Source: a virus
Lineage: Duplodnaviria > Heunggongvirae > Uroviricota > Caudoviricetes
Length of the DNA: 64,000 nucleotides
Reading direction: 5' to 3' (one strand)
IMG/VR virus record: IMGVR_UViG_3300021426_000080
Location: 27,744 to 91,743 of that record
Part shown: positions 1 to 64,000 of the stretch, in pieces
Numbering within the stretch: the stretch's first letter is position 1
Layout: the number at the start of each line of letters is the position of its first letter
Program-made: the position numbers and the translations under genes
Notes under the pieces: model-generated
Database searches by the model: none
Told to the model about the DNA's origin: nothing
What the model saw: only the letters and a program-made list of their open reading frames with translations

Positions 1-2234
1 TCATTGTAGACGGAACGGAAGTAGGAACACAGCAAACAAGCGTATCCGGCAGACAGATGACATATACGCTTCCTGCGCAGGCTCATGGATCGCATAATAT
101 TCGAGTCTATTTCGAAGCAACAATCAACGATGAAACTGTCCGCAGTAATGAGCTTTACTACGAGTTCATGTCTATTGAACCTCTTAACGATCAAATCATC
201 ATCACGAGTTCCTTCAACATGGCGGAAGTCAGTCAGTTTTCGTCAGTCGTGATCCCGTATAGAGTCTATGATCCGATGAACGATCATACCGAAGTAAAGC
301 TTTATGTGAATGAGTCCCTTGTTTCCACACAGGACGTTGATCGTACGGAACAAAGCTTCACGTATCGTGCTTCAACAGCAGGTGATATTACTTTCAGTAT
401 TACTGCTGGAAACGTTGTAAAACGAATTCAGTTCCACGTAAATGAAACTGATATTGATATTGAAGCCGAAACCGAAGATCTTGTGCTTTATCTGAATGCT
501 CAGGGACGTTCGAATAACGAATCGACCCGTGATATTTGGCAGTACGAAAACCCATCGACCCATCAGATTATTAAAGCTCAGCTTTCGAACTTTAACTGGG
601 TTCTGGACGGTTGGCATACCGATGATGATGGCATTAATGTTATGCGACTCGTCGACGACGCAAGAATGACGATTCCATATCAGCTGTTTGGAACAGATTT
701 TAAGGCTGGCGGAAAGACGATCGAGATTGAATTTGCGACCAGACAGGTTTCGGATTATAGCGCTACGATTCTCAGCTGTTTCGCTGATAACATCGGTTTG
801 AAGATTACGCCGCAGTCAGTCCTGTTCAAGGGCGCCCAGAATGAACTTAGTACTCTTTACAAAGAGAACGAGCACATCAGACTGAGCATTGTGATTGAAA
901 AGCAGACCGCCAACCGCCTGGTTCTTATTTATATTAACGGCGTAATGTCGAGAGCGATTCAGTATGCCTCGGGCGAGCGATTTAGTCAGTTGAATCCTGT
1001 AGGCATTACTCTCGGATCCAACGACTGTGGCCTTGATATTTACAATATTCGAGTTTACGATAACGATCTTAATCGCCAGCAGGTGTTGGATAACTGGATC
1101 GCTGATACTCAGGTTGGAGAAATTATGCTGCAGCGTTATACACACAATCAGGTATATAACACAAGCGGTGAAATCACAACAGCAAATCTACCGTCCGATC
1201 TTCCGTATTGGATTCTTGAGGCTCCGGAACTCCCGCAGTATAAAGGCGATAAGAAGACGATTTCCGGATCCTTCACGGTTCCTGGAAATTCGGCAAAGTC
1301 CTTCACATTTACTGGCGTCGAGATTGACGTTCAGGGTACCAGTTCTGCGATTTATTATCGAAAGAACTATGACCTGAAATTTAAGAATGGGTTTGATACG
1401 GCTGCTGGAAATGTTCCGAATTACGGTATCCGTGCAGCGTCTATCCCGTTCAATCGCTTTGTTCTTAAAGCTGATGTCGCTTCGTCCGAATCGGCAAATA
1501 ATACAGAGCTTTCGATGTTCTATCATGACAGCTGTCCGTATCGTACTCCGGCTATGCAGGAAAATCCGAGAGTTCGTTATGGTATCGAGGGCATTCCTAC
1601 CGTTGTTTTCTGGTACAATCCGGACGATCAGACAACGACGTTCCTCGGAAAGTATAACTTTAACCTTCCGAAGAGAGCGCCTGGTCCTTACGGATATTCT
1701 ACGTCGGATAATACGATGGAGAGCTGGGAAGTTGAAAGAAACAACTCGGAGAATGTTAAGTTCCAGGATGATGACTTTGTATCTACGTCTGTGGATGAAC
1801 TTGGCCAGGAATACCCAACATGGTATGATGACTGGGAGGCAAGATTCCCGAGCGATGAGTGGCGTGACTACTCAAAACTGAAAGAGTTTGTCGGCTGGGT
1901 GAAATCTACGAGACGAGAGACTGCAACGAACGAGAATCTTCCTGAGCCCGTTATATTTAAACTTCGGACAACAGTTACGGTAAGTGCCTATCCTGACGAT
2001 CAAAGCTATACTGTAGAGGACGAGATTGTGGATGGTGTAAGCACCGGATACAAGATCATGACCTTTACGAAAGATACTCCTGCATATCGACTTACGAAAT
2101 TCCGCGCGGAAGCTCAGGATTATATGGAAGTCGACAGCGCAGTATTTTATTACCTTTTCACTGAGCTGTTCCTTATGATTGACTCACGTGCAAAGAATAT
2201 GTTCATGGGCTTTGATGGAAGCCTGATTGAATAA
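1..2234 (+). CDS. tail fibre / receptor-binding protein with ConA-like (LamG) lectin domain, 5' partial
   Basis: Reading frame is open from the window start (no in-frame stop before ATG 57). Motif LVLIYINGV...DIYNIRVYDNDLNRQQVLDNW is typical of LamG/ConA-like lectin folds. First gene of the tail-fibre block. Confidence 0.6.
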   Translation, partial: IVDGTEVGTQQTSVSGRQMTYTLPAQAHGSHNIRVYFEATINDETVRSNELYYEFMSIEPLNDQIIITSSFNMAEVSQFSSVVIPYRVYDPMNDHTEVKLYVNESLVSTQDVDRTEQSFTYRASTAGDITFSITAGNVVKRIQFHVNETDIDIEAETEDLVLYLNAQGRSNNESTRDIWQYENPSTHQIIKAQLSNFNWVLDGWHTDDDGINVMRLVDDARMTIPYQLFGTDFKAGGKTIEIEFATRQVSDYSATILSCFADNIGLKITPQSVLFKGAQNELSTLYKENEHIRLSIVIEKQTANRLVLIYINGVMSRAIQYASGERFSQLNPVGITLGSNDCGLDIYNIRVYDNDLNRQQVLDNWIADTQVGEIMLQRYTHNQVYNTSGEITTANLPSDLPYWILEAPELPQYKGDKKTISGSFTVPGNSAKSFTFTGVEIDVQGTSSAIYYRKNYDLKFKNGFDTAAGNVPNYGIRAASIPFNRFVLKADVASSESANNTELSMFYHDSCPYRTPAMQENPRVRYGIEGIPTVVFWYNPDDQTTTFLGKYNFNLPKRAPGPYGYSTSDNTMESWEVERNNSENVKFQDDDFVSTSVDELGQEYPTWYDDWEARFPSDEWRDYSKLKEFVGWVKSTRRETATNENLPEPVIFKLRTTVTVSAYPDDQSYTVEDEIVDGVSTGYKIMTFTKDTPAYRLTKFRAEAQDYMEVDSAVFYYLFTELFLMIDSRAKNMFMGFDGSLIE

Positions 2235-2253
2235 GAGAGGAGGAAACAGAATT

Positions 2254-4371
2254 ATGGCTGACGAAAACCGTAAAATGAACCGGAGAGTAGTATTCGAGCC
2301 TTATGACATGGATACTGCAAATGGAACGAATAACTCCGGCGTTCTTATGTTTTCTCCTTATCTGGAGGACATTGACCGTGTTTCCAGCGTGATATCTGGC
2401 GGAGACGGTGTCGGTTCGGAGGCTCCTGTGTATAACGCACAGGACTCCGTCCTCTGGTGCAATATGAGAGATGCTTTCAAAGCCGAGATGATGGCCATGT
2501 ATCGGACTCTTCGTGCTAACGGCATCTGGAGTTATGACGAAGTAGAACAGCGATATGAAAACCATCAATCGATTTGGCCGGAAGCTATTTTCAATGAGGA
2601 CGCCTGGGTTAAGTATATTATTCCGCTTGTTGATCCGGTAACCATTGATGAAGATACCGGTAAACCAATTCGAACGGATCGATATTTGACTATGCTGCAG
2701 GGTTCGAAAGAAGAGCAGCGTAAATGGTGGCTGTATAATCGGTTCCGTTATCTCGACAGTAAATACGATACGGGCAACGCTACTGCCAATACGATTAACA
2801 TTCGATTCTTTAACGAAGGCGTATTGAGAATTAAAGCCGCAATCCCAATGTATATTGCGGTCAGCTTTGGCGGCGGCACAACACCAATTCTGAAGCGTAC
2901 GGAAGTTGGTACGGCATCCGAGTTTCCTTATGTTGCTCCGACTGGCGTAACTGAAATGGAGACGTGGATTCACTCTGCGAATTTGATTACAGATGTCGGA
3001 GATTTGAGCCAGTTCTATCCAAACGAATGCGACTTCTCAAAAGCTGTATTGCTGAAAAGACTTAAGATTGGTGATGCGACCGAGGGATATTCTAATACCA
3101 ACTTGGTAACGCTGGACGTTCGTAACTGCCAGTTGCTGGAGTATATTGACTGCCGTAATTGCCCGAGACTAGGTATTACCGTTAATCTTGAGAATTCGCC
3201 TCGTCTGGTTGAAGCATATTTTGACGGAACGATTATCACGGGCGTTGATCTTGCGGACGGCTGCGTGATTGAGAAACTTCATTTGCCTGCCACGGTTACA
3301 GCCCTGACGCTTCTGAATCTGAAGAAGCTGAATGAGTTTGTGCTGCCGGATTATTCAAATATTTCTCGGCTGATGTTGTCCAACATTGACGCTTCTGTCG
3401 TAAATCCGGTAACGATTCTGAATGCGATCCCAGCAAGGTCCCAGGTTAATATTCAGGGATTATATTTGACCTTTGCGTCTCTGTCTGAGATTGAAGACTT
3501 CTACGATTTGCTGGACACTATGACCGGTGTAACGAGAGAACGCAGCTCCACGACCGGAGAATGGGTCTATCATGACGAAGAGAATGCGATTGTCAGCGGC
3601 GAAGTACATACCGGGACGCTTACTGGAGAGCAGATTGATGCGCTGATGGCTCGGTATCCTTATATTCGTGTAACGGCCGATCATTTGTCAACAGAATTGA
3701 AGTACTATAACTATGACGGCACGACATTGCTGCACACGGAAACAATCCTTGACAGTGGTGACGGCTCGTGGAATGGAAATCCGACAAGAACCGCAGATGC
3801 TCAGTATACTTATACGTTTGCTGGCTGGTCTTTGTATCAGGACGGCTCTGCCGACATGAATGCAACAAAGAATGTAAGTCGGAATCGTTCGGTGTATGCG
3901 GCGTATACAAAGACTGTCAATACTTATACCGTAACGTGGAAGAACGCCGATGGAACAGTACTTGAAACTGATAATAATGTTCCTTATGGAACCGTTCCCA
4001 CCTATGACGGAGAAACTCCTACACAAGACGGCGTAGAATCAACCGGCTGGACTCCTGAGGTCGCTTCTGTAACTGGGAACGCTGTCTATACCGCAACTTA
4101 TATTCCGCATTATACTGCGACATTTGTTACATCTGAGGATGACGGTGGGCAGACTCTGTGGTCAGGACGCTTTGCCGAGAATACGACTCCTGTCTACGGT
4201 GGATCCACACCCACTACAACCCAGGGTGACAGTACCGAGTTCGAGTTCATCGGCTGGGAGCCTGCACTTGGACCTATTACAACAAACACAACCTATACCG
4301 CGAAATTCCAGGATATGAGAGCATTGACGATTCAGTTCCTGGCGCGGACCATGAAAGAATACGAGGGGTGA
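2254..4371 (+). CDS. tail fibre / receptor-binding protein with LRR block and Listeria-Bacteroides (Flg_new-type) repeats
   Basis: RBS AGAGGAGG upstream of ATG 2254 (the track start at 2227 is TTG). LRR-like LxxLxLxxN stretch (LVTLDVRNCQLLEYIDCRNCPRL...). Repeated ~35-aa units YTVTWKN.DGT...P.YDG..PT. C-terminal QFLARTMKEYEG module shared with 6910..8151. Confidence 0.65.
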   Translation: MADENRKMNRRVVFEPYDMDTANGTNNSGVLMFSPYLEDIDRVSSVISGGDGVGSEAPVYNAQDSVLWCNMRDAFKAEMMAMYRTLRANGIWSYDEVEQRYENHQSIWPEAIFNEDAWVKYIIPLVDPVTIDEDTGKPIRTDRYLTMLQGSKEEQRKWWLYNRFRYLDSKYDTGNATANTINIRFFNEGVLRIKAAIPMYIAVSFGGGTTPILKRTEVGTASEFPYVAPTGVTEMETWIHSANLITDVGDLSQFYPNECDFSKAVLLKRLKIGDATEGYSNTNLVTLDVRNCQLLEYIDCRNCPRLGITVNLENSPRLVEAYFDGTIITGVDLADGCVIEKLHLPATVTALTLLNLKKLNEFVLPDYSNISRLMLSNIDASVVNPVTILNAIPARSQVNIQGLYLTFASLSEIEDFYDLLDTMTGVTRERSSTTGEWVYHDEENAIVSGEVHTGTLTGEQIDALMARYPYIRVTADHLSTELKYYNYDGTTLLHTETILDSGDGSWNGNPTRTADAQYTYTFAGWSLYQDGSADMNATKNVSRNRSVYAAYTKTVNTYTVTWKNADGTVLETDNNVPYGTVPTYDGETPTQDGVESTGWTPEVASVTGNAVYTATYIPHYTATFVTSEDDGGQTLWSGRFAENTTPVYGGSTPTTTQGDSTEFEFIGWEPALGPITTNTTYTAKFQDMRALTIQFLARTMKEYEG

Positions 4372-4381
4372 AACAAACCTT

Positions 4382-5407
4382 ATGAGTATATCGAAAGTTG
4401 GCCAGTATGCCTTTTATAATCATCCAAATTTGGAAAAAGCTACTGTCAGCGCTCCGGTTATTGAAGCATACGCATTTCAGAGTTCCGAGAAGCTTAATAC
4501 GGTGGATCTGACATCGGATGCTGCAGTTACGATTAACGAGAACGCTTTCAAAGACTGCTCGAATCTAATTCATCTGGTTGTGAGAAGTTCAACGTTAAGT
4601 GCTTTGTCTGCAACTTCGGCGCTTGACGGTACAAAATTCAAGCTCGGCGACGGCGGCATTTATGTTCCGGAAGATCTTCTTGATTCCTATAAGTCTGCAA
4701 CGAACTGGAATGTATTCGCCAAGAATATTTACCCGATTGGAGAATATCCGAGAACTAATTTTGATACGATCGGCGACAGCTGGGCAACGATTTTTGCCAA
4801 TTCTTCCTATGCAACCGCTTATGCCGTTAAAGATACTAAAACAATGGAATTAACGGATGGAACTAAAATCAAAATGGACTTAGCTGCCTTTGATACTGAT
4901 GATAAATCCGATAACAGTGGTAAAGCAAAAATTACTTGGATTAGTCATTGTGCTTTGCCTTCGGTCAGTTTTGGTAGTGTGTCATCAAATGAATATGGCT
5001 GGAATGATTCAAAATTGCGCACCTATCTTATTGATAATATTTTACAGAAGATACCTAATGAAATAAAGAGCCACATCGTATCAGTTAATAAAAGCTATAA
5101 ACAATGTGATAGCACCACCAGCGCTCTGACAGAATATACCATTGATGACATGATATGGGCGCCGTCGATTAAAGAGGTTAATATTAGTGATGATAAATCC
5201 GAAGTCGATGGTGTCGTGTATTCGTCGTATTTTTCGAATAATGCCTCGAGAATCAAATTGTCATTAGAAACCTTAAGTGCAAATGGCTGGTGGTTGCGAA
5301 GTGTTGGTACTGGTAAAACTTTTGGAATAGTTTCGAATTATGGCGAACGTAGATGGTTAACGACCAATAATAGATCGGGCATCGTCTTCGGCTTCTGCAC
5401 CGACTAA
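4382..5407 (+). CDS. BspA-type LRR receptor-binding / tail-associated protein, paralog A
   Basis: N-terminal BspA-like LRR repeats (AYAFQSSEKLNTVDL...ENAFKDCSNLIHLVV). C-terminal domain ends GIVFGFCTD. Paralogous to 5428..6543 with a near-identical 70-nt DNA segment. Confidence 0.6.
   Translation: MSISKVGQYAFYNHPNLEKATVSAPVIEAYAFQSSEKLNTVDLTSDAAVTINENAFKDCSNLIHLVVRSSTLSALSATSALDGTKFKLGDGGIYVPEDLLDSYKSATNWNVFAKNIYPIGEYPRTNFDTIGDSWATIFANSSYATAYAVKDTKTMELTDGTKIKMDLAAFDTDDKSDNSGKAKITWISHCALPSVSFGSVSSNEYGWNDSKLRTYLIDNILQKIPNEIKSHIVSVNKSYKQCDSTTSALTEYTIDDMIWAPSIKEVNISDDKSEVDGVVYSSYFSNNASRIKLSLETLSANGWWLRSVGTGKTFGIVSNYGERRWLTTNNRSGIVFGFCTD
4813..4884. repeat. near-identical ~70-nt segment shared with 5958..6029 (inside paralogous fibre genes)
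   Basis: ACCGCTTA(T/C)GCCGTTAAAGATACTAAAACAATGGAATTAACGGATGG...AAAATCAAAATGGA(C/T)TTAGC present in both genes, encoding ATAYAVKDTKTMELTDGTKIKMDLAA. Confidence 0.8.
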
Positions 5408-5427
5408 TCTGGAAATGAGGTGATTTT

Positions 5428-6543
5428 ATGTCTGAATTTGTAAATACCAGAGACGTTATCGGAGATCAGGCAACAGTTGACGGATTGGTCGAGCATAGTT
5501 TGACAGAGCTGAAAGAAGATGGAATCGGAATTGTAGAGACTTACGCGTGCTATAAAAATACTGGTCTACAGTCCGTGGAGTTTCCAGGTGTTTCACAGAT
5601 TAAGACATACGCGTTCTGTGATTGCAGTAATCTTGAGGTTGTCAAACTTGGAGGAGAAGGTTCTTCCAATTCACTTAGCATTGCGGAAAATGCATTTAAT
5701 GGGTGCTCGAAGTTAAAGCATTTGGTCATTGACCGGCCAGCAATGGCGACTCTGGCGGCGGTTTCCGGGCTTACAGGAACGCCAATTGCTAGAGGGGAAG
5801 GCGCCATTTATGTCCCAAACGAACTTTTGAGCACCTATAAAAGCGATAACGTTTGGAAGAACTTTTTCATTGCCGATAAGACGAAGTATCCGATGACTGA
5901 ATTTACCAGTCTTGCCGATTATTCCTGGTCCACAATTCTTACTAATCCGGATTATGCCACCGCTTACGCCGTTAAAGATACTAAAACAATGGAATTAACG
6001 GATGGCACCAAAATCAAAATGGATTTAGCGGCTATTGATACTGATGTTAAATCGGACAATAGCGGTACAGCTAAAATGACATGGATCTGCCATGGCATTC
6101 CTTATACCCATCGTATGAACGCGACTGGCGTCAGTACAGACGGATGGGTTGGTTCTGAAATGAGAAGTTGGCTTATAAGTGATATTTTGTCTAAGATACC
6201 AACTGAGATTAAATCTCATATTGTATCAGTAAAGAAATCTTATCGATCTAAATCTCCGAATGACGAGACTTTATGGTCTGATGACGAGATCTGGATTCCG
6301 TCCTATAAAGAAGTCGGATTTACAAAGGCGTCTTATGTTGAGTCCGATGGCGTTGTATATTCAACTCTTTTCACGACTCAACTATCACGAGCAAAACACA
6401 ACCCTTCCGGTTCATCGGGCAGCTGGTGGCTTCGGTCTGCTGACGGCACGACGGGGTTCATGTACGTGAGCACCAGTGGCAATGCGAGCAACAATTCCGC
6501 GAATTACTTGGACGGGGTCGTCTTCGGCTTCTGTACTGACTAA
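5428..6543 (+). CDS. BspA-type LRR receptor-binding / tail-associated protein, paralog B
   Basis: RBS GAGGTGA. Same architecture as 4382..5407 (LRR N-terminus, shared middle block, C-terminus GVVFGFCTD). Confidence 0.6.
   Translation: MSEFVNTRDVIGDQATVDGLVEHSLTELKEDGIGIVETYACYKNTGLQSVEFPGVSQIKTYAFCDCSNLEVVKLGGEGSSNSLSIAENAFNGCSKLKHLVIDRPAMATLAAVSGLTGTPIARGEGAIYVPNELLSTYKSDNVWKNFFIADKTKYPMTEFTSLADYSWSTILTNPDYATAYAVKDTKTMELTDGTKIKMDLAAIDTDVKSDNSGTAKMTWICHGIPYTHRMNATGVSTDGWVGSEMRSWLISDILSKIPTEIKSHIVSVKKSYRSKSPNDETLWSDDEIWIPSYKEVGFTKASYVESDGVVYSTLFTTQLSRAKHNPSGSSGSWWLRSADGTTGFMYVSTSGNASNNSANYLDGVVFGFCTD
5958..6029. repeat. second copy of the ~70-nt near-identical segment (see 4813..4884)
   Basis: Direct DNA-level comparison of the two paralogs. 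Confidence 0.8.
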
Positions 6544-6674
6544 TTCCTATCATAATGAAACTGCTTGGCGGGTCAGTTATTATTTTACAACCGCCGGTTA
6601 ATTGAATAAGGGACTCGCGGTTTCTCACTCATTTTCCACGGGTCCCACTTTTTATTTGAGAGGAGCGGTTTCTT

Positions 6675-6902
6675 ATGATCCGTTATACCAATCGAAAAAC
6701 CGTCGACTCCATAAAAGACGGAAATAAAACTACTTATCTGGAATACTTCGAAGGTTACTGTAATACATCGGATACACAGAGTGGTCTGCCTACTAAAAAT
6801 GTAGCAAACGGCAGCAATCTGATCGATACAGACACCGGATCCTGGTATTTCTTTAATGAAAAGACACAAACCTGGAGTAAATGGCGCGAGTTAAAGGAGT
6901 GA
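6675..6902 (+). CDS. hypothetical small protein (75 aa) within tail-fibre module
   Basis: RBS GAGAGGAG 7 nt upstream of ATG. No recognisable motif. Confidence 0.35.
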   Translation: MIRYTNRKTVDSIKDGNKTTYLEYFEGYCNTSDTQSGLPTKNVANGSNLIDTDTGSWYFFNEKTQTWSKWRELKE

Positions 6903-6909
6903 TGATCCG

Positions 6910-8151
6910 ATGAGATTGTCATTGCTTGATAATCGACGAAATTTTCTACTATACCTTGACGAAGACAAAGTTATTCCAAAGTATACGGTTACATGGAAAA
7001 ACTGGGATGGTTCTGATCTTTATGTGGACACTTCTGCTCCTGAAGGCGGAATTCCTGCCTATACAGGACCTACTCCGACAAAGCCTGCAACTCAGACAGT
7101 TCGCTACGAATTCGCCGGGTGGGAGCCTGCCATTACTGCAGTTACCGGAGACACGATTTACACCGCGACCTTTACCGAAGTTCCGATTATGGTCCAGGTT
7201 AAGTGGCTGAACTACGACTCCAGCGTAATCAAAATGGAAGAAGTTCAGGCCGGAACAAAGCCGACTTACAGCGACACTAATCCGACGAAACCCTCGACTA
7301 CGCAGTATCGTTATAACTTCACCGGCTGGAGTCCGAGTCCTGTAATTATTTACGAAGATACCGTCTACACGGCTCAGTTCCAGGAAGTTCCAAATACGGT
7401 CACGGCGACCTTTGTTAAGGATTCCTCTGACGGCGGCGGTACGATTAAGACCGTAACGGTAAACTATGGCGAAACTCCGGTCTTCGGTTCTGCTGATCCT
7501 ACGTCGACTAAGGGCATACCTCCGGAAATTACCTTCGAAGGATGGGAGCCCGCACTCGGACCAATTACTCAGAACATGACTTACACGGCTGTATTCAAGG
7601 ATAACAGACCTTATACTGTTCAGTTCTTGGCGCGGACTATTTCCGAATATACCGATATTCACGAAGCTCTTACTGCTGCGAACGTTACATGGCTGAACTG
7701 GGATGGAAGTCTACTGGAACTTGACCGAGATGTCCCGATCGGAACCACGCCAACATATAACGGAGCGACGCCTACTCGTCCTGCGGTTCCTGGTTATACC
7801 TATACTTTCGCAGGCTGGGACAAACAGATCGTGCCTCTGACAGACTACACGACTTATATTGCCGTCTATACCGAAGTTGTAGAGACTCATAAGGCAACCT
7901 TCGTAAAGGCCAGTGCCGACGGTGGTGGAACCCTACAGACAATTAATGCTGTTCCGTATAACACGACTCCGAATTATACAGCAGCTACCCCGACCACAAG
8001 CAAAGGAACTGCTGAAGTATTTCCGTTTATCGGATGGGATCCTCCGCTTGGACCGATGACTCAAGACACAACCTATACAGCAGTATTCGATGACTTGAGG
8101 CCATATACGGTAAAATTCCTGGATCGCAGTATTACGGAATATGAAGACTAA
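6910..8151 (+). CDS. Flg_new (Listeria-Bacteroides) repeat-containing tail fibre/adhesin protein
   Basis: RBS AAGGAG. About six repeats of the motif YTVTWKNWDGS...P.YTG.TPTKP / Y.F.GW.P. Two copies of the C-terminal module YTVQFLARTISEYTD / YTVKFLDRSITEYED. Confidence 0.6.
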   Translation: MRLSLLDNRRNFLLYLDEDKVIPKYTVTWKNWDGSDLYVDTSAPEGGIPAYTGPTPTKPATQTVRYEFAGWEPAITAVTGDTIYTATFTEVPIMVQVKWLNYDSSVIKMEEVQAGTKPTYSDTNPTKPSTTQYRYNFTGWSPSPVIIYEDTVYTAQFQEVPNTVTATFVKDSSDGGGTIKTVTVNYGETPVFGSADPTSTKGIPPEITFEGWEPALGPITQNMTYTAVFKDNRPYTVQFLARTISEYTDIHEALTAANVTWLNWDGSLLELDRDVPIGTTPTYNGATPTRPAVPGYTYTFAGWDKQIVPLTDYTTYIAVYTEVVETHKATFVKASADGGGTLQTINAVPYNTTPNYTAATPTTSKGTAEVFPFIGWDPPLGPMTQDTTYTAVFDDLRPYTVKFLDRSITEYED

Positions 8152-8175
8152 CATTAGCCGAAAGGAAAATTCAAA

Positions 8176-8463
8176 ATGGCAGTAGTTTATGAAACTTATC
8201 GCCCCGGTCTGATTCGAGCCTATTCCGATAAAGGGCTCTACATCAAGAATCCTGAGGGCGAAGTGTATTACGAGGCTATTGATCCGGATTGGACTCATCG
8301 GACTTATGAAGAGACCGAGGACGAAATTGAGATTGCTCCAGACGAAGCGCTCTCTATTATTTCCGGAGAAGATACCTATCAAAACTATGAAGAAAGCGAT
8401 GGGGACCTTCTTCAGTCTTCTGAAGAGGCCCTCAACGTTATTTTAGGAGGAGAAACCGAATGA
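8176..8463 (+). CDS. hypothetical acidic protein (95 aa)
   Basis: ORF with weak RBS AAAGGA 10 nt upstream. Highly acidic C-terminus. No motif recognised. Confidence 0.35.
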   Translation: MAVVYETYRPGLIRAYSDKGLYIKNPEGEVYYEAIDPDWTHRTYEETEDEIEIAPDEALSIISGEDTYQNYEESDGDLLQSSEEALNVILGGETE

Positions 8464-8852
8464 AACTTGCAAGAGCCATGGAACTTCGGGCGATTATTGA
8501 AGAGGCCATGAGCAAGGAAGACGATTCCGTTGTTCTTGAGACTCCTCAGCTCCTGCCCGAATGGAAGGCCGGTATCGCCTATAAGACCGGCAAGAAAATT
8601 CAGTATGGCGGAATTGTCTGGAAGGTTCTTCAGGATCATACCTCTCAGGAAGGCTGGGAACCGGGTGCGGCACCGAGTCTGTTTGCCGAAGTGCTGATTC
8701 CAGATCCGGATGTGATCCCTGAATGGAAGCAGCCTGACAGCACGAATCCGTATATGAAGGGCGACAAGGTTACTCACAACGGAAGCACCTGGGTATCCAC
8801 CATTGACAACAACGTCTGGGAACCAGGGGTCTACGGATGGGATCCGATATAA
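8460..8852 (+). CDS. carbohydrate-binding (CBM5/12-like) protein, two repeats
   Basis: RBS TTAGGAGGAG. Two aromatic-rich repeats (WKAGIAYKTGKKIQYGGIVWKVLQDHTSQEGWEPG and YMKGDKVTHNGSTWVSTIDNNVWEPGVYGW) match the W..G..Y..GD.V.YNG..Y...Q.HTSQ.GWEP pattern of CBM5/12. Confidence 0.5.
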   Translation: MKLARAMELRAIIEEAMSKEDDSVVLETPQLLPEWKAGIAYKTGKKIQYGGIVWKVLQDHTSQEGWEPGAAPSLFAEVLIPDPDVIPEWKQPDSTNPYMKGDKVTHNGSTWVSTIDNNVWEPGVYGWDPI

Positions 8853-8888
8853 TCTGACATCTCAAATTCAAAATGGAAGTGTAACGGT

Positions 8889-10469
8889 ATGACAACGCAA
8901 GAACATCTCTACCGGCGCTTTCGAGAAGCCGGTATGACTCCAGCAGGAGCCTGCGCGACTCTTGGACAGATTCAGTTTGAAAGTGCGTTTCGGGCAAATA
9001 ATGCTGAAGATTCAAAGGGCATTGCCGATGAAGTATACACGGCTCAAGTAGATTCTGGGCAGAAAACCAGGCATCAGTTTTCCTACGATGGTGTAGGCTA
9101 CGGATATGCGCAGTGGACCGAACCGACGAGAAAAGGCCGCATGTATGATTTTCACAAGTCCAGAAAAACTTCGATCGGAGATTCCGAAACTCAGATTCAG
9201 TATCTGCTCTGGGAAATGAAAAACTATTTCCCAAATCAGTGGAAACTGGTAACGAGCAGTTCGGATCTGAAAGCTTGTACCTGGGAGCTCCTTGACAAGT
9301 GGGAGAACCCGAAAGAAAAAACAAACAATATGGCGAATCGCTATCAGACAGCTCAGAACTTCTTTAAGATGTTCTCGGCACTTACGCTTGACGGCGGTTC
9401 TTCTGCTATTAGCGCAGATGAGGCGATCGAAAAGGTTCTCAATCAGGCAAAAGCAGAAATCGATTACCACGAAAAAGCTTCGAACGTAAATCTTGACGAT
9501 AAGACTGCAAATTCTGGATCCGGTAACTGGACAAAATACGCAAGAGACTTGGCAGCCATCGGTAACTTCTATAACGGAAACAAAAATGGCTATGCCTGGT
9601 GCGACGTATTTGTAGATTGGTTATTCGTGAAATGTTTCGGAGCTGAAATCGGACGGCAGATGGTATGCCAGCCTTACAATAGTGCCGGAGCCGGGTGCCT
9701 TTATTCGGCACAGTACTATAAGCAGGCAGGGCGTTGGACAAATGATCCAAAACCAGGTCATCAGATCTTCTTTACCTACTCGGCTGGAGAAGTAAGCCAT
9801 ACGGGAATTGTCGAAGCAGTTTCCAGCGGCATGGTTACGGTAATCGAAGGTAACGCATCCGATCAGGTATGCAGACGTACATATTCCGTATCCAGCGCCT
9901 CAATCTATGGCTATGGCATTCCGAGATGGGAACTTGCGTCAAATGGTGATACATCGGTTATATTCTCTGATGTTTCAGATCGTATCCTCCGTATGGGCAT
10001 AAAAGGCGACGACGTGAAAGATCTTCAACAGAAGCTTATGAAGCTTGGTTATGATCTTGGCAAATGGGGCGCAGACGGAGATTTCGGCACGGATACCTAC
10101 AATGCTGTAAAGAAGTTCCAGGCTGAGCATGGTCTCGATTTTGTTGACGGTGAAGTCGGTCCCGATACAAGAAAGGCGTTGGAGGCAGCGCTTAACACAC
10201 CGAAACCGAAACAGGAAGAGACCGTTATTGAGCCAGTAACTCAGATTCCGTTTCCGAATATTCGAGTTCGCGAAATCAAAATGGAAGATGAGGGCTCCGA
10301 TGTGAAGCTTGCACAGGCTGCCTTACAGTGCTGGGGTTACACCATCGTTGTAACCGGCATCTTCGGCAAAGAAATGGACGAGAAGATTCGGCATTTCCAG
10401 AAAGCAAAAGGCCTCGAACCGGATGGCGAAATCGGCCCAAAGACCTGGAAGGAACTGCTTAAAACATGA
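8889..10469 (+). CDS. endolysin: phage-lysozyme2-type N-domain + CHAP amidase/peptidase + 2x PG_binding_1
   Basis: N-terminus GQIQFESAFRANNAED...YGYAQWTEP is lysozyme2-like. The Cys in NGYAWCDVFVDWLF and the His in SHTGIVEAV fit a CHAP domain. Two repeats D.K.LQ..L...GY..G..G.DG.FG..T..AV..FQ match PG_binding_1. Followed by the membrane-protein and holin genes. Confidence 0.8.
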   Translation: MTTQEHLYRRFREAGMTPAGACATLGQIQFESAFRANNAEDSKGIADEVYTAQVDSGQKTRHQFSYDGVGYGYAQWTEPTRKGRMYDFHKSRKTSIGDSETQIQYLLWEMKNYFPNQWKLVTSSSDLKACTWELLDKWENPKEKTNNMANRYQTAQNFFKMFSALTLDGGSSAISADEAIEKVLNQAKAEIDYHEKASNVNLDDKTANSGSGNWTKYARDLAAIGNFYNGNKNGYAWCDVFVDWLFVKCFGAEIGRQMVCQPYNSAGAGCLYSAQYYKQAGRWTNDPKPGHQIFFTYSAGEVSHTGIVEAVSSGMVTVIEGNASDQVCRRTYSVSSASIYGYGIPRWELASNGDTSVIFSDVSDRILRMGIKGDDVKDLQQKLMKLGYDLGKWGADGDFGTDTYNAVKKFQAEHGLDFVDGEVGPDTRKALEAALNTPKPKQEETVIEPVTQIPFPNIRVREIKMEDEGSDVKLAQAALQCWGYTIVVTGIFGKEMDEKIRHFQKAKGLEPDGEIGPKTWKELLKT

Positions 10470-10598
10470 AGTGGTTTCTTTTGTGGCTGGGCGTTGCGAC
10501 TGCGATTATCACGTGGTTTCGAAGTAACGGGCCGGTTTAATTTTAACGGGGCGTTCCAATAAAACGGTTCGCCCTATTTTTCTTTGGAGGAAAATCCT

Positions 10599-11108
10599 AT
10601 GACATTTCAGGATTTTTTAAACTACATCGGTTGGAAAGCTACGACTTTCTGGGGCGTGCTGATCTTTCTGATGTCAATCGGGATTGAGATCATCCCGAAA
10701 ATTAAGTGGAGCCCGTGGAGCGCTCTTATTAAGTGGTTCGGATCCAAATTCAATGACAAGATCGATAAGAAAATGGATACGGTTCGTGGCGAAATTAAAG
10801 CTCTCGACAAAAAGGTCGATTATGTTCAGACCCAGCTTTCAGAGCATATCACTGAATCGGAAAAGAAGTCTCTGGAAGATACCAGACGCGATATCCTTGA
10901 GTTTGCAAACGCCTGCATGAACGGGCGAAAGCATACAAAAGAGCAATTCGATTTTATGATCAAAAAGTGTGATGCTTATGAATCGCACATTCAGAAGAAC
11001 GAAATCAAGAACGGAGTTATAGAAGCCGCAATTAAAGAAATAAGACGGCTCTATGAAAAGTGTATTCAAGAACATAGTTTCTTAAAAGAGGAAGGAGAAG
11101 AATCATGA
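10599..11108 (+). CDS. lysis-associated membrane protein (N-terminal TM helix + coiled coil)
   Basis: RBS GGAGGA 9 nt upstream of ATG 10599 (the track start is an upstream TTG). TM segment TFWGVLIFLMSIGIEII. Sits between endolysin and holin. Confidence 0.45.
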   Translation: MTFQDFLNYIGWKATTFWGVLIFLMSIGIEIIPKIKWSPWSALIKWFGSKFNDKIDKKMDTVRGEIKALDKKVDYVQTQLSEHITESEKKSLEDTRRDILEFANACMNGRKHTKEQFDFMIKKCDAYESHIQKNEIKNGVIEAAIKEIRRLYEKCIQEHSFLKEEGEES

Positions 11109-11443
11109 CGAACAAAACTTATGACGTACTGAAGTTCATCGCGCAGATTGTACTGCCGGCACTCGGCACTCTGTATGCGGCCCTCGCTCCGCTGTGGAAT
11201 CTTCCGTATTCTGAACAGATTGTCGGAACGATCGTTGCCATTGACGCATTTCTCGGCGCTCTGCTTGGCCTGAGCTCTGTCAATTATTATAAGAATGGCA
11301 AAGACGTTCTCGGAACTCTGGCAATCGATCCTGAAAACGAGACCGCAGACTTTAACTTCAATGAAGCGAATGCGGAAGAGCTGATCAATGCTAAGACCGC
11401 AAAGGTTAAGGTTGAAGTTTACGAAGGAAAGCATGAAACCTAA
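11105..11443 (+). CDS. putative holin (112 aa, two hydrophobic helices)
   Basis: Overlaps the upstream stop (ATGA). Hydrophobic helices FIAQIVLPALGTLYAALAPLW and IVGTIVAIDAFLGALLGL. Small size and position after the lysin. Confidence 0.5.
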   Translation: MTNKTYDVLKFIAQIVLPALGTLYAALAPLWNLPYSEQIVGTIVAIDAFLGALLGLSSVNYYKNGKDVLGTLAIDPENETADFNFNEANAEELINAKTAKVKVEVYEGKHET

Positions 11444-11456
11444 TACTTGATATACA

Positions 11457-11496
11457 AGAGCTGTGAGTCGCACGATTTACAGCTCTTATTTTTTTT
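11457..11496 (+). terminator. rho-independent terminator after lysis cassette
   Basis: Hairpin AGAGCTGT-N14-ACAGCTCT followed by T10. Confidence 0.75.
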
Positions 11497-11532
11497 GACA
11501 GGGATTCGCAAAAATTACAATCGATATAGTAG

Positions 11533-11598
11533 AGAGACGTGGTGTAACAGGTAACATACCAAAAACGGAGATTGTAGGTTCAAGTCCTACCGTCTTTT
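11533..11598 (+). ncRNA. tRNA-like element: acceptor stem + D-arm + T-arm (GGTTCAAGTCC), anticodon arm truncated
   Basis: AGAGACG / CGTCTTT form a 7-bp acceptor stem. D-stem is GTGT/ACAT. Perfect T-arm GTAGG-TTCAAGT-CCTAC. Only 16 nt lie between the D- and T-arms, so it is not a canonical tRNA. Confidence 0.3.
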
Positions 11599-11605
11599 AT
11601 TTTTT

Positions 11606-11631
11606 TTCGCAAATTTTTCATCTTCTATAAT
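11606..11631 (+). promoter_or_regulatory. phage promoter motif TTCGCAA-N13-TATAAT
   Basis: Matches the 26-bp motif reiterated at least 15 times in the window, with identical 20-nt offset. Confidence 0.5.
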
Positions 11632-11668
11632 AGAGAGCTACTAAATTTATGGAAAAGAGGTTTTCTTA

Positions 11669-11803
11669 ATGAAGAAAGTAATAATCAGTTTAAGGCAATT
11701 TATTGAGAATCACGGCGAGTTTATTAATTCGCTGGCGAAAGGAGTGATTGACGCAAACCGATACATTTCGTCAGGAGGAGGCGGTTATTTAGAAATAAAT
11801 TAA
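11669..11803 (+). CDS. small hypothetical protein (44 aa)
   Basis: RBS GGAAAAGAGG. ATG 11669. Below the 60-aa cut-off of the ORF track. Confidence 0.3.
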   Translation: MKKVIISLRQFIENHGEFINSLAKGVIDANRYISSGGGGYLEIN

Positions 11804-11819
11804 GTGGAAAAGGAGACGG

Positions 11820-11862
11820 GAGTCGCTGTTAATAGCACATGCACAGCGGCTCTCTTCTTTTT
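11820..11862 (+). terminator. putative rho-independent terminator
   Basis: Imperfect hairpin GAGTCGCTGT...ACAGCGGCTCTC followed by a T-rich run. Confidence 0.4.
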
Positions 11863-11922
11863 AAGCCCAAAAAATCCCCGGTTGGAAATTTTTGAAATCA
11901 AAATGGAAGAGGCGAATGCAAT

Positions 11923-12525
11923 GTGGTCATCAGTAAAAAATCAGATCAAATGATCTATCACGAGGAAGATTGTCCGTATGCAAAGAGAATCAAGAAAAAG
12001 TATCTCCGTTATATTTCAGAAGATGCGGCAAAAGAAATGGGCTATCACGAGTGCTCTTATTGCGGCGGTCTTCACGGGATGTATTTGAAATTCCGAGATA
12101 ATCCGAATTATTTTCAAATGCAGCAGAAAGGCTTATCGGTTTCCTATGATCGAGTTGACCGAGGACTGTGCTTTCGAACAGCGAATGGCTTTTGGAAAGT
12201 TCTTGTTCGAGGACCGATTAAGACTTATAAACTCTGGCACTTAAATCATGGTCATTTTGATCCAAGTCTTCCTGATAAAATTCTGATGCGAAGGGACTTT
12301 CACAGGCAGATCGATGTTCAGTCCACATTAAATATTGGAAAAATCATAAGCTATATTTCAAATCATGATAAGGCAAAACGAATCATCGACAATGACTGGA
12401 AAAAGCTTCCGAAGTCAACACCAAAGCAGAAAAAGTATTACAAGCAGGCTCAAAAGAGGGCCAAACAAAAAGAAAACAAGAGAATTGATGAATTATTTAA
12501 AAAGCTTGAAAAAGGAGAACTGTAA
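11923..12525 (+). CDS. zinc-ribbon / lysine-rich DNA-binding-like protein (lysogeny module)
   Basis: CPYAKR...CSYCGG Cys pairs. Strongly basic K-rich C-terminus. GTG start from the track; alternative ATG at 11950. Confidence 0.4.
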   Translation: MVISKKSDQMIYHEEDCPYAKRIKKKYLRYISEDAAKEMGYHECSYCGGLHGMYLKFRDNPNYFQMQQKGLSVSYDRVDRGLCFRTANGFWKVLVRGPIKTYKLWHLNHGHFDPSLPDKILMRRDFHRQIDVQSTLNIGKIISYISNHDKAKRIIDNDWKKLPKSTPKQKKYYKQAQKRAKQKENKRIDELFKKLEKGEL

Positions 12526-12526
12526 A

Positions 12527-13315
12527 ATGGACGAAGTAATGAAAATCTATAATCCGAGAAAACAGCTTCCGATTATGTCTCATGAAGAAGCTTCAGCCGT
12601 TATCGTAAAGGAAGCGAAAAATAAATCAAAATGGAATAAATTCTGTGATTATTTGTTTGATGGTAAGGCCTGGAAGAACGTTTTCGTTGAGAACGCCAAG
12701 AGAGAACATGAGCTTGAGCATAAGTATCCATGGTTCGAGATTCTCTATCGGTGGACCATTGCATTGCTGATCTTTCTGCTTTGCGTGTCCTTTGTCATCT
12801 GGGGAATCAATATTCACACAAGGCGTACCGCACAGGCTTATGCCGATTCGATCGCAGCTCAGAAGGATGCAGAACATCAGGCATTTATCGCTCAGCAGGA
12901 AGCCGACAAACTTGCGGCGGAACAGTCTCTTGAGAATATTATGAAAGTCAACGCCCAGGTAAAAGCAAAACTTGGATACGGCAGCCGCAATTTCATCGAA
13001 AAGTATAACTACTCGGATGCTGATTTCATGACTCTTTACCAGTGCATTGACAATCGCCTCAAGAATTCTATGTACACTGGTATGACGATTGACGAAATCG
13101 CATTTCAGGAAGGACAGTTTATTGCATCGTATGATACGAATCCAGTACAGGATTATTACTTCAACCTGGCGATGAAGTCTGAGAGACTTAAGCATAATCA
13201 GGTATCAGATCCGGTCGGAACCGATTACGTTTATACGATTTACACGCCGCATGGAATCTTTCTCGCAAATGATCCGAAAGCACCGGCCTATACCTGGTGG
13301 AGATATTCGGAATAA
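12527..13315 (+). CDS. membrane protein with coiled coil (possible superinfection-exclusion/abortive-infection function)
   Basis: RBS AAAGGAGAA then ATG 12527. TM segment WTIALLIFLLCVSFVIWGI. Located in the lysogeny module. Confidence 0.4.
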   Translation: MDEVMKIYNPRKQLPIMSHEEASAVIVKEAKNKSKWNKFCDYLFDGKAWKNVFVENAKREHELEHKYPWFEILYRWTIALLIFLLCVSFVIWGINIHTRRTAQAYADSIAAQKDAEHQAFIAQQEADKLAAEQSLENIMKVNAQVKAKLGYGSRNFIEKYNYSDADFMTLYQCIDNRLKNSMYTGMTIDEIAFQEGQFIASYDTNPVQDYYFNLAMKSERLKHNQVSDPVGTDYVYTIYTPHGIFLANDPKAPAYTWWRYSE

Positions 13316-13327
13316 AGGAGGATACTA

Positions 13328-13525
13328 ATGGGCCAACATAAATATAATCCAAAAGCGATTGCTGCGAAAAATGGAGAAATTCCGCCAAAGCCAAAACAAC
13401 CGTCAAAAAGAGAACGTGAGGCCATAACTTATATGGCCTTTCAAAAAGCAATGCATGATAAAGGGCTATTGACGCCGTTCGATATGAATATTCTTTTTGG
13501 CGTTGATAATACTTATTTAAACTAA
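13328..13525 (+). CDS. hypothetical protein (65 aa)
   Basis: RBS AAAGGAGG 6 nt upstream. Confidence 0.4.
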   Translation: MGQHKYNPKAIAAKNGEIPPKPKQPSKREREAITYMAFQKAMHDKGLLTPFDMNILFGVDNTYLN

Positions 13526-13559
13526 AACGCTATATTATAATAAGGAAGGGATTTATAGA

Positions 13560-14090
13560 ATGAAAACTTACAACTTTAATATTTACAAGTATCACATTAC
13601 CGTGACGATTGAGAAGAAGTCGTATAAGACGGCAGAGGATGAACTTAAGTCTAAAATCGAAGCCATCAATTTGAAATTTGACGAAAAGTATCTAAAACCG
13701 GTAACCGTTGATGAAATTCTTGAATATTGCGGTGTTAAAAAAGATCCAGAAGAAATCAAAATGGAAGAAAAAGCTTCAGATTTATGCGTCCTGGAAGCAG
13801 CCGAAAAGTATATTCAGGCCAAACGAGGCAAACTGGCAGATTCGACAAGAAAAGGCTATATGAATATTGTCGACAATCATCTTAGCGGCATTTGGTTATA
13901 CAGACTTGACAGACTTACCGAAGAGCATCTTCAGGAAGCTTTTGATGCGGAAATTGCAAAAGGTCTCAGCGTGAAGACTCTGAAAGGCTATAGAACATTT
14001 ATCATGAAGGTTCTTGCCGAGTATTGTCCGGACTTTCATCCGAACATTCGTGTAACCAAGGAGGGTGTAAATGAAACTCCCAAAACCTAA
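13560..14090 (+). CDS. integrase N-terminal SAM-like (core-binding) domain protein lacking catalytic domain (truncated integrase paralog)
   Basis: AEKYIQAKRGKLADSTRKGYMNIVDNHLSGIWLYRLDRLTEEHLQEAF..KGLSVKTLKGYRTFIMKVLAEY matches the integrase core-binding domain pattern. No RHRY catalytic residues. Overlaps the int start by 20 nt. Confidence 0.5.
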   Translation: MKTYNFNIYKYHITVTIEKKSYKTAEDELKSKIEAINLKFDEKYLKPVTVDEILEYCGVKKDPEEIKMEEKASDLCVLEAAEKYIQAKRGKLADSTRKGYMNIVDNHLSGIWLYRLDRLTEEHLQEAFDAEIAKGLSVKTLKGYRTFIMKVLAEYCPDFHPNIRVTKEGVNETPKT

Positions 14091-15123
14091 ACAACTTAAA
14101 TCCGGTAATTGGAGAATACAGATCCAAATTAATGGAGAGCGATATTCTCGCACTGGAGCCACAAAGAAAGAAGCTCTTGAGAAAGCTAAGCAAGTTATCG
14201 CTGGCATTGAAGCGGAAAAACGTATTCCTTTGACTCTCGGTAAGGCCATTGACAAATATATTGAAGCTAAGACCGCAGTTCTTTCGCCATCAACCATTCG
14301 CGGATATAAGTCAGTTAGGAGAAATTATTTTCCGAATATTATTGATAAGAATATTTCAGACCTGACCCAGTCAGATATTCAGTTTGCCATGAGTTCGCTC
14401 GCAGCAAAAGGACTATCCCCGAAAACGATCAAAAATGCTCATGGTCTTCTCAATTCTACTTTTGAAATGTTCAGACCAAATTTTACGCTGAGAACAAGAC
14501 TTCCGAAGAGTCAGAAAACCGAAATGCGGATATTCTCTGAAGCTGAAATGAAGAAAGTTTTTGAAGCTGCAAAAGGTGATACATATGAAATTACGATTTT
14601 GCTTGCTGCATGGCTCGGCCTTCGAATGGGTGAGGTCAGAGGCTTGAAGTACGGCGATCTTAAAGATGGAAGACTTCATGTTCATACTACAATTGTTCGC
14701 GATTCAAACGGCAAAGACGTCGAAAAGAGCACAAAGACTACCTCTGGAGACCGCTATATTAAATGCCCAGGAGCAATTCAACATCTGATCGTGGTGAGAA
14801 GGTTAGAGCTTGAAAATTCCGGTATGAATAAAAAGGATATTTCTAAGACTTACGTTTGCCCATGGAAAGATAATACAATCTACAAAAACTTTATCCGGAT
14901 CTGTAAGAAGGCTGGAGTTGAGCCTTGTAGATTCCACGATCTTAGACATTTTATGGCAAGCGAAGGGCATGCTCTTGGAATTCCGAACAAGTATCTGACG
15001 AAACGTATGGGGCATAAGACTGAACATATGCTTCAGAATGTTTATCAGCATACGATTAGCGATATGGTTGATGAATTCGATTCTCTGATTGACGAAAAAA
15101 TGGAGAAATTGTATAATGAATAA
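14071..15123 (+). CDS. int: tyrosine integrase (site-specific recombinase)
   Basis: RBS AAGGAGGG. Arm-binding N-terminus SGNWRIQIQINGERYSRTG. Catalytic residues LRMGEVRGL (Arg), HDLRHF (His-x-x-Arg), GHKTEHMLQNVYQHT (Tyr). Confidence 0.85.
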   Translation: MKLPKPKQLKSGNWRIQIQINGERYSRTGATKKEALEKAKQVIAGIEAEKRIPLTLGKAIDKYIEAKTAVLSPSTIRGYKSVRRNYFPNIIDKNISDLTQSDIQFAMSSLAAKGLSPKTIKNAHGLLNSTFEMFRPNFTLRTRLPKSQKTEMRIFSEAEMKKVFEAAKGDTYEITILLAAWLGLRMGEVRGLKYGDLKDGRLHVHTTIVRDSNGKDVEKSTKTTSGDRYIKCPGAIQHLIVVRRLELENSGMNKKDISKTYVCPWKDNTIYKNFIRICKKAGVEPCRFHDLRHFMASEGHALGIPNKYLTKRMGHKTEHMLQNVYQHTISDMVDEFDSLIDEKMEKLYNE

Positions 15124-15289
15124 AAAGAGAATGATCAGAAACGGCGAACTTGTTGATGTATATTATAATGAGAACGGCGAAGAAGAATTGGTTCATTGGG
15201 TTCGTACTCCAAGAAATTCCGGGCGATACCCTTGGCCTAAAACCAGTATTTCTGAAAAGAGTGCACACGAAAATGCACACGGAGAATGA
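15116..15289 (+). CDS. small protein sharing an N-terminal TPR(N/H)SGRYPWG motif with the gene at 63790
   Basis: ELVHWVRTPRNSGRYPWPKTS compared with FLEHYGTPRHSGRYPWGSGKN at 63790. The start is uncertain. Confidence 0.3.
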   Translation: MNKKRMIRNGELVDVYYNENGEEELVHWVRTPRNSGRYPWPKTSISEKSAHENAHGE

Positions 15290-15328
15290 GGAACGTAGTA
15301 AATACGGGCCAGTTAAGGGGTTTGTATG

Positions 15329-15356
15329 ACGGGTTCGACTCCCATCATCCGCTCCA
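15329..15356 (+). other. tRNA 3'-half fragment (T-arm GGGTTCGACTCCC + acceptor 3' strand + CCA): candidate attP core
   Basis: ACGGG-TTCGACT-CCCAT-CATCCGC-T-CCA. No complementary 5' acceptor strand upstream. Lies 200 nt downstream of int. Confidence 0.5.
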
Positions 15357-15405
15357 TGGTGAGAGGCTCCTAAATCTGGAGTCTCTCAGTTTTTACTGAT
15401 ATTTT

Positions 15406-15451
15406 AGGCCTTCTTGGGTGAGATCTTCGTTTCATCTGGGAAGGCCTTTTT
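15406..15451 (+). terminator. rho-independent terminator
   Basis: AGGCCTTC-N26-GAAGGCCT followed by TTTTT. Confidence 0.65.
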
Positions 15452-15549
15452 GCATTTCTAAGCAAAATTTCTGCACATGAAAGTGCACACGGGATATTTT
15501 GTGTGCATTTACTCGAGCGATTTAAAGTGCGAAAGTAAAAGGAGAACAA

Positions 15550-15993
15550 ATGACGAGTGATACAGAAATCAAAATGAAAGAAATTAGTAATCGGATTACA
15601 GATCTTAAACTTGAATATGAGCGATTGCATGGCGATTATATCAGAGAATTGCAAGATAAGCTTGGCAAGTTAGTTGGAATGTCATTTAAAAGTAAAAACG
15701 GAGCATATTATTTTAGAATCATCGATAATCCAATTGTAGAGTACAAGAAAGCGTACACGTCATTCAATGAATATCGGCTGCCGGCTCTAACTTACTATAG
15801 TGATCCGACCGATCATGGAGATGTTGGAAGACTTGGTATACAAGAAATATATTCGGAAGCAGCCCACGCCGAAAATCCAATCGATTTCATTAGGAGCGAA
15901 TACACGGAAGTGTCGCCAGAGGAATTTGATGAAATTCTAGAAGGAGCATTTTCCGAGATTAAAGCTCTTGGAAAGCGAGGTGATGCCAAATGA
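15550..15993 (+). CDS. hypothetical early protein (147 aa)
   Basis: RBS AAAAGGAGAA. First gene after the operator-like region. Confidence 0.5.
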   Translation: MTSDTEIKMKEISNRITDLKLEYERLHGDYIRELQDKLGKLVGMSFKSKNGAYYFRIIDNPIVEYKKAYTSFNEYRLPALTYYSDPTDHGDVGRLGIQEIYSEAAHAENPIDFIRSEYTEVSPEEFDEILEGAFSEIKALGKRGDAK

Positions 15994-16086
15994 AAGAACA
16001 CTACAGCATAGTTCCTGATGGATGCGGTGGCTGGAGAACTAATCCGGATTATATGTAGTAAAATCTCTTGGAAAGCGAGGCGATGT
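15962..16086. repeat. direct repeat AAA(G/A)CTCTTGGAAAGCGAGG(T/C)GATG (two full copies, one degenerate third)
   Basis: Copies at 15962-15986 and 16062-16086. A partial third copy near 16146. Confidence 0.6.
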
Positions 16087-16269
16087 GTAAATGTATGGAT
16101 ATGTTCAAAACGCGAGTGCTGATAAACTAAGTCCTATAATGTAGTTAAAGCTCTCTCGTGAAGTCGACCGCGGGAGGGCTTTATTAATATATGGAAGGTG
16201 AGCGGAGATGATTTATATGGACTAAAATAATTAATGAAAGGATGATGCTTAATAGCGTTTTTCGAGCAA

Positions 16270-16581
16270 ATGTGTGAAATGACCGGGTACAAGCCTCAAA
16301 CTACTTTCTGGGATGACTTTATGATCGCAGAAAAATTTGGAGTAGACGCTGTTCGAGATACCTATAATCGAGCTATGAGAGCTTTGCGTGGCAATTATAT
16401 TTATCTAACCGAGCTGGTCATGGTTCTAAACTGGAATATTTGGTATTGGAATGGTGCAGGAACAAAGAAAGCTGAAGAACTTACGGAAGTGTATAATGAT
16501 CTCTTGGAGAAAGCCGATGAATATGCGCTCGACCATTTGACCGGTGATGAGCTTCAGTATTTTCTAAGGACGGTGGACTAA
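16270..16581 (+). CDS. hypothetical protein, partner of RadC-JAB (possible anti-restriction/ polyvalent-protein-type domain)
   Basis: Contiguous with the RadC-like gene. No motif firmly recognised. Confidence 0.4.
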   Translation: MCEMTGYKPQTTFWDDFMIAEKFGVDAVRDTYNRAMRALRGNYIYLTELVMVLNWNIWYWNGAGTKKAEELTEVYNDLLEKADEYALDHLTGDELQYFLRTVD

Positions 16582-16591
16582 GACGGAATAC

Positions 16592-17035
16592 ATGATTCCT
16601 GAAGTTCGTTCAAGAATGTATACACAAGAAGTCGGTGCAATGTATGGACGAAAACCTATCAAATCAACCATTGATGCTGCGGATGCTTTGATGGAGCATT
16701 TTTATGATGCTGATAAAGAATACTTTGTTGTAGTTCATATGGATTCTCAAGGAAGGCCGATTAGCTTTTCTGTGGTATCATCCGGCGATGTTAACGCTGT
16801 ACATTTTCCGATATCGAGCGTATTTAAAACAGCGCTCTTACAGAACGCCGCCTCTATTATTCTGTGCCATAATCATCCTGGCGGAACTTTATCTCCTTCT
16901 ACAGAAGACCTTGAGGCGACAAGGATGCTGGTTGAAGCCGGAAAGATGCTCGGAATAAAAGTTCTGGACCATTTCATTATTACACCAACAGATTACCTTA
17001 GCTTGCGAGAGAGAAGAGGTGATCTGTTTAATTAA
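16592..17035 (+). CDS. RadC-like JAB/MPN metalloprotease domain protein
   Basis: JAMM motif HNHPGGTLSPSTEDLEATRML (H-x-H-P-x-G ... S-x-x-D). Size about 147 aa, typical of the RadC C-terminal domain. Confidence 0.7.
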   Translation: MIPEVRSRMYTQEVGAMYGRKPIKSTIDAADALMEHFYDADKEYFVVVHMDSQGRPISFSVVSSGDVNAVHFPISSVFKTALLQNAASIILCHNHPGGTLSPSTEDLEATRMLVEAGKMLGIKVLDHFIITPTDYLSLRERRGDLFN

Positions 17036-17162
17036 CACGAAAAAGTAGTAAAACGAGGTGAAAGATGCGCTTGATGGAGCCAATGGGAGAAGTTTAGATG
17101 ATGAAATGTTCATTTAAGTCTCTCAGAATCGCTCCAGCCGGCAACTTTTTGAGGTAAAATGG

Positions 17163-17192
17163 AGAGCGGCTTTTACAGTCGCTCTTTTTTTT
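17163..17192 (+). terminator. rho-independent terminator
   Basis: AGAGCG...CGCTCT hairpin followed by T8. Confidence 0.6.
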
Positions 17193-17307
17193 GCCTCCAA
17201 GTTAAACTATTCTAATCGCACAGTTATATTTCAAATCTGAAATACGTTTTCGTCATTCAAATCTGAAAGGATTCTTTCAAACTGGAAACAAGTTGTAACA
17301 AACATGA

Positions 17308-17335
17308 TTTACATTCGACTTTCTCGTGATATACT
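17308..17335 (+). promoter_or_regulatory. host sigma-A-like promoter (TTTACA-N16-TGaTATACT extended -10)
   Basis: Consensus-like -35 and an extended TG -10. Preceded by direct repeats (T/A)TTCAAATCTGAAA at 17231 and 17264. Confidence 0.5.
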
Positions 17336-17379
17336 GTATTTGCTGGCCAGCAATCAACTGTAAAAAGGAGATTGCAGCA

Positions 17380-17655
17380 ATGAAAGTGATATTTTCGGAT
17401 GAAGAGAAGCGTATGGATCGGTTTGATGCCATCCTATGTGAGTATTGTCGGCATTATAGGAAATCCGTGGAAACTGTTGCCCAAAAAGCCGGGTGCAGCA
17501 CAGCAAGCTTATGGAGATATCGTACTCAGGTCGAATCGTTTCGAAAGGCACCACTCGGAGTTATTGCCAACTGTTTAAGGCTTACGAATGTTTCGAACCA
17601 GGATCTTCGTTATATCCTAGGCCTTCCGACGGGTAAAGCCGAAAATGAAAACTGA
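17380..17655 (+). CDS. putative HTH transcriptional regulator (92 aa)
   Basis: RBS AAAAAGGAG. Probable HTH VETVAQKAGCSTASLWRY. Confidence 0.45.
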   Translation: MKVIFSDEEKRMDRFDAILCEYCRHYRKSVETVAQKAGCSTASLWRYRTQVESFRKAPLGVIANCLRLTNVSNQDLRYILGLPTGKAENEN

Positions 17656-17944
17656 ATACACATTGAGTAAGCATCGCTTTTATGAGCTTAAACACTTCTG
17701 TCTCCAATACCCGGAATGGAAGAAGTTATATTCTCAGCTGGACGGCTGGGATGGTAAAGGCGACACGACTTCTCGAGATGGGATCAAGCGTGCTGATATT
17801 CGTCGCAATGTAGAACTGATCGAATACTGCGCCATGATTACAGACCGTGATATTCTTCGGTATGTAACTGAAGGGATTAGTCTACCCGTTGAGCTAAGGT
17901 ATTCTTATAAAATATTCTTCTGGGAATTGAGTAAACGACGGTGA
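17645..17944 (+). CDS. hypothetical regulator-like protein (99 aa), co-transcribed with 17380..17655
   Basis: Overlapping start (translationally coupled). Immediately precedes the first phage-motif promoter. Confidence 0.4.
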   Translation: MKTEYTLSKHRFYELKHFCLQYPEWKKLYSQLDGWDGKGDTTSRDGIKRADIRRNVELIEYCAMITDRDILRYVTEGISLPVELRYSYKIFFWELSKRR

Positions 17945-17953
17945 TATTTTGGA

Positions 17954-17979
17954 TTCGCAAAATATTCAACTCCTATAAT
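17954..17979 (+). promoter_or_regulatory. phage promoter motif TTCGCAA-N13-TATAAT
   Basis: TTCGCAAAATATTCAACTCCTATAATGGAG. Confidence 0.55.
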
Positions 17980-18023
17980 GGAGAGTTTGACTAACTCGAA
18001 ATTAATAAAAAGGGGTTGTAGTA

Positions 18024-18269
18024 ATGGTATTTAGAGTATTAACACCGAAAGAAGAAACTGCTGCCACTAACACAGCTAAGGCACTCAAATCGATGGGGAT
18101 CAAGATCGTTGATTTATTGGAGTCGTCAATGGTCGATTCGAAATCTGGAGAATCCGTATACGATGTGTTTGCGTTGGTATGCAAGACAAATCGATTAAAG
18201 TACAAATACTTACTTAAGCATTCGAAATACTCCCAGATTATTTGGGAAGGAGTTAAAACTCTTATATGA
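18024..18269 (+). CDS. hypothetical protein (81 aa)
   Basis: RBS AAAAGGGG. Confidence 0.45.
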   Translation: MVFRVLTPKEETAATNTAKALKSMGIKIVDLLESSMVDSKSGESVYDVFALVCKTNRLKYKYLLKHSKYSQIIWEGVKTLI

Positions 18270-18309
18270 TTTAAGAATAAAGATCGTTAAGAAATCAGCG
18301 GTCTTTATT

Positions 18310-18335
18310 TTCGCAAAATATTCAACTCCTATAAT
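18310..18335 (+). promoter_or_regulatory. phage promoter motif TTCGCAA-N13-TATAAT
   Basis: TTCGCAAAATATTCAACTCCTATAATGG, identical to 17954 over 26 nt. Confidence 0.55.
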
Positions 18336-18386
18336 GGTGGACCAATAAATGTGTCTCCAATTTTATATTTTTAGGAGGAATTCAAC

Positions 18387-18650
18387 ATGGTAAAAATTGG
18401 CGAACTGGCGATGGCGGTTGGAAGAAAGGTTCTCAACAAACTTCCGAACAAGAAGTACTGGAATACATATGCTGACTATGGTGATCGAATTGTTTATGAT
18501 AAAGACGTTTATGAATACATCATGAAGCATATGCATTTTCTCGATAAACTTGATATCCGGAAAATTGTTGAGGCCGCGTTTCTGTCTGTTGGCATTCTGA
18601 ATGGGGCAGTTGAAGAACCTAAAGAAAAGGATTGGAAATTCGAATGGTAA
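18387..18650 (+). CDS. hypothetical protein (87 aa)
   Basis: RBS TTAGGAGGAA. Confidence 0.45.
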   Translation: MVKIGELAMAVGRKVLNKLPNKKYWNTYADYGDRIVYDKDVYEYIMKHMHFLDKLDIRKIVEAAFLSVGILNGAVEEPKEKDWKFEW

Positions 18651-18661
18651 CCGAAAAGATT

Positions 18662-18692
18662 GACTGCTGATTATTCAGCGGTCTTTCTTTTT
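18662..18692 (+). terminator. rho-independent terminator
   Basis: GACTGCTGA-TTAT-TCAGCGGTC followed by a T-rich run. Confidence 0.55.
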
Positions 18693-18714
18693 ATATTTTT
18701 ATAGGAGGCAAATA

Positions 18715-19176
18715 ATGGAAATTCAAGAACGAATCCAAGAATCGAAATGCCCGCTTATCATGGATCTCATGCATTCGGAATTCGAAAAGAAGATGGCAGC
18801 TTTCGTTTCTATTCCGGTTACACAATTTCCGTCGAATGAACAAATCCAAAAATTCGATGAAATGATAGATCAAAAGCTCAGGCAATATTTTCTAGAGCTT
18901 AAGATGATCTGCGATTATTACAAAGATACGTTTATCGAACTTAAAAATGAACAGGAGTTTATCGGACAGAAACAGGGGCTTCTCATTCGCTTAGTCGGTA
19001 TTGAAACAGAAAAGAATGCAACAGCGCTTTTAAATAGTGGATCCGATATTCAAAGAATTGATTCCGAATTAGTCAATATTCTTGGCCGGTATTATGTTTG
19101 GAAAGATTCCATTATTAAATATTATGATCTTTCAGAGGATGAAGAAAGCGATAATGAGAATGATGAAGACTTCTGA
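18715..19176 (+). CDS. hypothetical acidic protein (153 aa)
   Basis: RBS ATAGGAGG. Confidence 0.45.
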   Translation: MEIQERIQESKCPLIMDLMHSEFEKKMAAFVSIPVTQFPSNEQIQKFDEMIDQKLRQYFLELKMICDYYKDTFIELKNEQEFIGQKQGLLIRLVGIETEKNATALLNSGSDIQRIDSELVNILGRYYVWKDSIIKYYDLSEDEESDNENDEDF

Positions 19177-19235
19177 TCGCAAATTAAACAAGCCTATTAG
19201 TGGAACAATTAAAATCTAGAAAGGGGCATGTATTT

Positions 19236-19685
19236 ATGGACAACGATAAAATCACTGCCGAGATCAACAAAATTCAAGGGATGCTGGAAAAGTGTGATCC
19301 TGTGGAAGAGCGTTATAATATTTTGCTCGGGGTTCTTGCTAGACTCGCAAAGATGAAGTCTGATAACGATGAAGCCTGCGACAAGCAGAATGAACGTCAG
19401 GACAAACTAAGTCTTGAACGCGAAAAACTCCTGAAAGAGTTGGAGCTTAAAACAAAAGAGCTCGAACTCAAGTATGGAATCGAAGCGAAAAAGCTTGAGA
19501 GAGATAATGGCGAAGCTGCAAATCGCAGGCGCGAAGAAAGGCGTCATGCTATATGGGATATTATCAAGATCCTGGCACAGATTATCGGCTCTATCGCTGT
19601 GATCATTGTAACCGGTAAAGTTGAAGAGAATGTTCTGATCGGCAATCACAAGTGGTCCGTGATTCAGAAGCTTTTTAAGATGTAA
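19236..19685 (+). CDS. coiled-coil protein with C-terminal TM anchor
   Basis: RBS GAAAGGGG before ATG 19236. C-terminal TM IIKILAQIIGSIAVIIV. Confidence 0.45.
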   Translation: MDNDKITAEINKIQGMLEKCDPVEERYNILLGVLARLAKMKSDNDEACDKQNERQDKLSLEREKLLKELELKTKELELKYGIEAKKLERDNGEAANRRREERRHAIWDIIKILAQIIGSIAVIIVTGKVEENVLIGNHKWSVIQKLFKM

Positions 19686-19691
19686 TTATCG

Positions 19692-19739
19692 CAAAAGAAT
19701 AAGGTGCGTGATATTCACAATCCTTATTCTTTTTCGCAA
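19692..19739 (+). terminator. terminator hairpin; 48-nt unit identical to 20485..20532, fused to promoter motif
   Basis: AAGAATAAGG-N16-CCTTATTCTT then TTTT, then TCGCAA. Confidence 0.7.
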
Positions 19740-19772
19740 TTTATACAGCCTCTTTATTGAGGAGGTGGTTGC

Positions 19773-19880
19773 TTGACGAGTGATCAAGACAGGTATGAAA
19801 CTTTGGCCGACACGGCGATGATGCTGTTATTGTTGGTGATGTTTCTACCAATCAAAAAGATCCTAGACCAGGCATTGTAA
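19773..19880 (+). CDS. possible small hydrophobic peptide (35 aa, TTG start)
   Basis: GAGGAGG 8 nt upstream of TTG. MMLLLLVMFLPI TM-like segment. Weak. Confidence 0.2.
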   Translation: MTSDQDRYETLADTAMMLLLLVMFLPIKKILDQAL

Positions 19881-19944
19881 CCAGAAAGGAGAGCCCTTCG
19901 TTATGAGGGACTCTTCTTTATATTTTTGAAAGGAGAATAAAATC

Positions 19945-20220
19945 ATGGAAGAAAAGATTAAGGACTATATTCTGAAACAGTACGAATCGATTGGGAATTT
20001 GCACAAAATACTTAATGACATTAATGAGTATGTTGCAGAAATGATTACTAAATCTCAGGGCCCTGGTAATCCAAACGGACAGTTATGTCTCATGACTATC
20101 GAGTGCGATGAAAGATATCGTGGAGATTGGCTTTATGCAAATGGCCTTGAAATGTCCTCGGAAGAACGCAATATGTGGAAGCAACTTTCGGAAGAAGTAG
20201 CTAGCATGTTCCGCACATAA
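19945..20220 (+). CDS. hypothetical protein (91 aa)
   Basis: RBS GAAAGGAGAA. Confidence 0.45.
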   Translation: MEEKIKDYILKQYESIGNLHKILNDINEYVAEMITKSQGPGNPNGQLCLMTIECDERYRGDWLYANGLEMSSEERNMWKQLSEEVASMFRT

Positions 20221-20266
20221 AACAGTTCTTATAATGGACAAAAGCCTATTATAAGGAGGATTTAAA

Positions 20267-20482
20267 ATGGACGAAATCAATATCAGAACTGGATTTTTTC
20301 AAGGAATTATTGTCAAAGTAATAAAGAAGGTAATTAGACAGAAGACTGGCTATAATCCAGAGCTTCGGTTTAATGACCCAATTCAAGTGAATTTTGACGG
20401 TGATAAAGTGAAAGTACATCTGAATCTTGATGTTGAACTCGGAAAGGATGATCTTCAGAAAATACTGAAGAATCTTGTCTAA
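20267..20482 (+). CDS. hypothetical protein (71 aa)
   Basis: RBS ATAAGGAGGA. Confidence 0.45.
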   Translation: MDEINIRTGFFQGIIVKVIKKVIRQKTGYNPELRFNDPIQVNFDGDKVKVHLNLDVELGKDDLQKILKNLV

Positions 20483-20484
20483 AA

Positions 20485-20532
20485 CAAAAGAATAAGGTGC
20501 GTGATATTCACAATCCTTATTCTTTTTCGCAA
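20485..20532 (+). terminator. terminator hairpin; exact repeat of 19692..19739
   Basis: Identical 48-nt sequence. Confidence 0.7.
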
Positions 20533-20770
20533 GAAAAACAATGCTTATAACGGAGAGGTCATGTAAGACCTTTTAACGTATAATGAGAGTGGAATTCCTG
20601 GGTTATGCCGGGGCGGTTGAGATACTGCAACCACGCGAATAGTTCAATAGTAGAACGCTCATGACGCTGAGTCAAATGAGAGACACCTGTTTGAAGCGGG
20701 CAATCCTTATATTTTTATCGCAAGAATTACATGGTTTTTAATAGAGAAATCAGAAAGGAGATAAATTTAT

Positions 20771-21133
20771 ATGATTCAAAACATTTTAAAGGTAAGCGCT
20801 AAGGGATGGAAAGTTCTGCTTAAAAATCATGCAGGCGATATCGTAATCTTGACTGCTGGCGGAAGCGCTATTTACGGTATACTGAAAGTATGCAATGATG
20901 TATGCCGTGAAGCAGATAAGCTAAGGCGGGAAGGCGATAAACAAATTGCGGAGTATAAAAGAAAACTTGAAGAAATCATGGAAGAGACGCACGAGGAAAT
21001 TAAAAGACGTGAATCATTTAAAGAAACAATTGATGAAATAGAAAAGAGTAACGAAGAAACGGCTCATAATATTGAACAAGCCAAGGAAACTCAAAGCGAA
21101 CTCGAAGAGCTACTGAGAGAATTGGATAAGTAA
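20771..21133 (+). CDS. coiled-coil protein (120 aa)
   Basis: RBS GAAAGGAGAT. Confidence 0.45.
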   Translation: MIQNILKVSAKGWKVLLKNHAGDIVILTAGGSAIYGILKVCNDVCREADKLRREGDKQIAEYKRKLEEIMEETHEEIKRRESFKETIDEIEKSNEETAHNIEQAKETQSELEELLRELDK

Positions 21134-21137
21134 TATT

Positions 21138-21165
21138 AGAGGACTAACTTCGGTCCTCTTTTTTC
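21138..21165 (+). terminator. rho-independent terminator
   Basis: AGAGGAC-TAACTTCG-GTCCTCT followed by T6. Confidence 0.65.
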
Positions 21166-21225
21166 TCGCATTATTTACAGCGCCTTTAATGGAAAGTTTT
21201 GTACTAAATGAAAGGAGCTTTAAAA

Positions 21226-21402
21226 ATGTTCGAAAAAACTTATAAGATTATTATTTTTTATGACTGCGGAGTAAGAAGAATTAGTCACTTAAAAGGCACG
21301 AGAAGTATGATCAAAAAGGATCTTGAATATTATAAAAGCAAAGCGGATTGGTATGAAGAATTCAAAGATGTAATGGTAATGACAACGAATCAACCGGTGT
21401 AA
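21226..21402 (+). CDS. hypothetical protein (58 aa)
   Basis: RBS AAAGGAG 7 nt upstream of ATG 21226. Confidence 0.4.
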   Translation: MFEKTYKIIIFYDCGVRRISHLKGTRSMIKKDLEYYKSKADWYEEFKDVMVMTTNQPV

Positions 21403-21476
21403 CAGCCGGCTTGATTTTTCTTGTTGTATTTCTCAAATTAAATAATGCTCTTAATGACGAAAGGAGAATTTTACAC

Positions 21477-21671
21477 ATGAAAAAGATCATTTACTACATT
21501 GGAATCTACCATGTTTGTCTTGGTATTCACGAAGGCTTGAAAATCATGCAAGAAGAAATTCGAAAGCATGAGCAAAGCAGAGATTATCGCAGAAAAGGAT
21601 CCATTGGCATTCATCCTGAACCGGTAAAGAAACCGATGAACAAAATCGGATTTGAAATTCCGCAGGCATGA
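21477..21671 (+). CDS. hypothetical protein (64 aa)
   Basis: RBS GAAAGGAGAA. Confidence 0.4.
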   Translation: MKKIIYYIGIYHVCLGIHEGLKIMQEEIRKHEQSRDYRRKGSIGIHPEPVKKPMNKIGFEIPQA

Positions 21672-22003
21672 AGTATTATTATCAAAAACCTGATATTTGC
21701 GTTCGAGTTTTCGGAGAACCGGTTAGCTTAGATCATTCGGTTTATCGTGGTGGAACGTTATATTTTGAGCATGGGCGAGGAATTATTATAACGCAGAAAA
21801 AATTCGATTCAAAACGAAAAGAATGCTCTTGGGACTCTGTTGATCCGTGGATCGCGAATGATATTTACACTTCTCCGAATTTCGTTGAGTTTTTTATCTC
21901 GAATGCAACAGAAAAAGACTACCCGATATTTGAACTCAGAAAAATTATGTGGGCTTTACGAATGAAGCCTTTGAAGAAAGAAGATTGGGAGTTATATTTT
22001 TGA
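21668..22003 (+). CDS. hypothetical protein (111 aa)
   Basis: ATGA overlap with the upstream gene. Confidence 0.45.
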   Translation: MKYYYQKPDICVRVFGEPVSLDHSVYRGGTLYFEHGRGIIITQKKFDSKRKECSWDSVDPWIANDIYTSPNFVEFFISNATEKDYPIFELRKIMWALRMKPLKKEDWELYF

Positions 22004-22122
22004 AACTCGCAAATTAAACAGCCTCTTTAATAGGGAGGTGGAGCTCGAACTAACAAGCAAAGACAAAACGTTAGTCCGGGTTCCTTTTTTTATGTCTAAA
22101 AACTTAAGGAAAGGAGAAGAGT

Positions 22123-22452
22123 ATGGTAACGATTGATGGATTAAGGGATATTACACAAAACTATTTAGATGAACTTAAGTACACGCATCCATTCGTCAAC
22201 AGTGATAAGTTTATTGACAATTCATATGCAAAGTGGGCATGCACGGAAATTCTTAAGGAGATCGATAAGGCGAACGATCTTCCTTTTCATTTGACGCCAA
22301 TCGAACTTCTTGAGGCGTTTTCTAATAAGATGCAAAGCTATGCGTTTATGAATTCTAAGAATTCTCTTGGGTTTACAATCGCGAAAGAAACCGCGGAATA
22401 TTTAATTGAAGAGTGTTGGGTTAGTGAATGGCGCAAAACTAGACGACGCTGA
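22123..22452 (+). CDS. hypothetical protein (109 aa)
   Basis: RBS GGAAAGGAGAAG. Confidence 0.45.
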   Translation: MVTIDGLRDITQNYLDELKYTHPFVNSDKFIDNSYAKWACTEILKEIDKANDLPFHLTPIELLEAFSNKMQSYAFMNSKNSLGFTIAKETAEYLIEECWVSEWRKTRRR

Positions 22453-22474
22453 TTTTTTTTGAAAGGAGAACGAC

Positions 22475-22741
22475 ATGTGCAAATACTGTAAGCAAATCAT
22501 GCCAGACTATGACGATGATGAATTTGAAGATCTTATTCAAATTCCAGTCGTTCATGGCATCGGAGATTTTGTTACACACGCAGATGACGAATGTCGCGAC
22601 GAAATTGATATTTGTATAGAAGATGAAAAATTGGCCGTTTTCGTATGGCTTGGCGGAGATTGCGAGATGGTAGCAAGCCTTCCAATCGAATACTGCCCGG
22701 TTTGCGGCCAGAAACTCAGTGATTTTATTTCGCAAAAATAA
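22475..22741 (+). CDS. zinc-ribbon protein (88 aa)
   Basis: RBS GAAAGGAGAA. CKYCKQ...CPVCGQ. Confidence 0.45.
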   Translation: MCKYCKQIMPDYDDDEFEDLIQIPVVHGIGDFVTHADDECRDEIDICIEDEKLAVFVWLGGDCEMVASLPIEYCPVCGQKLSDFISQK

Positions 22742-22784
22742 CAGCTTCTTTAATAGAAGATATTAAATTATGGAGGTAATGTTT

Positions 22785-23084
22785 ATGAACGAACGGAAGT
22801 ATGTTGTTATTGCATCGTATGCGCTTTCCGGGGCATTTATGATGAATCTTCTTGGCATTGCGAATTGCTGGCCACAGGCTTTCCGGCTTATCGACGGATG
22901 CGACTACAAGAAAGTCGTAGATGAAGAAGTAGACGGAGCTTGGTCTGAGTATCGCATCCCAAGTAAGAGTTTTAGCACAGAAAGCAACGGAAAAGTATCG
23001 TATACTGAAACGCATGATTTCAAATGCGAAGACGATTCAGAGGCAATGGAGACTTCAGTGATGTTTACTATCTTCGAATACTAA
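22785..23084 (+). CDS. hypothetical protein with N-terminal hydrophobic segment
   Basis: RBS GGAGG 8 nt upstream of ATG 22785. Confidence 0.4.
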   Translation: MNERKYVVIASYALSGAFMMNLLGIANCWPQAFRLIDGCDYKKVVDEEVDGAWSEYRIPSKSFSTESNGKVSYTETHDFKCEDDSEAMETSVMFTIFEY

Positions 23085-23090
23085 GCATAA

Positions 23091-23120
23091 AGGAGCTTGT
23101 AATTCACAGGCTCCTTTATA
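23091..23120 (+). terminator. rho-independent terminator
   Basis: AGGAGCTTGT-AATTC-ACAGGCTCCT followed by a T-rich run. Confidence 0.55.
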
Positions 23121-23140
23121 TTTTTTGAAAGGAGAACCGA

Positions 23141-23539
23141 ATGGGCAGAAAATCTAATAAGGAAACATGGAACGAACGTCGGAAATCTCTATTCGTAAAA
23201 GATTTAATGGAACATGCCAGCTTTACTCCCGCTATAGCAGCAGATTATCTTGGCATATCAGAAAACTCTTTTAATTGCAAATTGCATCGCGATAGCTGGT
23301 CTGTTGGCGATCTACAACTGCTCGCATACGCATCTGGGCTTCAATTATGGGCGGTGGATAAAAACGGTCTTCTTTGGAAATCTCTTTCCCTAGAACATTG
23401 GTATCCAGCGGACGCGGAGCAAGTCGATGCGATTCGAAAAAGATACGATGATGAACGAATTAAACAAAAACGCGAGGAATATGAAACGTTAAAGCAAACT
23501 CTGGCAGCGATGAAAGAAACATATGGATTTGAAAATTGA
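23141..23539 (+). CDS. putative HTH DNA-binding protein (132 aa)
   Basis: RBS GAAAGGAGAA. HTH-like TPAIAADYLGISENSFNCKLH. Confidence 0.45.
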   Translation: MGRKSNKETWNERRKSLFVKDLMEHASFTPAIAADYLGISENSFNCKLHRDSWSVGDLQLLAYASGLQLWAVDKNGLLWKSLSLEHWYPADAEQVDAIRKRYDDERIKQKREEYETLKQTLAAMKETYGFEN

Positions 23540-23949
23540 AAGGAGAACTAAACATGAGCAACGACCATGTGATCGATGAAAGAAAAGACGCAATGAAGAG
23601 AGCAGTAGATCTGATTACCGATATGTCGGTTAACGGAGCTACACAGGAGGAACTAGAGCGGGCTATTTTGTGGTCTGCCGATGTCGTTCGTGCCGGAAGG
23701 GAAGATATCGACTGGAAGCAGTCGTATGAGGACTATGCGATTGTTGATCTGGAAGATAAGTATCAGGGAGCGGATCTTAGCGAGTACGACAAAGACTACC
23801 TGGTTATTGATGAAACTTATCGCAGTCCGCGCGGTGATGTCGGAAGAGGACTCATGATTGCCGGTTTCGACACACGAGAAGAAGCTGAGGCTCTTGTTAA
23901 AGAAATGAATAGTCCGAATCTTGTTATTCTGGGACCGAAACAGAAGTAA
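23536..23949 (+). CDS. hypothetical protein (137 aa)
   Basis: RBS GAAAGGAGAA. Confidence 0.45.
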   Translation: MKGELNMSNDHVIDERKDAMKRAVDLITDMSVNGATQEELERAILWSADVVRAGREDIDWKQSYEDYAIVDLEDKYQGADLSEYDKDYLVIDETYRSPRGDVGRGLMIAGFDTREEAEALVKEMNSPNLVILGPKQK

Positions 23950-23967
23950 CGTGGAAGGAGAGTTGTA

Positions 23968-24459
23968 ATGAGCATTTATCAGATCGCAGCGTTTATTGGC
24001 GTTGGTTATATTTTGAAGGATAAAATCGGAAACACATCCACGAGATATTCTCGCAGTAATCCTGTAAAGGATAAAGTATATCAGATTATAACGGATAAAT
24101 TAGATCTGATATTTTATGGAAATTGTCTATGGAGACCGGTGATGTCTGGAAAAACTTTATATGGTTATGGTAATACAACAAGAAGATATTACCCGGTAAA
24201 AGACAACTATCCAATAGTCGATATTTACTTCAACACCAAATTTGAAGCGGAAAATGTTCTCGACAATCTGAGAGAACAAATTGAACGATATAATTTCGTT
24301 TCGGTCGAGGACTATTATCACATGTGCGGAACTATAGGTAAATTTACAGATCGGTATTATGGATGGGAAGATCTTGACGATGCAAAAATTGATTATAAAA
24401 ACGGCCGTTATCATTTGATTTTAACCGCTACGGAAAGACAAGGTGATTTAAATGCTTAA
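23968..24459 (+). CDS. hypothetical protein (163 aa)
   Basis: RBS GGAAGGAGAG. Confidence 0.45.
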   Translation: MSIYQIAAFIGVGYILKDKIGNTSTRYSRSNPVKDKVYQIITDKLDLIFYGNCLWRPVMSGKTLYGYGNTTRRYYPVKDNYPIVDIYFNTKFEAENVLDNLREQIERYNFVSVEDYYHMCGTIGKFTDRYYGWEDLDDAKIDYKNGRYHLILTATERQGDLNA

Positions 24460-24739
24460 ACGAATCATCTGTGCGCTACTCTGCGTGATATTTGCGTTCT
24501 TTCTCATTGGCTGTAATACGAGAACGGAGCGTACGAAATTTGAACGAGTAGATGAGAAACCGCAGCAACCGGTCTCAATGTTTATTGTCATCGAAGGAGG
24601 CGGACTTGACTCATATCGAATCGTATATCATCGCGATACTAAAGTCATGTACGCTGTTTCCACCGGTACCTATAATAGTGGAAATTTTACGGCGCTGCTC
24701 AATCCTGATGGAAGTCCGATGCTTTGGGAGGGAGATTAA
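24452..24739 (+). CDS. small lipoprotein (95 aa) - candidate superinfection-exclusion factor
   Basis: Signal peptide with lipobox: MLKRIICALLCVIFAFFLIGC. Confidence 0.5.
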   Translation: MLKRIICALLCVIFAFFLIGCNTRTERTKFERVDEKPQQPVSMFIVIEGGGLDSYRIVYHRDTKVMYAVSTGTYNSGNFTALLNPDGSPMLWEGD

Positions 24740-25255
24740 ATGATTCCATGCCCGAATGCTTATGATATTTTACTTCGGACCATTATGGATCCTGTTGACA
24801 GAGATTATCTGGAAAGTTTCATTGGGCGCATATGCCTCGGAGATTACGACAGTGTTCCTAAATATACTGTGCTTTACGGAAAGGCAGGTACCGGGAAATC
24901 AACGATCTTAAATGCCTTGGTTCGGATATTCGGAGAAGGTAAAATTTCTTACGGCGCTGAAATGGCTAAACTTGCGCATTCTCCGATTATTATTATCCAA
25001 GACGGTAACGTAGATAAAATCGTTGATGAAACTAATAATGATTATTCGCTTAATAAAACTAAGTTCTTTATTGCGACAAACAAACTTCCAAATTATTGGG
25101 AACCGACTGCTCGCGTTTTATGTATGACCGGAGAAAGAATTCCCGTTAAGATATTTATGAATCTAATTTTGCCAAGTCTCTGGGAAATGGTGATCCCATA
25201 TAAGCAGTATTGTATCGATAAAGTATGCGAATATCTGAAAGTAAAAGGAGAATAA
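24740..25255 (+). CDS. P-loop NTPase, stand-alone paralog of the replicase SF3/D5-like helicase core
   Basis: VLYGKAGTGKSTILNALVRIFGEG...IIIQDGNVDKIVDET...FFIATNKLP aligns with the replicase segment VFYGDSGTGKSTILDIIAKMFKG...AIQQDGDLSKIEDN...LFMGTNKPV. Confidence 0.55.
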   Translation: MIPCPNAYDILLRTIMDPVDRDYLESFIGRICLGDYDSVPKYTVLYGKAGTGKSTILNALVRIFGEGKISYGAEMAKLAHSPIIIIQDGNVDKIVDETNNDYSLNKTKFFIATNKLPNYWEPTARVLCMTGERIPVKIFMNLILPSLWEMVIPYKQYCIDKVCEYLKVKGE

Positions 25256-25258
25256 ATC

Positions 25259-25708
25259 ATGAGCTTTAATCTTAATTATTGGCTTAAAGAAACCGTTGAT
25301 ATTGATGCGGTTCGTGTTCCTGGAGTAACAGCATTTCAGAAAGTTCGTCCAAGAATTGCCTGTAATGATGGGTTTTCTGTATCAGTCCAAGCAAGTGAAT
25401 TCACATACTGTCACCCCAGGTATACACAGTGGCAGAACGAGGACGGATGGCAGGTTATTAATGGCGAATACTGGTTATCGAGCGAAACTCCAAGGAATTT
25501 CGAAACGGATCATTATACACCGTACGAATCTGTCGAGCTTGGATTTCCTTCAGAAGAGGACGAACTTATCAACAAATATGCTGAAGGTGACGATTATACT
25601 AACACTGTTTATGGCTATGTTCCGGTTGATATTGTCGAGAAACTCATTGAAAAACATGGTGGGTTTAAAGGCGTTGATAGAAGCAATAAGAAAGGAGAAA
25701 ACCAATGA
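25259..25708 (+). CDS. hypothetical protein (149 aa)
   Basis: RBS AAAGGAGAA. Confidence 0.45.
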   Translation: MSFNLNYWLKETVDIDAVRVPGVTAFQKVRPRIACNDGFSVSVQASEFTYCHPRYTQWQNEDGWQVINGEYWLSSETPRNFETDHYTPYESVELGFPSEEDELINKYAEGDDYTNTVYGYVPVDIVEKLIEKHGGFKGVDRSNKKGENQ

Positions 25709-25983
25709 ACAAACCATTTGTAATTACTGAAGATGAGTACAACAATGACAAAATGGATTTTGGTAAGAAGGAATTTATTGTTTACGACAATGTATGCACG
25801 CCTCCAATCACTTTGTATACCCTTGACGACAAAAAAATGGAAGGTTTCATCGGCAAAGAACTTCTGACGAAAGCCAGAGAAATGGCGCCAGATGAAAGAA
25901 TGTATGTTAGAAATCCTGAGATGGAAATGGATGTGGAGCTTCTCAGAGCGGAAGGAGACTATTGGAGGAAACTTGAATGGTAA
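25705..25983 (+). CDS. hypothetical protein (92 aa)
   Basis: RBS AAAGGAGAAAA. Overlapping start. Confidence 0.45.
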   Translation: MNKPFVITEDEYNNDKMDFGKKEFIVYDNVCTPPITLYTLDDKKMEGFIGKELLTKAREMAPDERMYVRNPEMEMDVELLRAEGDYWRKLEW

Positions 25984-26156
25984 TTCATAAGTGCGATATT
26001 TGCGGAAAGGAAATGGGTGTTTGGTTCAAGGTAGTATTAACTGTTGAATCTTTGCATCCGGAAACAAACGTCGCAGATATTATTCATCTGCAAGGGACGA
26101 CGGAGATTTGTAAAGATTGTTATCTGTCGCGAATGCCGAAAGGAGAAACTGAATGA
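25977..26156 (+). CDS. small zinc-ribbon protein (59 aa)
   Basis: CDICGK...CKDCY. ATG overlaps the upstream stop. Fills the gap between the track ORFs. Confidence 0.35.
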   Translation: MVIHKCDICGKEMGVWFKVVLTVESLHPETNVADIIHLQGTTEICKDCYLSRMPKGETE

Positions 26157-26389
26157 GCATGAGCGAAGAAGTCGTTTTTGTTAGGCAAAAACAAATCTGC
26201 GAGATTATTCTGAATAATCTATTTTCGGAAGATACTAATAGATTCTTTGAAAATTGCGAATTCTCTTCAGATCGAATGGCTTTTATGCAAGGAATGAATT
26301 ATGCTGCATTACTTTGTAACACAAAGCTTGATCAGTATCCTGTATTAATAACGGTCAGAGATAACGGAGAAAAGGAGAATAAAAAATGA
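26153..26389 (+). CDS. hypothetical protein (78 aa)
   Basis: RBS AAAGGAGAAA. Confidence 0.45.
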   Translation: MSMSEEVVFVRQKQICEIILNNLFSEDTNRFFENCEFSSDRMAFMQGMNYAALLCNTKLDQYPVLITVRDNGEKENKK

Positions 26390-27204
26390 GTATTAAAATT
26401 GAAAATACACAGGTTTTCGGCTGGGAGGCAGCTATCAGAGGCTGCAGAAATCCAATGAATTCCTGGGAGAAGTCGGATAGTTGGTTTTTGGAATGGCAGG
26501 AAGAAGGCGCTTACTATTACCGTGATCTTATTCCGAACGATGATTATTATGATCACTGTTCCGACGATCCTGATGACAAAGAAATATTCCGCGAACGAAT
26601 TAAACACAACAAAGATAAAACCATATTGATTGGCCCCAACGACCATAAGCTCCTCATGAACCTCTGCAAGGGAGGAACTGAGGAGGCAAAATGGAGACGC
26701 ATGGTTCATGTTCAGATGGATGTGACAGCTCCTCTTTATTGGTGGAAGGAATTCGAGACGTACAAGGTCGGAACTGTCAGCAACTCCTGCAGCACAATGC
26801 ATAAGATTCAAGCGAAAGAATTTACACTGGATGATTTTTCGTGTGAACATCTTTTTGTATATTCTAACGCAGATGTTTACTCATTTGCTGATATTGGATC
26901 AAATCAAAATCAGGATGGGCGCTTATTTTCAATGGATCTTCTTGAGTTGACAATAAAAGCTCTAAACTATTACCGTACCAAATTTCTCGAAACTAAAGAT
27001 AAGAAATATTGGTACCAGATGATCCAGCTTTTACCTAGCAGCTATAACCAGAAGCGGACAATCGATCTGAACTATGAGGTCCTGGCAGCGCAATATCGGC
27101 AGAGAAAGGATCATAAACTTCAGGAATGGTTGGACTATTGCTCTTTTATAAAAAGTTTGCCGTACAGTGAATTCATTACATTGGAGGATAAAAATGAAAA
27201 ATGA
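26386..27204 (+). CDS. ThyX (flavin-dependent thymidylate synthase)-like protein, divergent (RHR motif not evident)
   Basis: N-terminus AAIRGCRNPMNSWEKSD resembles the ThyX A.R.C..S segment. VGTVSNSCSTMH resembles the ThyX S..S..SxR block. The expected RHR is replaced by KEFETYK. Confidence 0.35.
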   Translation: MSIKIENTQVFGWEAAIRGCRNPMNSWEKSDSWFLEWQEEGAYYYRDLIPNDDYYDHCSDDPDDKEIFRERIKHNKDKTILIGPNDHKLLMNLCKGGTEEAKWRRMVHVQMDVTAPLYWWKEFETYKVGTVSNSCSTMHKIQAKEFTLDDFSCEHLFVYSNADVYSFADIGSNQNQDGRLFSMDLLELTIKALNYYRTKFLETKDKKYWYQMIQLLPSSYNQKRTIDLNYEVLAAQYRQRKDHKLQEWLDYCSFIKSLPYSEFITLEDKNEK

Positions 27205-27818
27205 TAGATTATTCTATAATTGGTAAAAGATTTGGCCATCTAACCGTATTAGGTTTAGATCATATTACAGAAAGACATAATACATATTGGCTATGTCAAT
27301 GCGATTGTGGAAATAAAACGGTTGTGTATAGAGGCGGATTAACATCTGGCGATACCATTTCATGCGGTTGTTATCATAAAGAACATCATCATGAATATGG
27401 ATTTAAGCACGGTTTAACTGGAACACCTTTATACACGACATGGTGTGGAATGAACAATCGATGTCGAAATGAAAATGCTGGTAACTATGAACGGTATGGA
27501 GGACGTGGAATATCGGTATGTGATGAATGGAAGAATAATTTTATAGCATTTCATGATTGGGCTTTATCTCACGGTTATAAAGAAGGACTATCGCTAGACA
27601 GAATTAATAATGACGGCGATTATGAACCGGATAATTGTCGTTGGGCAACAAGAAACGAACAGCAAAACAATAGACGAAATAGCCATTATTTTACATATAA
27701 TAATGAAACGCATACTATAGCAGAGTGGGGGCGTATATTAAATGTAAAAGACAATTTACTAAATTATAGAATTAGTAAAAATAATTATATGGACTTCGAA
27801 CGATATTTTAAAATATAG
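27201..27818 (+). CDS. HNH homing-type endonuclease
   Basis: LSLDRINNDGDYEPDNCRWATRNEQQNN matches the HNH (H-N-N) motif. Cys/His cluster upstream. The gene is markedly AT-rich. Confidence 0.65.
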   Translation: MIDYSIIGKRFGHLTVLGLDHITERHNTYWLCQCDCGNKTVVYRGGLTSGDTISCGCYHKEHHHEYGFKHGLTGTPLYTTWCGMNNRCRNENAGNYERYGGRGISVCDEWKNNFIAFHDWALSHGYKEGLSLDRINNDGDYEPDNCRWATRNEQQNNRRNSHYFTYNNETHTIAEWGRILNVKDNLLNYRISKNNYMDFERYFKI

Positions 27819-28046
27819 GTGAGGGACAAAATAGTGGTTACAGGACAAGAAATTATTGACTTCATTCGTAACTGTAAGCTCGAAGACACGCCAATCACCA
27901 GAACATGTGATGAACTTATATTTTCAAAACGTCTTAATACTGGAAATGGAACTTACGAGGAAACAAGTCTGCAGTTAAATCTTCAATCAGGAATGTACTA
28001 CAAGGTCAATCATTCGAGAAAGGTTTATGAGTATATGGAGGAATGA
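27819..28046 (+). CDS. hypothetical protein (GTG start)
   Basis: Track ORF. The start is uncertain. Confidence 0.35.
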   Translation: MRDKIVVTGQEIIDFIRNCKLEDTPITRTCDELIFSKRLNTGNGTYEETSLQLNLQSGMYYKVNHSRKVYEYMEE

Positions 28047-28357
28047 TGGTAATAGAAAATGTGTCATTTGCTGAACTTGAATATGAAAACGACATAGTAT
28101 TTGTTCCTCACATATTTAAAGGCGATCATGATAACGGTCTTATTGCAAAATTTATAGATTATTTTGGATTATTGAATCTGGGCCCCGATTCTAGATTTTT
28201 AGACGGAGGACCTATGAGAATTCTTTGCACCGGAGACACGTACCGCTACACAATACCCTTTAAAATTGAAGAATTTTGTAGAGACAATAATTATAAATAT
28301 AGTTTTAAACAGCACAAACGTGATAGTTCAGTTCGTAGATTATATCAAAGACTTTGA
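28043..28357 (+). CDS. hypothetical protein (104 aa)
   Basis: ATGA overlap. Confidence 0.4.
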   Translation: MMVIENVSFAELEYENDIVFVPHIFKGDHDNGLIAKFIDYFGLLNLGPDSRFLDGGPMRILCTGDTYRYTIPFKIEEFCRDNNYKYSFKQHKRDSSVRRLYQRL

Positions 28358-28380
28358 ATTGTTACGATGGAGGACAATTG

Positions 28381-28728
28381 ATGCAGCATTTTGATCGTTT
28401 TATAGAATTAGACAAACTTGTCAGGAAAAGTCTGATTATCTATGGGTCAGAGTGGCAAATCAAAGGAGCTTATATTCACAATGAAAGTGAGTTTAGGCTC
28501 CTTTCTAATTATTTTGCCATAGGTAAGACATATGAAGGTCAAATCGAAATTGCCAATAATTATTTTAGGGGAGAACCTGACTGGTATTTCTTAGAAGGTG
28601 AAGATGGAGGAATAGACTATCCAGCGACATGGAACTTTCAAACGCTATCCGAACGTAAGGCAGAATTTCAAAAGTTCTGCGACCATCTTAAAGAATTAGA
28701 AAAACAAATGAGTAATTCGAAGAGCTAA
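28381..28728 (+). CDS. hypothetical protein (115 aa)
   Basis: RBS GGAGG 7 nt upstream of ATG 28381. Confidence 0.4.
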   Translation: MQHFDRFIELDKLVRKSLIIYGSEWQIKGAYIHNESEFRLLSNYFAIGKTYEGQIEIANNYFRGEPDWYFLEGEDGGIDYPATWNFQTLSERKAEFQKFCDHLKELEKQMSNSKS

Positions 28729-28745
28729 AAACTGGAGGAAGAAAA

Positions 28746-29087
28746 ATGATTGACACAAGCACCAAATCAGCCTTGGTTAAGAAAGAAGTTGTTATTCAGA
28801 GAGACTATATCTGTGACGTTTGTAAGAAACCGTTTCTATCCTGGGGCTATTCAGATGCGGGAATACTCGAAACCTTAAATGGAACTCCTTATCATGGGAG
28901 AAGAGGCATAAAATGGTTTATAGTCACAACCCATCATTCCGACTGGGGAAACGACTCGGTAGACAGTTTCGAGAATAAGCACGTTTGTTCGGCCGAATGC
29001 CTTAGAAAGGCTTTTGAAGATTATCTAGCCAATGATGTTCGGGAGTGCAGAACTGCTTGTTTTGAAGTTGAAGAAAAGACCGACTGA
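28746..29087 (+). CDS. Cys-containing hypothetical protein (113 aa)
   Basis: RBS CTGGAGGAAG. Confidence 0.45.
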   Translation: MIDTSTKSALVKKEVVIQRDYICDVCKKPFLSWGYSDAGILETLNGTPYHGRRGIKWFIVTTHHSDWGNDSVDSFENKHVCSAECLRKAFEDYLANDVRECRTACFEVEEKTD

Positions 29088-29107
29088 TTTTAGAAGGAGG
29101 AAACTTA

Positions 29108-29794
29108 ATGGCAGAATTTGTACAATCAAAAATGACAGTAATTCAACCAGACGGAACTATACTCGGATCTCCGGAGTCTCTTGAAAAATATTGGAATGAA
29201 TACTGCAACGCCCCTAAAGATGACTGTTGGTGCATTAAAGAACCATTTCTGATGTTTCCGAAAGGAACTAATGATAGCGAAATCTGTGAATGGTTTAACA
29301 AAATGTATCCGGGTGGTCTTTTAGAACTAACGAGAAAAAGGCAAATTAAAAGGTTTGGTGAAGACTATGTTAAAACTTGGGAGAAGATTGGAAAACGAAT
29401 GCGTTCGGCGGGTGCCTCATATTTTCTGAGTACCCCGCCCGATCTTGCTAGAACTCGTGAACTTCAAGCAAATCTTCGTGGACAAAGAGCATTTCTTCAA
29501 CCGGTCGATGATGCAGCTTGTTTAACAGAAGAAGTTATGCAAAAAGTTAAAGAAGGCGTTTATCGCGGCCCGTTTGAAGAATTTTATCCGACACTTCGAG
29601 AGCACGGCGCTGAACCAAAAGCTCTTGAAACATTCTGGAATGAGCTTGGTGATATTTCGGTGGACGATGACGGGATCATTCAGGAGTCATTCCTCTGGTG
29701 GCCAAAAGGAACTGATCGAGAGGATATTTGGCATTGGTTTGATGAAAAGTATCCTGGCGGAGTTGCGAAACTTATGGGATTGGAGGAAAACTAA
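29108..29794 (+). CDS. protein with two copies of a ~50-aa F(L/F)xWPKGT...DIxxWF(D/N)xKYPGG domain
   Basis: RBS AGAAGGAGGAAA. Internal duplication visible in the translation. A third copy is encoded by 30062..30223. Confidence 0.5.
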   Translation: MAEFVQSKMTVIQPDGTILGSPESLEKYWNEYCNAPKDDCWCIKEPFLMFPKGTNDSEICEWFNKMYPGGLLELTRKRQIKRFGEDYVKTWEKIGKRMRSAGASYFLSTPPDLARTRELQANLRGQRAFLQPVDDAACLTEEVMQKVKEGVYRGPFEEFYPTLREHGAEPKALETFWNELGDISVDDDGIIQESFLWWPKGTDREDIWHWFDEKYPGGVAKLMGLEEN

Positions 29795-29796
29795 AG

Positions 29797-30078
29797 ATGC
29801 TTCAGAGAATTTGTGATCGTTGTGGAAAAATAATTCAATCTGGACTTAATTTAAAAATTGACGTAAAAAATTGTGAATTACCATCGGACATGTGTCTAGT
29901 GCACCTTGATATTGGTCCTTTCCGAACCGGTGTTCAAGGCGACGGAAATGTTAAGCGAAGAGTTATAAATCCAAGTGAGACTAAACAATATGAACTCTGT
30001 AAAGCTTGTAAAGATGAATTGATGTCATGGCTGACTAAATATGAAAAGTTGGAGGACAAAAATGACAAATTACAGTGA
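29797..30078 (+). CDS. zinc-ribbon protein (93 aa)
   Basis: CDRCGK...CKACKDE. Confidence 0.45.
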   Translation: MLQRICDRCGKIIQSGLNLKIDVKNCELPSDMCLVHLDIGPFRTGVQGDGNVKRRVINPSETKQYELCKACKDELMSWLTKYEKLEDKNDKLQ

Positions 30079-30223
30079 AGTAAAAAAGTTCTTGTATGAA
30101 GTTCCGACTGATATTGCCGGACGAATCAAAGAAGAGTTCTTTGGATGGCCGAAGGGAACTAAGGTAAGTGATATCGAGAAGTGGTTTGACAAAAAAGCAA
30201 GGGGTGAGAGCACAAGAAAATGA
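30062..30223 (+). CDS. small protein = third copy of the WPKGT...WFDKK domain
   Basis: RBS TTGGAGGACAAAA. EEFFGWPKGTKVSDIEKWFDKKARG. Confidence 0.4.
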   Translation: MTNYSEVKKFLYEVPTDIAGRIKEEFFGWPKGTKVSDIEKWFDKKARGESTRK

Positions 30224-30495
30224 CTTATTATACGATGTTTTTGGCGCACACCGCTTTGATGAATGAGTTTAATATAGCTCAGAAGCAACTCGCAGCAGTC
30301 AATAAAAAACTTAAAGAAGCCGCTGAAAGAGATAAAGCATTCTTAAGAGACCCTTTCGGAGATCCTATGCTAAATACGGAGTATGAGGATTTTCAGAAAA
30401 AAGTTATGAATCTTCGCGCAATTGAACTTGGATTATCTAAAAAGGCAGAAGAGCTAGCTGACGCTATAGCCGATTTTGATAAACACAACTGGTAA
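30220..30495 (+). CDS. hypothetical protein (91 aa)
   Basis: ATGA overlap. Confidence 0.4.
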   Translation: MTYYTMFLAHTALMNEFNIAQKQLAAVNKKLKEAAERDKAFLRDPFGDPMLNTEYEDFQKKVMNLRAIELGLSKKAEELADAIADFDKHNW

Positions 30496-30507
30496 AGGAG
30501 ATAAATT

Positions 30508-31152
30508 ATGCCTATTACAACAGTGATAATCATTTCTCTGCTTCTTGCGAATCTTGCGTTAACTCTCATTATGTTCTGGATCGTTTATGATTTGCTGTCC
30601 GCTGTGAAGTCACTCCAGGATATGGAAGAGTTGTCCAAGCATGCTTTTGATTTATGCTATGATCAGATTACCGATTATAGCAATACTATTAAAAAATTGT
30701 TCGCTCACGTACATGAAATATGCGGTTCGATTAAAACCAGATATGATGCTGTCTGCGATGCTTACAAGCTTATGAGAGGAGAATATGATTCAATAGTCGA
30801 TATGAATAGAAAGCTTCTCGAATGCTGGAAAGGTTGCGAAGAGAGATATTCACAGAGTTATGAGGAGTTTAAGCATTGTTCAGATTCATTGAAGGAAATA
30901 AGTTATCAGATTACAGATCTGGCTAATGTTTCGACAGAAGATGAGTATACGCTTACCTTAAACGAAGCATGTGATACAGTATGCATCGAATGCCCGTTCG
31001 GCGGATCGAAGTGCAATGATTGCCCGGTATGGAAGATTCAACACGGAAATGAAGACGAAGGAGATGAAACGCCGGTGGATCCTGAAGCCATGGAGGAATT
31101 CTTCGAGATGGATGCCTTTAAGGATGGGCAAGAAAAAAGCGGTGCTTCGTGA
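30508..31152 (+). CDS. membrane-anchored Cys-rich protein (214 aa)
   Basis: RBS AAAGGAGATAAATT. N-terminal TM ITTVIIISLLLANLALTLIMFWIVY. Cys cluster CIECPFGGSKCNDCPVW. Confidence 0.45.
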   Translation: MPITTVIIISLLLANLALTLIMFWIVYDLLSAVKSLQDMEELSKHAFDLCYDQITDYSNTIKKLFAHVHEICGSIKTRYDAVCDAYKLMRGEYDSIVDMNRKLLECWKGCEERYSQSYEEFKHCSDSLKEISYQITDLANVSTEDEYTLTLNEACDTVCIECPFGGSKCNDCPVWKIQHGNEDEGDETPVDPEAMEEFFEMDAFKDGQEKSGAS

Positions 31153-31187
31153 TTTACTGCATTGTATTTTTAAAAGAAGAAAAGTAA

Positions 31188-31493
31188 ATGAACGAACTTA
31201 TCGATTATACAAAACAAATACTGGATGATATCAAGAAAACGTCTGGTAAAACAATAGATGATATCATCGTTAAGATCCTCGAACAAAATGGGCTTTCGAT
31301 CGAAGATGTTATTGAGCATCCGGATGATTTTCGGCTATGGGAGTTTCCTTCTACTTGCACCCCATTCGGAATAACACAACGCGCCGAGTTATATTACAAA
31401 GATTCATATATTGGATCCTATTTACTTCGGATGGATATGGACGATGATAGAAAAACATATACAATTCGTGCTGGATATTTAGTAAAAGAATAG
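31188..31493 (+). CDS. hypothetical protein (101 aa)
   Basis: Track ORF. Confidence 0.4.
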   Translation: MNELIDYTKQILDDIKKTSGKTIDDIIVKILEQNGLSIEDVIEHPDDFRLWEFPSTCTPFGITQRAELYYKDSYIGSYLLRMDMDDDRKTYTIRAGYLVKE

Positions 31494-31520
31494 AAATAAT
31501 AAATAAAAAGGAGATTAAAA

Positions 31521-32501
31521 ATGTTCGCAATTATATTTTCAGTTATTCTCATTCTCGCAGGTATTGCCGCAGGACGTATTATTCCGGTTCTGCGAGATGA
31601 AGAATCCGGTAAAAAGTTTACACCGTGGCCTCTTTTGCCCGCAGTTGCGATTTCAATGGCTTTGTTTATTGTTAGCTGCATTGCTATCGTACCAACCGGA
31701 TATACTGGAATTCTGACAACATTTGGCAAAGTTGAAGATCGAACCGTTGGATCCGGCATTAACTTCATCGCGCCCTGGCAGGAAGTAGTGAAAATGGATA
31801 ACCGTATTCAGAAGCAGGAGTTTGAATCGGCAGCATTTTCAAGCGATCTTCAGGAAGCCTCTTATGCGGTAACTATTAACTACAGCATCGATCAGACAGC
31901 GGCCCGTGATATTTATAAGACTGTCGGAACAAATTACTACGAAACGGTTATGTTTGGACCGATTCAGGACAATATCAAGACAATATTTGCGAAGTATACT
32001 GCAGAAAGCCTAATCGGGAATCGTGATGTTCTCTCGCAGAAAGTTACGGGCAGTGTCGCCGCCGATATGAGTCGTTACGGAATTAATGTTGTGTCCATCG
32101 CCATTCGTGATATTGACTTTACTGATACGTTTACTAATGCGGTTGAAGCAAAGCAGGTAGCAGCTCAGAATAAACTGAAGGCCGAAACTGAGCAGGCCCA
32201 GAAGACGATGGAAGAAGAGCAGACGGCAAAACGAGCGATTATTGCAGCAAATGCGGAGGCTGAAAAGGCGGTTATTGCGGCTAATGCAGATCTCGAAGTT
32301 GTGAAGGTCCAGGCCGAGGCTGCTCTTTATGCCGGCGAGAAGGAAGCCGAAATGAATAAGCGTATCGGTGAATCTCTTAACGGAAATGTTATTGACTATT
32401 ACTGGATCAAGCAGTGGGACGGTAAACTTCCGACGACTGTTCTTGGAGATGGGAATGATTATATTCTCGATCTTGGAAGCATAACTAATGCGGAGGAATA
32501 A
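31521..32501 (+). CDS. SPFH / band-7 (prohibitin/HflK-like) membrane protein
   Basis: RBS AAAAAGGAGATTAAAA. N-terminal TM. SPFH core GYTGILTTFGKVEDRTVGSGINFIAPWQEVVKMDNRIQ...INVVSIAIRDIDFTDTFTNAVEAKQVAAQ. C-terminal coiled coil. Confidence 0.7.
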   Translation: MFAIIFSVILILAGIAAGRIIPVLRDEESGKKFTPWPLLPAVAISMALFIVSCIAIVPTGYTGILTTFGKVEDRTVGSGINFIAPWQEVVKMDNRIQKQEFESAAFSSDLQEASYAVTINYSIDQTAARDIYKTVGTNYYETVMFGPIQDNIKTIFAKYTAESLIGNRDVLSQKVTGSVAADMSRYGINVVSIAIRDIDFTDTFTNAVEAKQVAAQNKLKAETEQAQKTMEEEQTAKRAIIAANAEAEKAVIAANADLEVVKVQAEAALYAGEKEAEMNKRIGESLNGNVIDYYWIKQWDGKLPTTVLGDGNDYILDLGSITNAEE

Positions 32502-33176
32502 ATGCGCATTATAGATAAGAATACCGATTTTTATGATTATCTACAAAACATTTATATTGATAAAACAATAACGTTTGACAGAACCGATTCGTATTTACTC
32601 ACGAAAGAAATCATGTGCGATAATATGAAATATGTTAACGAACCAGGAGATATTGTCTTTTTGCTGATGCAAGTGTGTAATAAATTTTGGCTATTCAGAA
32701 TAACTGTTACAGAAGTAACCAAATGGAACACGCCAAAAAAGTATCAAATCGAACTGATTTTTTCATGGGACAATTACGACAAAAAGCGTGAACTGATTCA
32801 ATTGGCTTTTATTCGATTCGGAATCAGCATATATCGTAGTGCATTAGACACTTCTAAATTGCATACGTCTGAAGCCTTTAAAAGATCTGACGTTCTCGTA
32901 AATGCTATCAACACTAATGATTATAATGCTTACGATAATATTACGGCGCATGCTTTTTATAATAATGGCGCTAAAACGGTTAAACATATACCAATTCTGA
33001 AGGCGTGCGGCATTGCAGATTTTATTGAACCGCTTGAGATCTATCTGGCATTCGAAGAATATTTCATGCTGGAAAAATCGTCAGGTGAACGAACCGAGTC
33101 AGTCGGACTTACCGACAAAGAAAAAATAGGAAATCACGGCTTTGATATTAAGTCGTCGTTTCGAAATATTAAATAA
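32502..33176 (+). CDS. hypothetical protein (224 aa)
   Basis: ATGA-type overlap with the SPFH gene. Confidence 0.45.
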   Translation: MRIIDKNTDFYDYLQNIYIDKTITFDRTDSYLLTKEIMCDNMKYVNEPGDIVFLLMQVCNKFWLFRITVTEVTKWNTPKKYQIELIFSWDNYDKKRELIQLAFIRFGISIYRSALDTSKLHTSEAFKRSDVLVNAINTNDYNAYDNITAHAFYNNGAKTVKHIPILKACGIADFIEPLEIYLAFEEYFMLEKSSGERTESVGLTDKEKIGNHGFDIKSSFRNIK

Positions 33177-33195
33177 TATAAAGGAGATTAAACAA

Positions 33196-33549
33196 ATGAA
33201 CGAGAAAGAATTTAGAGAGTACGTATACGAGCAGAGGAGACAGGGCAGATCTGATAGCCAGATTGCGAGAAGCCTTGGTATGAGTCTTGCTCATTTTATG
33301 GGACGACTCAACGGCGTAGATGTTGATAAGATCGATCCGCCGAAGAAGACAAACGCAGAGATGGCCAAAGATCTTGGTATCAAAGAAGCTCCGGTTCGTC
33401 CTGTCCAGAAACCGGAAGTAAAGCCCGTATCCGGAGCCAAGCAGCCTGAAAAGTACGAAAACCACAAGAAAGAAAAAGTTTCCGAAGCTTCTAAGATTGA
33501 GGAGCCTAAGGACAAAAAGAAAACCGAAGATCTCAGCTGGATGGAGTAA
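33196..33549 (+). CDS. HTH DNA-binding protein with lysine-rich tail (117 aa)
   Basis: RBS AAGGAGATTAAACAA. HTH RSDSQIARSLGMSLAHF. Confidence 0.45.
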   Translation: MNEKEFREYVYEQRRQGRSDSQIARSLGMSLAHFMGRLNGVDVDKIDPPKKTNAEMAKDLGIKEAPVRPVQKPEVKPVSGAKQPEKYENHKKEKVSEASKIEEPKDKKKTEDLSWME

Positions 33550-33575
33550 TTCGCAATAATTACAGCTCCTATAAT
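33550..33575 (+). promoter_or_regulatory. phage promoter motif TTCGCAA-N13-TATAAT
   Basis: TTCGCAATAATTACAGCTCCTATAATGAAAGGAG. Confidence 0.55.
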
Positions 33576-33591
33576 GAAAGGAGTTGGTCTT

Positions 33592-33825
33592 ATGAAATGT
33601 TATCTAGTTATAGTAAAGGCATGGACCGAACGAGGTCGGCTTGTAATGAATAACGTGCTAAAGATTTTCTTTAATAAAAATAATGCCGAAAAATTTATTA
33701 AAGAAACCTGGCCAGAAGCTCATTACAGGAAAGATGATCGTGGCGAATGCTACGTAATTGAACCGGACGAATATTCATGGGATACGCATTATTTCATTAG
33801 AGAAATGAACATAGAGGACTTGTAA
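33592..33825 (+). CDS. hypothetical protein (77 aa)
   Basis: RBS GAAAGGAG. Confidence 0.4.
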   Translation: MKCYLVIVKAWTERGRLVMNNVLKIFFNKNNAEKFIKETWPEAHYRKDDRGECYVIEPDEYSWDTHYFIREMNIEDL

Positions 33826-33850
33826 CTTACAGGTCCTCTAAATTTTATAT
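33814..33850 (+). terminator. terminator hairpin GAGGACTTGT-AACTT-ACAGGTCCTC (repeat of 36224..36256)
   Basis: 10-bp stem followed by TAAATTTTATATTT. Overlaps the gene end (…EDL*). Confidence 0.55.
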
Positions 33851-33869
33851 TTGAAAAGGAGAAACTAAA

Positions 33870-34094
33870 ATGACTATTTGGCTTTGTGACAGATGCGGTG
33901 CTCAGGTTAAGAAGGATTCTTATGGCGCAGGGAAGTATGAGATCTCGAAGCCTTGCAAGGATGAAAACGGGACAATTTATCGTAGAGGCATGAAGTTCTG
34001 TGATCAGTGCAAAATGGAGCTCGAACAGTTCCTGGATGATGAATTTTCCAAGATGCCGACTTCCGCTACTGTGTCAATTAATGAGAAGATGTGA
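33870..34094 (+). CDS. zinc-ribbon protein (74 aa)
   Basis: RBS GAAAAGGAGAAAC. CDRCGAQ...CDQCK. Confidence 0.45.
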   Translation: MTIWLCDRCGAQVKKDSYGAGKYEISKPCKDENGTIYRRGMKFCDQCKMELEQFLDDEFSKMPTSATVSINEKM

Positions 34095-34498
34095 GGCTAT
34101 TAAGGATGATTGTAGAATTTGAGCTCGTTAAACGTGAAGTCGACAACGTATCAAAAATACTTTTTCATGATTGGTGTACGTATGACGCTTCAGGCAAATT
34201 CATTCCACATTCTGAAAAAATGGAAGATATGCTCAGAAGCGGGTACGTTATCGAGAACGCTAGAATAATCGGGGAAGATTTCTATCCAAACGAACTTAAA
34301 TTATATTTTGCTATGTTCGCAGTTCTCAAAGATCACGAGTATCATGCTTCTGCCGGATATATTTTTGCTTATAGTGAAGATCGAGCTATAGAAATGCTGA
34401 AGAAACGGTATGGCGAGAAAACAAGGGTCAGATCCATCGAAGAATTACCGTATGAGGAGGGAACAGTGCTCTATGGAGAACGCTGGCATAAACTTTAA
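34091..34498 (+). CDS. hypothetical protein (135 aa)
   Basis: ATGA overlap. Confidence 0.45.
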   Translation: MRLLRMIVEFELVKREVDNVSKILFHDWCTYDASGKFIPHSEKMEDMLRSGYVIENARIIGEDFYPNELKLYFAMFAVLKDHEYHASAGYIFAYSEDRAIEMLKKRYGEKTRVRSIEELPYEEGTVLYGERWHKL

Positions 34499-34868
34499 TA
34501 CTCATAAACTTAGTGATGATTTTGTAAATGATGTGTTTCGGCATTATGTAGAACGGCATATTTCGGTAGACGCTCAGGAAAAATCACCGGTATGTCCATT
34601 TGAAACTTGCGGAGAGTGCAATACAGCGTATTCCGATTCATGCTATACATGCGAATTTGCAGAGGAATCATTTCAGAAAATGCTCGATGGCATATATAAG
34701 AAAACAGATCCGAGGACAAAAGCACGAGTTTTCTGTATCTGCTGCGGAGCTCAAAAGAGAACGCTTCGCAAATGGCATAACTCTTATCTTTGTAATGATT
34801 GCTATAAGATTATGATGCATATCGGTGAGGAGAAGTATATTAAGGCTTTACAAGGTGAAGAGGCTTAG
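34473..34868 (+). CDS. Cys-rich zinc-finger protein (131 aa)
   Basis: RBS GAGGAGGG 12 nt upstream of ATG 34473. CPFETCGECN...CYTCEF...CICCGAQ...CNDCYK. Confidence 0.4.
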   Translation: MENAGINFNTHKLSDDFVNDVFRHYVERHISVDAQEKSPVCPFETCGECNTAYSDSCYTCEFAEESFQKMLDGIYKKTDPRTKARVFCICCGAQKRTLRKWHNSYLCNDCYKIMMHIGEEKYIKALQGEEA

Positions 34869-43117: not shown

Positions 43118-44160
43118 GTTTCGCATACGATCAGTATCTGGCCGAACATATCGGAAATGTAAATGAAGGTCTTCACTGGATGCTGGATAATCTTGGTCTC
43201 GGTCAGGAAGAAAAGAGTGCCATTGAAGAAGCCATGACGAGTTTCAATCACGATGAGAGTAAATACTCTGTCGAAGAATATGATGCTTACGACAAGTATT
43301 TCTATGGCGGGAATCGCAGTTACAAGGTCGTACGAGACTTTAATTATGCCTGGCTACATCACATTCACAATAATCCGCACCATTGGCAGTACTGGGTGCT
43401 TCTTGAAGATGATCCTGAGAGCGGAATGCCGTATAAAGCACTTGAGATTCCAGTGCATGTGATATTTGAAATGATTGCCGACTGGTGGTCATTCAGCTGG
43501 AAGTCTGGGAATCTCTTTGAGATATTTAACTGGTACGCCGATCACAGGAGTAAGCAAATTATTAATCCGAAGAGCAGAGAGATCGTTGAATATATTTTAG
43601 ATCGGATCTGGAAAGTACTCATCATGCAGGAAACTGTCGCAGGGCATGATATTTCGGAGATTGAAAAGCAGTATAAGCGGTTCTGGGTAGAACAGGAAGA
43701 TATTCGACCGGCATTTAGTAAACTTGAATACAATCCAAAAGATGAAGATAGCTATCGCGAAGCTGCCGACAATGCTGCAGTCACGGTGCATGGCAATGAT
43801 GTAGAATTTTATGGACTTCGGCACTCGGACGAGGAAGATGCTCTCATTCATAATCCGACAATAAGCGAACGTAAGGCATTCTGGGGAAAAGACAAGCCTC
43901 CTGTGCCGACAATAGAACACTCCGAATCCGAAGACGATGAAGACCTCTATGGCGTTCCGGAGCTCAAGAAATTCCCTATGCCTGACAAGAAGCACGTGAA
44001 GTCGGCTATCAGATTCTTTAACTATGTCGATCCGAAGTACGAGAAGGAGCTGGCGGAAACGATCATCGAGAAGGCTGAGGAGTTCGGGCTGGATCTGAAG
44101 AGTGATATTTCAGTCGGAGATGAAAACAGATTTCAAAAGTATTTGAAGGAGGATAATTAA
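43114..44160 (+). CDS. hypothetical protein (348 aa) with His-rich HHIHNNPHHWQYW motif
   Basis: RBS AAGGAGGAAAACAA. No assignable family. Confidence 0.45.
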   Translation: MSFAYDQYLAEHIGNVNEGLHWMLDNLGLGQEEKSAIEEAMTSFNHDESKYSVEEYDAYDKYFYGGNRSYKVVRDFNYAWLHHIHNNPHHWQYWVLLEDDPESGMPYKALEIPVHVIFEMIADWWSFSWKSGNLFEIFNWYADHRSKQIINPKSREIVEYILDRIWKVLIMQETVAGHDISEIEKQYKRFWVEQEDIRPAFSKLEYNPKDEDSYREAADNAAVTVHGNDVEFYGLRHSDEEDALIHNPTISERKAFWGKDKPPVPTIEHSESEDDEDLYGVPELKKFPMPDKKHVKSAIRFFNYVDPKYEKELAETIIEKAEEFGLDLKSDISVGDENRFQKYLKEDN

Positions 44161-44723
44161 TGCATTATTGTTGTGTTATTTTTTCAAAAGAATTTCCATC
44201 TGATGATGTTATAAGTAAGACGTTAAGTCCATTTTGTGAAGAAAATGAATCAAGACCATGCAAATATCCTGCATTCTTATGGGACTGGTATGGACTCGGT
44301 GGGAGATATAACGGGCTGCTTAAACTGTCTACCAAAAAGAATTCAGATAAATACGAATGGAATTACTATATCGCTAATCCTAGAGCTGGTAGGTTATTTC
44401 GTTCATATCTTCTTGAAGAATTAATAGCGAGCAATGTTGAATGTAATCTTTGTAGTTTTGTAGGTGTAGAAGAAACCTTTTTTCCATCTCTTGGTTTTAG
44501 AGATGGATTTCTTTATGTTGATGGCGCAAAGATTTCAGATATCATTAATGTCGACGATCTGATTAACTGTTATTGTTTTATTGATATAGATGGCAATGGC
44601 TATGCTCGCGAACATTGGGATGGTAAACATTTGACAAAAAATGAAAATTTTGATGAACTTATTAAAAGCGCGATTACAAATAGTCAAGATTACTATGCTT
44701 GTATTGTAGATCTTCATGACTAG
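44160..44723 (+). CDS. hypothetical protein (187 aa), AT-rich gene
   Basis: Track ORF. Codon usage is visibly more AT-rich than its neighbours. Confidence 0.4.
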   Translation: MHYCCVIFSKEFPSDDVISKTLSPFCEENESRPCKYPAFLWDWYGLGGRYNGLLKLSTKKNSDKYEWNYYIANPRAGRLFRSYLLEELIASNVECNLCSFVGVEETFFPSLGFRDGFLYVDGAKISDIINVDDLINCYCFIDIDGNGYAREHWDGKHLTKNENFDELIKSAITNSQDYYACIVDLHD

Positions 44724-44782
44724 ATAAAAAGAAGGAAGAATCGTAATTTATACAGGCTCCTTAATAGAAAGGGGAGTGTAAT

Positions 44783-45085
44783 ATGGCTTCTTATCAAGAC
44801 AAAATTAATCAAAAACGTATGTCTACAGAAAGTGGAAAAATAGCGTGGTGTATAGACTTTATGCAGCATCCGCCGTTGAATTTCAACAATGACTATTATA
44901 AGGAATTGATAGACGGAATAGATTTATTCGATGATATTTCCGTATTTGAGGACGTATATGTCTATGTGGTTTGGCGGCCCGTGCATTATAAAGGTAATCG
45001 CTATTTGTATAAATACTTGCAGATAGGCATGTCATATGATCAAATGGTCAAGATGCTAGATGCTCAACCTTGGCAATACATATAG
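44783..45085 (+). CDS. hypothetical protein (100 aa)
   Basis: RBS AAAGGGGAGTG. Confidence 0.4.
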   Translation: MASYQDKINQKRMSTESGKIAWCIDFMQHPPLNFNNDYYKELIDGIDLFDDISVFEDVYVYVVWRPVHYKGNRYLYKYLQIGMSYDQMVKMLDAQPWQYI

Positions 45086-45150
45086 AGGATCATTACAGGT
45101 CCTCTAATTTTCGCAAGTTTTACAACTCCTTTTATGAAGGAGGCGATGTT

Positions 45151-45387
45151 ATGTGCTTAACAAAGTATAAACTAATCGATAAAGACGACATAATCGCAGA
45201 AGATTTAATTTCAAAAGTTTATAATATTAATCATTTATTACCATTGTTTGTTAGAGAAACAAACGACAAGGCGCATTTTATGATTATTATAAAAGCACTT
45301 TGGAAGAATTCTTTAAAATATAAAGAAATAAATCGATTAGGGTTTAAAGACTTAACATCAGAGGTTATCAGAGAACACTTAGCGTAA
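45151..45387 (+). CDS. hypothetical protein (78 aa)
   Basis: RBS GAAGGAGG 8 nt upstream of ATG 45151. Confidence 0.4.
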   Translation: MCLTKYKLIDKDDIIAEDLISKVYNINHLLPLFVRETNDKAHFMIIIKALWKNSLKYKEINRLGFKDLTSEVIREHLA

Positions 45388-45423
45388 AAGTTAAGTGTTC
45401 TTCTTTTTTATGGAGGATTCAGA

Positions 45424-45648
45424 ATGTTTGATAATGATGATACCTGGCTTATACTTTTTCTTCTATTATATTCAGCGCAAGAACAAGGTAAAGAAATAAG
45501 TTTCATCGACCTCGAACAAAAGAAGGCAGATGCTGAATATGTAAACAATTGTCCAAATGTCGAGTGGGAGCAGGATATGCACGCCGATATTCCGTTCTGT
45601 ACACTTGACGGCGAAATGTGCAATATGCAGTGTAAAAATCGCAAATAA
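45424..45648 (+). CDS. small Cys-rich protein with N-terminal hydrophobic segment (74 aa)
   Basis: RBS ATGGAGGATTCAGA. Confidence 0.4.
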   Translation: MFDNDDTWLILFLLLYSAQEQGKEISFIDLEQKKADAEYVNNCPNVEWEQDMHADIPFCTLDGEMCNMQCKNRK

Positions 45649-45708
45649 TACAACTCTTATAATGCAGAGAAATCTGACATTATACACTATATTTAAAGGA
45701 GAAAAACT

Positions 45709-45882
45709 ATGAAACACAACATGACAAAGGAAGAGAAACTGAAAGTTCTCAGTAATGTTTCAACAGGAATCGATGGTATTGAGGAGAAACTCAGACATAA
45801 TATTGGCGATGAAGACACAACATTTTTCATTGAGCCGATCCGAAATCTTCTCTATACCATGGAGGAATGTCTGAAATCGTAA
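45709..45882 (+). CDS. small hypothetical protein (57 aa)
   Basis: RBS AAAGGAGAAAAACT. Confidence 0.35.
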   Translation: MKHNMTKEEKLKVLSNVSTGIDGIEEKLRHNIGDEDTTFFIEPIRNLLYTMEECLKS

Positions 45883-45889
45883 CTATATA

Positions 45890-45920
45890 GAAGAGAAGCT
45901 GTTGCACTTCTCTTCCTTTT
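45890..45920 (+). terminator. rho-independent terminator
   Basis: GAAGAGAAG-CTGTTGCA-CTTCTCTTC followed by CTTTT. Confidence 0.6.
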
Positions 45921-45962
45921 CACGCGGACCTTTCGGTTTACTTTTTCTCAAGGAGATCACTT

Positions 45963-46169
45963 ATGAACCTTACAAAAGTCTATATTTACTCTAACATGAC
46001 TGCGCAGAGGGCTCAGGATAAGGTCAATGAGCTAATCGAAGAGTACCGTGAGACCGACAGCACTGTAAACTTCGACCTTCAGATTGAAAACTCTATTGCG
46101 GCAGGGAAATACAGTGAGACTAGATACACATTGGTTGTTTATATTTATAGTTTAGTTATGGAGGGATGA
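45963..46169 (+). CDS. hypothetical protein (68 aa)
   Basis: RBS CAAGGAGATCAC. Confidence 0.4.
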   Translation: MNLTKVYIYSNMTAQRAQDKVNELIEEYRETDSTVNFDLQIENSIAAGKYSETRYTLVVYIYSLVMEG

Positions 46170-46176
46170 TACACGA

Positions 46177-46584
46177 ATGGAAATTAATGCGGAAATCAAT
46201 AAAATTTTCGGTACGGAAATGGAAAAACTCTTTGCTGAGCAGATTTCGGAGGAAGAATTAAGAGATTCTGCGATTAAGTCGTATAATAAATTAAGACACT
46301 CTGGTAGAAGCTCGTCATATTGTGGAAATTACGACAGCGATTTCGATAAGTATTTAAGAGCTGCTATTTTAGATCGCTTTAAAGAGGAAGTAAATAAATA
46401 TCTTCAAACCGAGCAGATTCAGATTGATATTCAGAAGGAAGCGGAAAAACTCGTTAATGACGTTCGAGAAAAGGCAAGGGAGAAAATTCTTGAAAGAGCG
46501 TCGAATACGCTGGTTGAAATCTATACCGGTAGCACACTAACTGAGTCAATTATTATGTTAACAGATGAACTGAGGAGCAGATAA
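46177..46584 (+). CDS. hypothetical protein (135 aa)
   Basis: RBS ATGGAGGGATGA. Confidence 0.45.
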   Translation: MEINAEINKIFGTEMEKLFAEQISEEELRDSAIKSYNKLRHSGRSSSYCGNYDSDFDKYLRAAILDRFKEEVNKYLQTEQIQIDIQKEAEKLVNDVREKAREKILERASNTLVEIYTGSTLTESIIMLTDELRSR

Positions 46585-46818
46585 ATGCAGATTGTTAAAA
46601 ACTTTATTTATGGGCGAGATTGGAGTGGCTATACAAATGCTACGCCGCTGGAAGATCAGATCAATGAATACCTGGAGTATCATCCTGGGTATTCGGTTGC
46701 GACAATGAGTTTGCTCAATGCTTCTGGTTATAAGGAAGCTCTTGTCGTATTCAATGTTCGGGAAGAACGTTATCAGAAACCGGTTGAACAGAATAAGAAA
46801 GTGAAGAACAATGGCTGA
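46585..46818 (+). CDS. hypothetical protein (77 aa)
   Basis: Overlapping start. Confidence 0.4.
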   Translation: MQIVKNFIYGRDWSGYTNATPLEDQINEYLEYHPGYSVATMSLLNASGYKEALVVFNVREERYQKPVEQNKKVKNNG

Positions 46819-46969
46819 AAATACATTTATTCTACTTATTATTGTGGCGCTGATCCTTTCGGTGCTTTGGAAACTTTGATATTCGCAAATTAAACATGGT
46901 TTATAGAGGAGAGAGGTCTCGGTAAGTTACCGGGGCTTCTCTTTTATATTTTAAAAGGAGGATTGCCTT

Positions 46970-47209
46970 ATGATGACCGGACCGCAGAGATGGAAGCATG
47001 GCGATTGGATGCTGAAGGCAAAGATCGAAGCAAAAGAGAAGCAGAGAAGGAAAAAGAGAGATCCGATGCCGACTGATATTTTCAAGTATGATGTGAAAAT
47101 GCGGAATGAGGATTTTGTCGGATACAATCGCAATAATGGGCGCGTGATATTTGAAGCCGAAAGTTACGACGAGGCAAGAAGAGTCCTCGAGGAATTGTAT
47201 TCTGCCTAA
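46970..47209 (+). CDS. hypothetical protein (79 aa)
   Basis: RBS AAAAGGAGGATTGCC. Confidence 0.45.
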   Translation: MMTGPQRWKHGDWMLKAKIEAKEKQRRKKRDPMPTDIFKYDVKMRNEDFVGYNRNNGRVIFEAESYDEARRVLEELYSA

Positions 47210-47263
47210 AAATGTGATATTTTAAAGAAACCAAACGAAAGAAAGGATTAATGGAAACGGAGA

Positions 47264-47527
47264 ATGGAAACCAGGTATATTATTGGATTGATCGTATGTA
47301 TTATCGTATCCATCGCACTTGGATATTTGATCGGCAAAAACAGCAAGAAACCTCTAGGAGATATCGTGTTCGAGACGTATATAGATGACGAAACCGATCA
47401 GATGGCTGTTCGATGCACGTTCAAGCTTGATTTGGACATCGACGAAATCGTGAAAAAAGATTATATTCTATTCGGCGTTAAGAAGAATCGAGACGTTATA
47501 GAGTACTATAAAGCTCAGGAAAAATAG
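47264..47527 (+). CDS. small membrane protein (87 aa)
   Basis: N-terminal TM IIGLIVCIIVSIALGYLIG. Confidence 0.4.
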   Translation: METRYIIGLIVCIIVSIALGYLIGKNSKKPLGDIVFETYIDDETDQMAVRCTFKLDLDIDEIVKKDYILFGVKKNRDVIEYYKAQEK

Positions 47528-47529
47528 AA

Positions 47530-47555
47530 TTCGCAAAATAAACAATCCCTATAAT
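47530..47555 (+). promoter_or_regulatory. phage promoter motif TTCGCAA-N13-TATAAT
   Basis: TTCGCAAAATAAACAATCCCTATAATGGAG. Confidence 0.55.
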
Positions 47556-47598
47556 GGAGCAGAATAACTGCAAATATTAATGAAAAGGGGATTGTAAA

Positions 47599-47841
47599 AT
47601 GTCTGAAATCATCATTGATAATCGTTGCGGTGGAATCGTGAAGCAGGTTCGTCTGCAGCTTAACTGCACTCAAGCGGAACTTGGTAAGAAGATTGGAGTC
47701 GATCAGCCTACCATGTGCCGGATTGAGCGCAGGCAGCAGATGCCGACTGAGCCTGTACTTCAGAAGATCGCCAATCTTGCGGGACTCAATATGAACCAGA
47801 TGACGGGTCAGGAACCTATCAACTACGCAGCTATCTGGTAA
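47599..47841 (+). CDS. XRE/Cro-type HTH regulator (80 aa), monocistronic
   Basis: RBS AAAAGGGGATTG. HTH LNCTQAELGKKIGVDQPTMCRIERRQQMP. Confidence 0.55.
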   Translation: MSEIIIDNRCGGIVKQVRLQLNCTQAELGKKIGVDQPTMCRIERRQQMPTEPVLQKIANLAGLNMNQMTGQEPINYAAIW

Positions 47842-47935
47842 TAAAGCGAAGGGCTTTGATCAAATTGATCAGGGCTCTTCTCTTTTTCTATATAGTAGTT
47901 CGATTAGTGGAGTGAATGGATATTTGAAAGGAGAA

Positions 47936-48076
47936 ATGAAAATGAAGTTTTGGCGTGTTTTGGATAAGCTTACTGAATTCTATATTCCCATCATGGTTAG
48001 TGTTATGGCGTTTTATATTAATTCGGAATACAGAGATCTCAAAGAGAACATTGATTACATTCGTAAGCATGTCTGA
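47936..48076 (+). CDS. small membrane protein (46 aa)
   Basis: RBS GAAAGGAGAA. Possible start at 47942. Confidence 0.35.
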   Translation: MKMKFWRVLDKLTEFYIPIMVSVMAFYINSEYRDLKENIDYIRKHV

Positions 48077-48097
48077 TATTTGAAAGGAGAAATAAAA

Positions 48098-48295
48098 ATG
48101 GTCGAATTCAGCGAACGTGAAAGACGTGCCTGTAGACTTCTGAGCCATCTTAAGTATGATCGTGACACAGATGTGTACACTAAGTGCTGGTTCAATAATA
48201 TGCTCTGTAATATTTCTTATTATATTTTGAAGGTCAATCCGGACAATCTATTCAAGAAGGTTTCGCAGTATGCTAAAGAAAAGGGGAACACCTGA
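48098..48295 (+). CDS. hypothetical protein (65 aa)
   Basis: Leader TGATATTTGAAAGGAGAAATAAAA then ATG. Confidence 0.4.
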   Translation: MVEFSERERRACRLLSHLKYDRDTDVYTKCWFNNMLCNISYYILKVNPDNLFKKVSQYAKEKGNT

Positions 48296-48591
48296 TGGTT
48301 TTAACGTTTATAGATAATTTCCGTTTTAAAGGCGGCGCGAAAGAATGCTCTGATTATAGAGCACTTCTAAATAGAACCGTAAGCTACCTTAATGAATTAC
48401 TTTACGCAAGAGGATACGTTACCGTAAGAGACCTAAACGATCAGTTAGGAAGAAAAAGCGCGTTTGATTCGGATGATTCTCTGTATGGATGGGAAGTACA
48501 GGATGGTCCTATCGAACTCAAGATGCTTCACGACGGAAAATTCAAATTGCATTATCAATTTGAAGCCAAAATTTTGACCTGCATGCTTTGA
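48295..48591 (+). CDS. hypothetical protein (98 aa)
   Basis: ATG overlaps the upstream stop. Confidence 0.4.
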   Translation: MVLTFIDNFRFKGGAKECSDYRALLNRTVSYLNELLYARGYVTVRDLNDQLGRKSAFDSDDSLYGWEVQDGPIELKMLHDGKFKLHYQFEAKILTCML

Positions 48592-48612
48592 TATTTGAAA
48601 GGAGAAATGAAA

Positions 48613-49056
48613 ATGATTAATGCAAACGTAATCACAAAGTTCGGAAAGATGGTTGTTAAAGTCGGCCTTGCTATTGGATCGGTTTATATTCTGTCAAAGG
48701 CGAATGATGAACTCGGAAAATTTGGTTTGAATATTGGGTGCTCGGTTGGAAACGGAATTGATATTCGTCCTGGAGACATTCCGAAGTACAACACTAGGTC
48801 GGTAGAGTTCAATGCAAACAGTGTCACTGAGCGGTCAATTGCTGAGCTGCTTCATGCTTCGTGGAAGACATATTCTACAAACTCGAAGCTCGAATGCGCC
48901 AAGCGTATCTACAACATCGCATTGTCCGGAGATGATAGGACGAAACTGGTTGCGATCCAGGCTCTTGGCCGTATTGCAGACGACTCATATTCTGCTCAGC
49001 TGAAGAATTATGTAAGCAAGGCTATTACTGAGCTTGCAATCGGCAATGACGTTTGA
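48613..49056 (+). CDS. membrane-anchored protein with HEAT-like repeats (147 aa)
   Basis: Leader TTGATATTTGAAAGGAGAAATGAAA then ATG. TM KVGLAIGSVYIL. HEAT-like KLVAIQALGRIADDSYSAQL. Confidence 0.4.
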   Translation: MINANVITKFGKMVVKVGLAIGSVYILSKANDELGKFGLNIGCSVGNGIDIRPGDIPKYNTRSVEFNANSVTERSIAELLHASWKTYSTNSKLECAKRIYNIALSGDDRTKLVAIQALGRIADDSYSAQLKNYVSKAITELAIGNDV

Positions 49057-49069
49057 AAGGAGAATGTAA

Positions 49070-49348
49070 ATGATTATGCGATGGATTTCACGAAAGAATA
49101 AAAGTGAACCAATTTCGGATGATGTTGAGTTCGTAGAAACATTCGGTGGCTGTGTTGGACGAATTGCTTCCGACGATCATCCAAACCATAAACGAATAGC
49201 AATGTACTTTAGAGATGCCTATGATAACGAATCTCCCGTTTATATTTTAAGTCCCAGAGCTGCACGATTCGCTGGATGGCAGCTGTTTAGAAGAGGCGTA
49301 GTTGACGGACTTAAACTTCGACTCGATTATATTAAATACCATAAGTAA
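49070..49348 (+). CDS. hypothetical protein (92 aa)
   Basis: RBS GAAAGGAGAATG. Confidence 0.4.
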   Translation: MIMRWISRKNKSEPISDDVEFVETFGGCVGRIASDDHPNHKRIAMYFRDAYDNESPVYILSPRAARFAGWQLFRRGVVDGLKLRLDYIKYHK

Positions 49349-49368
49349 TAATTTAAAGGAGAATGGAA

Positions 49369-49512
49369 ATGAAAATGATTATTGTTCTTGATAAGATCTG
49401 CCTGCTTGGCATTGTTGGTGTTTCTCTGTATGCTGGATACAAGCTTGGACGGAAAGCTGAGAAACTTGAGCAGAGTCTCAAGCCGAACAAAACCAATTTC
49501 AACAATGATTAA
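49369..49512 (+). CDS. small membrane protein (47 aa)
   Basis: RBS AAAGGAGAATGGAA. TM IIVLDKICLLGIVGVSLYAGY. Confidence 0.35.
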   Translation: MKMIIVLDKICLLGIVGVSLYAGYKLGRKAEKLEQSLKPNKTNFNND

Positions 49513-49528
49513 TTTGGAGGTTTAAATT

Positions 49529-49819
49529 ATGTGTGATTTCTGCAAGAATATTGTTAACAACGATGGAAAATGGAAAAACTCCCTTTTGGCTTCAAGGCAT
49601 TCAAATGATAAGAACCACGGTCTTGACATCATTCTTGGAAAGACGGATGGCAAATTCAAAATTGAAGATGCTAAATTTGTTCGTGATAAATCGATCGATG
49701 CGCCGATTACATATTTGAAAGCCTTTAATTGGCGAAAAGGATCCGATTCAGTAAAGCCTGCGGCATGGACGACAGCCATGGAGATTCATTATTGCCCAAT
49801 TTGTGGCGAAAAACTTTGA
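49529..49819 (+). CDS. zinc-ribbon protein (96 aa)
   Basis: RBS TTGGAGGTTTAAATT. CDFCKN...CPICGEK. Confidence 0.45.
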   Translation: MCDFCKNIVNNDGKWKNSLLASRHSNDKNHGLDIILGKTDGKFKIEDAKFVRDKSIDAPITYLKAFNWRKGSDSVKPAAWTTAMEIHYCPICGEKL

Positions 49820-49851
49820 TATTTTGAACTCTTGAAAGGAGAACTGAAAAC

Positions 49852-50874
49852 ATGAAAGGTACTACTATCGCATTCGCAGCACTCGGACTTATTGATATTG
49901 GTATGATCGTTCTCGATCGTGCCGCAAATCGTCATGGCAGAAAGCTCGCTGAAGCTGAGGCAATCAAGAATCGCGGCGAAGAGGCCAATGCTGTTCTAGA
50001 GGAAGTTAAGAAGCGCTGCGATGCCTATGATGAGCTAATCAAGCGTGAGAAGGTGGAATTCAAGCAGAAGAGAGCTGATTGGCTCGAAGCAAATGCGTTC
50101 AACGCCAAGAAGAAAGATATTCTTGATGGCGTTCCGAATGGTCTCAACGAATTCAAGAAACAGATTGGATATTCTGATGTAATTCAGAGACTTACGGACG
50201 AATACAATGCCGGTGTCGAAGCCGTCAAGAACTCCATTGACTATGACGTAAACAAGAAGAAGTTTGAGAAAGCTATCGCCGATGCCAAGAGCCATTATGA
50301 CAGTCAGAAGGCGCTGTATGACTGTGCCGGCTCTGATATTTCTGATGATGCTATGAAGCTCAGACATGCTGCAGAAGAGGCCATGAATGCCAAGATCAAA
50401 GAGGCTAAGGCAAACCTTGATATTCTTGAGGGCAAGCTTAACGCTGAAGTCGAGAAGCTTACTCAGGTAAAGCAGAATGGCATTCGTGAACTCGAGGAGA
50501 AGATCGCGAAGGAGAAGATTCGTCTGGATCACAAGGCTGACCAGGAGCTCGAGGCACTGAACACAAAGCTCTCTGAAGCAGAACAGGATATTAACAATGC
50601 CATCCTGAATAAGCGGACCGGCGCGGATGCTGAAGCGGAGATTAATCACGCCGATGATATTCGTATCATCCGTGAGCAGAAGAAAGTTGATGCCAAGGCT
50701 GCGGAAGATATTTTCAATGCAAAGCCTGAGACCGTCAAGATTGCAGAATTCCTGAAGGGCCACAAGGTTCCGAAAGTGGTTGTGCCCATGTTCGGTGTTG
50801 TTAGCATGGCGCCTGTTGGATATTTGTCCTATCGCTGGCTCAAGTTCCTTGGGCAGATCATGAGGGCGATGTAA
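49852..50874 (+). CDS. membrane protein with long coiled coil and N- and C-terminal TM helices (340 aa)
   Basis: Leader TTGATATTTTGAACTCTTGAAAGGAGAACTGAAAAC then ATG. N-terminal TM IAFAALGLIDIGMIVL. C-terminal VVPMFGVVSMAPVGYL. Confidence 0.5.
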   Translation: MKGTTIAFAALGLIDIGMIVLDRAANRHGRKLAEAEAIKNRGEEANAVLEEVKKRCDAYDELIKREKVEFKQKRADWLEANAFNAKKKDILDGVPNGLNEFKKQIGYSDVIQRLTDEYNAGVEAVKNSIDYDVNKKKFEKAIADAKSHYDSQKALYDCAGSDISDDAMKLRHAAEEAMNAKIKEAKANLDILEGKLNAEVEKLTQVKQNGIRELEEKIAKEKIRLDHKADQELEALNTKLSEAEQDINNAILNKRTGADAEAEINHADDIRIIREQKKVDAKAAEDIFNAKPETVKIAEFLKGHKVPKVVVPMFGVVSMAPVGYLSYRWLKFLGQIMRAM

Positions 50875-51608
50875 TGAATCCAAAACTGATATTTACGGCA
50901 GCCAAGAAGAATCTTCCATCGATTCTTAGCTGGACTGCTGTAGGTGGCGTTGTTCTGACCGGGTGGCTTACCGATAAAGCTGCCCGGAAGTCAGATCCAA
51001 AGGAACCTTTTAAGAAGCACTGGAAGAATTATATTCCTCCGATCATTGCCGGCGTAGGCACAATCGCATGCGTCGTCGGTTCAAACTGTGCACATTTGAA
51101 GGTTGAAGCAGGACTTGCCGGAGCTGTAGCGTTTTATAAGGCAGCCAAAGAAGACCTTGAAATGGCCGTTTCTGAAGTATATGGAGAAGAAGGCCTTGGA
51201 CAAGTGAAGAAAGCAGCAAATGATATTAATCCTGATCTTTCGGCTATGTATCATGATGCGCCAAGAAGCATTCGCATGTTCGAGCCGTATACGAGCCAGT
51301 GGTTTTACACAACTCCTGAAGAACTTCTCTGGGCTGAGCTTACTGCAAACAAGATGCTGTCTCAAAGAGGCACTGTAAAGCTCAATGATATTTTGAAGCT
51401 TTATAAGAATTGCAAGCCAAAGCCAATTGGAGAAACTCTTGGCTGGAGCTGGGAAGATGAAATGTTTAATGAATCGGCCAGCTGGTACTGTAATGGCGGA
51501 TGGATTGATATTTGTCCTCAGTACGAGGAACGAAACGGAAAACGATGCTACGTTCTGGATTACGGAATCAATCCGATTGATATTTCGCAAATTTTACAAG
51601 GTGTTTAG
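50874..51608 (+). CDS. membrane protein, member of three-gene paralog family (with 51985 and 54645)
   Basis: Two TM helices then a C-terminal domain RGTVKLNDILKLYKN...LGWSWEDE. Compare DGYLSVNDWFCELN...LCWTAES and RGHVFLNEILDAIG...LGWCMGLGDD. Confidence 0.5.
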   Translation: MNPKLIFTAAKKNLPSILSWTAVGGVVLTGWLTDKAARKSDPKEPFKKHWKNYIPPIIAGVGTIACVVGSNCAHLKVEAGLAGAVAFYKAAKEDLEMAVSEVYGEEGLGQVKKAANDINPDLSAMYHDAPRSIRMFEPYTSQWFYTTPEELLWAELTANKMLSQRGTVKLNDILKLYKNCKPKPIGETLGWSWEDEMFNESASWYCNGGWIDICPQYEERNGKRCYVLDYGINPIDISQILQGV

Positions 51609-51716
51609 TAGAGAGATTAGTGACGCATTCACTGATATTTGGTGAGTTCCCGATAAAGCCGGGTTACATCTCTCTTAATTTTTGTGTGCTCGAAATGAGC
51701 AGAAAGGAGAATGGAA

Positions 51717-51860
51717 ATGAAAAACTTGACGTGTGGGATGTTGTTGATCTGTGGAGCGTGTCTGCTGATCGAGCTGCAGATGCTTGGAACTGATCTTCAG
51801 ATTCGAAAGCTGGAGAATAGGATTAATGAAATGACTCAGACAAAGGAGGATGCGGAATGA
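51717..51860 (+). CDS. small membrane protein (47 aa)
   Basis: RBS GAAAGGAGAATGGAA. TM LTCGMLLICGACLLI. Confidence 0.35.
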   Translation: MKNLTCGMLLICGACLLIELQMLGTDLQIRKLENRINEMTQTKEDAE

Positions 51861-51988
51861 AAGTACTTTGTGGAGCGGTTGGCGTATCAATTATATTTGC
51901 AACTGGATTCGTAGCAGGTGTCATTGCTGGTATTGCCATCGCTATGACTCCGGACGCGAAAGATTCGGTATCGGAGGATAAGCAATGA
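51857..51988 (+). CDS. small membrane protein (43 aa)
   Basis: RBS AAGGAGGATGCGGA. TM VGVSIIFATGFVAGVIAGIAIAM. Confidence 0.35.
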   Translation: MKVLCGAVGVSIIFATGFVAGVIAGIAIAMTPDAKDSVSEDKQ

Positions 51989-52797
51989 ATTTCTCAACAA
52001 TCGTAAAAGGATGTAAGATGGCCGTAAAATACAGCGGAAAGCAAATCGTGAAACACGCGCCTGGAATCTTGTGCGGATTTGGTACAGGAGGTGTCGGTTT
52101 TGCTCTCTGGCTTATGGCAAAGAAAGCTCCGGAAGCCAAGAAGGAACTCGATGCCGAAAAGGCCCAATGGGAAGCGACTGAAGATAAGGAGAAGCGAAAT
52201 AAAGCCGATTATATTTTTAAGCTTGTTCGCATTGGCGCAAAGCATTATTGGGTCGTGATCTCAGTTGCTACAGGAGCTATTGTGTGTTTCTGGCTCGCGA
52301 ATCGAATTAATTTCAAGCGGCTCATGTCTGCGTTGACAGCACTTGGAATCAGCACCAAGGGCAAGGAGGAGCTCGAGGAGAAGATCAAAGAACTGGACGG
52401 AGAGAAGCATCTGCAGAAAATTAAGGATGAGATCGATGCCGATAGAATCAAGAATGATCCTCCGGTCCAAGATAAGATTATTGATACAGGACTCGGAACG
52501 CATCTTTGCTATGAGGCAATCACCGGAAGATATTTCTATTCAAACATTGAGCGAATTAAACGGGCGGTTATTACGTGTCGAGACTATCTTCAAAAAGATG
52601 GATATTTGTCAGTGAATGACTGGTTCTGTGAATTAAATCTCGATACAACTGATTTGCAGCTCTGTTGGACGGCAGAGAGTATTGATGAAGTCAATGAGTT
52701 TGATATTGAGACGAGTTCTCAGCTTACTCCTGAAGGTGTTCCGGTCTTGGTAATCAGATACACGACGAACCCGACCATGGAGCGACGAGACTGGTAA
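51985..52797 (+). CDS. membrane protein, paralog family member
   Basis: See 50874..51608. Confidence 0.5.
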   Translation: MNFSTIVKGCKMAVKYSGKQIVKHAPGILCGFGTGGVGFALWLMAKKAPEAKKELDAEKAQWEATEDKEKRNKADYIFKLVRIGAKHYWVVISVATGAIVCFWLANRINFKRLMSALTALGISTKGKEELEEKIKELDGEKHLQKIKDEIDADRIKNDPPVQDKIIDTGLGTHLCYEAITGRYFYSNIERIKRAVITCRDYLQKDGYLSVNDWFCELNLDTTDLQLCWTAESIDEVNEFDIETSSQLTPEGVPVLVIRYTTNPTMERRDW

Positions 52798-52837
52798 CTG
52801 ATTGATATTCCAATAGGGGCTGTACGAGTATGCATAA

Positions 52838-52863
52838 ATCGCAAAAAATACAGTCCCTATAAT
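52838..52863 (+). promoter_or_regulatory. phage promoter motif (A)TCGCAA-N13-TATAAT
   Basis: ATCGCAAAAAATACAGTCCCTATAATGGTAGG. Confidence 0.5.
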
Positions 52864-52904
52864 GGTAGGAAACTACACATTATATTTAAAAGGAGAACAT
52901 GAAA

Positions 52905-53210
52905 ATGGGTCTGTTTAAGAAAAACAAAAAGCTTGAGGTAATCAAGATGGATGAGAATGGAAACGTGATTAATCCCAAACAGAAAAAGGAGAAAGGGAAG
53001 GATCTCGGAAAGAAATTGCTCATTGGAGCACTTGCTATCATTGGAGGTACTATAGCCTTCGTAGGAGTCGGTGCTGCAATGGCGATTGTTGACGAGAAGT
53101 CTTCCGGTAGTGACACGATTGATGTTGGGGACGGCACGATTACGTTCACTCCGAACGAAGACCAGAGCAACAAATCAGAGACAGAGTCTACTGGGACTTC
53201 TGAAGAATAA
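52905..53210 (+). CDS. membrane protein (101 aa)
   Basis: RBS AAAAGGAGAAC. TM LLIGALAIIGGTIAFVGVGAAMAIV. Confidence 0.4.
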   Translation: MGLFKKNKKLEVIKMDENGNVINPKQKKEKGKDLGKKLLIGALAIIGGTIAFVGVGAAMAIVDEKSSGSDTIDVGDGTITFTPNEDQSNKSETESTGTSEE

Positions 53211-53383
53211 TTGATATTCTACCACAAAGAGAAATGGGTTAAACAACTCACTTCTCTTTTGTCTTCGAAGTGAAACGGCATCGAAGTTCTAGAAGAGGAC
53301 TGAGATTGATATTTAACGCAAAATATTCAGCTCTCTTAATGAGGGAATAATTCCTCAGATATTTTGAAAGGAGCAATTTAATC

Positions 53384-53743
53384 GTGAAGAAAAAAGATGC
53401 TGTTGGGAAAGCGAAGCTCGTTGCAGAGATTGTCAGTACAGAAGGAGCTCAGATGCTTGCCTGTGGTCTCTGCCGATTGGTTCTTCCTCCTCAGGTTAAT
53501 ATCGTCGTTAAAGGCGGGATGCTTGTAGGAGGTTGGCTACTCGGTGGATGCCTTGGGGAGCATATGAAAGGATATTTGAACCGACAGATCGATGACGTAG
53601 CGGAATACGTTGAAGAGAGTGTCAAAAGAGTGAAGGAAGATATTGCTATCATTCAGAAAGAATCTGAAGAAACTGAAACCGAAAAGACTGATCAAACTGA
53701 TCAAACAAATGAAAATGATAAAGAAGGAGAAGACTTGGGCTAA
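53384..53743 (+). CDS. membrane protein (GTG start, 119 aa), acidic C-terminus
   Basis: Leader CAGATATTTTGAAAGGAGCAATTTAATC then GTG. Hydrophobic GMLVGGWLLGGCLG. Confidence 0.4.
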   Translation: MKKKDAVGKAKLVAEIVSTEGAQMLACGLCRLVLPPQVNIVVKGGMLVGGWLLGGCLGEHMKGYLNRQIDDVAEYVEESVKRVKEDIAIIQKESEETETEKTDQTDQTNENDKEGEDLG

Positions 53744-53888
53744 ACAGCCCACTTCTCTTTTGTCTTCGAGACTTACATAGTAAGTCAAGATAACGTTGAA
53801 CGCAGTGAAACAGAATCGAAGCTTTCGTAAAAAGCTGAGAAAACGCTGAGCGAAACGACATAGAATCAATTGATATTTCAAGGAGGTA

Positions 53889-54623
53889 ATGAATCACATG
53901 GCTGAAGTGCCAAAAGAAAGCCTTCGAGCGGAAGATATTGATTTTCTCTCGAATGCTCATAAGTATCGGGATGTTGGAAAAGAAAACAGTAATGATATTC
54001 AGGAAGAAAGTACTGATGAGACTCCAAAAAAGACTTTGAATGGCTCTGTCACTTCTAAAAAGCGGTCTCTTGGAAAACAATTCATTGATATTTTCTTTCG
54101 CAATGGTGCAAGCCCAAAGGAAATCAAACGATATGTTATCGAGGATCTGCTCGTACCGGCGATTCTTGAAAACATTGCGGATACCATTCAGACCGTGGTT
54201 GAGATGAGATTCTTTGGGGACACCTGTCGAAGCTCAAGAAGAAACCGAAAATCTGGAAACTCTACAGGATCCAGAATTAATTATGGTGGATATTTTGTCG
54301 GTAATGACAATCGAAGAGACAGATCAAGATCGAGTAACCGGGATCGTGATGATTCTTACCAGGAGCCTCTGGACGACTTTATATTTGATGACAGACGGGA
54401 TGCTGAGATGGTTCTGGTAGACATGAAGGAACTTCTCGATCAATACACTCGTGTAACTGTCGCTGATTATATTGATCTTCTAAAGCAATACGGCGTAAAA
54501 GTCCGTGATGCAGATCATACGGATCAGAAATGGGGCTGGAATGATCTCAGTGATGTAAGAGTGAAGCCGGCCAGAGGTGGAGGACACTATCTCGATCTTC
54601 CAAAAGAGTATCCTGTTGGATAA
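53889..54623 (+). CDS. RS/RD-rich basic protein (244 aa)
   Basis: Leader CAATTGATATTTCAAGGAGG. Alternative ATG at 53898. Low-complexity RSSRRNRKSGNS...RRDRSRSSNRDRDD. Confidence 0.45.
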   Translation: MNHMAEVPKESLRAEDIDFLSNAHKYRDVGKENSNDIQEESTDETPKKTLNGSVTSKKRSLGKQFIDIFFRNGASPKEIKRYVIEDLLVPAILENIADTIQTVVEMRFFGDTCRSSRRNRKSGNSTGSRINYGGYFVGNDNRRDRSRSSNRDRDDSYQEPLDDFIFDDRRDAEMVLVDMKELLDQYTRVTVADYIDLLKQYGVKVRDADHTDQKWGWNDLSDVRVKPARGGGHYLDLPKEYPVG

Positions 54624-54644
54624 ATTGAAAGGAGAATTATATTT

Positions 54645-55655
54645 ATGAAAGTAAAAGCACCTAAATTCGTGTTGGACGCGGTTGCAAAAGCCGGAGTAGC
54701 TGCCGGTAAAGCTGGTCTTAAACTTAAAGCGGCATCTCCGGAACTCATGTTGGCCGGTGGACTTATCGCTGGTGGAGCAGCTTTGGTGGCGGCCTGCATC
54801 GCAACTAAGAAAGTCGTTGAAAATAAGACAATCGCAAATGCTCAGGATAAGCTCGATGATATTCAGAAGAAGGCTGATGGAGCAATCAAGCAGCTGGACG
54901 AAGGCGACTTCTCCGGACTGGTTGGATATGACAATGTTGACGACTGCAAGAAAGATATTAACAAGAATCGTAAGATCGAAAGTCTGAGAGTATATCGTCA
55001 TTTAGCCTGGGAACTGGCTAAAAAGTATGGTCTTTCTGCGTTTCTATTTATGCTCTCTGTGGGCCTTATAATGGGCTCTCACGGCGTTTTGAAAAAGAGG
55101 TACATTTCCTCAACTTTGGCGTACAAAGCGCTTGACGAGGCTTATAAGGACTACAGGAAGCGTGTAAAAGAGGCAGTTGGGGAAGATAAGGAAAAGCATC
55201 TGTTTCTTGGCACTGAAGAGAGCGGCGAAACCACTGTTTATGACGAAAATGGCAATGAAAAGACCGTTAAAGATATTGTTAAAACTCAGGCTAAAAAGTA
55301 CTCGCCTTATGAATTCGATTGGAACGCTCAGACTGCTCCCGGGAATTGGGAAGCGAATTCGGATTATAATCTTATGTTCCTCAAAGGAATTCAGAATTAT
55401 GCCAATGACCTACTGCATTCGAGAGGTCACGTGTTTCTGAATGAGATTTTGGATGCAATTGGGCTTCAAAGGACGCAAGAAGGGCAGTCTTTGGGCTGGT
55501 GTATGGGCCTCGGAGATGATTTTGTTGACTTTGGACTCGAAGAATACTTCACCGATGAGTATTCTGATGCTTCCCAGGATGGATATTTGAAGAATATTCA
55601 CCTCGATATGAACTGTGACGGGAACATTCTGGCGTACGCGTTCAAGAAAAGATGA
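54645..55655 (+). CDS. membrane protein, paralog family member (336 aa)
   Basis: RBS TTGAAAGGAGAATTATATTT. See 50874..51608. Confidence 0.5.
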   Translation: MKVKAPKFVLDAVAKAGVAAGKAGLKLKAASPELMLAGGLIAGGAALVAACIATKKVVENKTIANAQDKLDDIQKKADGAIKQLDEGDFSGLVGYDNVDDCKKDINKNRKIESLRVYRHLAWELAKKYGLSAFLFMLSVGLIMGSHGVLKKRYISSTLAYKALDEAYKDYRKRVKEAVGEDKEKHLFLGTEESGETTVYDENGNEKTVKDIVKTQAKKYSPYEFDWNAQTAPGNWEANSDYNLMFLKGIQNYANDLLHSRGHVFLNEILDAIGLQRTQEGQSLGWCMGLGDDFVDFGLEEYFTDEYSDASQDGYLKNIHLDMNCDGNILAYAFKKR

Positions 55656-56377
55656 ATAAGTGGATATTTTTCGGTTTTGGGGTGGCTCTTGGCTCAGGAG
55701 TCACCTTTTTTGCCGTAAAAAAACACTATCGGGACGTTGCGTATCATGAAATTTCGGAAATGAGGGCATTTTATCGCGAGAAAAAGGCCGAATTGAAAGA
55801 AAAATATGACCCAAAAAGCGACAAAACTGACGCAACTGACTCAAAAAATGATGAAAAATCAGGAAATGAGCATCGTTATGTCAGCGGAAATACCGAAATT
55901 CAGAGCGTTTTGAATAGATATTCGGGCGGAAATCATGGTAATTTTGTCGTTGAACCGCATAAAAAAATCGGAAAAATCGGGGCAAAACGCAATGAAAATC
56001 ATGATATTTCGGACGAAAATGAGGACCATGATGACCGTTTTTATACTGAAGAAGGGGACGATCCCTATGATATTTTTGTGAGCCATGAAGCGCCTTCTGA
56101 GGGCTATGTAGAACAGCCATACCAGATTTCTGAGGAACAATTTGCAAGCGAAAAGCTGCATTATGATAAAGTTACCGTCGAATATTATGCTGACGGAATC
56201 GCCGTAATCGACGAAACTGACGAGATTTTAGACTCTTTGGAAGACCAAATCGGACCTTATATTTTGAGTAAACCGATCGAAGAGAATGAGATTTATGTCA
56301 GGAATGAAGCTCGAAGTACGGACTATTATATTCAGTTGAAAGAGACAAATTTCGTCTCTGAAGAAGGTTCAGATTGA
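55652..56377 (+). CDS. membrane-anchored acidic protein (241 aa)
   Basis: N-terminal TM WIFFGFGVALGSGVTFFAV. ATGA overlap. Confidence 0.45.
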   Translation: MNKWIFFGFGVALGSGVTFFAVKKHYRDVAYHEISEMRAFYREKKAELKEKYDPKSDKTDATDSKNDEKSGNEHRYVSGNTEIQSVLNRYSGGNHGNFVVEPHKKIGKIGAKRNENHDISDENEDHDDRFYTEEGDDPYDIFVSHEAPSEGYVEQPYQISEEQFASEKLHYDKVTVEYYADGIAVIDETDEILDSLEDQIGPYILSKPIEENEIYVRNEARSTDYYIQLKETNFVSEEGSD

Positions 56378-56883
56378 CCTACTTCGACTGGCTGGTGTAT
56401 CAGATTTCGCCAGACTATCATATGCGTGAACGCTACTCAGAACTGTTATTCGCTTTATATTCTACAGAGTTCTTTTGGGCGCTTCCAAGAGATATTAATC
56501 GTGCAAAGGATGGTCTGGATTTACGAAAACAATACGAACGTGAAACAGATGAAGGGGCTGATCTTTTCGGTCCCTGCACCTGTCTTGAGATGATGATCGC
56601 ACTGGCCATTCGATGCGAAAATGAACTAATGTATGACCCGGATTTTGGTGATCGGACAGACCAATGGTTCTGGATCATGATAGATAATTTGGGGTTGGAT
56701 CAGTTCGAAAATGACAGGTTTGATAAGGACGAAGTGGACTATATTTTGAACAGATTTATGAATCGGGAGTATGGTTCGAACGGCGAATTTTGCATGTTTC
56801 CAGGAACAGAATCCGTCAAAAATTTGAAAAAAATGGAGCTCGCCTATCAAATTAATTATTACGTAAAAATGATTTTGTGTTGA
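56374..56883 (+). CDS. hypothetical protein (169 aa)
   Basis: Overlapping start. Confidence 0.45.
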   Translation: MTYFDWLVYQISPDYHMRERYSELLFALYSTEFFWALPRDINRAKDGLDLRKQYERETDEGADLFGPCTCLEMMIALAIRCENELMYDPDFGDRTDQWFWIMIDNLGLDQFENDRFDKDEVDYILNRFMNREYGSNGEFCMFPGTESVKNLKKMELAYQINYYVKMILC

Positions 56884-57119
56884 AAAATCGTGAAAAAATG
56901 AGGTTTTGCGTCAGTTGCGTCACTTTTTTTTAGTACTACGCACGAGAAAAATATATGTTTTTATATATATAAAGGACGAAAAAAAACTGTCATTTTTGAC
57001 GCAAGCCATTTTTGGTGAATTTTTAGAAGAAAGGAGGGAGCAAGACGGATTTTGTAAAAGTCACGTGGAGAGGTCCGAAAAGGAAAGGCGATCCGATTGA
57101 GATATTTCCGATTTTTATT
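56884..57119. promoter_or_regulatory. candidate replication origin / regulatory region (AT-rich core flanked by inverted repeats)
   Basis: TTGCGTCA direct repeat (GCGTCAGTTGCGTCAC). Inverted partner TGACGCAA about 90 nt downstream. AT-rich core TATATGTTTTTATATATATAAAGG. Immediately upstream of the replicase. Confidence 0.35.
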
Positions 57120-60100
57120 GTGAAGAACAGCAAGGACTTGATGATACGAGGAAGCGACTTTTATGCGGTCTGGGATGAGCAACGAGGTGTATGGTCGACT
57201 GAGCAGGATGATGCCACCGGATTGATCGATGCTGAGATGGATGCATACAAAGCAAAGATGGAGAAAGAGAATCCTCAGTTTGCAAACGCAAGAATATTAT
57301 ATTTGTGGAACTCGGATACCGGAATGATCGATAAGTGGCATAAGTATGTTCAAAAGCAGCTTGTTGATAATTTTCATCCGTTGAATCAGAAGGTTGTGTT
57401 TTCGAATACAGAACCGCGACGTGAAGATTATTCGTCTTTTCATTTGCCTTACGCACTTGAGCCAGGAAGCACGGATGCCTGGGATGAAATGGTCAGAACA
57501 TTATATTCTCCTCCAGAACGCCATAAGATTGAATGGCTTATCGGATCAGTTGTAAGTGGCGATAGTAAGGAGCTTCAGAAATTTGGAGTGTTCTACGGTG
57601 ATTCAGGAACGGGTAAATCAACGATCCTTGATATTATCGCAAAAATGTTTAAAGGTTATGACTGCACATTTAATGCGAAAGCGCTTGGAAGCTCTACCAG
57701 CGAATTTGCGTTGGAACCGTTTAAGAACAATCCATTGGTTGCGATTCAGCAGGACGGCGATCTGAGTAAGATTGAAGATAACGCCAGATTGAATAGTCTT
57801 GTGTCCCACGAAGAAATCATTGTGAATGAAAAGCATAAGAGCCAGTATGGAAGCAGGTTCTATGCGATGCTTTTCATGGGAACTAATAAACCGGTTAGAA
57901 TTACGGATTCAAGAAGCGGTATTATTCGAAGACTAATTGATATTTCTCCTACAGGAAAGCTTATTCCGAAGAAACGGTATTTGAAATTGAAGGAACAGAT
58001 TGACTTTGAGCTCGGAGCTATTGCGTGGCATTGCCGTGAGGTGTTTCTTGAGGATCCGTATTATTACGACACCTATACGCCGCAGGCAATGATCGGAGCC
58101 ACAAACGATTTCTACAACTTTATGGAAGAGTATCTGGATGAATTCCTTAGAAAAGATTACACGACTCTGAAAGAAGCATGGACGAAGTACCAGATTTACT
58201 GCAATGAAGCCAAGGTTCCATATCCGTATTCGATGCGATCCTTCAAGGAAGAGTTGAAGAACTACTTCCGCGAGTACAAGGAAAGATATCGTACGGACAG
58301 CGGAGAGCAGCTGCGGAAGTGGTACGGAGGATTGAGAAGATCGAAGTTCGGAATGGAAGAGTTGGTTTCTGAGGAATCTGATGACATTGAAGTAAAAGAT
58401 ATTGCTGATGAGGATGCTGCGGAAGCGGAAGGGTATAGCAATTGGATTAAGCTCGATGAGCGCCCCAGTCTTTTGGATGATATTCTAGCTGATTGTCCTG
58501 CTCAGTATGCTGTTCCGACAGATACTGGCGGGGATCGTCCGGAATTCAAATGGGAGAAATGTAAGACCAAGCTTTGCGATCTGGACACATCAAAGCTGCA
58601 TTACATTCGTTTTCCAATTGATATTCAGAACCATATTGTAATCGACTTTGATCTTAAAGATCCGTCAACCGGCGAGAAATCTCTTGAAAGGAATTTAGCG
58701 GAAGCTTCGAAATGGCCGAAGACATATGTTGAAACCAGTCGGAGCGGAAAAGGTCTTCATTTGCATTATATTTACAAAGGCGACGTTACAAAGTTAAGCC
58801 GAATCTATGACGATAATGTTGAAGTGAAGGTATTTACAGGTAATTCGTCTTTGAGGAGACAGCTAAAGCTCTGCAATGATATTCCGATTGCTGAGATTAA
58901 TTCTGGATTGCCTATGAAGGAGGAGGCGCGAGTGATAAACTTTGATGGTTTGAAGTCTGAGAAGGCCCTTCGAACCGCAATAAAAAGGAATTTAAACAAA
59001 GAGATCCACGCTGACACAAGATCGAGCGTGGATTTTATATTTAAGATCCTGAACGATGCGTATGAATCCGGAATGCATTATGACGTTACCGATCTTCGTC
59101 CTGCGGTGCTTGGGTTTGCTGCAAAAAGCAGTAATCAGTCTGCATATTGTATTAAGCTCGTAACTAAGATGAAGTTCCAGTCAGAAGATATTTCGGAAGA
59201 TACGGCATTTTCCGATGACGATGAACTCGTATTCTTTGACGTTGAAGTGTTCCCGAATTTCTTCGGCGTTGTCTGGATGACAGATACCGGTAATCCGGTT
59301 AAGATGATCAACCCGACAGCAAAAGATATTGAGAAGCTTTGTGAGAGAAAGTTGGTAGGATTCAATAATCGCGAGTATGACAACCACATTCTGTATGCCA
59401 GGATGATGGACTATGATAATTACGGTCTGTATGTTCTTTCGCAGAGAATCATAAGCGGCAGCAAGAATTCTAAGTTTAGGGAAGCATACAATCTGTCTTA
59501 TACAGATATTTACGATTTTGCTTCCAAGAAGCAGAGCTTGAAGAAATGGGAGATCGAGCTTGATATTCATCATCAAGAACTTGGACTTCCGTGGGATCAG
59601 CCGGTTCCTGAAGAGTTATGGGATAAGGTTATGGACTATTGTGTGAACGATGTCGTTGCTACAAAGGCAACGTTTCATGCGTTGAGTGCGGATTTCGTTG
59701 CAAGAGAGATTCTTGCAGATATTTCCGGGCTTACCGTAAATCACACAACAAATCAGCATACAACCAAGATAATCTTCGGCGATGATCCGAATCCTCAGAT
59801 CCAGTTTGTGTATACGGATCTTTCTAAGATGTTTCCTGGGTACGAGTATAACGCAATGGGAATCGATCCGAAAAGATATTCCGGAAAGATCGTTCAGGGT
59901 AAGTCCATCTATCGTGGAGAGGATCCTGGGGAAGGTGGACGAGTTTATGCTCAGCCTGGGATGTATGAGAACGTTGCACTTCTTGATATTGCTTCCATGC
60001 ATCCGTCAAGCATCGAGAATCTGAATCTATTCGGAGATAAGTATACGAAGCGATTCAGCGATCTGAAGAAGATCCGAATTCTTATTAAGCATGGCGATTA

Positions 60101-61088
60101 CGAAGGAGCTGCCAAACTGTTTGACGGGAAGCTTACTGGATATTTGCAGGATAAGACACAGGCAAAGGCTCTTGCTCAGGCTCTGAAGATTGTAATTAAC
60201 AGTGTATACGGTTTGACCTCTGCCAGCTTTGATAATAAGTTCCGCGATCCAAGGAATGTTGATAACATCGTTGCAAAGCGTGGAGCGCTATTTATGATCG
60301 AGCTTCAGAAGGCCGTTGAGGAGAAAGGCTATACAGTTGCACATGTTAAGACCGATTCCATCAAGATTCCGGATGCAAATAACGAGATCATTGATTTCGT
60401 AATGAAGTTCGGAGAAAAGTATGGATATACGTTCGAGCACGAAGCAACTTATGAAAAGCTTTGCCTAGTAAACGAAGCCGTGTATATTGCAAAAGATATT
60501 TCTGATGGGCATTGGACAGCCACAGGAACTCAATTTCAGGTTCCATACGTGTTTAAGACGTTGTTTAGTAAAGAGCCGATTGAGTTTAAGGATGTCTGCG
60601 AGACTAAGAGTGTTAAGACTGCTTTATATTTGGACTTCAACGAGGATCTTCCGAATGTTGAAGATAAAGAAGATCGTCTTCAGAAGCTTCTCAAGAAGTA
60701 TGGGCTGACGATGAGTCAGATTAATGGATATTTGGAAACCGGTGATGCTCCGGATCTTCCAGAGGAATCTGGCACTGCTCTGATGGAAGCCTCTGAATTG
60801 GTAAAAGATATTCGAGCCGGACATGATTACAGATTCATCGGACGTGCAGGATCGTTCTGCCCAGTAATCAATGGCGTTGGTGGTGGATATTTGATGCGAG
60901 AGAAAGACGGCAAGTATTCATTTGCAACAGGAGCAAAAGGATATCGGTGGATGGAAGCCGAAGTTCTTAGAGCTCTTGGAACTGAAGAAGCAATGCGCAG
61001 AATTAATCGAAAGTATTACGCTGCGCTTGTAGATGACGCAATTGCCACAATCTCCGAGTATGGAGACTTTGAGGCCTTTGCGTCTTAA
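57120..61088 (+). CDS. fusion replicase: SF3/D5-type P-loop helicase core + AEP prim-pol domain + 3'-5' exonuclease + family-B DNA polymerase
   Basis: Walker A: VFYGDSGTGKST. AEP motifs VIDFDLKD and SGKGLHLHYIY. Exo I FFDVEVFPNFF and Exo III YCVNDVVAT. PolB motif A DIASMHPS, motif B KIVINSVYG, motif C VKTDSI. GTG start from the track; alternative ATG 57141. Confidence 0.75.
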   Translation: MKNSKDLMIRGSDFYAVWDEQRGVWSTEQDDATGLIDAEMDAYKAKMEKENPQFANARILYLWNSDTGMIDKWHKYVQKQLVDNFHPLNQKVVFSNTEPRREDYSSFHLPYALEPGSTDAWDEMVRTLYSPPERHKIEWLIGSVVSGDSKELQKFGVFYGDSGTGKSTILDIIAKMFKGYDCTFNAKALGSSTSEFALEPFKNNPLVAIQQDGDLSKIEDNARLNSLVSHEEIIVNEKHKSQYGSRFYAMLFMGTNKPVRITDSRSGIIRRLIDISPTGKLIPKKRYLKLKEQIDFELGAIAWHCREVFLEDPYYYDTYTPQAMIGATNDFYNFMEEYLDEFLRKDYTTLKEAWTKYQIYCNEAKVPYPYSMRSFKEELKNYFREYKERYRTDSGEQLRKWYGGLRRSKFGMEELVSEESDDIEVKDIADEDAAEAEGYSNWIKLDERPSLLDDILADCPAQYAVPTDTGGDRPEFKWEKCKTKLCDLDTSKLHYIRFPIDIQNHIVIDFDLKDPSTGEKSLERNLAEASKWPKTYVETSRSGKGLHLHYIYKGDVTKLSRIYDDNVEVKVFTGNSSLRRQLKLCNDIPIAEINSGLPMKEEARVINFDGLKSEKALRTAIKRNLNKEIHADTRSSVDFIFKILNDAYESGMHYDVTDLRPAVLGFAAKSSNQSAYCIKLVTKMKFQSEDISEDTAFSDDDELVFFDVEVFPNFFGVVWMTDTGNPVKMINPTAKDIEKLCERKLVGFNNREYDNHILYARMMDYDNYGLYVLSQRIISGSKNSKFREAYNLSYTDIYDFASKKQSLKKWEIELDIHHQELGLPWDQPVPEELWDKVMDYCVNDVVATKATFHALSADFVAREILADISGLTVNHTTNQHTTKIIFGDDPNPQIQFVYTDLSKMFPGYEYNAMGIDPKRYSGKIVQGKSIYRGEDPGEGGRVYAQPGMYENVALLDIASMHPSSIENLNLFGDKYTKRFSDLKKIRILIKHGDYEGAAKLFDGKLTGYLQDKTQAKALAQALKIVINSVYGLTSASFDNKFRDPRNVDNIVAKRGALFMIELQKAVEEKGYTVAHVKTDSIKIPDANNEIIDFVMKFGEKYGYTFEHEATYEKLCLVNEAVYIAKDISDGHWTATGTQFQVPYVFKTLFSKEPIEFKDVCETKSVKTALYLDFNEDLPNVEDKEDRLQKLLKKYGLTMSQINGYLETGDAPDLPEESGTALMEASELVKDIRAGHDYRFIGRAGSFCPVINGVGGGYLMREKDGKYSFATGAKGYRWMEAEVLRALGTEEAMRRINRKYYAALVDDAIATISEYGDFEAFAS

Positions 61089-61123
61089 TTGATATTTTTC
61101 AAATTTGAAAGGAGAATTTAACC

Positions 61124-61606
61124 ATGGCAAGAACAGATGTACCTAACATTAGCATTGACAACGCACAGATTCGTTTCCGTAATTTTACTGGAGAGCCGAC
61201 GAAGTTCGACAAAGCCGGAGGAAAGAGAACGTTCAGCGTTATTCTTGACGCCGAAATGGCAGACAAGCTTCGTGATGACGGATGGAATGTAAAGTCCTGG
61301 GAGCCCGATGGAGCTGATGAGCCGATCTATCATCTTCCGGTTGAGATTTCGTATAAGATATATCCTCCGAAGGTGTGGATGATCTCTGGGAATAAAAAGA
61401 CCATGCTTCAGGAAGATACAATTTCTGCTCTCCAGTATGCTGAATTTACTAAAGTTCAGCTTATTATCCGTCCTTATTGCTGGGAAGTGAACGGCAAGTC
61501 TGGCATTAAGGCCTATGTCAAAGCGATGTATGTAACCATCGAGGAAGACGAATTCGAGAAAGAGTATCGGAACTTCGAGGATGATGAAGACGATCTTCCG
61601 TTCTAA
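61124..61606 (+). CDS. putative phage ssDNA-binding protein (DUF2815-like)
   Basis: Leader TTGATATTTTTCAAATTTGAAAGGAGAATTTAACC then ATG. Acidic C-terminal tail EDDEDDLPF, typical of SSBs. Position next to the polymerase. Confidence 0.45.
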   Translation: MARTDVPNISIDNAQIRFRNFTGEPTKFDKAGGKRTFSVILDAEMADKLRDDGWNVKSWEPDGADEPIYHLPVEISYKIYPPKVWMISGNKKTMLQEDTISALQYAEFTKVQLIIRPYCWEVNGKSGIKAYVKAMYVTIEEDEFEKEYRNFEDDEDDLPF

Positions 61607-61615
61607 GATATTTAT

Positions 61616-61650
61616 AGGGGCTGTCTGAAATATGGCAGCCTCTTTTTTTT
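61616..61650 (+). terminator. rho-independent terminator
   Basis: GGGGCTGTC-N9-GCAGCCTC followed by T8. Confidence 0.6.
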
Positions 61651-61673
61651 AGATATTTGAAGAGGAGCGAACT

Positions 61674-62918
61674 ATGCCATCGTTTTTATACGATTATCAA
61701 ATAGACGCTATTAATCGAATGCGAAATGGCAGTATTCTATGTGGAAAAGTTGGATCCGGAAAGTCAAGAACTTCTATTGCTTATTATTTCATGAAAGAAT
61801 GTGGCGGCTCCGTAATAAATGAGTATATACCGATGTGTAAAACGGTTAATCTGTTTATTATTACTACTGCACGAAAAAGGGATACAAAAGAATGGGAAGG
61901 AGAACTCGTTCCATTCTTGATATCCGCAGATCATCCCGAAGATACGATCTATCAAGATCTTGAAGTTCACATCGATTCATGGAACAACATAGCAAAGTAT
62001 GTTGGAGTAAAAGACTCATTCTTTATATTTGATGAGCAGCGTGTTGTTGGAAGAGGCGCTTGGGTTAAAGCGTTCTTAAAGATTACAAAAGCAAATCATT
62101 GGATTTTACTGTCGGCAACGCCTGGCGATACTTGGATGGATTATGTTCCTGTTTTTATAGCAAATGGATATTTTAGAAACAGAACCGAGTTCAATGAGAG
62201 GCATGTTGTGTTTAGTCGATTTGCGAAGTATCCTCAAGTTTCTAAATATTTGAACGAAGGTCGATTAATTAGATATAGAAACGAGATCCTTGTTACAATG
62301 GATTATCAGAAGCCAACCAGAACTCATGAAGTAATAGTGGATGTCGACTACGATCGAGCTGAATACAAAGATATTATGAACACGCGTTGGAACATTTACA
62401 AAGATCAACCAACTACAAACGCTGCTGAGCTTTGCTACGTTCTTAGAGAGTCTGTCAATTCCGATCCAAGCAGGATCCAAGCGGTTCTTGATATTTTAAA
62501 AGATCATCCAAAGGTCATAGTGTTTTACAATTACAACTATGAGCGAGAGGCTTTGAGGAATGCTCCTTATGGAAAAGATATTTCAGTTGCTGAATGGAAC
62601 GGCGATAAGCATCAGTTAATTCCTAAAACTGATAAGTGGGTGTATCTGGTTCAGTATACAGCAGGAGCCGAAGGCTGGAACTGCATAGAAACAGATACTA
62701 TGATATTTTACTCTTTGAATTATTCATACAAAATCATGACTCAGTCGGCCGGAAGGATTGATCGAATGAATACTCCGTTTACTGATTTGTATTATTACAA
62801 GTTGAAATCAAATAGTCCTATAGATATTGGCATTTCGCACGCGCTTCGAAAGAAACAGAAGTTTAATGAGAACAAATTCTTTGATTCTTTTGATTCGCAA
62901 AAAAAACATCCCTTATAA
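61674..62918 (+). CDS. SNF2/DEAD-like superfamily-2 helicase
   Basis: RBS GAAGAGGAGCGAAC. Motif I GKVGSGKSRTS. Motif II FIFDEQR. Motif III LLSATPG. Motif VI QSAGRIDR. Confidence 0.7.
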   Translation: MPSFLYDYQIDAINRMRNGSILCGKVGSGKSRTSIAYYFMKECGGSVINEYIPMCKTVNLFIITTARKRDTKEWEGELVPFLISADHPEDTIYQDLEVHIDSWNNIAKYVGVKDSFFIFDEQRVVGRGAWVKAFLKITKANHWILLSATPGDTWMDYVPVFIANGYFRNRTEFNERHVVFSRFAKYPQVSKYLNEGRLIRYRNEILVTMDYQKPTRTHEVIVDVDYDRAEYKDIMNTRWNIYKDQPTTNAAELCYVLRESVNSDPSRIQAVLDILKDHPKVIVFYNYNYEREALRNAPYGKDISVAEWNGDKHQLIPKTDKWVYLVQYTAGAEGWNCIETDTMIFYSLNYSYKIMTQSAGRIDRMNTPFTDLYYYKLKSNSPIDIGISHALRKKQKFNENKFFDSFDSQKKHPL

Positions 62919-62967
62919 TAGAGGGGATATACCTCTTCTTTATTTTTTTAAGCAGGAGGTATGTCTG

Positions 62968-63288
62968 ATGCTGGAAAGCAGATTCCAGGCTAAATTGATT
63001 AAAGAACTAAAAGATCGGTTTCCAGGATGTATCGTTCTTAAGAACGATCCGAATTACATTCATGGATTTCCCGATCTTTCTGTTTTTTATCAAGATAAAT
63101 GGGCTTGGCTTGAAACGAAACGAAGCTCGGATGCTTCTCACCGTCCTGGCCAAGACTATTACATTTCGCTAGGTAAAAAGATATCCTACGCGAGCTTCAT
63201 TTGTCCAGAGAACAAAGAGGAGGTACTGGATGAACTTCAACAAGCATTTCAACCTCGAAGGAAAACACGCGTTTCTCGGAGCGTCTAA
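62968..63288 (+). CDS. VRR-NUC domain nuclease
   Basis: RBS AGGAGG 8 nt upstream of ATG 62968. GFPDLSVFYQDKWAWLETK matches the VRR-NUC G.PD...E.K pattern. Confidence 0.55.
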   Translation: MLESRFQAKLIKELKDRFPGCIVLKNDPNYIHGFPDLSVFYQDKWAWLETKRSSDASHRPGQDYYISLGKKISYASFICPENKEEVLDELQQAFQPRRKTRVSRSV

Positions 63289-63784
63289 GTACCACTGGAT
63301 TAACTACGACGAAGAGAAACTGATCAATGCATATCGAAATTTTGCAAGAGTTCAACGAGGAACAGAACTTCACGATTTTGCGAAACAAGCGATTACTCTT
63401 GGAATCAAACTTCCGAAGTCAAAGAAAACGTTGAATATGTATGTCAACGATGCGATTGGTTTTCAGATGACTCCGGAACAGCCTTTATATTATTCGGAGA
63501 ATTGCTTTGGAACTGCCGATGCGATTTCGTTTAAGAACAATTTCCTTCGTATTCACGATCTAAAGACCGGAGATACTCCGGCCCATATGGAACAGCTCAT
63601 GATATATGAAGCTCTGTTTTGTCTTGAGTATGACAAAGATCCGAATCGATTTGATTCAGAGCTTCGTATTTATCAGTTGGATGAAGTAATGGCAGAGACC
63701 CCTGATCCTAAAGATATTGAGTTCATTATGGACAAGATCATCTTGTTTGATCAGTGTCTTAATAAAGTGAAGGAAGAAGGATAA
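63230..63784 (+). CDS. PD-(D/E)xK-type nuclease (phage exonuclease/recombination nuclease candidate)
   Basis: RBS GAGGAGGTACTGG. Putative D...E.K in GTADAISFKNNFLRIHDLKTG. Confidence 0.4.
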   Translation: MNFNKHFNLEGKHAFLGASKYHWINYDEEKLINAYRNFARVQRGTELHDFAKQAITLGIKLPKSKKTLNMYVNDAIGFQMTPEQPLYYSENCFGTADAISFKNNFLRIHDLKTGDTPAHMEQLMIYEALFCLEYDKDPNRFDSELRIYQLDEVMAETPDPKDIEFIMDKIILFDQCLNKVKEEG

Positions 63785-63789
63785 GAATC

Positions 63790-64000
63790 ATGGACGATAG
63801 TCAACGTGGTAGAAAGATATTTGTCGCAATCGACAGATTGAACGATCGGTTCCTTGAACACTATGGAACTCCAAGGCATTCTGGAAGATATCCTTGGGGT
63901 TCTGGTAAGAATCCTCAAAGAAACAAAAACTTTCTTTCAAGAGCTAAGGACCTTGAAAAGCAAGGACTTACTCAAAAGCAGATTGCAGAAGCCTTCGGCA
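63790..64000 (+). CDS. protein with RYPWG motif and HTH (LTQKQIAEAFG), 3' partial - possible terminase small subunit/regulator
   Basis: RBS GAAGGAAGAAGGATAAG. Runs off the window end. N-terminal motif shared with 15116..15289. Confidence 0.4.
   Translation, partial: MDDSQRGRKIFVAIDRLNDRFLEHYGTPRHSGRYPWGSGKNPQRNKNFLSRAKDLEKQGLTQKQIAEAFG

Follow-up and report, generated by a model that had tools for sequence, protein, structure and literature searches.

A repeated element in the window

The window, by which we mean the whole 64,000-nt stretch analysed, carries a rigid signal of about 31 bases in 24 ungapped copies between 11505 and 62894, all on the + strand. The consensus across these copies is tTCGCAA-A(W5)-ACA-N5-TATAAT-GGAGAG. 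The exact pattern TTCGCAA-N13-TATAAT has six matches in the window against 0.00 expected; with up to two mismatches there are 27 against 4.35 expected (largest shuffle, 10). In a position-weight scan the lowest of the 24 sites scores 27 bits, the next best sequence 6.7 bits and the best site on the - strand 8.2; the matrix was trained on the very copies it scores, so the gap is meaningful but the absolute scores are not. Since one ungapped matrix fits every copy, the offset from TTCGCAA to TATAAT is invariant at 20 nt, and the spacer is 14 nt when the motif is read as TTCGCA/TATAAT. The preliminary description had reported at least 15 copies with this offset and a spacer of about 14 nt. All 16 of its positions are recovered (the approximate ones to within 10 nt), and the scan adds copies at 11505, 19176, 20210, 21430, 44740, 51584, 53315 and 62894, the last lying beyond the range of that description.

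Conservation among the window copies is highest at CGC and at the CA 8 nt further on, not at TATAAT, and the hexamer variants TTTAAT, TTTATT and TATAGT are frequent. With the first base after the hexamer taken as +1, the motif may be written C-24 G-23 C-22 R-21, A-14 C-13 A-12, T-6 W T W A T-1, G+1 and purines to +6. The scan found no copy in the late tail/lysis region of the window (1-11.4 kb).

Genomic context of the copies

A strong intrinsic terminator (11456..11497, +) closes the late tail/lysis unit just 5' of the first copy (11505..11536), which has the hexamer TATAGT at 11525-11530 and would drive a tRNA-like RNA starting at +3. This RNA (11533..11598, +) has a shortened anticodon arm and matches the Rfam tRNA model (44.1 bits, E 7.7e-7), with no call by ARAGORN. 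The second copy (11606..11637), an exact match, begins straight after the terminal T-run of the tRNA-like RNA. Other exact copies are at 17954..17985, 18310..18341 (hairpin and T-run on its 5' side), 33550..33581 (ribosome-binding site from about +3, ATG at +17) and 47530..47561, the last 5' of an Xre-type HTH gene (47599-47841). The copy at 19733..19764 is fused to a repeated terminator and followed by a 186-nt structured leader. The same terminator is fused to the copy at 20526..20557, after which there is a candidate ncRNA (20552-20716; 165 nt without an ORF, terminator at its end) and then the copy at 20717..20748. The copy at 20210..20241 reads TCCGCAC...TATAAT, and that at 21165..21196 comes directly after a terminator at 21138-21159. 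Weaker copies are found at 19176..19207 (ATCGCAA...ATTAGT), 21430..21461 (TTCTCAA...CTTAAT), 44740..44771 and 53315..53346 (AACGCAA...CTTAAT), and further copies at 22006..22037, 22729..22760, 45638..45669 and 52838..52869.

Ribosome-binding sites lie close behind the copies at 35950..35981 (GGAGG at +1, ATG at +15) and 45110..45141 (at +2, ATG at +16), the latter standing after a hairpin. The copy at 46882..46913 is followed by a 16-bp hairpin (46909-46943) with a U-run to 46954, and that at 51584..51615 by a structured RNA of 66 nt (51610-51675), closed by a stem that uses +1 to +8, and then a U-run. The best-scoring copy (62894..62925) is the syntenic promoter of an endonuclease-exonuclease-RNA polymerase operon and has a hairpin and U-run from +1 (62920..62949, +). 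The second gene of this operon is an exonuclease (phrog_3953; 63230..63784, +); next is a phage two-barrel RNA polymerase, of which the first 70 codons (63790..64000, +) lie within the window and the rest past its end.

Seventeen of the 24 copies are intergenic and the others overlap the last codons of the gene 5' of them. By the window gene call, what follows each copy is either a gene or a structured RNA without an ORF. Where an ORF was called, 14 to about 190 nt separate its start codon from the hexamer (51 nt or less for 17 copies). A crude test finds a hairpin and T-run upstream of 12 of the 24 copies, compared with 3% of random positions. Clear intrinsic terminators were identified by eye at 9-10 copies (11505, 11606, 18310, 19733, 20526, 20717, 21165, 21430 and 45110), so the earlier statement that many copies directly follow a terminator stands for about 40% of them. 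Terminator sequences beside some copies are themselves repeated, as at 19733 and 20526 and also in Faecalibacterium phage FP_oengus. The promoters would head many short units comprising small early/middle genes, small structured RNAs and the tRNA-like RNA, often insulated by a terminator directly upstream.

Conservation in related phages

A three-block motif (CGCR / ACA / TWTWAT-G-purines) with identical spacing is present at 366 unique sites from 73 related sources, although the matrix that collected these sites was trained on the window and apparent conservation is therefore inflated outside the strongest columns. The DNA polymerases of these sources are only 50-60% identical. Among isolated phages of three unrelated hosts, there are 12 copies in FP_oengus, where the hexamer is CTTTAT in almost all of them, eight in Arthrobacter phage Cheesy and 12 in Streptomyces phage DrGrey, whose genome is 59.5% GC; Lactococcus phage P118 has only the downstream half of the motif. 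The late region is without the motif in all four phages. Lachnospiraceae genomes also contain relatives, as prophages or binned contigs. Because the motif spans two phyla, host sigma factors cannot account for the conservation of the CGC and ACA blocks. The best reading, as first proposed, is recognition by something phage-encoded, the motif being conserved in phages of Clostridia and Actinobacteria. Taken together, the sequence data indicate that the repeated motif is a real, clade-specific promoter, and the original account of a reiterated, rigid, strand-specific promoter holds for all 24 copies.

The consensus does have the CTCC...GGAG symmetry noted in the preliminary description. Across the 366 sites no offset covaries site by site (all z < 2), which leaves the palindrome unsupported as a functional hairpin.

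Position of the transcription start

Several features constrain the start. The 5' end of the tRNA-like RNA lies 3 nt after the hexamer of the copy at 11505, and in nine related loci tRNA or tRNA-like genes begin from +2 to +6. Of 354 copies, about 100 have a ribosome-binding site that starts 0-6 nt after the hexamer, and 83 have a start codon 15-19 nt after it. In the window, the hairpins at 46882, 51584 and 62894 have their 5' arm on +1 to +8. Among the relatives, a hairpin and U-run stand in the same place, at +1 of the polymerase-operon copy, in about 25 of 30 distinct versions; this element is likely to be an attenuator or a 5' stabiliser. To judge from these sequence constraints, transcription must start at G+1 or within 1-3 nt of it.

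A sigma -10 element places the start 6-9 nt downstream. A start at or near G+1 puts the TATAAT-like box at about -6 to -1, and the box is hence not a sigma -10 element. The original assignment of TATAAT as a -10 box, with initiation some 7 nt further on, does not agree with the tRNA-like gene at +3 or with the other constraints, which are nearer to the hexamer. Given these constraints, starts would probably not be found at about +7, the position on which that description made its promoter reading depend, even though the element is a promoter.

Like bacterial sigma-A/sigma-70 promoters, the motif has a TATAAT-like hexamer and A/T-rich DNA upstream. Unlike them, it has no -35 box at 16-18 bp, its CGC and ACA blocks are conserved, and its implied start is 1-3 nt rather than 6-9 nt after the hexamer. 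The third position of the putative -35 box is G in only 11-13% of sites, there is no TG extension in the motif sites, and hexamer position 2 ('A-11') is A in 60% and T in 36%. On these sequence grounds the motif is not a sigma-A promoter, and TTCGCA, as had been suspected, is not a sigma-A -35 box.

A two-barrel RNA polymerase as the candidate reader

The signature gene of the clade encodes a two-barrel RNA polymerase of about 920 aa with three fused helix-turn-helix (HTH) motifs, two N-terminal and one C-terminal. The gene is complete (922 aa) in a close relative with a 97% identical DNA polymerase (L007:16659-19427). The catalytic motif SGADFDGD is invariant; Pfam matches the C-terminus to Sigma70_r4_2 and HTH_23, and RdRP is matched weakly. 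No other transcription-related protein is conserved throughout the supercluster (bioRxiv 10.1101/842583). Its operon lies behind a motif promoter in 33 of 47 loci, as it does in the window. The products of 17380-17944, earlier put forward as candidate factors, have no similarity to transcription proteins; the polymerase, with its gene from 63790, is a better candidate.

In our judgement there is an even chance that the motif copies are the promoters of the single-chain, two-barrel (QDE-1/YonO-like) RNA polymerase that the phage itself encodes. They would then be the previously undescribed promoters of the clade's two-barrel polymerase. Its three HTH motifs could contact the three conserved blocks, which are spaced at roughly one helical turn. 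In the second HTH, the four phages with CGC-type promoters have ES[ST]hR, and Lactococcus phage P118, where the promoters lack the CGC block, has PGSVT. This co-variation hints that the polymerase is the reader, the contrast being that of one lineage. One promoter copy would head the operon encoding the polymerase itself, where the hairpin and U-run at +1 probably attenuate or stabilise the transcript. Because that operon carries the same promoter, another route to the first polymerase is needed, which counts against this reading; candidates are weak host initiation, read-through or a virion-carried polymerase. The occurrence of relatives as prophages counts against the polymerase as reader, as induction must begin with host RNAP.

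Alternative readings

The main rival is that host sigma-A RNAP reads the hexamer while a phage adaptor at CGC/ACA replaces the -35 contact, the two-barrel polymerase serving late genes only. MotA/AsiA act in this way at phage T4 middle promoters, which combine a MotA box at -30 with a good -10. The motif shares this layout, having a conserved box near -30 (in sigma numbering) with TATAAT and no -35, and there would be no bootstrapping problem. Sigma-A-like sites able to express an early factor lie at 15089-15117 and 17308-17335. Moreover, no motif-driven unit lies between the polymerase operon and the late genes, the late region is motif-free in four complete genomes, and YonO of SPbeta transcribes late genes only (PMC5467207). 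The late role of YonO and the motif-free late regions count against the polymerase as reader, and would be explained equally well if the host reads the motif and the phage polymerase an unseen late promoter. However, a sigma -10 does not allow the implied start at +1 to +3, and the A that sigma requires at hexamer position 2 is missing from about 40% of sites. Pfam and PHROGs revealed no protein resembling MotA, AsiA or sigma in the window, and the supercluster has no small DNA-binding protein conserved throughout. We therefore regard an adaptor as unlikely, if still deserving attention.

It is quite improbable that these are ordinary strong early promoters of unmodified sigma-A holoenzyme, their extra conservation reflecting duplication of a terminator-promoter cassette. 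The perfect TATAAT of many copies, a TTGATT at an 18-nt spacer in the copy at 62894 and the repeated terminators beside 19733, 20526 and in FP_oengus would fit, but recent duplication cannot give the same blocks and spacing across phages with core proteins at 42-55% identity, from Streptomyces, Arthrobacter, Faecalibacterium and rumen Clostridia. The missing -35 box and TG extension, the CTTTAT hexamer of FP_oengus and implied starts too close to the hexamer also argue against it, and a temperate phage would have to silence 24 independent sigma-A promoters. Very improbable indeed is a motif acting as a repressor operator or, at the RNA level, as a 5'-end processing signal just after UAUAAU. 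Cleavage could produce apparent 5' ends at +1 to +3, and the conserved purine run overlaps ribosome-binding sites, as in T4 RegB targets. Yet 9-12 window copies, and many in relatives, have a strong intrinsic terminator right against their 5' edge, so downstream units such as the tRNA-like RNA (11533-11598, between two terminators) have no other promoter. Sigma-70-like sites that could supply long precursors are not in excess in a consensus scan (30 against 33.5 expected, 18 against 16.8), and the hexamer flanks have no covarying RNA structure.

Comparison with known systems

T4 middle promoters, which depend on sigma appropriation, likewise pair a TATAAT-like hexamer with a conserved box about 30 bp upstream in place of the -35. 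The phage motif differs in that its implied start does not have sigma geometry, no MotA/AsiA relatives were found and it is common to phages of two phyla.

SPbeta YonO shares with the window phage's polymerase the superfamily features of two double-psi beta-barrels and a DFDGD catalytic loop in a phage-encoded single chain, and it too has an exonuclease gene nearby (yonJ). The two are so distant that BLAST with that polymerase does not find YonO, and fused HTH domains have not been reported for YonO, whereas the window phage's enzyme has three. YonO works from a single late promoter, which the source paper did not define in sequence (PMC5467207); the yonN-yonK gap of SPbeta has no match to the motif. 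In contrast with this single late promoter, each genome of the motif clade has 8-24 promoters, placed in the early/middle region.

In phage P23-45, each of the single-chain two-barrel polymerases has a promoter motif to itself (bioRxiv 10.1101/2022.12.01.518664), a precedent for the polymerase as reader. Those of the virion and non-virion enzymes are AT-rich and GC-rich; family, motif sequences and host all differ from ours, and start sites and polymerase occupancy were measured there, whereas the starts proposed for the window phage are implied by sequence.

The promoters of the single-subunit polymerases of T7, T3 and SP6 are likewise rigid, ungapped, strand-specific and present in many copies per phage. 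They also share a TATA-like box directly before the start, a purine-rich initial transcribed sequence and 5' stem-loops from +1. The T7-like enzymes are of the Pol I family, whereas the protein here is two-barrel and QDE-1/YonO-like, and the phage motif is longer (about -26 to +6), its three blocks being spaced by A/T-rich or variable bases of low conservation. The sequence resemblance, seen in the start regions of T7 (CACTATA/GGGAGACC) and DrGrey (CCCTATAGT/GAGACCC), is convergent.

The motif in the window

There are six exact matches to TTCGCAA-N13-TATAAT in the window where 0.00 are expected, and 27 matches with up to two mismatches where 4.35 are expected and the top shuffle gave 10. An iterated position-weight scan finds 24 sites (named here by the start of TTCGCAA), all on the + strand, from 11505 to 62894. 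The weakest scores 27 bits, against 6.7 bits for the next position and 8.2 bits for the best one on the - strand; only this gap is meaningful because the matrix was trained on the 24 sites themselves. The 16 positions given in the preliminary description, which had reported a reiterated promoter motif from inspection of the sequence, are all among the 24 sites and the other eight are new. The rigid 20 nt offset between TTCGCAA and TATAAT reported there is invariant, as a single ungapped matrix accommodates all 24 copies.

The window consensus is tTCGCAA-A(W5)-ACA-RCTCC-TATAAT-GGAGAG. The highest information is in the CGC and the CA and not in the hexamer, for which TTTAAT, TTTATT and TATAGT are frequent variants. 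All genes in the window are on the + strand, and the motif copies are located within or bordering intergenic gaps, with a gene or a structured RNA lacking an ORF downstream of each. Where an ORF is called the start codon is 14 to approximately 190 nt past the hexamer (51 nt or less for 17 copies). The scan found no copies in 1-11.4 kb, which encodes tail proteins, an endolysin and a holin. The best-scoring of all the copies is 62894.

Conservation of the motif in related phages

A search of GenBank phages for near-identical matches to 17-24 kb found none. For the helicase/PolB fusion (57141-61088, 1315 aa), identity is 53% with Faecalibacterium phage FP_oengus, 44-49% with phages of Arthrobacter, Gordonia, Streptomyces, Microbacterium, Curtobacterium and Rhodococcus, and 37-40% with the Lactococcus phages P078, P162 and 1706. 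The phage belongs to the cross-phylum 'supercluster' whose signature gene encodes an HTH-bearing protein with RdRP/YonO-like motifs (bioRxiv 10.1101/842583). IMG/VR contigs hold close relatives (97% in the polymerase), gut and rumen metagenomes hold more distant ones, and there are related prophages or binned contigs in assemblies of Blautia, Lachnospira, other Lachnospiraceae and Oscillospiraceae.

With the matrix trained on the window, nearly all of 79 related IMG/VR loci show + strand copies, with five - strand matches in total, and the three blocks (CGCR, ACA and TWTWAT-G) and their spacing are identical in the sequences of these loci. There are 12 copies in FP_oengus (50% GC; consensus ACGCGAAAAAWWCAGCCTCCTTTATGGAAGGA), at positions 2283-27681, and none in its late 28-58 kb. 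Arthrobacter phage Cheesy has eight copies (TCGCGTAAATTACAyGGGCTATAATGA), Streptomyces phage DrGrey (59.5% GC) has 12 (TCGCAtATTTTACAcGcCCTATArTGAGACCC) and Lactococcus phage P118 has about 10 (TTTTACATACCCTATAATGAAAGGA), in which the CGC block is replaced by AATTTTA.

A logo was made from 366 unique sites from 73 sources, with +1 as the first base after the hexamer. The upstream block is C (97%), G (96%) and C (92%) at -24, -23 and -22, followed by R at -21, A from -20 to -18 and W from -17 to -15; the middle block is A (78%), C (97%) and A (97%) at -14, -13 and -12. Position -7 is C in 61% of sites. The hexamer is T (83%) at -6, A (60%) or T (36%) at -5 (its position 2), T (95%) at -4, W at -3, A (91%) at -2 and T (97%) at -1 (its position 6); +1 is G (86%) or A (14%), and +2 to +4 are purines in at least 96% of sites. 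The weaker columns are somewhat inflated, because the sites were gathered with the window-trained matrix; the strong ones are evident directly in the raw site listings.

Judged by these sequences, the motif appears as a character of the clade and not of the host. It is present in every relative examined that bears the polymerase described below (as the downstream half only in Lactococcus), and the collections hold no close relatives that are polymerase-less. Listeria and Enterococcus were considered as a natural control with the DNA polymerase only and were dropped, as their PolB matches are only partial.

Transcription start and promoter class

A tRNA-like RNA at 11533-11598, with a shortened anticodon arm, scores 44.1 bits with the Rfam tRNA model (gathering score 29) and begins 3 nt past the hexamer at 11525-11530; it sits between a terminator (11456-11487) and the T-run preceding promoter copy 11606. 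It was found by Rfam only, ARAGORN giving no tRNA in the window. In nine related loci, tRNA or tRNA-like genes called by ARAGORN start at +2 to +6 past the hexamer. The ribosome-binding site starts 0-6 nt past the hexamer in approximately 100 of 354 copies and the start codon lies 15-19 nt past it in 83 of 354, examples of such close spacing in the window being 33550, 35950, 45110 and 44740. Stable hairpins with +1 to +8 as their 5' arm are found at 46882, 51584, 62894 and 20526.

In open complexes of the sigma-70 type, transcription starts 6-9 nt past the -10 element. Because such a start would cut into the tRNA-like genes, ribosome-binding sites and hairpins, we infer a start at +1 to +3, which would place the hexamer at about -6 to -1. 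The earlier expectation of starts about 7 nt downstream of TATAAT disagrees with these predicted 5' features of the RNAs (tRNA-like genes from +2 to +6, hairpins from +1 to +8). The element is very probably a clade-specific promoter with a start adjoining the hexamer.

The motif is not a sigma-type promoter. Among the 366 sites there is neither a -35 box nor a TG extension, and the third -35 position is G in only 11-13%. The preliminary description had doubted that TTCGCA is a sigma-A -35 element, rightly so. In sigma-70 and sigma-A promoters a TTGACA-like -35 element lies 16-18 bp upstream of the -10 hexamer, and positions 2 (A) and 6 (T) of that hexamer hardly vary. Here approximately 40% of the 366 sites have T or G at position 2, where sigma needs an A; 101 have CTTTAT, TTTAAT or TTTTAT, and in FP_oengus the hexamer is CTTTAT nearly throughout. 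A consensus scan calls one of the 24 window copies sigma-70-like (62894; TTGATT, 18 nt) and sigma-70-like sites are not enriched. Plain sigma-A promoters are an improbable explanation. It is more improbable again that the element is a processing site or an operator.

The motif is a single rigid ungapped block up to the predicted start site with conserved purine-rich bases from +1 to +6. It resembles promoters of the T7 class in being rigid and reiterated and in having a TATA-like box adjoining a purine-rich start; it differs in that its phage has a two-barrel polymerase with a catalytic DxDGD loop, and Pfam scans of the window ORFs found no T7-like (Pol I-family) RNA polymerase domain. Promoters read by two-barrel polymerases are of a kind known from P23-45, AR9/phiKZ and SPbeta.

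The phage polymerase and its operon

The FP_oengus protein gp55 carries the annotation 'RNA-dependent RNA polymerase', and 250 phage records contain homologues of it; Pfam gives Sigma70_r4_2 and HTH_23 (residues 895-921) as well as a weak match to RdRP. In L007, a locus closely related to the window, a 922-aa homologue is encoded 3' of the exonuclease gene, and polymerase residues 1-70 are encoded in the final 211 nt of the window (63790-64000). A protein search with this 70-aa fragment returned fragments only. There are more than 8000 homologues of the polymerase in metagenomes, few with a source name, and these are called transcriptional regulators. When four distant polymerases are aligned, SGADFDGD is invariant, and HTH motifs are seen twice at the N-terminus and once at the C-terminus. 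A sequence profile searched against the PDB matched in the HTH parts and nowhere else. Foldseek, run with the AlphaFold model (mean pLDDT 77) of a protein sharing 99% identity with the L007 polymerase, matched QDE-1 (E 1e-9) and RDR2. Given the SGADFDGD alignment and these fold matches, the phage enzyme is, on its predicted structure, a two-barrel RNA polymerase.

In 33 of 47 polymerase-bearing loci there is a motif copy 853-1105 nt 5' of the polymerase start, before the endonuclease and exonuclease genes. At approximately 25 of 30 distinct versions of this operon copy, including that of FP_oengus, a hairpin begins at +1 to +4 and is followed by a U-run (62920-62949 in the window). The stem sequences vary between phages, and hairpin and U-run are likely to act, as a conserved 5' feature, in attenuation, termination or stabilisation. 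Most contigs stop 280-590 nt past the polymerase gene, which places it at the right end of the linear genome, as in isolated actinophages.

Which polymerase reads the motif

That the phage two-barrel polymerase itself reads the motif has, in our estimate, about an even chance and is the likeliest of the readings. In its favour, the motif lacks a sigma-like geometry and is conserved in phages of two phyla, and the polymerase is the sole transcription-related protein common to the whole supercluster (bioRxiv 10.1101/842583). The enzyme has three HTH modules and the promoter has three blocks approximately one helical turn apart. The recognition helix of the second HTH reads ES[ST]hR in four phages of the CGC type and PGSVT in P118, which is without the CGC block, a contrast provided by one lineage. 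The two-barrel polymerases of P23-45, which have promoter motifs of their own, are a precedent (bioRxiv 10.1101/2022.12.01.518664). Against the phage polymerase, the late region is without the motif in four complete genomes, a copy ahead of virion genes being found in L007 only. The polymerase operon is itself behind the same promoter and the first polymerase molecules therefore need another route. In SPbeta, YonO serves the late genes, from a promoter still to be defined (PMC5467207). A matrix scan of the SPbeta P(YonO) region found nothing similar, a weak test as the start coordinate could not be mapped to the phage record.

Alternatively, host RNA polymerase could read the motif with the help of a phage adaptor, in the style of T4 middle promoters. 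No window protein matches a MotA- or AsiA-like adaptor in Pfam or PHROGs, searches that remote analogues could escape. This includes the products of 17380-17944, for which the role of transcription factor suggested in the preliminary description finds no support there. We regard an adaptor as unlikely.

A fuller reading, which we offer tentatively, is that the phage polymerase finds its promoters without sigma by means of its three fused HTH modules, possibly with a switch between two polymerases at its own operon. The HTH modules at the ends of the polymerase would read the tripartite 31 bp promoter, which would have remained unchanged as the phage lineage passed between Actinobacteria and Firmicutes. 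At the operon copy, host RNA polymerase would take the hexamer as a -10 element, start at about +7 and so miss the 5' arm of the hairpin-terminator, giving the first polymerase molecules. The phage enzyme would start at +1 and transcribe the entire terminator, limiting its own synthesis.

At the left end of Cheesy (L164:690-720), GGTGCTATAAT contains an extended -10 element (TGcTATAAT, of the form TGnTATAAT) without the CGC and ACA blocks, just 5' of the first rightward late genes. It is the sole late-gene signal of this sort and may be a host-type late promoter; a search 5' of the structural genes recognised no late promoter common to the relatives.

Taken together, the data suggest that the element is a promoter specific to a phage polymerase of an uncharacterised family. 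We found no description of the promoters of this clade in the literature on Arthrobacter phages, Microbacterium phages, Lactococcus 1706 phages, YonO-like enzymes and ReqiPepy6, several of the queries being too broad to inform; the Arthrobacter and Microbacterium phage papers do not mention promoters of this kind. Single-chain polymerases like YonO and QDE-1 are thought to be similar to the ancestor of all cellular RNA polymerases. The clade is a ready system in which to test how they recognise promoters: it offers a sharply defined promoter in 8-24 copies per genome, an approximately 920-aa polymerase with candidate DNA-reading modules fused on, and members that can be cultivated on Arthrobacter, Streptomyces, Gordonia, Lactococcus and Faecalibacterium. 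The founding paper (PMC5467207) did not settle how YonO- and QDE-1-like enzymes locate promoters, and no later answer was found in the literature searched. The motif is also a practical aid for annotating transcription units, both in the hundreds of SEA-PHAGES genomes and in viromes from gut and rumen. Should the polymerase turn out to be self-sufficient, Gram-positive hosts would gain a transcription system that is compact and orthogonal.

Terminators and small structured RNAs

Sites resembling intrinsic terminators are enriched in 10.4-24 kb (26, 10.1 expected) and in 56.3-64 kb (13, 5.2 expected). A crude test, requiring a T-rich tail and a stable upstream fold, flags 12 of the 24 motif copies versus 3% of random positions, and nine or ten are clear by eye. 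The terminator-promoter cassettes of the preliminary description thus hold for approximately 40% of the copies. In FP_oengus there is a family of near-identical terminators, each just 5' of a motif copy, and such cassettes are a clade-wide habit. The CTCC/GGAG palindrome noted earlier is a property of the consensus only. When the 5 nt 5' of the hexamer were compared with any 5 nt window 3' of it, there was no excess over shuffled pairings, and a CTCC-TATAAT-GGAG hairpin was rejected for lack of covariation (z < 2, 366 sites).

The same 40 nt terminator, AAAAGAATAAGGTGCGTGATATTCACAATCCTTATTCTTT, is present at 19693-19732 and 20486-20525, each time ahead of a promoter copy. Short structured RNAs extend from promoter +1 to a hairpin and U-run at 46908-46954, 51610-51684, 20552-20716 (which is without an ORF) and 19759-19944. 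Some directly precede the ribosome-binding site of the next gene, and they are candidate small RNAs or attenuators. In the relatives, tRNA-like genes with 2 or 4 nt 'anticodons' are often directly 3' of the promoter (FP_oengus 2935-3006; loci L015, L019, L062 and L079).

Other features

The polymerase peptide L-x-HYGT-x-R-x-SGRYPWGSG-x-NP (residues 20-45; window 63790-63920) is invariant from Lactococcus to Streptomyces phages and is predicted to be disordered (pLDDT ~30); it may serve as a signal for docking, packaging or processing. Just past the right end of the window, L007:19700-20600 is part of an AT-rich non-coding 1.2 kb stretch that follows the polymerase gene and has about nine copies of TAAAGATATTTG. 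A G/C-rich inverted-repeat signature (CCCCGGAGGGGG...TCTCCGGGGGAG) comes next; similar sequences are found at the left genome ends of Cheesy and P118 and at one site in FP_oengus. The stretch is probably the genome terminus or packaging region, or an origin. In DrGrey, GGGGTTTGGGTTTCG is repeated approximately 10 times in the genome.

The window encodes RadC and a tyrosine integrase (14071-15123), the latter preceded by a shorter integrase-like ORF (13560-14090; phrog_1). Both integrase ORFs are on the same strand as the other genes, downstream of promoter 11606, and no repressor gene was identified near them (13560-15123). Two adjoining tail-region proteins (4382-6543) with BspA-type leucine-rich repeats and DUF6273 are likely to be receptor-binding proteins. 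There are three paralogous DUF6353 proteins in the middle region (50874-51608, 51985-52797 and 54645-55655), and likewise three in FP_oengus.

GATATT is the most strand-asymmetric hexamer of the window, with 161 occurrences on the + strand versus 13 on the - strand, where a first-order model predicts 37 and 28. It is found in all three codon frames (83/29/21) and in 28 intergenic positions, and appears to be a polar signal at the level of the DNA. The bias is absent from Cheesy (27/23), P118 (56/35) and locus L004 (12/9) and is present in the Firmicutes-type relatives (L007, 96/2; L041, 61/1; L058, 59/0; FP_oengus, 62/7). The density of GATATT in the window climbs from 0.9 per kb in the late region to 4 per kb, being highest in 44000-64000.

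Follow-up and report, generated by a model that had tools for sequence, protein, structure and literature searches.

The region at about 15255-15512 of the window (the whole stretch of 64,000 nt of viral DNA that was analysed) is very probably an attachment site of the phage (attP), on which the lambda-type tyrosine integrase encoded next to it, at 14071-15123, would act. The core of the site reproduces the 3' end of a tRNA-Gly(CCC) gene of clostridial genomes and is framed by repeats on both sides, and junctions formed at exactly this core were recovered in related prophages. Three features carry this reading:

14071..15123, + strand: tyrosine integrase of the lambda-Int type, 350 aa (PF00589, phrog_1 and fold match)
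~15255-15512, + strand: very probable attP, made of the core and arm repeats, beside the integrase
15331..15356, + strand: attP core, GGGTTCGACTCCCATCATCCGCTCCA, 26/26 nt identical to the 3' end of the host tRNA-Gly(CCC)

A tRNA fragment downstream of the integrase gene

The window contains a single copy of the 28-mer ACGGGTTCGACTCCCATCATCCGCTCCA, at 15329-15356 (+ strand), and 100 dinucleotide-preserving shuffles gave none, even at 2 mismatches. The 28-mer begins 205 nt past the stop codon of the integrase gene, in good agreement with the original prediction of a tRNA 3'-half fragment some 200 nt downstream of int. A piece of tRNA is indeed present, but only its last 26 nt match the host gene, i.e., the 3' third of the tRNA and not its half; the first two bases of the 28-mer, AC, are specific to the phage, the host tRNA reading GT there. 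The core comprises three T-stem nucleotides, the T loop TTCGACT, the 3' strand of the T stem (CCCAT), the 3' strand of the acceptor stem (CATCCGC), the discriminator T and CCA. The lack of a 5' acceptor strand upstream, which had also been predicted, was verified, GCGGATG being missing from the preceding 90 nt.

No tRNA gene was called by ARAGORN in the whole window, and Rfam gave no match at the fragment at its gathering threshold; with permissive filters, only a 13-nt T-loop match was obtained there, at 10.5 bits vs. a gathering score of 47. The sole tRNA-like match of the window at the Rfam gathering threshold is located at 11533-11598 and was missed by ARAGORN. A tmRNA reading of the fragment was rejected as well, since Rfam scores no more than 10.5 bits on a 13-nt match, and both the acceptor and the discriminator agree with tRNA-Gly rather than with tmRNA.

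The fragment could in principle be part of a complete but unusual phage tRNA gene, overlooked at first reading and by the standard finders. Such programs are fallible, as illustrated by the element at 11533-11598, found by Rfam and overlooked by ARAGORN, and in a distant relative (L017/L201) ARAGORN reports a "tRNA-Stop(tta)" that overlaps the core. However, neither program shows a tRNA over the fragment, the short T-loop match falls far below the Rfam gathering score, the upstream sequence holds no 5' acceptor strand complementary to CATCCGC, and this upstream sequence is not kept as a tRNA among relatives. We consider the probability of an overlooked gene to be practically nil.

tRNA-Gly genes and the probable host

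In species-representative genomes, the exact 26-mer of the core forms the 3' end of complete tRNA-Gly genes at 119 loci, which disposes of the objection that no host tRNA might share this 3' end. Most of these loci were recognised as tRNA-Gly by their upstream sequence and eight were typed with ARAGORN, yielding tRNA-Gly(CCC) in seven genome loci and tRNA-Gly(GCC) in one; tRNA-Gly(TCC) was found by the same program in four IMG/VR contigs. The carriers of the 119 loci are nearly all Oscillospiraceae, Agathobaculum, Butyricicoccus, Limivicinus or unnamed Clostridia MAGs. Since the core is identical to the 3' end of tRNA-Gly(CCC), the host is probably a member of the Oscillospiraceae or of a related family with this tRNA-Gly(CCC).

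One MAG (L064, run SRR873600) presents an empty matching attB, and a contig with an identical integrase was found in the same run. The sequence L003, from that run, ends 2 nt short of the core end; its reading as an assembly branch at the att site was dropped as uninterpretable. The phage itself is uncultured and about 80 kb in size, and it probably derives from a rumen or gut sample. Among GenBank phages, blastn with positions 13300-16300 of the window retrieved just a stray 63-nt match and no annotated relative.

The integrase and its paralogue

Judged by its sequence, the protein encoded at 14071-15123 is a member of the tyrosine recombinase/phage integrase family PF00589 (Pfam; E 8e-13, 48.9 bits vs. 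a cut-off of 27.1), and the R, H-x-x-R, H and Y residues are kept, which confirms the tyrosine integrase initially proposed. The integrase profile phrog_1 of PHROGs matches the 350-aa ORF at E 2e-55. The best solved relative by sequence is lambda Int (about 19% identity), with the aligned pairs GLRMGEV/GQRVGDL, FHDLRH/FHELRS and MGHKT/LGHKS. Residues R185, K219/K222, H289, R292, H315 and Y325 are unchanged across 14 integrase homologues; Y325, located beyond the end of the lambda Int alignment, was assigned by its invariance and position.

The AF2 model of the integrase (pLDDT 85.6) displays three domains: a beta-sheet with a helix at the N-terminus, followed by the core-binding and catalytic domains. 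Foldseek with the full-length model retrieved lambda Int (5j0n/1z1b) at E 6e-11 over 359-368 aligned columns, and the Tn1549/Tn916-type integrase 6emy at E 8e-11 with a TM of 0.60-0.66. Three beta strands and a helix are predicted for residues 7-50 (pLDDT 82-88), and Pfam matched no arm-binding family on residues 1-67; the model suggests that this N-terminal domain would be the arm-binding domain. In comparison with its closest relative, int exhibits a dN/dS of 0.08 at a dS of 0.70, and the gene is intact and under purifying selection.

A second integrase-like gene lies immediately upstream:

13560..14090, + strand: paralogue of the integrase core-binding region, 176 aa, without catalytic domain (similarity to int and phrog_1)

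The 176-aa protein is 33% identical to residues 49-146 of the integrase (E 1e-12) and matches phrog_1 at E 6e-8. The 3' end of its ORF overlaps the start of int by 20 nt, and the ORF is intact in five relatives. It is possibly an accessory protein.

Layout of the probable attachment site

The core is surrounded by repeats and hairpins, all within about 250 bp:

15262..15282, + strand: P-arm, TGCACACG twice in direct orientation at a distance of 12 bp, putative arm-type sites for the integrase
15334..15340, + strand: predicted overlap region for strand exchange, formed by the T loop (7 nt) with the stem halves GGG and CCC on either side
15360..15396, + strand: terminator-like hairpin 1, an 11-bp stem followed by the T run GTTTTTACTG, directly after CCA (terminator scan)
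15406..15457, + strand: terminator-like hairpin 2, longer, 19 bp with a T run
15472..15492, + strand: P'-arm, direct copies TGCACATG and TGCACACG, putative arm-type sites
15501..15510, inverted: P'-arm, inverted copy GTGTGCATTT, putative arm-type site

Copies of TGCACAYG start at 15262, 15274, 15472 and 15484, so that four of the seven matches in 64 kb fall within 230 bp around the core, for an expected 2.25 in the whole window. These arm repeats correspond to family D1 of the repeat search and are kept in 20 distinct attP sequences. The segment 15270-15460 has a folding z-score of -5.3, and relatives harbor one of three differing hairpin cassettes at the position of hairpin 1.

By analogy with tRNA integration sites of the T-loop class such as that of Ms6 (PMC1762012), the crossover would most likely take place across the 7-nt T loop; L144, a related sequence, has a different first core base, so that the crossover lies to the right of this position. 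For the phage of the window, the junctions would take the form host ...CCGATAAGGT + core + TGGTGAGAGGCTCC... for attL, and ...GGGGTTTGTATGAC + core + host downstream sequence for attR.

In the mechanism that we propose, the N-terminal domain of the integrase would bind the TGCACAYG repeats on both sides, and its core-binding and catalytic domains would hold the core. The integrase would then synapse attP with the tRNA gene, with strand exchange inside the identity block, and the prophage would be placed after an exactly regenerated tRNA-Gly. In attL, the hairpin and T run at 15360-15396 would take over from the terminator of the tRNA gene itself, and the integrase gene would lie at the far end of the prophage, in attR, followed by the 26-bp tRNA fragment.

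Conservation among related phages and junctions with host DNA

Among 20 distinct attP sequences with integrases of 55-92% identity, 19 have an unchanged core and one, L144, departs from it at the first base, and the flanks diverge in this comparison while the core stays invariant. In 17 viral contigs belonging to at least five unrelated flank classes, identity opens at GGG and closes at CCA; in one relative (L158), it reaches 8 nt further into the host tRNA (gataaggt). An integrase homologue (27-90% identity) stands beside the fragment in all the viral contigs that have only the fragment, except L015 and L022, the integrase being nearly all deleted in the latter. The GCACAC arm repeats also occur with more distant integrases, next to other tRNA- or tmRNA-like 3' ends, and the present 3' end of tRNA-Gly is an integration hot spot common to several integrase lineages.

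Junctions of both types were identified in integrated relatives. The sequence L144, whose integrase is 59% identical, is an attR: it is homologous to the window across int, the P arm and the whole core up to its last base, and the sequence beyond shows synteny with the region that follows tRNA-Gly in eight host genomes. The P'-arm repeats are missing, as expected of an integrated form. Similarly, Agathobaculum genomes, including that of A. desmolans ATCC 43058, present an attL in which the right arm of the L005-type phage comes after an entire tRNA-Gly(CCC); the attL junctions at this core are those of L062, L068, L085 and L121. The attP core put forward in the original prediction is thus upheld by the host tRNA match, the invariant core, the arm repeats on both sides and the junctions in related prophages.

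These data weigh heavily against the idea that the fragment is a decayed leftover of a phage-borne tRNA gene and no recombination site. tRNA genes are common in phages, and this genome has a tRNA-like RNA elsewhere, at 11533-11598. Nevertheless, the 26/26 identity with the host is kept in nearly all of the distinct sites although everything 5' of it is unrelated to tRNA, the fragment is found beside integrases across the whole range of identity given above, conserved repeats occur on both of its flanks, and junctions are known at exactly this core. A tRNA remnant is already contradicted by such observations and is extremely improbable.

The attP reading being retained, the search for attL and attR succeeded in more distant relatives, but provided none for the phage itself or for relatives with at least 67% integrase identity. 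Neither IMG/VR nor the JGI metagenome contigs yielded a match to the attL-specific pattern (host GT, core and right arm of the clade). In relatives whose integrase is 67-92% identical, all contigs extending as far as the core show an uninterrupted phage configuration. None of the 108 members listed, out of 158 in nine integrase clusters, is on a contig longer than 97 kb; of two mid-sized cluster contigs inspected, one stops before the core and the other is in phage configuration. None of the 119 genome loci has sequence of the window clade past the core, and an integrase-based search of metagenome contigs gave 12 loci, all informative ones in phage configuration. The 147-aa gene just right of attP and two of its homologues have the integrase on their left each time, with no attL. 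The MAG Sheep_1_mag_55 (L053, L099) was considered as a possible attL/attR pair and set aside, its integrase being just 30% identical and its flanks unassignable.

Temperate or lytic lifestyle

From the attachment site, we infer that this particular phage integrates. The original prediction also called it temperate despite a lytic-looking architecture; the attP reading behind this claim is supported, but neither an integrated copy nor a recognised repressor was found, and that the phage can maintain lysogeny is something we infer. Pfam and PHROGs, applied to 25 ORFs, revealed neither a repressor nor an HTH family, and no arm-binding, Xis, repressor or HTH family was detected with Pfam in the integrase N-terminus and 16 small ORFs near attP, or with PHROGs in eight ORFs flanking int. 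Such negative results with profile libraries and assemblies count as weak evidence on lysogeny. Of 122 ORFs, 112 lie on one strand, there is no divergent control region, and the phage has a DNA polymerase and a helicase of its own. Among the relatives, L022 and L161 show a deletion of the integrase and L171 a split one, which indicates that the int module is dispensable.

The int-attP module could thus be genuine in origin and hardly or never used, in a lytic or transiently carried phage that is losing it. Such disuse would fit with a clade known only from contigs in phage configuration, an attL pattern without match, the deleted or split integrases, the unrecognised repressor, and the unidirectional genes with their own polymerase and helicase. 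On the contrary, int evolves at the low dN/dS given above, and metagenome assembly and MAG binning routinely lose prophage junctions. Moreover, relatives whose synonymous sites are saturated still have perfect copies of the 26-bp core and of the arm repeats, a pattern difficult to account for unless recombination with a host tRNA remains under selection. Disuse of the module is accordingly regarded as quite unlikely, and a functional attP as the preferred reading. A further suggestion, rather speculative and on balance doubtful, is that the 176-aa paralogue may be a hitherto undescribed factor, accessory or controlling directionality, which on att DNA would compete with the integrase or bridge it; with no integrated forms among about 160 clade members, this would point to an unusually restricted lysogeny in large, polymerase-encoding, unidirectional Oscillospiraceae phages.

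The mechanism is a textbook one and the value of the site is mainly practical. The 26-bp core provides a sequence-based host for an uncultured clade of 80-97 kb phages without close GenBank phage relative, and int together with attP, a compact cassette of some 1.5 kb, could be turned into a tool for integration in Clostridia of the gut and rumen, whose engineering is difficult. The ability to lysogenise, a lifestyle call deduced from the site, also bears on ecological models of the rumen and gut viromes.

Comparison with known integration systems

The site of the window can be classified, on sequence grounds, as a tRNA-gene attP of the T-loop/3'-end class, its core matching the last part of a host tRNA gene base for base, through the 3' end, and the phage having no complete tRNA gene there. 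P4, P22, HP1 and L5 are examples of tRNA-integrating phages and islands (Williams 2002 classification). In the general scheme, the integrase gene is located beside an attP containing the 3' portion of a tRNA gene, which is regenerated on integration (PMC1762012), and the integrase of the window likewise adjoins such an attP. L5 uses a tRNA-Gly gene and belongs to the anticodon-loop class (PMC1762012), whereas the window has a block from the T loop to the 3' end.

Lambda Int, a heterobivalent tyrosine recombinase, is the best solved match of the integrase both by sequence and by full-length predicted fold, N-terminal domain included, and the catalytic residues align. The attP of about 250 bp, with arm-type repeats on either side of a short core, is also lambda-like. 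However, the lambda core lies outside a tRNA gene, and the arm sites differ in number and layout, with two direct repeats, the core, then two direct and one inverted repeats in the window; no Xis or IHF sites were identified at the window attP. The fold match with Tn1549/Tn916-type integrases is as strong as with lambda Int, and these elements come from the same bacterial phylum. Tn1549/Tn916-type integrases tolerate non-identical overlap regions and insert in AT-rich targets, not in a tRNA gene. In contrast, the attP of the window keeps a long block of exact identity with the tRNA.

The attP core of mycobacteriophage Ms6 is 26 bp long (AGGGGTTCGAATCCCCTTAGCTCCAC) and extends from the T stem-loop to the 3' acceptor end of a tRNA-Ala gene; its integration requires identical attP and attB cores, and its integrase class targets the tRNA T loop (PMC1762012). 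The core of the window shares this tRNA sublocation and this 26-bp size, whereas its tRNA is Gly-CCC with an encoded CCA and its probable host belongs to the Bacillota, Oscillospiraceae, the likeness being one of site. By this analogy, the attachment site described here is of a known kind, and its closest counterpart is the 26-bp tRNA-Ala core of Ms6.

A tRNA-Gly 3' end downstream of the integrase gene

The 28-nt fragment that the original prediction took for the 3' end of a tRNA occurs once in the window, at 15329-15356 on the + strand, 205 nt beyond the integrase stop codon, and in none of 100 shuffled sequences. The alternative that it belongs to a complete phage tRNA gene found no support: ARAGORN detects no tRNA anywhere in the window, Rfam at gathering threshold over the whole window gives no match at the fragment, and no 5' acceptor strand able to pair with CATCCGC is present upstream. 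Even a permissive Rfam scan of 14900-15700 returned a sole match, in which 13 nt align with the tmRNA model's T loop (10.5 bits).

When the last 26 nt (GGGTTCGACTCCCATCATCCGCTCCA) were scanned against one genome per bacterial species, 119 loci matched, and at nearly all of them a complete tRNA-Gly gene ends in the 26-mer. ARAGORN typed seven loci as tRNA-Gly(CCC), 74 nt long with an encoded CCA; in a few genomes the 26-mer is also found in tRNA-Gly(UCC) or tRNA-Gly(GCC). Carriers are almost all Oscillospiraceae, "Ruminococcaceae" or Clostridiales MAGs of rumen and gut, together with Agathobaculum, Butyricicoccus, Candidatus Limivicinus and Candidatus Ornithomonoglobus. The first two bases of the 28-mer are not shared (AC in the phage versus GT in the host), and the identity block is 15331-15356; the tRNA reading thus stands for the last 26 nt. 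A MAG from run SRR873600 has an unoccupied attB that contains the exact core, and the same run also yields a contig with an identical integrase, making this MAG a plausible candidate host of the window phage. The exact match to host tRNA, the conservation of the core, the arm repeats and the junctions in relatives described below all support the original prediction, and the fragment is very probably an attP core served by the adjacent integrase.

Features of the attachment region and of other phage modules
8889-10469: endolysin with lysozyme, CHAP and PG-binding domains, followed by a Dp1-type holin
14071-15123, +: tyrosine integrase, 350 aa
about 15255-15512, +: whole attP unit, roughly 260 bp
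15262/15274 and 15472/15484, +: two tandem pairs of putative arm-type repeats TGCACAYG, 12-bp spacing
15331-15356, +: core, parsed on tRNA-Gly genes (5' T stem 3 nt, T loop TTCGACT, 3' T stem CCCAT, 3' acceptor strand CATCCGC, discriminator T, CCA)
15360-15388, +: terminator-like hairpin 1 with T run, directly 3' of CCA
15406-15447, +: terminator-like hairpin 2 with T run, downstream of hairpin 1
15501-15510, opposite to the other four: fifth putative arm repeat, inverted, from a motif/repeat search
16592-17035: RadC-like JAB protein, just right of attP (PF04002, E 2e-37)
57120-61088: primase-polymerase, 1322 aa (phrog_4210)
61674-62918: helicase

A tRNA-like RNA at 11533-11598 (+), unrelated in sequence to the attP core, is located after the holin gene and before the following ORF, with a T run downstream. 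Missed by ARAGORN, it scores 44.1 bits with the Rfam tRNA model (gathering 29) and comprises an acceptor stem, D arm and T arm, the anticodon arm being shrunk to CC-AAAAAC-GG. It is kept in seven relatives with compensatory changes at 6 of 18 pairs, and 93.7% of cells are paired, versus 40-63% with the partners slid.

The integrase

The assignment to tyrosine integrases was confirmed by PF00589 (E 8e-13, above the curated cut-off), by phrog_1 (E 2e-55) and by the residues R185, H289, R292, H315 and Y325, invariant across 14 homologues. The best solved relative by sequence is lambda Int, with R, H-x-x-R and H aligned. In an AlphaFold model (pLDDT 85.6), residues 7-50 form an N-terminal beta-sheet and helix, and the rest is made up of a helical core-binding domain and a catalytic domain. 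The best structural matches of the model are the Tn1549 integrase and full-length lambda Int, the latter over 359-368 aligned columns. As modelled, the protein would fit a heterobivalent enzyme reading both arm and core sites; no arm-binding Pfam family matched it.

Upstream, a 176-aa ORF (13560-14090, +) overlaps the integrase start by 20 nt at its 3' end. The encoded protein resembles the core-binding region of the integrase (residues 49-146; 33% identity) and is devoid of a catalytic domain. Counterparts of 142-195 aa are intact in five relatives, and the L145 lineage (integrase 61% identical) has no called gene with an integrase-domain match between holin and integrase. The product may be an accessory factor for recombination.

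Conservation and layout of the attachment site

The exact 26-mer is present on 21 IMG/VR contigs, four of which carry it within a complete tRNA-Gly(UCC) gene in a host-like tRNA cluster. The other 17 harbor the fragment alone, in at least five unrelated flank classes, and in every class identity is limited by GGG at the start and CCA at the end. In 15 of these 17 (exceptions: L015 and L022), the fragment adjoins a gene for an integrase homologue that shares 27-90% identity with the window integrase. In an alignment of 20 distinct sites with integrases about 55-92% identical to the window protein, the core is invariant save for the first base in metagenome contig L144, while divergence of the flanks amounts to 10-30%. 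Synonymous divergence of the window's integrase gene from that of the nearest relative reaches 0.70, with a dN/dS of 0.08, indicating strong purifying selection. Since the core is invariant while flanks and synonymous sites diverge, its retention goes far beyond neutral expectation, as would be expected if a match to a host sequence were required.

The first hairpin after CCA (15357-15400; relatives L007, L009, L013, L020, L155 and L156) is occupied by three unrelated cassettes in otherwise collinear relatives, and the four bases immediately 3' of CCA are likewise variable; the core boundary would be a hot spot of mosaic exchange.

Four of the seven TGCACAYG copies in the 64 kb lie within 230 bp around the core. 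Arm repeats on both sides are kept in relatives, and in other integrase lineages that use this core the corresponding place upstream is taken by tandem repeats of their own. The unit of P arm, core and P' arm is inverted relative to the integrase gene in two lineages, L145-L151 (except L149) and L158, with integrases 61% and 70% identical; its distance downstream of that gene is still about 180-270 nt. After integration, the integrase gene would there adjoin the complete tRNA and no longer be at the far end. In L158, identity to the host tRNA runs 8 nt longer.

Integration junctions in relatives

The attL and attR junctions to be looked for according to the original prediction were recovered in relatives of the phage. 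L144 is an NCBI contig, and its integrase shares 59% identity with that of the window. Homology of L144 to the window covers the integrase gene, P-arm repeats and core, and stops at the last core base. Beyond it, L144 lacks the P' arm and is syntenic with eight host genomes over the stretch that follows tRNA-Gly(CCC), including an RlmI-like methyltransferase gene and further genes; this is an attR junction. On the other side, Agathobaculum genomes (loci L062, L068, L076, L085, L121, L129 and L140), among them the isolate A. desmolans ATCC 43058, harbor a complete tRNA-Gly(CCC), after which comes DNA that shares about 79% identity with the right arm of viral contig L005, a phage with the same core and an integrase 36% identical. 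These attL junctions indicate prophages at the tRNA-Gly(CCC) site in several Agathobaculum species. On a contig derived from an isolate, a relative at 38% identity also lies next to a complete tRNA-Gly(CCC).

Host MAG contigs L103 (positions 1-26), L079, L027, L057 and L049 end 0, 1, 5, 11 and 22 nt past the CCA of tRNA-Gly(CCC), circumstantially suggesting assembly breaks at an insertion-polymorphic site.

Seven IMG/VR contigs (L182-L187 and L190) with integrases 41-56% identical have the same GCACAC arm repeats and a different core, which in L183, L185 and L186 (GGTTCAACTCCCCTCATCTCCACCA) resembles a tmRNA or tRNA-Ala gene at its 3' end; integrases 49-56% identical are among those with a tRNA- or tmRNA-like core. 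Yet another core is present in L188 and L204. Targets appear to be switched by core replacement inside one integrase family. One distant relative (L017 835-907, L201 7053-7125) has an integrase at 47% identity, and there ARAGORN predicts a 'tRNA-Stop (tta)' that ends in the attP core; this is probably a spurious fold of left arm and core, or may alternatively be a suppressor-like tRNA.

Lifestyle

The ability to integrate is strongly implied by the selection on integrase, core and arms, and the window phage may form stable lysogens. The temperate lifestyle originally proposed is probable; against it, neither the phage nor any relative whose integrase is 67% identical or more was found as an integrated copy or at a junction, and no repressor or excisionase was recognised. 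An attL-specific pattern had no match in IMG/VR or JGI metagenomes, and every close relative with a contig that extends to the core is collinear across the site. Among the 108 listed members of nine integrase clusters (158 in all), every contig is at most 97 kb. In the window, 112 of 122 ORFs are on the + strand, and the phage carries its own primase-polymerase and helicase. The source contig is a metagenome scaffold of 79,480 bp in ENA.

Three close relatives have a deleted or split integrase gene: L022 (about 4080-4240) retains attP and only integrase residues 1-32 and 327-349, residue 146 joins directly to the RadC region in L161 (about 906-914), and L171 (694-1691) encodes ORFs of 159 and 165 aa. 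The module would thus be dispensable and repeatedly lost.

Comparison with known systems

All testable features of the tyrosine integrase family and of the tRNA 3'-end attP class were found except the phage's own junctions. The main value of the system lies in host assignment and in a compact integration cassette for Oscillospiraceae. The attP layout and enzyme fold resemble those of lambda Int. The closest described case is mycobacteriophage Ms6, whose 26-bp attP core (AGGGGTTCGAATCCCCTTAGCTCCAC) lies in a tRNA-Ala gene, requires identity with attB for integration and is counted among tRNA integration sites of the T-loop class (PMC1762012); it covers the same part of the tRNA as the core of the window.

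Follow-up and report, generated by a model that had tools for sequence, protein, structure and literature searches.

A stand-alone SPFH/Band 7 gene of the prohibitin branch in an uncatalogued gut Clostridia phage

The window analysed here, by which the whole 64 kb stretch of DNA is meant, comes from a gut Clostridia phage. Its genes with PHROG matches include those for an endolysin, an integrase, a primase-polymerase and a helicase, which bears out the claim of an earlier note, made from the letters of the sequence, that the gene considered here is phage-encoded. Over its full length, the polymerase shares 53% identity with its counterpart in Faecalibacterium phage FP_oengus. A megablast search with 24–40 kb of the window against 50,697 phage records gave no match, and the phage itself is therefore uncatalogued. 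The SPFH gene has the lysis/integration genes on one side and the replication genes on the other; it shares its strand with every lytic gene and is 21 kb from the endolysin (8889–10469).

The product is 326 amino acids long, and the ATG-initiated reading frame in the program-made ORF list spans exactly the coding sequence given in Table 1. The Shine-Dalgarno sequence AAGGAG, read directly 5' of the gene with a 7 nt spacer to the ATG, supports this long start, which takes in the first hydrophobic helix. A downstream start that would make the second helix an N-terminal signal peptide was rejected; the sole internal methionine is M46, 7 residues before the cysteine described below, and the strong Shine-Dalgarno sequence serves the first ATG. 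By tblastn and the family HMM in all six frames, this is the only SPFH gene of the 64 kb.

Table 1. Features of the SPFH locus, in positions of the window
Feature	Position	Strand	Evidence
Nearest upstream promoter-like motif; candidate start of the SPFH transcription unit	22726..22759	+	PWM scan
Shine-Dalgarno sequence AAGGAG	31508..31513	+	Read directly in the sequence
CDS, prohibitin-family SPFH/Band 7 membrane protein (stop codon included)	31521..32501	+	ORF list, Pfam, PHROG, PDB match, dN/dS
Hydrophobic helix 1, residues 2–24	31524..31592	+	Kyte-Doolittle, AF2 helix 2–24, alignment
Charged linker, residues 25–35	31593..31625	+	Alignment, linker statistics
Hydrophobic helix 2, residues 36–57, canonical prohibitin-type anchor	31626..31691	+	Kyte-Doolittle, Cys census, PHB1 alignment
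SPFH/Band 7 alpha/beta core, residues 56–228	31686..32204	+	Pfam envelope, AF2, Foldseek
Long Ala/Glu/Lys/Gln-rich helix, residues 203–285	32127..32375	+	AF2 helix, composition, alignment to prohibitin helical region
Conserved C-terminal motif YYWIKQWDGKLPTTVL, residues 293–308	32397..32444	+	Invariant columns in alignment
Next promoter-like motif downstream; end of motif-free block	33547..33580	+	PWM scan
First terminator-like hairpin 3' of the SPFH gene, GAGGACTTGTAACTTACAGGTCCTC then T-rich run	33814..33838	+	Terminator scan

The earlier note had proposed an SPFH/band-7 protein of prohibitin type and had made this depend on a Band_7 hit. The identity holds. Pfam Band_7 (PF01145) matches residues 56–228 with E=2.8e-36, at 125.6 bits against a gathering cut-off of 23.6, and the match covers profile positions 2–174 of 176; the PHROG match is phrog_200 (E=4.7e-55). 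In the PDB, phmmer finds PHB1/PHB2 (E=3.3e-19 to 2.5e-15) and QmcA (5.7e-11), with no HflK/C, stomatin or flotillin chain at E<=0.001. The AF2 monomer model, which is moderately confident (mean pLDDT 64.6, pTM 0.40), is matched by 66 PDB chains in Foldseek at E<=0.001, all of the top ones SPFH proteins. Prohibitin chains occupy ranks 1–6, and the order runs from the prohibitin complex 8rrh (E=5.8e-16) through stomatin, HflK/C, erlin and QmcA to flotillin. The top Foldseek matches are, without exception, formers of rings or cages. The NCBIfam equivalog cut-offs are missed by a wide margin for HflK (TIGR01933, 28.5 bits against 159.4), HflC (TIGR01932, 28.2 against 134.4) and flotillin FloT/FloA (NF058507, 25.6 against 700), and the protein is not an HflK, HflC or FloT equivalog. 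It is nearer the prohibitins than the other SPFH branches, and the phage-borne, stand-alone gene belongs to the prohibitin branch of the SPFH/Band 7 superfamily.

Database relatives number 4445 at E<=1e-10, and relatives carry the NCBI name 'prohibitin family protein'. Against the closest orthologue dN/dS is 0.065, at a near-saturated dS of 1.48; usable values come from three orthologue pairs, dS being saturated in most pairs. The gene is real, conserved and strongly constrained by purifying selection.

An N-terminal TM anchor and a C-terminal coiled coil had also been described. The anchor is present, but it is made of two conserved hydrophobic helices with a charged linker between them, not of a single TM segment, and it ends in a lipobox-like cysteine. 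In a 15-residue Kyte-Doolittle window, segments at about residues 1–24 and 36–57 exceed the threshold of 1.6, and AF2 places helices at residues 2–24 and 38–52. Both segments are conserved among 33 aligned homologues, and no hydrophobic segment is seen beyond residue 70, where the maximum is 1.06. Helix 1 begins directly after Met1, with a zero-residue N-tail and no charge before it, and by the positive-inside rule it would run from N-out to C-in, which would place the linker in the cytoplasm. The linker holds R25, K31 and K32, with R19 just upstream, and is 5 to 45 aa long among homologues; over 116 of these it averages 3.7 K+R to 3.1 D+E, with a net charge near neutral. Lysine and arginine residues are concentrated in the linker.

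Helix 2 holds the lipobox-like I-V-S-C, in which the Cys53 codon is at 31677–31679. This cysteine is found 4 residues before VPTG[YF]TG in 113 of the 116 homologues, with S, A or G at -1 in about 109 of those, and is absent from some members of the broader family. Phage N4 gp20 has a true lipobox, LTSC, in the same register. Lipoproteins were taken to have a signal peptide ending in a lipobox of the form [LVI][ASTVI][GAS]C, with the cysteine within about the first 35 residues, against which I-V-S-C has its cysteine at residue 53, another TM helix before it and the hydrophobic IAIV after it. Since the lipobox-like cysteine shares its register with that of N4 gp20, and by the positive-inside rule and analogy, the SPFH domain probably faces outward. 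The orientation of SPFH domains is not uniform across the superfamily, as seen for E. coli QmcA.

The core is modelled as strands and helices over residues 54–200 (pLDDT 70–84), and PHB1 residues 23–227 align to residues 50–256 of the query. The coiled coil of the earlier description corresponds to one predicted helix of 83 residues in the AF2 model, composed to 60% of A+E+K+Q. A conserved tail motif comes after it. This helix aligns to the helical region of prohibitin and corresponds to the helices that form the walls of SPFH cages. The invariant columns in the tail motif are Y293, Y294, I296, K297, Q298, W299, G301, P304, T306 and L308. Residues 280–326 have pLDDT <50, and the motif is disordered in the monomer model; to judge from the solved SPFH cages, it may form inter-subunit contacts or a cap.

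The recurrent motif TTCGCAA-N13-TATAAT is present in 24 copies on the + strand and 0 on the - strand, against 0.1 in shuffles, and such motifs may act as promoters. A generic sigma-70 scan shows no enrichment (37 sites, 32.9 expected). The SPFH gene sits inside a 10.8 kb block without this promoter-like motif, there being none between 22726 and 33547. The hairpin GAGGACTTGTAACTTACAGGTCCTC has an exact second copy at 36224, and the proteins encoded in the promoter-gene-hairpin cassettes at 33.5 and 36.0 kb are not paralogous. Expression within an 'early region', as put forward in the earlier note, is suggested by position only. In a related prophage, L005, the SPFH gene is likewise on the lytic-direction strand, opposite to the repressor and integrase.

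A partner was sought by Pfam and PHROG on 10 neighbours, by all-against-all ORF clustering of 52 loci, from which 16 high-GC MAG loci with spurious antisense ORFs were left out, and by searching all loci with 14 window neighbours in tblastn. The 10 flanking genes include no NfeD, no significant Pfam family and no lysis-related match in Pfam or PHROG. Precomputed Pfam assignments likewise give no NfeD in seven related phage contexts, across which no neighbour is conserved. Neighbours are shared with a sister phage (L001) only, in which a phrog_4243-type gene is on the other side of the SPFH gene. PADLOC gave no defence-family match, returning only a weak and irrelevant 'oxidoreductase' (E=0.0049, 14.5 bits).

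SPFH scaffolds are universal membrane organisers, and copies in phages are common. The novelty implied by the earlier note was overstated; this query alone finds homologues in 304 phage records, 171 of them from Staphylococcus phages, and phage SPFH genes have been listed in the literature since 2006 (PMC1524935). The phage copies fall in 30 viral structure clusters. Examples are N4 gp20, Kayvirus MbpS and the Streptomyces "band-7-like" proteins. Papers on phage SPFH proteins speculate on their role (PMC7150955, PMC10269572, PMC13239085), and the literature found consists of annotations and speculation, with no demonstrated function; one paper that at first seemed relevant (PMC11879866) matched through the word 'prohibiting'. 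The gene is thus an unremarkable addition to a known family, members of which have already been annotated in hundreds of phages, and it introduces no new principle.

Faecousia (Oscillospiraceae) MAGs carry a chromosomal paralogue of about 45% identity and the same layout, which is in conserved synteny in five of these MAGs. In a neighbour-joining tree the phage-borne copies form a clade separate from the chromosomal copies, and they recur in at least seven phage backbones. The GC content of the SPFH gene is 0.45, against 0.39 for the local block.

Among named systems, the best match in both sequence and fold is to human/mitochondrial PHB1/PHB2 (PDB 8rrh, 9o9z, 9unl), with which the phage protein shares an N-terminal anchor, an SPFH core and a long helix, and presumably a non-cytoplasmic SPFH domain. 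Identity is, however, just 23–26%, and the phage protein is phage-borne in a bacterial host, has an extra N-terminal helix, a charged linker and the lipobox-like cysteine, and is the product of one gene, with no paralogous heteropair within 64 kb; the heteropair partner could be the host's own paralogue. HflK/HflC-FtsH of E. coli (PDB 7vhq, 7wi3, 9cz2) has the same fold (Foldseek E about 1e-11 to 1e-9) and an SPFH domain outside the cytoplasm, as is suggested for the phage protein, which nonetheless falls below the equivalog cut-offs, has no paired K/C genes and belongs to a phage of a monoderm Clostridium, not a proteobacterium. E. coli QmcA-YbbJ and the SPFH-NfeD operons (PDB 8z5g) offer the precedent of a single SPFH gene (fold E=4.8e-10), QmcA being a homo-oligomeric cage, but the phage gene is without an NfeD partner in its surroundings or in the related contexts. 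QmcA faces the cytoplasm, opposite to the orientation that the phage protein appears to have.

The closest catalogued phage homologues are the 'prohibitin family proteins' of Faecalibacterium phages FP_Toutatis (gp21) and Lelie, with 44% identity over 84% of the query and the same TM1-linker-TM2-GISC-VPTGYTG layout. They too are found among non-structural genes upstream of the replication module, in phages of the same bacterial host group, but they branch apart from the clade of the window in the neighbour-joining tree and have no neighbour genes in common with it. Escherichia phage N4 gp20 (PHROG 200, 'lipoprotein') and N4-like SPFH proteins are of the same PHROG family and also non-structural, with the SPFH domain beginning 4 residues after a cysteine in lipobox context. 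Identity to the window protein is 25–26%, and the lipoprotein signal of N4 gp20 is a classical N-terminal one with Cys21; in the window protein the extra upstream helix puts the cysteine at 53. Staphylococcus Kayvirus MbpS and the actinophage 'band-7-like membrane proteins', such as LeBron gp49, are likewise phage-encoded TM and SPFH proteins (PMC7150955), but their sequences are distant, and mbpS is within the lysis module, while the window gene is outside it. LeBron gp49 is mildly cytotoxic on overexpression (PMC13148394).

Family, fold, single copy, strong purifying selection and phage context are established for this gene, and the reading preferred here, which we hold to be somewhat better than an even bet, is of a membrane-anchored, self-assembling phage SPFH ring or cage that acts on host membrane proteins. 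The protein would enter the host cytoplasmic membrane by its N-terminal two-helix hairpin, N-out and with the charged linker cytoplasmic, with the SPFH domain at the outer surface of that membrane, the arrangement of mitochondrial prohibitins, of HflK/C and of N4 gp20, a lipoprotein. The long helix and the C-terminal motif would drive self-assembly into a large ring or cage enclosing a patch of membrane, as homology to the solved SPFH cages and the invariance of the motif suggest, and mixed assemblies with the 45%-identical paralogue of the host may form. Transcription would be in the lytic direction, with a non-structural 'early/middle' gene block.

The targets would be host membrane proteins. 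The likeliest client, on the model of prohibitin/m-AAA and HflK/C-FtsH, would be a host FtsH-type protease, whose substrate access would be restricted or redirected during infection, although this suggestion, taken on its own, is rather doubtful. HflK/HflC-FtsH, which controls the stability of lambda CII, provides a model of function for phage biology; lambda acts on FtsH by way of CIII, and the degradation of CII by FtsH is modulated by HflK/C. Modulation of HflK/C-FtsH-like proteostasis, as raised in the earlier note, is a reasonable analogy. Since the protein fails the HflK, HflC and FloT cut-offs, the link to FtsH is by analogy only, and neither the window nor the related loci contain anything that specifically implicates FtsH. 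An extended form of the ring or cage reading, which we consider improbable, would make the protein one of an unusual class of exported SPFH lipoproteins, in which the hairpin inserts, Cys53 is lipidated and the hairpin is possibly cleaved, giving a cage, held by its lipid to the outside of the membrane of the monoderm host, that co-assembles with the host prohibitin paralogue and hijacks a client, either FtsH or a component of phage entry.

It is also conceivable, if unlikely, that an outward SPFH ring covers or immobilises a membrane component needed for the entry of incoming DNA, and so protects the infected or lysogenic cell from superinfection. The probable extracytoplasmic SPFH domain with its lipobox-like cysteine and the integrase of the window phage are compatible with this, as is the gene order in N4, where gp18, annotated 'superinfection exclusion, similar to P22 gp17', is followed downstream by the small membrane protein gp19 and then by the SPFH lipoprotein gp20. 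The L005 gene adjoins the lysogeny module, beside a lipoprotein gene, but it is on the lytic-direction and not the repressor strand, relatives are also found in strictly lytic phages (Kayvirus, N4), PADLOC is silent, and we know of no SPFH protein that excludes phages. A membrane microdomain might instead control holin triggering or aid the Sec-dependent export of lytic enzymes, the lysis/secretion role proposed for Kayvirus MbpS, whose gene is between the endolysin gene lysK and the secreted lytic enzyme gene tgl, next to the holin-like mbpV (PMC7150955). The large share of Staphylococcus phages among the records with a homologue and a TM protein (30508–31152) two genes upstream in the window fit such a role. 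For the window gene it has little probability, given its distance from the endolysin, neighbours without a lysis-related match, conservation of the upstream TM protein only as far as the sister phage, and seven related contexts without a linked lysis gene, except for a distant Phage_lysozyme2 gene in one (L052).

Protection of the phage from abortive-infection effectors, as imagined in the earlier note, is unsupported speculation; PADLOC found nothing significant, and the seven contexts show no linkage to defence or counter-defence genes. The broader idea to which it belongs, that the scaffold stabilises the membrane against depolarising Abi effectors or stress caused by the phage, for instance with PspA-like repair proteins that it recruits, is a poor prospect for the same reasons. 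SPFH proteins of the Firmicutes do take part in membrane-stress responses, B. subtilis YdjI linking PspA to the membrane, and the strong conservation of the gene in many phage backbones that are unrelated to one another suggests a host-directed function of general use. However, contact with cytoplasmic PspA would be impossible if the SPFH domain is outward, and the literature found holds no experimental precedent. Least probable of all is passive cargo, that is, a recently captured host gene (a moron) with no specific phage role, or a gene that is not phage-encoded. The chromosomal paralogue in Faecousia and the somewhat raised GC content of the gene would allow this, but it is disfavoured by the separate clade of the phage copies and their low identity to the chromosomal ones, by their recurrence across backbones under strong purifying selection, and by the clear phage nature of the window.

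What the ring or cage reading is attached to is a well-conserved and constrained phage-specific clade in gut Oscillospiraceae phages, with a host paralogue and a testable prediction of topology and lipidation, and this clade is a reasonable model for settling what phage SPFH proteins do. If the exported-lipoprotein reading is true, PHROG 200, a large and uncharacterised family, would have its first defined function. If phage SPFH proteins control FtsH or phage entry, they would have a bearing on lysis-lysogeny decisions and on competition between gut phages.

The ORF lies exactly where the earlier note placed it, and the Band_7 domain (PF01145), on which that note had made its claim depend, is found over residues 56-228 of the protein (profile positions 2-174 of 176, E=2.8e-36), at 125.6 bits against a Pfam gathering cut-off of 23.6. 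The PHROGs family is phrog_200 (label 'lipoprotein', category 'other', E=4.7e-55). Among solved structures, those closest in sequence are of prohibitin 1 and 2 (E=3.3e-19 to 2.5e-15), and QmcA of E. coli comes next (5.7e-11), with no HflK/C, stomatin, or flotillin chain at E<=0.001. When an AlphaFold2 model is compared with the PDB by Foldseek, the human prohibitin complex ranks first (E=5.8e-16), ahead of stomatin, HflK/C, erlin, QmcA, flotillin, and major vault protein, and all of these proteins form rings or cages. The NCBIfam equivalogs are missed widely, with 28.5 versus 159.4 bits for HflK, 28.2 versus 134.4 for HflC, and 25.6 versus 700 for FloT. Together with the sequence and fold rankings, this identifies an SPFH protein of the prohibitin branch; an HflK/C or flotillin orthologue is ruled out, the equivalog cut-offs being far off.

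Coordinates of the features discussed, in nucleotides of the window
Feature	Position	Strand	Remarks
Diverged direct repeat copies	4245-4364, 7533-7652, 8025-8144; 4780-4948 / 5925-6093
Multi-domain endolysin	8889-10469	+	PHROG-based
Predicted tRNA	11533-11598	+	Rfam, 44.1 bits (gathering score 29)
ORF adjacent to integrase	13560-14090		phrog_1, E=6e-8
Tyrosine integrase	14071-15123	+	phrog_1, E=2e-55
Promoter-like motif, example sites	17951-17984, 22726-22759, 33547-33580, 35947-35980	+
Shine-Dalgarno AAGGAG	31508-31513	+	canonical, 7 nt 5' of the SPFH gene ATG
SPFH ORF	31521-32501	+	326 aa, ATG start
Single-gene cassettes	33547-33838, 35947-36248
First terminator-like hairpin 3' of SPFH gene	33814-33838	+
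Purine-rich stretch	34869-35332		about 460 bp, without + strand ORF
GCAAAGGMW array	34899-35292	+	8 of the 11 matches in the window
phrog_2152 paralogues	50874-51608, 51985-52797, 54645-55655
Primase-polymerase	57120-61088	+	1322 aa, phrog_4210, 1795 bits

The model, made from a 33-sequence alignment, is of moderate confidence (mean pLDDT 64.6, 70-84 in the SPFH core). It has helices at residues 2-24 and 38-52, an alpha/beta core at 54-200, a long helix at 203-285, and then an unstructured tail. The N-terminal membrane anchor described in the earlier note is present, but not as a single TM segment: two hydrophobic segments, at about residues 1-24 and 36-57, are conserved throughout the family and would form a hairpin, joined by a charged linker that varies from 5 to 45 residues. 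The second is the canonical prohibitin anchor, since residues 23-227 of prohibitin 1 align with residues 50-256 here. As helix 1 starts right after Met1 and lysines and arginines cluster in the linker, the positive-inside rule predicts an N-out protein with a cytoplasmic linker and the SPFH domain outside, at moderate confidence because the net charge of the linker is near neutral. What had been called a C-terminal coiled coil is indeed a long helix, of 83 residues and rich in Ala, Glu, Lys, and Gln (60% A+E+K+Q), and in the alignment it is followed by the invariant motif YYWIKQWDGKLPTTVL, which may mediate subunit contacts.

In 113 of 116 relatives, a Cys is found 4 residues N-terminal to an invariant VPTG[YF]TG, with Ser, Ala, or Gly at position -1 in about 109 of the 113, which resembles a lipobox. 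Gp20 of Escherichia phage N4, from the same PHROG, has a lipoprotein signal of textbook form (MYKYIAVAIAGLIIALS-LTSC), whose Cys keeps the same spacing to the start of the SPFH domain. In the window protein the Cys is residue 53, behind an extra TM helix, and the hydrophobic stretch IAIV comes directly after it; some members of the broader family have no such Cys. Cys53 is a candidate site of lipid modification.

That the gene is phage-encoded is borne out by the endolysin, integrase, primase-polymerase, and helicase of the window and by the large proteins at its 5' end, which match phage-only PHROGs. The primase-polymerase shares 52.9% identity, along its whole length, with the polymerase of Faecalibacterium phage FP_oengus. 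All genes are on the + strand, and GC skew is steadily positive. For the 16 kb around the SPFH gene, a set of 50,697 phage records gives no match at the nucleotide level, and the phage itself is therefore new. The protein has 43 relatives across 185,579 species genomes, every one of them in MAGs of Oscillospiraceae, Ruminococcaceae, Lachnospiraceae, or other Clostridia from ruminant and human guts, so that the host is most likely a monoderm gut Clostridium.

The integrase slightly overlaps the adjacent ORF; the two may be separate genes or the pieces of one integrase, split or frameshifted. A 5-kb interval immediately before the replication genes contains three paralogues of phrog_2152, a family without assigned function. 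Direct repeats that are 120-169 nt long and 68-82% identical, within and between large tail-region genes, suggest modules common to fibre-like proteins.

The motif TTCGCAA-N13-TATAAT(GG) is present in 24 copies between 11502 and 62924, all on the + strand and none on the - strand, against 0.1 expected in shuffles; it looks like the phage's own promoter. With only 14 nt from TTCGCA to TATAAT, the motif may be recognised by a sigma factor or RNA polymerase specific to the phage. A Sigma70_r4 protein is encoded by the sister phage L001. The SPFH gene is near the distal end of the longest motif-free interval (22726 to 33547), an arrangement consistent with its being transcribed together with the non-structural genes that separate the integrase from the replication genes; early expression, as the earlier note had it, is suggested by this position.

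Two single-gene cassettes have the promoter-like motif at their start and an identical 25-nt hairpin (GAGGACTTGTAACTTACAGGTCCTC) at their end, which also codes the last residues, E-D-L-stop, of both otherwise unrelated proteins. In the purine-rich stretch, matches to GCAAAGGMW, of which about 2.4 would be expected in the whole window, form an iteron-like array, whose role could be that of a replication origin, of a set of protein-binding sites, or of a non-coding RNA. The tRNA found by Rfam is not reported by ARAGORN and is flanked by promoter-like motif copies at 11502 and 11603.

No significant Pfam family is found in the ten genes flanking the SPFH gene, and their PHROG matches are limited to families without assigned function and a weak HTH match; phrog_4243 is downstream, and phrog_24588 and phrog_4173 match 29108-29794. 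The 64 kb contains only this one SPFH gene. Co-occurrence, which the earlier note proposed as a check, was assessed in seven independent contexts with proteins at least 60% identical (the window, L001, and loci L002-4, L005-6, L052, L053, and L054, with L053 on a 147.7-kb and L054 on a 113-kb contig). All are phage-type arrays of small co-directional genes, with markers including dUTPase, DUF3310, phage lysozyme, integrase, ERF, T4_Y16D, and GP88. NfeD is present in none of the seven, and no neighbouring gene is common to them beyond sister phage L001, where the phrog_4243-type gene is on the opposite side of the SPFH gene compared with the window. On these contexts, the SPFH gene is an autonomous module moving between phage backbones. 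It is also strongly constrained, with a dN/dS of 0.065 against L001 (dS 1.48) and a mean column identity of 68% among 33 aligned homologues.

In the Acutalibacter prophage L005, the SPFH gene adjoins an integrase/HicAB/repressor module, on the opposite, lytic-direction strand. Immediately upstream, the repressor strand (L005 4931-5725, -) encodes a predicted lipoprotein of 264 aa (MKKILSILLAVAFLTTLFAC...), which is a candidate for a surface or exclusion protein expressed in lysogeny. Many relatives are on contigs of very similar length, about 141-148 kb, with 136-148 kb listed for P0021, P0024, P0027, and P0046. These contigs, with those of L053 and L054, are possibly complete genomes of a family of large temperate gut phages; genes for a CCA-adding enzyme, radical SAM, dUTPase, and reverse transcriptase are examples of the phage accessory genes on them.

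Five Faecousia MAGs have a copy of ~45% identity in conserved chromosomal synteny, beside what we take, by reading translations only, to be topoisomerase, MnmA, and cyclophilin-type PPIase genes. This copy has the helix-linker-helix-[A/S]C layout of the window protein, and an unbootstrapped NJ tree groups the copies borne by phages in a clade apart from it, with gp21 of Faecalibacterium phage FP_Toutatis branching separately. The architecture is therefore a property of the whole Clostridial family. The phage clade is an old, diverged offshoot; recent capture from the host is disfavoured, given the distinct clade and ~45% identity.

Beyond the family, fold, single copy, autonomy, constraint, and phage context of the gene, which are established, the protein would insert in the membrane as a hairpin with its SPFH domain outside, self-assemble into a ring or cage, as all of its solved relatives do, and act on host membrane proteins in lytic development. 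Caging of FtsH-family proteases from the non-cytoplasmic side is common to prohibitins and HflK/C, and phage interest in FtsH is seen in lambda CIII and CII; for these reasons a host FtsH-type protease is tentatively put forward as the lead client. The phage protein could also form mixed assemblies with the host paralogue. The observation made in the earlier note is confirmed, and its interpretation is partly supported. Superinfection exclusion by the protein seems unlikely; a helper role in lysis or secretion is somewhat less likely still, and a buffer against membrane stress or abortive infection equally so.

SPFH genes have been on record in T4-like phages from 2006 (PMC1524935), that of an N4-like phage has been discussed (PMC13239085), as has Kayvirus MbpS, which lies in the lysis region (PMC7150955), and LeBron gp49 is mildly cytotoxic (PMC13148394). 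An HflC-like role in lysogeny has been proposed for the CSP3 moron orf75 (PMC10269572). With this query alone, homologues are found in 304 phage records, among them 171 Staphylococcus phages, 46 Streptomyces phages, N4-like coliphages, mycobacteriophages, and rhizobiophages, with annotations such as 'prohibitin family protein', 'lipoprotein', 'protease', and 'band-7-like', and there are 30 matching clusters in a viral structure library, giant viruses included. On these records, clusters, and literature, phage SPFH genes are a well-known kind, on whose function the papers found speculate. The window gene is a clean example of this kind of phage gene, with a testable prediction of topology and lipidation.

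Follow-up and report, generated by a model that had tools for sequence, protein, structure and literature searches.

Motif sites in the replication block

The analysed window, a stretch of 64,000 nucleotides from a tailed-phage genome (positions 27,744 to 91,743 of IMG/VR record IMGVR_UViG_3300021426_000080), contains tail genes at 4.4-11.5 kb and a replication block at 48-64 kb, where genes for a primase-polymerase, a single-strand annealing protein and a helicase precede the start of a gene for a two-barrel RNA polymerase (RNAP). GATATT is found at each of the 15 places in the 48-62 kb region where the original prediction located a leader motif, with an offset of 0-13 nt. Eight of them, at 47919, 48075, 48590, 49818, 53358, 53872, 61091 and 61652, adjoin a Shine-Dalgarno (SD) sequence as claimed, and others had been described as isolated. 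The principal sites, together with SD-adjacent copies of the variant TATATTT, are as follows; "word" denotes the GATATTT or TATATTT part.

47917..47944, + strand: TGGATATTTGAAAGGAGAAATGAAAATG; word, ribosome-binding site and beginning of a 44-aa gene; some 40 nt downstream of terminator 47848-47880
48073..48100, + strand: CTGATATTTGAAAGGAGAAATAAAAATG; TGA ends gene 47942-48076; a 65-aa gene begins here
48588..48615, + strand: TTGATATTTGAAAGGAGAAATGAAAATG; TGA ends gene 48295-48591; a 147-aa gene begins here
49816..49854, + strand: TTGATATTTTGAACTCTTGAAAGGAGAACTGAAAACATG; word-SD distance of 10 nt; TGA is the stop of gene 49529-49819
53356..53386, + strand: CAGATATTTTGAAAGGAGCAATTTAATCGTG; 3' of a type-1 promoter-like element (53317-53345) and a hairpin (53340-53357); conserved in the relatives L001, L004 and L005
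53870..53900, + strand: TTGATATTTCAAGGAGGTAATGAATCACATG; upstream of a 241-aa gene (phrog_4079)
61089..61126, + strand: TTGATATTTTTCAAATTTGAAAGGAGAATTTAACCATG; between the primase-polymerase gene and the single-strand annealing protein gene
61650..61676, + strand: TAGATATTTGAAGAGGAGCGAACTATG; between the terminator at 61616-61643, which it directly follows, and the helicase gene
51577..51612, + strand: "isolated" TTGATATTT; in-frame Asp-Ile codons at the 3' end of gene 50874-51608, running into a type-1 element, TCGCAAATTTTACAAGGTGTTTAGTAGA
52802..52866, + strand: "isolated" TTGATATTC; 3' of the stop codon of gene 51985-52797; a type-1 element (52839-52866) comes next
53306..53345, + strand: "isolated" TTGATATTT; immediately 5' of a type-1 element, CGCAAAATATTCAGCTCTCTTAATG
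18364 (to 18370), 18692, 19919, 23117, 33846, 39685, 45688, 46945 and 52881, + strand: TATATTT directly 5' of the SD, nine copies

The similarity of the SD-adjacent sites extends beyond the word. A 27-mer is common to 47919, 48075 and 48590 (93-100% identity), and the 19-mer TTGATATTTGAAAGGAGAA occurs eight times at no more than three mismatches, where 0.07 occurrences are expected. At 48075, 48590 and 49818 the TGA of TGATATTT doubles as the stop codon of the upstream gene. GATATT lies at positions -36 to -14 relative to the start codon in 8/24 genes at 47.9-64 kb, in 3/84 genes at 11.5-47.9 kb (Fisher p = 2e-4) and in none of the 10 genes at 0-11.5 kb. Within the 47.9-64 kb block, the segments from -38 to -13 hold nine ATATT against 2.2 expected when each segment is shuffled. 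In 47 relatives, the place equivalent to 61650..61676 carries ATATT in 20 cases (background 0.16, p = 2e-5); a further GATATTT precedes the hairpin of the same terminator, at 61607.

The proposed concentration at 48-62 kb thus holds for GATATTT directly 5' of the SD, but the motif itself is not confined to that region: TGATATTT is present at 45 places from position 530 to 62701. Nor is it essentially absent upstream of early genes, as TATATTT takes the SD-adjacent place at 10 of the 84 genes at 11.5-47.9 kb. In the replication block the density of the G form roughly doubles, and this is what the original prediction picked up. The supposedly isolated sites exist, but several are not independent elements: 51579 is coding, and both 51579 and 53308 adjoin a type-1 element. 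The sites at 53308, 46878 and 17943 each lie just 5' of a type-1 copy.

Two components of the motif

The motif is a composite, in which the usual ribosome-binding site of the phage stands beside one copy of a short one-strand word. The right half, TTTGAAAGGAGAA, is the consensus extended ribosome-binding site of this phage and is also found at many genes without the left half. The left half, T[G/T]ATATTT (core ATATT; preferred form T[G/T]ATATT[T/C]), is a single copy of a strand-specific word kept by selection. The gap between the word and GAAAGGAG is only 1-2 nt at five of the eight sites. Eight genes have the G variant next to the SD, and nine or ten have the T variant. Along genes the distribution of the word is flat except for a peak at -20 to -30. 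Next to the SD, 26 copies are observed and 9.3 expected; this excess roughly equals the intragenic one, so that the SD-adjacent copies belong to one and the same phenomenon.

Strand polarity and selection

The two most frequent 8-mers of the whole window are TGATATTT, with 45 copies on the + strand and none on the - strand (6 expected), and TTATATTT, with 42 and 2. About 80% of the word copies are intragenic, in all three frames, and 131 of 161 GATATT lie inside predicted genes. In line with the original prediction, the sequence is non-random, and ATATT leads all over-represented words by a wide margin. Under a synonymous-codon shuffle that keeps both protein sequence and codon usage, ATATTT is observed 112 times against 36 expected and GATATT 128 times against 54, with an excess in each frame (85 vs 41, 28 vs 9.6 and 15 vs 2.3). 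With protein sequences fixed, ATATT reaches z = 14.5, while the next unrelated word stays below 7. Asp-Ile pairs are written GATATT in 80% of cases. The consensus TATAAT shows no enrichment (z = -1.0), ATATA (z = -4.4) and AATAT (z = -3.3) fall below expectation, and T-rich words are otherwise depleted on the A-rich + strand.

Individual sites are also maintained. In relatives at 87-90% nucleotide identity, 45/51, 68/82 and 78/83 of the ATATT sites are kept (83-94%), compared with 60-68% for other A/T-only 5-mers (p = 5e-5 to 7e-8); purifying selection acts on individual word sites. Antisense ATATT is barely avoided (83 vs 106, z = -3.3, as for other A/T words), as would be expected for a mark read on RNA.

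Limits of the word domain

The part of the window that carries the polar word ends at the RNAP gene.

11500..63789, + strand: domain of the polar word; ATATT 290 on + vs 97 on -, 5.55 per kb, mostly intragenic
63790..64000, + strand: start of the two-barrel RNAP gene (922 aa in the relative L001)

The observed/expected ratio is 1.5-2.2 at 11.5-64 kb and 2.0 at 0-4.4 kb, and 1.1 in the tail genes (4.4-11.5 kb); enrichment ceases at 63790, where the RNAP gene starts. In L001, ATATT counts on the + and - strands are 28/2 in the polymerase gene, 8/0 in the helicase gene, 10/6 in the RNAP gene and 10/11 in the sequence after it; the octamer drops from six and three copies to none. The structural modules of Faecalibacterium phage FP_oengus and Gordonia phage Rickmore follow the L001 pattern, with the word rare. 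Density is about 10-fold lower in the structural module and the RNAP gene, and in Rickmore base composition is equal. The edge of the domain is sharp in the window, FP_oengus and Rickmore and softer over 28 further loci summed, where the +/- ratio is 2.3 before the RNAP gene and 1.6 from it onward. The word is tied to gene class, being rare in late/structural genes and in the RNAP gene. In this respect the original prediction of a non-random motif linked to a gene class is borne out (45 copies vs 6 expected, rare in late genes).

Relatives with and without the word

Among 48 Clostridia-associated loci, T[GT]ATATTT occurs 890 times on the + strand and 53 times on the - strand. In FP_oengus (50% GC), TGATATTT is the top 8-mer (36/2), and the word often lies between SD and ATG, that is, in a translation-initiation-region position. 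In Rickmore, ATATT occurs 120 times on the + strand vs about 10 on the - strand, and the word is found 1 nt from AGGAGA; Streptomyces phage SendItCS has 37/4. Word-enriched genomes span 35 to 58% GC, and the hosts of word-bearing relatives span two phyla. Its core is shared by phages infecting Clostridia and phages infecting Actinobacteria, which speaks against a reader tied to the host. Lactococcus phage 1706 shows no enrichment of the word, and neither does Arthrobacter phage Circum (45% GC; 76/93) despite its whole conserved gene core, which suggests that the function is dispensable or has diverged. Presence/absence profiling for a protein found in all word-bearing genomes and absent from word-less ones yields no candidate. 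No published description of the polar word was found.

Possible roles of the word

The word is sense-only, restricted to one gene class and indifferent to host phylum; a factor determined by the phage therefore probably reads it along the direction of transcription. The best reading, with a probability of roughly 0.35, is that it constitutes a sense-strand mark of pre-late transcripts, with AUAUU acting on RNA or on the non-template strand. AUAUU would serve as a recognition or cleavage mark through which the fate of pre-late mRNAs becomes specific to their class. At copies immediately upstream of the SD, processing would yield translatable 5' ends with short leaders, and the mRNAs of late genes and RNAP would be without the mark. 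Tentatively, this might amount to a phage-determined, host-independent "class code", in which all genes except the late ones and RNAP are marked by a 5-nt sense-strand word every 180 nt or so. The word is maintained by selection within coding sequence too and is conserved from gut Clostridia phages to Gordonia and Streptomyces phages, and its reader could act on the RNA or the non-template strand, or be a polymerase that initiates at the word. Among the scanned proteins, no RNA-cutting or RNA-binding protein was found, and to our knowledge there is no precedent for a cleavage or decay mark at such density. The lack of enrichment in Circum, the softer domain edge in the 28 summed loci and the unflipped word in the few minus-strand genes (an integrase and a transposase) also count against this reading.

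The word could also be a minimal start site for the phage two-barrel RNAP, with transcription beginning at or within ATATT (e.g., at the first A after a non-A base), although this is unlikely. Leaders from SD-adjacent copies would then be some 24 nt long and start immediately 5' of the SD, FP_oengus would make near-leaderless mRNAs, and intragenic copies would add sense transcription of downstream genes. The very short leaders of the original prediction, which fail under sigma-70 geometry, survive only with such a start at or within the word. The encoded RNAP is YonO/QDE-1-like, with HTH domains at both ends, and a related two-barrel virion RNAP from a crAss-like phage starts early transcripts without a detectable common motif. 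Starts right at such a box are plausible for the phage enzyme because the TATAAT box of the type-1 element (CGCA[AT]..ACA..TATAATG), a second and longer conserved element, abuts the SD in at least five copies (33552, 35952, 45112, 19734 and 44741); the box tolerates TTTATT and TTATTT, near TATATT. Transcription starts generally prefer a pyrimidine at -1 and a purine at +1, which the flanks of the word fit (non-A before, A first), and 5 of 15 terminators are followed by the word within 25 nt (16% expected). However, the distributions of word and enzyme do not match: Circum and 1706 have the RNAP and not the word, the MT835485 scaffold has the word and no RNAP homologue in its 70.6 kb, though it may be incomplete, and the polar index is alike in loci with and without an RNAP match within 10 kb (0.43 and 0.48). 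Moreover, there is no clear avoidance of antisense copies, the word is followed by a pyrimidine where the type-1 box is followed by G, and 5-7 informative bases are very little for a promoter.

It is rather doubtful that the phage primase-polymerase uses the word as a priming site on the lagging-strand template, where the + strand would be read 3' to 5' from ...Y-TTATA, primers would start with pppAAUAU, and the 3' pyrimidine would be "cryptic" as in T7 and T4 sites. The word is indeed short, strictly one-stranded and flanked by a 3' pyrimidine, its spacing is slightly more regular than random (CV 0.88 vs 1.00, P = 0.016), and a primase-polymerase (45-53% identity) is encoded in every genome that has it. 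On this explanation, AT-rich 1706 would lack enrichment because chance sites (3.6 per kb) suffice. Weak support also comes from minus-strand genes, where the word is not flipped to their sense strand, but these are few and comprise only integrase and transposase. The likeness to the T7 (5'-GTC) and T4 (5'-GTT/GCT) sites lies in a short template word with a 3' flanking base that a phage enzyme could read; neither strong enrichment nor restriction to one strand or one gene class, however, is known for those sites. The roughly 10-fold drop in density affects a structural module and an RNAP gene that are replicated too, Circum has the same enzyme and no word, and 5.5 sites per kb is far above the needs of Okazaki priming.

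It is improbable that the word is purely ribosome-binding-site context, i.e., an A/U-rich unstructured stretch, with a TGA stop, favoured 5' of the SD for enhancing translation or as a standby site. The abutment on the SD at no fewer than 17 genes, the use of its TGA as upstream stop at three sites, and TTTGA, TTGAA and TGAAA as the top words of the -38 to -13 segments would fit such a role, which nevertheless accounts for at most about 10% of the copies and leaves the all-frame intragenic excess, the site conservation and the specificity for ATATT over ATATA and AATAT unexplained.

Very improbable is the role originally proposed for GATATTT, a -10 box of middle/late genes, here taken to be used by host RNAP with a phage-specified sigma-like factor (cf. 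SPO1 gp33/34 and T4 gp55). GATATT is the late -10 box of SPO1, where the paired -35 is CGTTAGA. The hexamers are identical, T4 late promoters (TATAAATA) are likewise A/T-rich class signals of the -10 type, [G/T]ATATT retains both key -10 positions (A2 and T6) at all sites, and the G variant is denser in the replication block. Nevertheless, upstream of the 17 SD-adjacent sites there is no -35-like hexamer (best TTGACA match 1-4 of 6), no TG extension and no position above 0.8 bit except TT at -2/-1. As the word also abuts the SD, a sigma-70-type -10 box does not fit; a start 6-8 nt downstream would land inside or after the SD. The T4 and SPO1 signals stand upstream of late genes and start transcription 6-8 nt downstream, whereas the word avoids late genes, has no partner element and occurs mostly as individually conserved intragenic copies that are not confined upstream of transcription units; TATAAT, too, is not enriched. 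A late promoter of the SPO1 gp33/34 type is not supported, as no CGTTAGA lies 14-20 nt upstream of any GATATT and only one is present in the whole window. Nor is a T4-type late promoter consisting of a -10 box only: the word precedes none of the 10 genes at 0-11.5 kb and is rare after the RNAP gene in L001. The phage does have a transcription enzyme of its own, the two-barrel RNAP encoded from 63790; no sigma factor was found among the scanned proteins of the block.

Finally, a functionless by-product of base composition, codon-pair bias or coding-strand mutation bias is the least credible explanation: all genes lie on one strand, so that any coding bias appears strand-specific, and GAT and ATT are preferred codons, yet the excess in three frames survives the shuffle that keeps protein sequence and codon usage, the sites are conserved above other A/T-only words, T-rich words are otherwise depleted, and enrichment extends from 35 to 58% GC.

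Comparison with known signals

A sense-strand mark of pre-late transcripts would resemble several known signals in part. The target of T4 RegB (GGAG in early mRNA initiation regions) is likewise a short sense word of early genes, linked to the ribosome-binding site and to class-specific mRNA treatment; the word is enriched at early translation-initiation regions and lacking in late mRNAs. RegB, however, cuts inside the SD, and its sites are not enriched intragenically. No RegB-like endoribonuclease was found in the scanned proteins, a set that includes a minority of the small ones. The early termination signal of vaccinia (TTTTTNT) is also short and strand-specific, with a frequency that differs by temporal class, but it is depleted inside early genes, where the word is enriched. 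Chi and KOPS/SRS, polar oligomers of bacterial chromosomes, share shortness, strong over-representation under a coding-aware null and location nearly all on one strand. They are G-rich, have host RecBCD/AddAB or FtsK/SpoIIIE as readers and follow the direction of replication through the entire replicon, whereas the word is A/T-only, limited to one gene class, present in phages of two host phyla and rare in late genes. The start-associated sequences (SAS) of Cluster K mycobacteriophages and like motifs in Microbacterium Cluster EF phages (PMC7302621) are conserved motifs that include the SD and lie a short distance 5' of some start codons, as the composite motif does here; the function of SAS is given there as unknown. 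SAS is a 13-bp motif found only in intergenic gaps, in contrast to a 5-8-nt non-SD word that is about 80% intragenic.

Significance for the phage lineage

For annotation, GATATTT beside an SD in such genomes should not be labelled a promoter. Synonymous recoding of pre-late genes may not be neutral. If functional as a class mark, the word would make gene regulation in a widespread phage lineage easy to approach from sequence, and it is testable in cultivable members (Rickmore, SendItCS and FP_oengus). In human gut viromes, FP_oengus-like phages have been reported from up to 40% of samples (PMC5883640); the lineage also includes the actinophage clusters DJ and BI. Movement of this lineage between Firmicutes and Actinobacteria, with a base composition poorly adapted, has already been noted (bioRxiv 10.1101/842583), and a host-independent signal could help explain this mobility. 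The class code, if true, would be a new way for a virus to distinguish its own gene classes.

Selection of a sense-strand pentamer

The two commonest 8-mers of the window, TGATATTT (45 copies on the + strand, none on the - strand) and TTATATTT (42 and 2), represent a one-strand word with the core ATATT. As all genes lie on the + strand, a dinucleotide shuffle alone is misleading, and this null was dropped in favor of codon and synonymous-codon shuffles. Codon shuffling within genes predicts 45 copies of GATATT and 2.6 of TGATATTT, while 128 and 33 are observed. With the proteins held fixed by synonymous-codon shuffling, ATATT reaches z=14.5 (the next unrelated word stays below 7), ATATTT occurs 112 times (36 expected), and GATATT 128 times (54 expected). 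The excess is present in each of the three frames (85 vs 41, 28 vs 9.6, and 15 vs 2.3); since it survives protein-preserving shuffles in all of them, selection acts on ATATT as nucleic acid, on the sense strand, and a non-functional bias is an unlikely source. [G/T]ATATT[T/C] is the favored form; neither the C and A variants nor TATAAT are enriched.

Individual sites are constrained as well. In comparisons with relatives of 87-90% nucleotide identity, ATATT is retained at 83-94% of its sites, other A/T-only pentamers at 60-68%, and all pentamers at 55-63% (p down to 7e-8). Strong avoidance of the antisense word can be rejected, as it is depleted by only 22%, similarly to other A/T words. A requirement for one copy per gene is likewise rejected: 21 genes lack a copy, with 18 expected.

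Genome context and distribution of the word

The window belongs to a siphophage with strong Firmicute-type ribosome-binding sites, and its + strand carries all genes:

0-11.4 kb, +, tail genes
11.5-47.8 kb, +, about 85 small genes
47.6-47.9 kb, +, HTH regulator and terminator
48-63.8 kb, +, replication block
63790 to the window end (cut), +, RNA polymerase (RNAP) gene, two-barrel, YonO/QDE-1-like

No near-identical DNA was found among known phages. Its helicase/primase/polymerase fusion (57120-61088, 1322 aa) shares 53% identity with the counterpart in Faecalibacterium phage FP_oengus and 45-49% with the fusions of many actinophages. The phage is a member of the supercluster described in bioRxiv 10.1101/842583, whose members have in common a replication module and a two-barrel RNAP of about 900 aa with HTH domains at both ends; in L001, a 95%-identical relative contig, the RNAP has 922 aa (L001 12083-14851) and likewise carries both HTH domains.

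Over 11.5-64 kb, ATATT has an observed/expected ratio of 1.5-2.2; the ratio is also high in the distal tail genes (2.0 at 0-4.4 kb) but falls to 1.1 between 4.4 and 11.5 kb. In L001, the +/- counts are 28/2 in the polymerase gene and 8/0 in the helicase gene, 10/6 in the RNAP gene and 10/11 in the following 5 kb; the octamer is absent from the latter two. The RNAP gene resembles the late genes after it in having no ATATT enrichment; one may speculate that it encodes a late-made, possibly virion-carried enzyme.

Several further features of the genome were recorded. DUF6353 (phrog_2152), a family conserved supercluster-wide, has three paralogs in the replication block (50874-51608, 51985-52797, and 54645-55655). 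An Rfam scan recovered no known RNA family in this block. At 11533-11598, flanked by two type-1-like elements (11506 and 11607; the type-1 element is described below), the Rfam tRNA model scores 44 bits (gathering score 29), while ARAGORN predicts no tRNA anywhere in the window, this segment included. The Walker-A region of a second small P-loop gene (24740-25255) is 72% DNA-identical to that of the primase-polymerase (57574-57626), and the best tblastn matches of the gene fall within polymerase genes of relatives. Diverged repeats of 68-82% identity occur inside single tail-fibre-like genes and from one such gene to another, and three diverged repeats (AGCAAAGGAA...GCAAAGGAA..., 34867-35260, spaced 149-200 nt) sit in a 464-nt stretch with no called gene (34868-35333). 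The tail-fibre-like repeats are:

4245-4364, 7533-7652, and 8025-8144
4780-4948 and 5925-6093

Relation to Shine-Dalgarno sequences

The original prediction described GATATTT next to the Shine-Dalgarno sequence (SD) as a promoter-like motif confined to the 48-62 kb block. GATATT does occur at every position where it was placed (offset 0-13 nt), and SD-adjacent copies (-36 to -14 of the start codon) are concentrated in 47.9-64 kb, at 8 of 24 genes vs 3 of 84 in 11.5-47.9 kb (p=2e-4). The 19-mer motif occurs eight times at up to 3 mismatches (0.07 expected), and the consecutive gene junctions 47919, 48075, and 48590 share a nearly identical 27-mer. The confinement does not hold: the 45 copies of TGATATTT, all on the + strand, span 530-62701. 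Absence upstream of early genes was likewise not confirmed: at ten earlier genes, the corresponding position next to the SD is taken by TATATTT. Among the copies regarded as isolated, several fall in coding sequence or directly 5' of a different, much longer conserved element. GATATT is about twofold denser in 48-64 kb than in 12-48 kb while TATATT density is unchanged, which is the real basis of the impression of a block-specific motif. The right half of the earlier motif, TTTGAAAGGAGAA, is the general extended SD of the phage; at 23529 and 49046 it stands on its own, with no copy of the word, at 19919 it follows a T-variant copy (TATATTT), and it is also present in relatives.

Most copies of the word are intragenic. 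Along genes they are evenly distributed apart from one peak, 20-30 nt ahead of start codons, where the octamer occurs 12 times against 1.7 expected; relative to the local A/T-rich composition the peak is 2.8-fold (26 vs 9.3), with a 4-fold excess for the replication block and a 2.3-fold one for the genes preceding it. Because the SD-adjacent excess is about equal to the intragenic one, the SD-adjacent copies are part of the general phenomenon. A pure effect of ribosome-binding-site context is unlikely. Association with terminators is weak (5 of 15 vs 16% expected in the window; 3 of 18 vs 7% in FP_oengus).

The word in related phages

Strand counts of the word in related genomes (+/-)
FP_oengus, 50% GC: TGATATTT 36/2; top 8-mer, 31 of 36 copies in the non-structural arm
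Gut scaffold MT835485, 40% GC: TGATATTT 31/2
48 loci, 31-57% GC: T[GT]ATATTT 890/53
The same 48 loci, 784 kb: ATATT 3580/1517
Gordonia phage Rickmore, 51% GC: ATATT 120/about 10
Streptomyces phage SendItCS, 58% GC: ATATT 37/4
Lactococcus phage 1706, 34% GC: ATATT 184/237
Arthrobacter phage Circum, 45% GC: ATATT 76/93

The 48 loci were retrieved via the helicase, mostly from MAGs and genomes of Lachnospiraceae and other Clostridia. A strand-flip inspection of minus-strand ORFs indicated that most are probably spurious; the two verified ones encode an integrase and a transposase. Phages 1706 and Circum show no enrichment despite the conserved gene core. In Rickmore, the word is flanked by non-A on the 5' side and by T or C on the 3' side; there are about 4 copies per kb in 24-56 kb and just 9 in the entire 24-kb structural module, which has an equal base composition, and ATATTT-AGGAGA stands directly 5' of several start codons. 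Upstream of the helicase gene, matching window site 61652, ATATT is found in 20 of 47 relatives (background 0.16, p=2e-5). In FP_oengus, the word often lies between SD and ATG: TGATATTT(T) forms the spacer of five genes (L013, an FP_oengus record, 7142, 9355, 9646, 16427, and 17076), whereas it precedes the SD in the window. In the deposited FP_oengus prophage (L013/L014), TGATATTT occurs at 21-28, 20 nt from the left end, and at 58384-58391, the last 8 bases; the word may thus be part of the attachment-site repeat.

A distinct promoter-like element

A longer, promoter-like type-1 element, CGCA[AT]-N4-8-ACA-N3-8-TATAATG(G/A), often lies right 3' of a terminator. A regular expression gave 16 window matches, 15 of which fit the element:

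11608, 17956, 18312, 20212, 20719, 21167, 22008, 22731, 33552, 35952, 45112, 45640, 47532, 52840, and 62896, +, type-1 elements
L019 30095-36843 and L022 8178-15476, stretches of relatives with type-1 elements

This gut phage has 26-mers nearly identical to those of Gordonia and Streptomyces phages. In at least five copies the TATAAT box adjoins the SD, so its behavior differs from that of a sigma-70 -10 box; the element may be the promoter that the phage's own RNAP uses. The 48 nt at 19692-19739 are repeated exactly, in direct orientation, at 20485-20532; they form a hairpin (AAGAATAAGG...CCTTATTCTT) whose loop carries GATATT, and the TTTCGCAA that comes next begins a type-1 element. At 46811-46879, a hydrophobic mini-ORF of 22 aa (MAENTFILLIIVALILSVLWKL) may be present, ending in the TGA of TTGATATTC, which continues into a type-1 element at 46883.

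What might read the word

The word is sense-only and limited to pre-late genes, i.e., all except the late (structural) genes and the RNAP gene, and its core, with flanks that differ by clade, is common to phages infecting two host phyla. These properties in combination suggest that a factor determined by the phage acts on it in the direction of transcription. The leading reading, to which we assign a probability of roughly 0.35, is a mark on the transcript or the non-template strand: AUAUU would be a recognition or cleavage site on pre-late transcripts or that strand, and SD-adjacent copies might yield processed ends with short leaders. Such a mark would explain why antisense copies are neutral, why copies lie inside genes, and why others sit in translation-initiation regions. 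A weakness of this reading is that neither a nuclease nor an RNA-binding protein turned up among the proteins scanned, and presence/absence profiling with window and Rickmore proteins as queries gave no candidate; apparent matches were structural genes outside the retrieved stretches or out-of-frame ORFs.

Second in rank, and on the whole doubtful, is that the two-barrel RNAP uses the word as a minimal start site. The type-1 TATAAT box likewise adjoins SDs, no promoter motif is recognizable for a related virion RNAP of a crAss-like phage, and promoters of YonO-type RNAPs lack a definition in the literature; however, genomes with the RNAP are not consistently those with the word. The one-strandedness and the flanks would suit a site for the primase on the lagging-strand template, but the 10-fold density drop in late genes does not, leaving this reading improbable.

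Speaking against a sigma-70-type promoter class are the lack of a partner element, the contact with the SD, the intragenic copies, and the late genes without the word. No -35, TG, CGTTAGA (SPO1-like), or other conserved upstream sequence was found beside the word, and a start 6-8 nt downstream would remove the abutting SD. Another promoter-like element stands 20-35 nt 5' of site 53358 and of several T-variant sites, among them 52881, 45688, and 18364. The sigma-factor model originally proposed is accordingly unlikely, and the claim of a block-specific promoter is mostly wrong, yet it led to something more interesting. Host-type explanations (Chi, the NusG pause motif TTNTTT, and a sigma-A -10 box) are rejected, given that phages of two host phyla have the core in common, that ATATTC forms do not match TTNTTT, and that TATAAT shows no enrichment.

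Novelty

The FP_oengus paper, the supercluster preprint, and the Microbacterium phage survey do not describe the word, and a full-text search for TGATATTT returned no description. Chi and KOPS are known genome features of the same kind, namely polar over-represented words, and conserved SD-adjacent motifs are already known from the SAS of actinophages. As far as checked, a host-independent sense-strand pentamer restricted to one gene class and selected inside coding sequence is a new form of such features.
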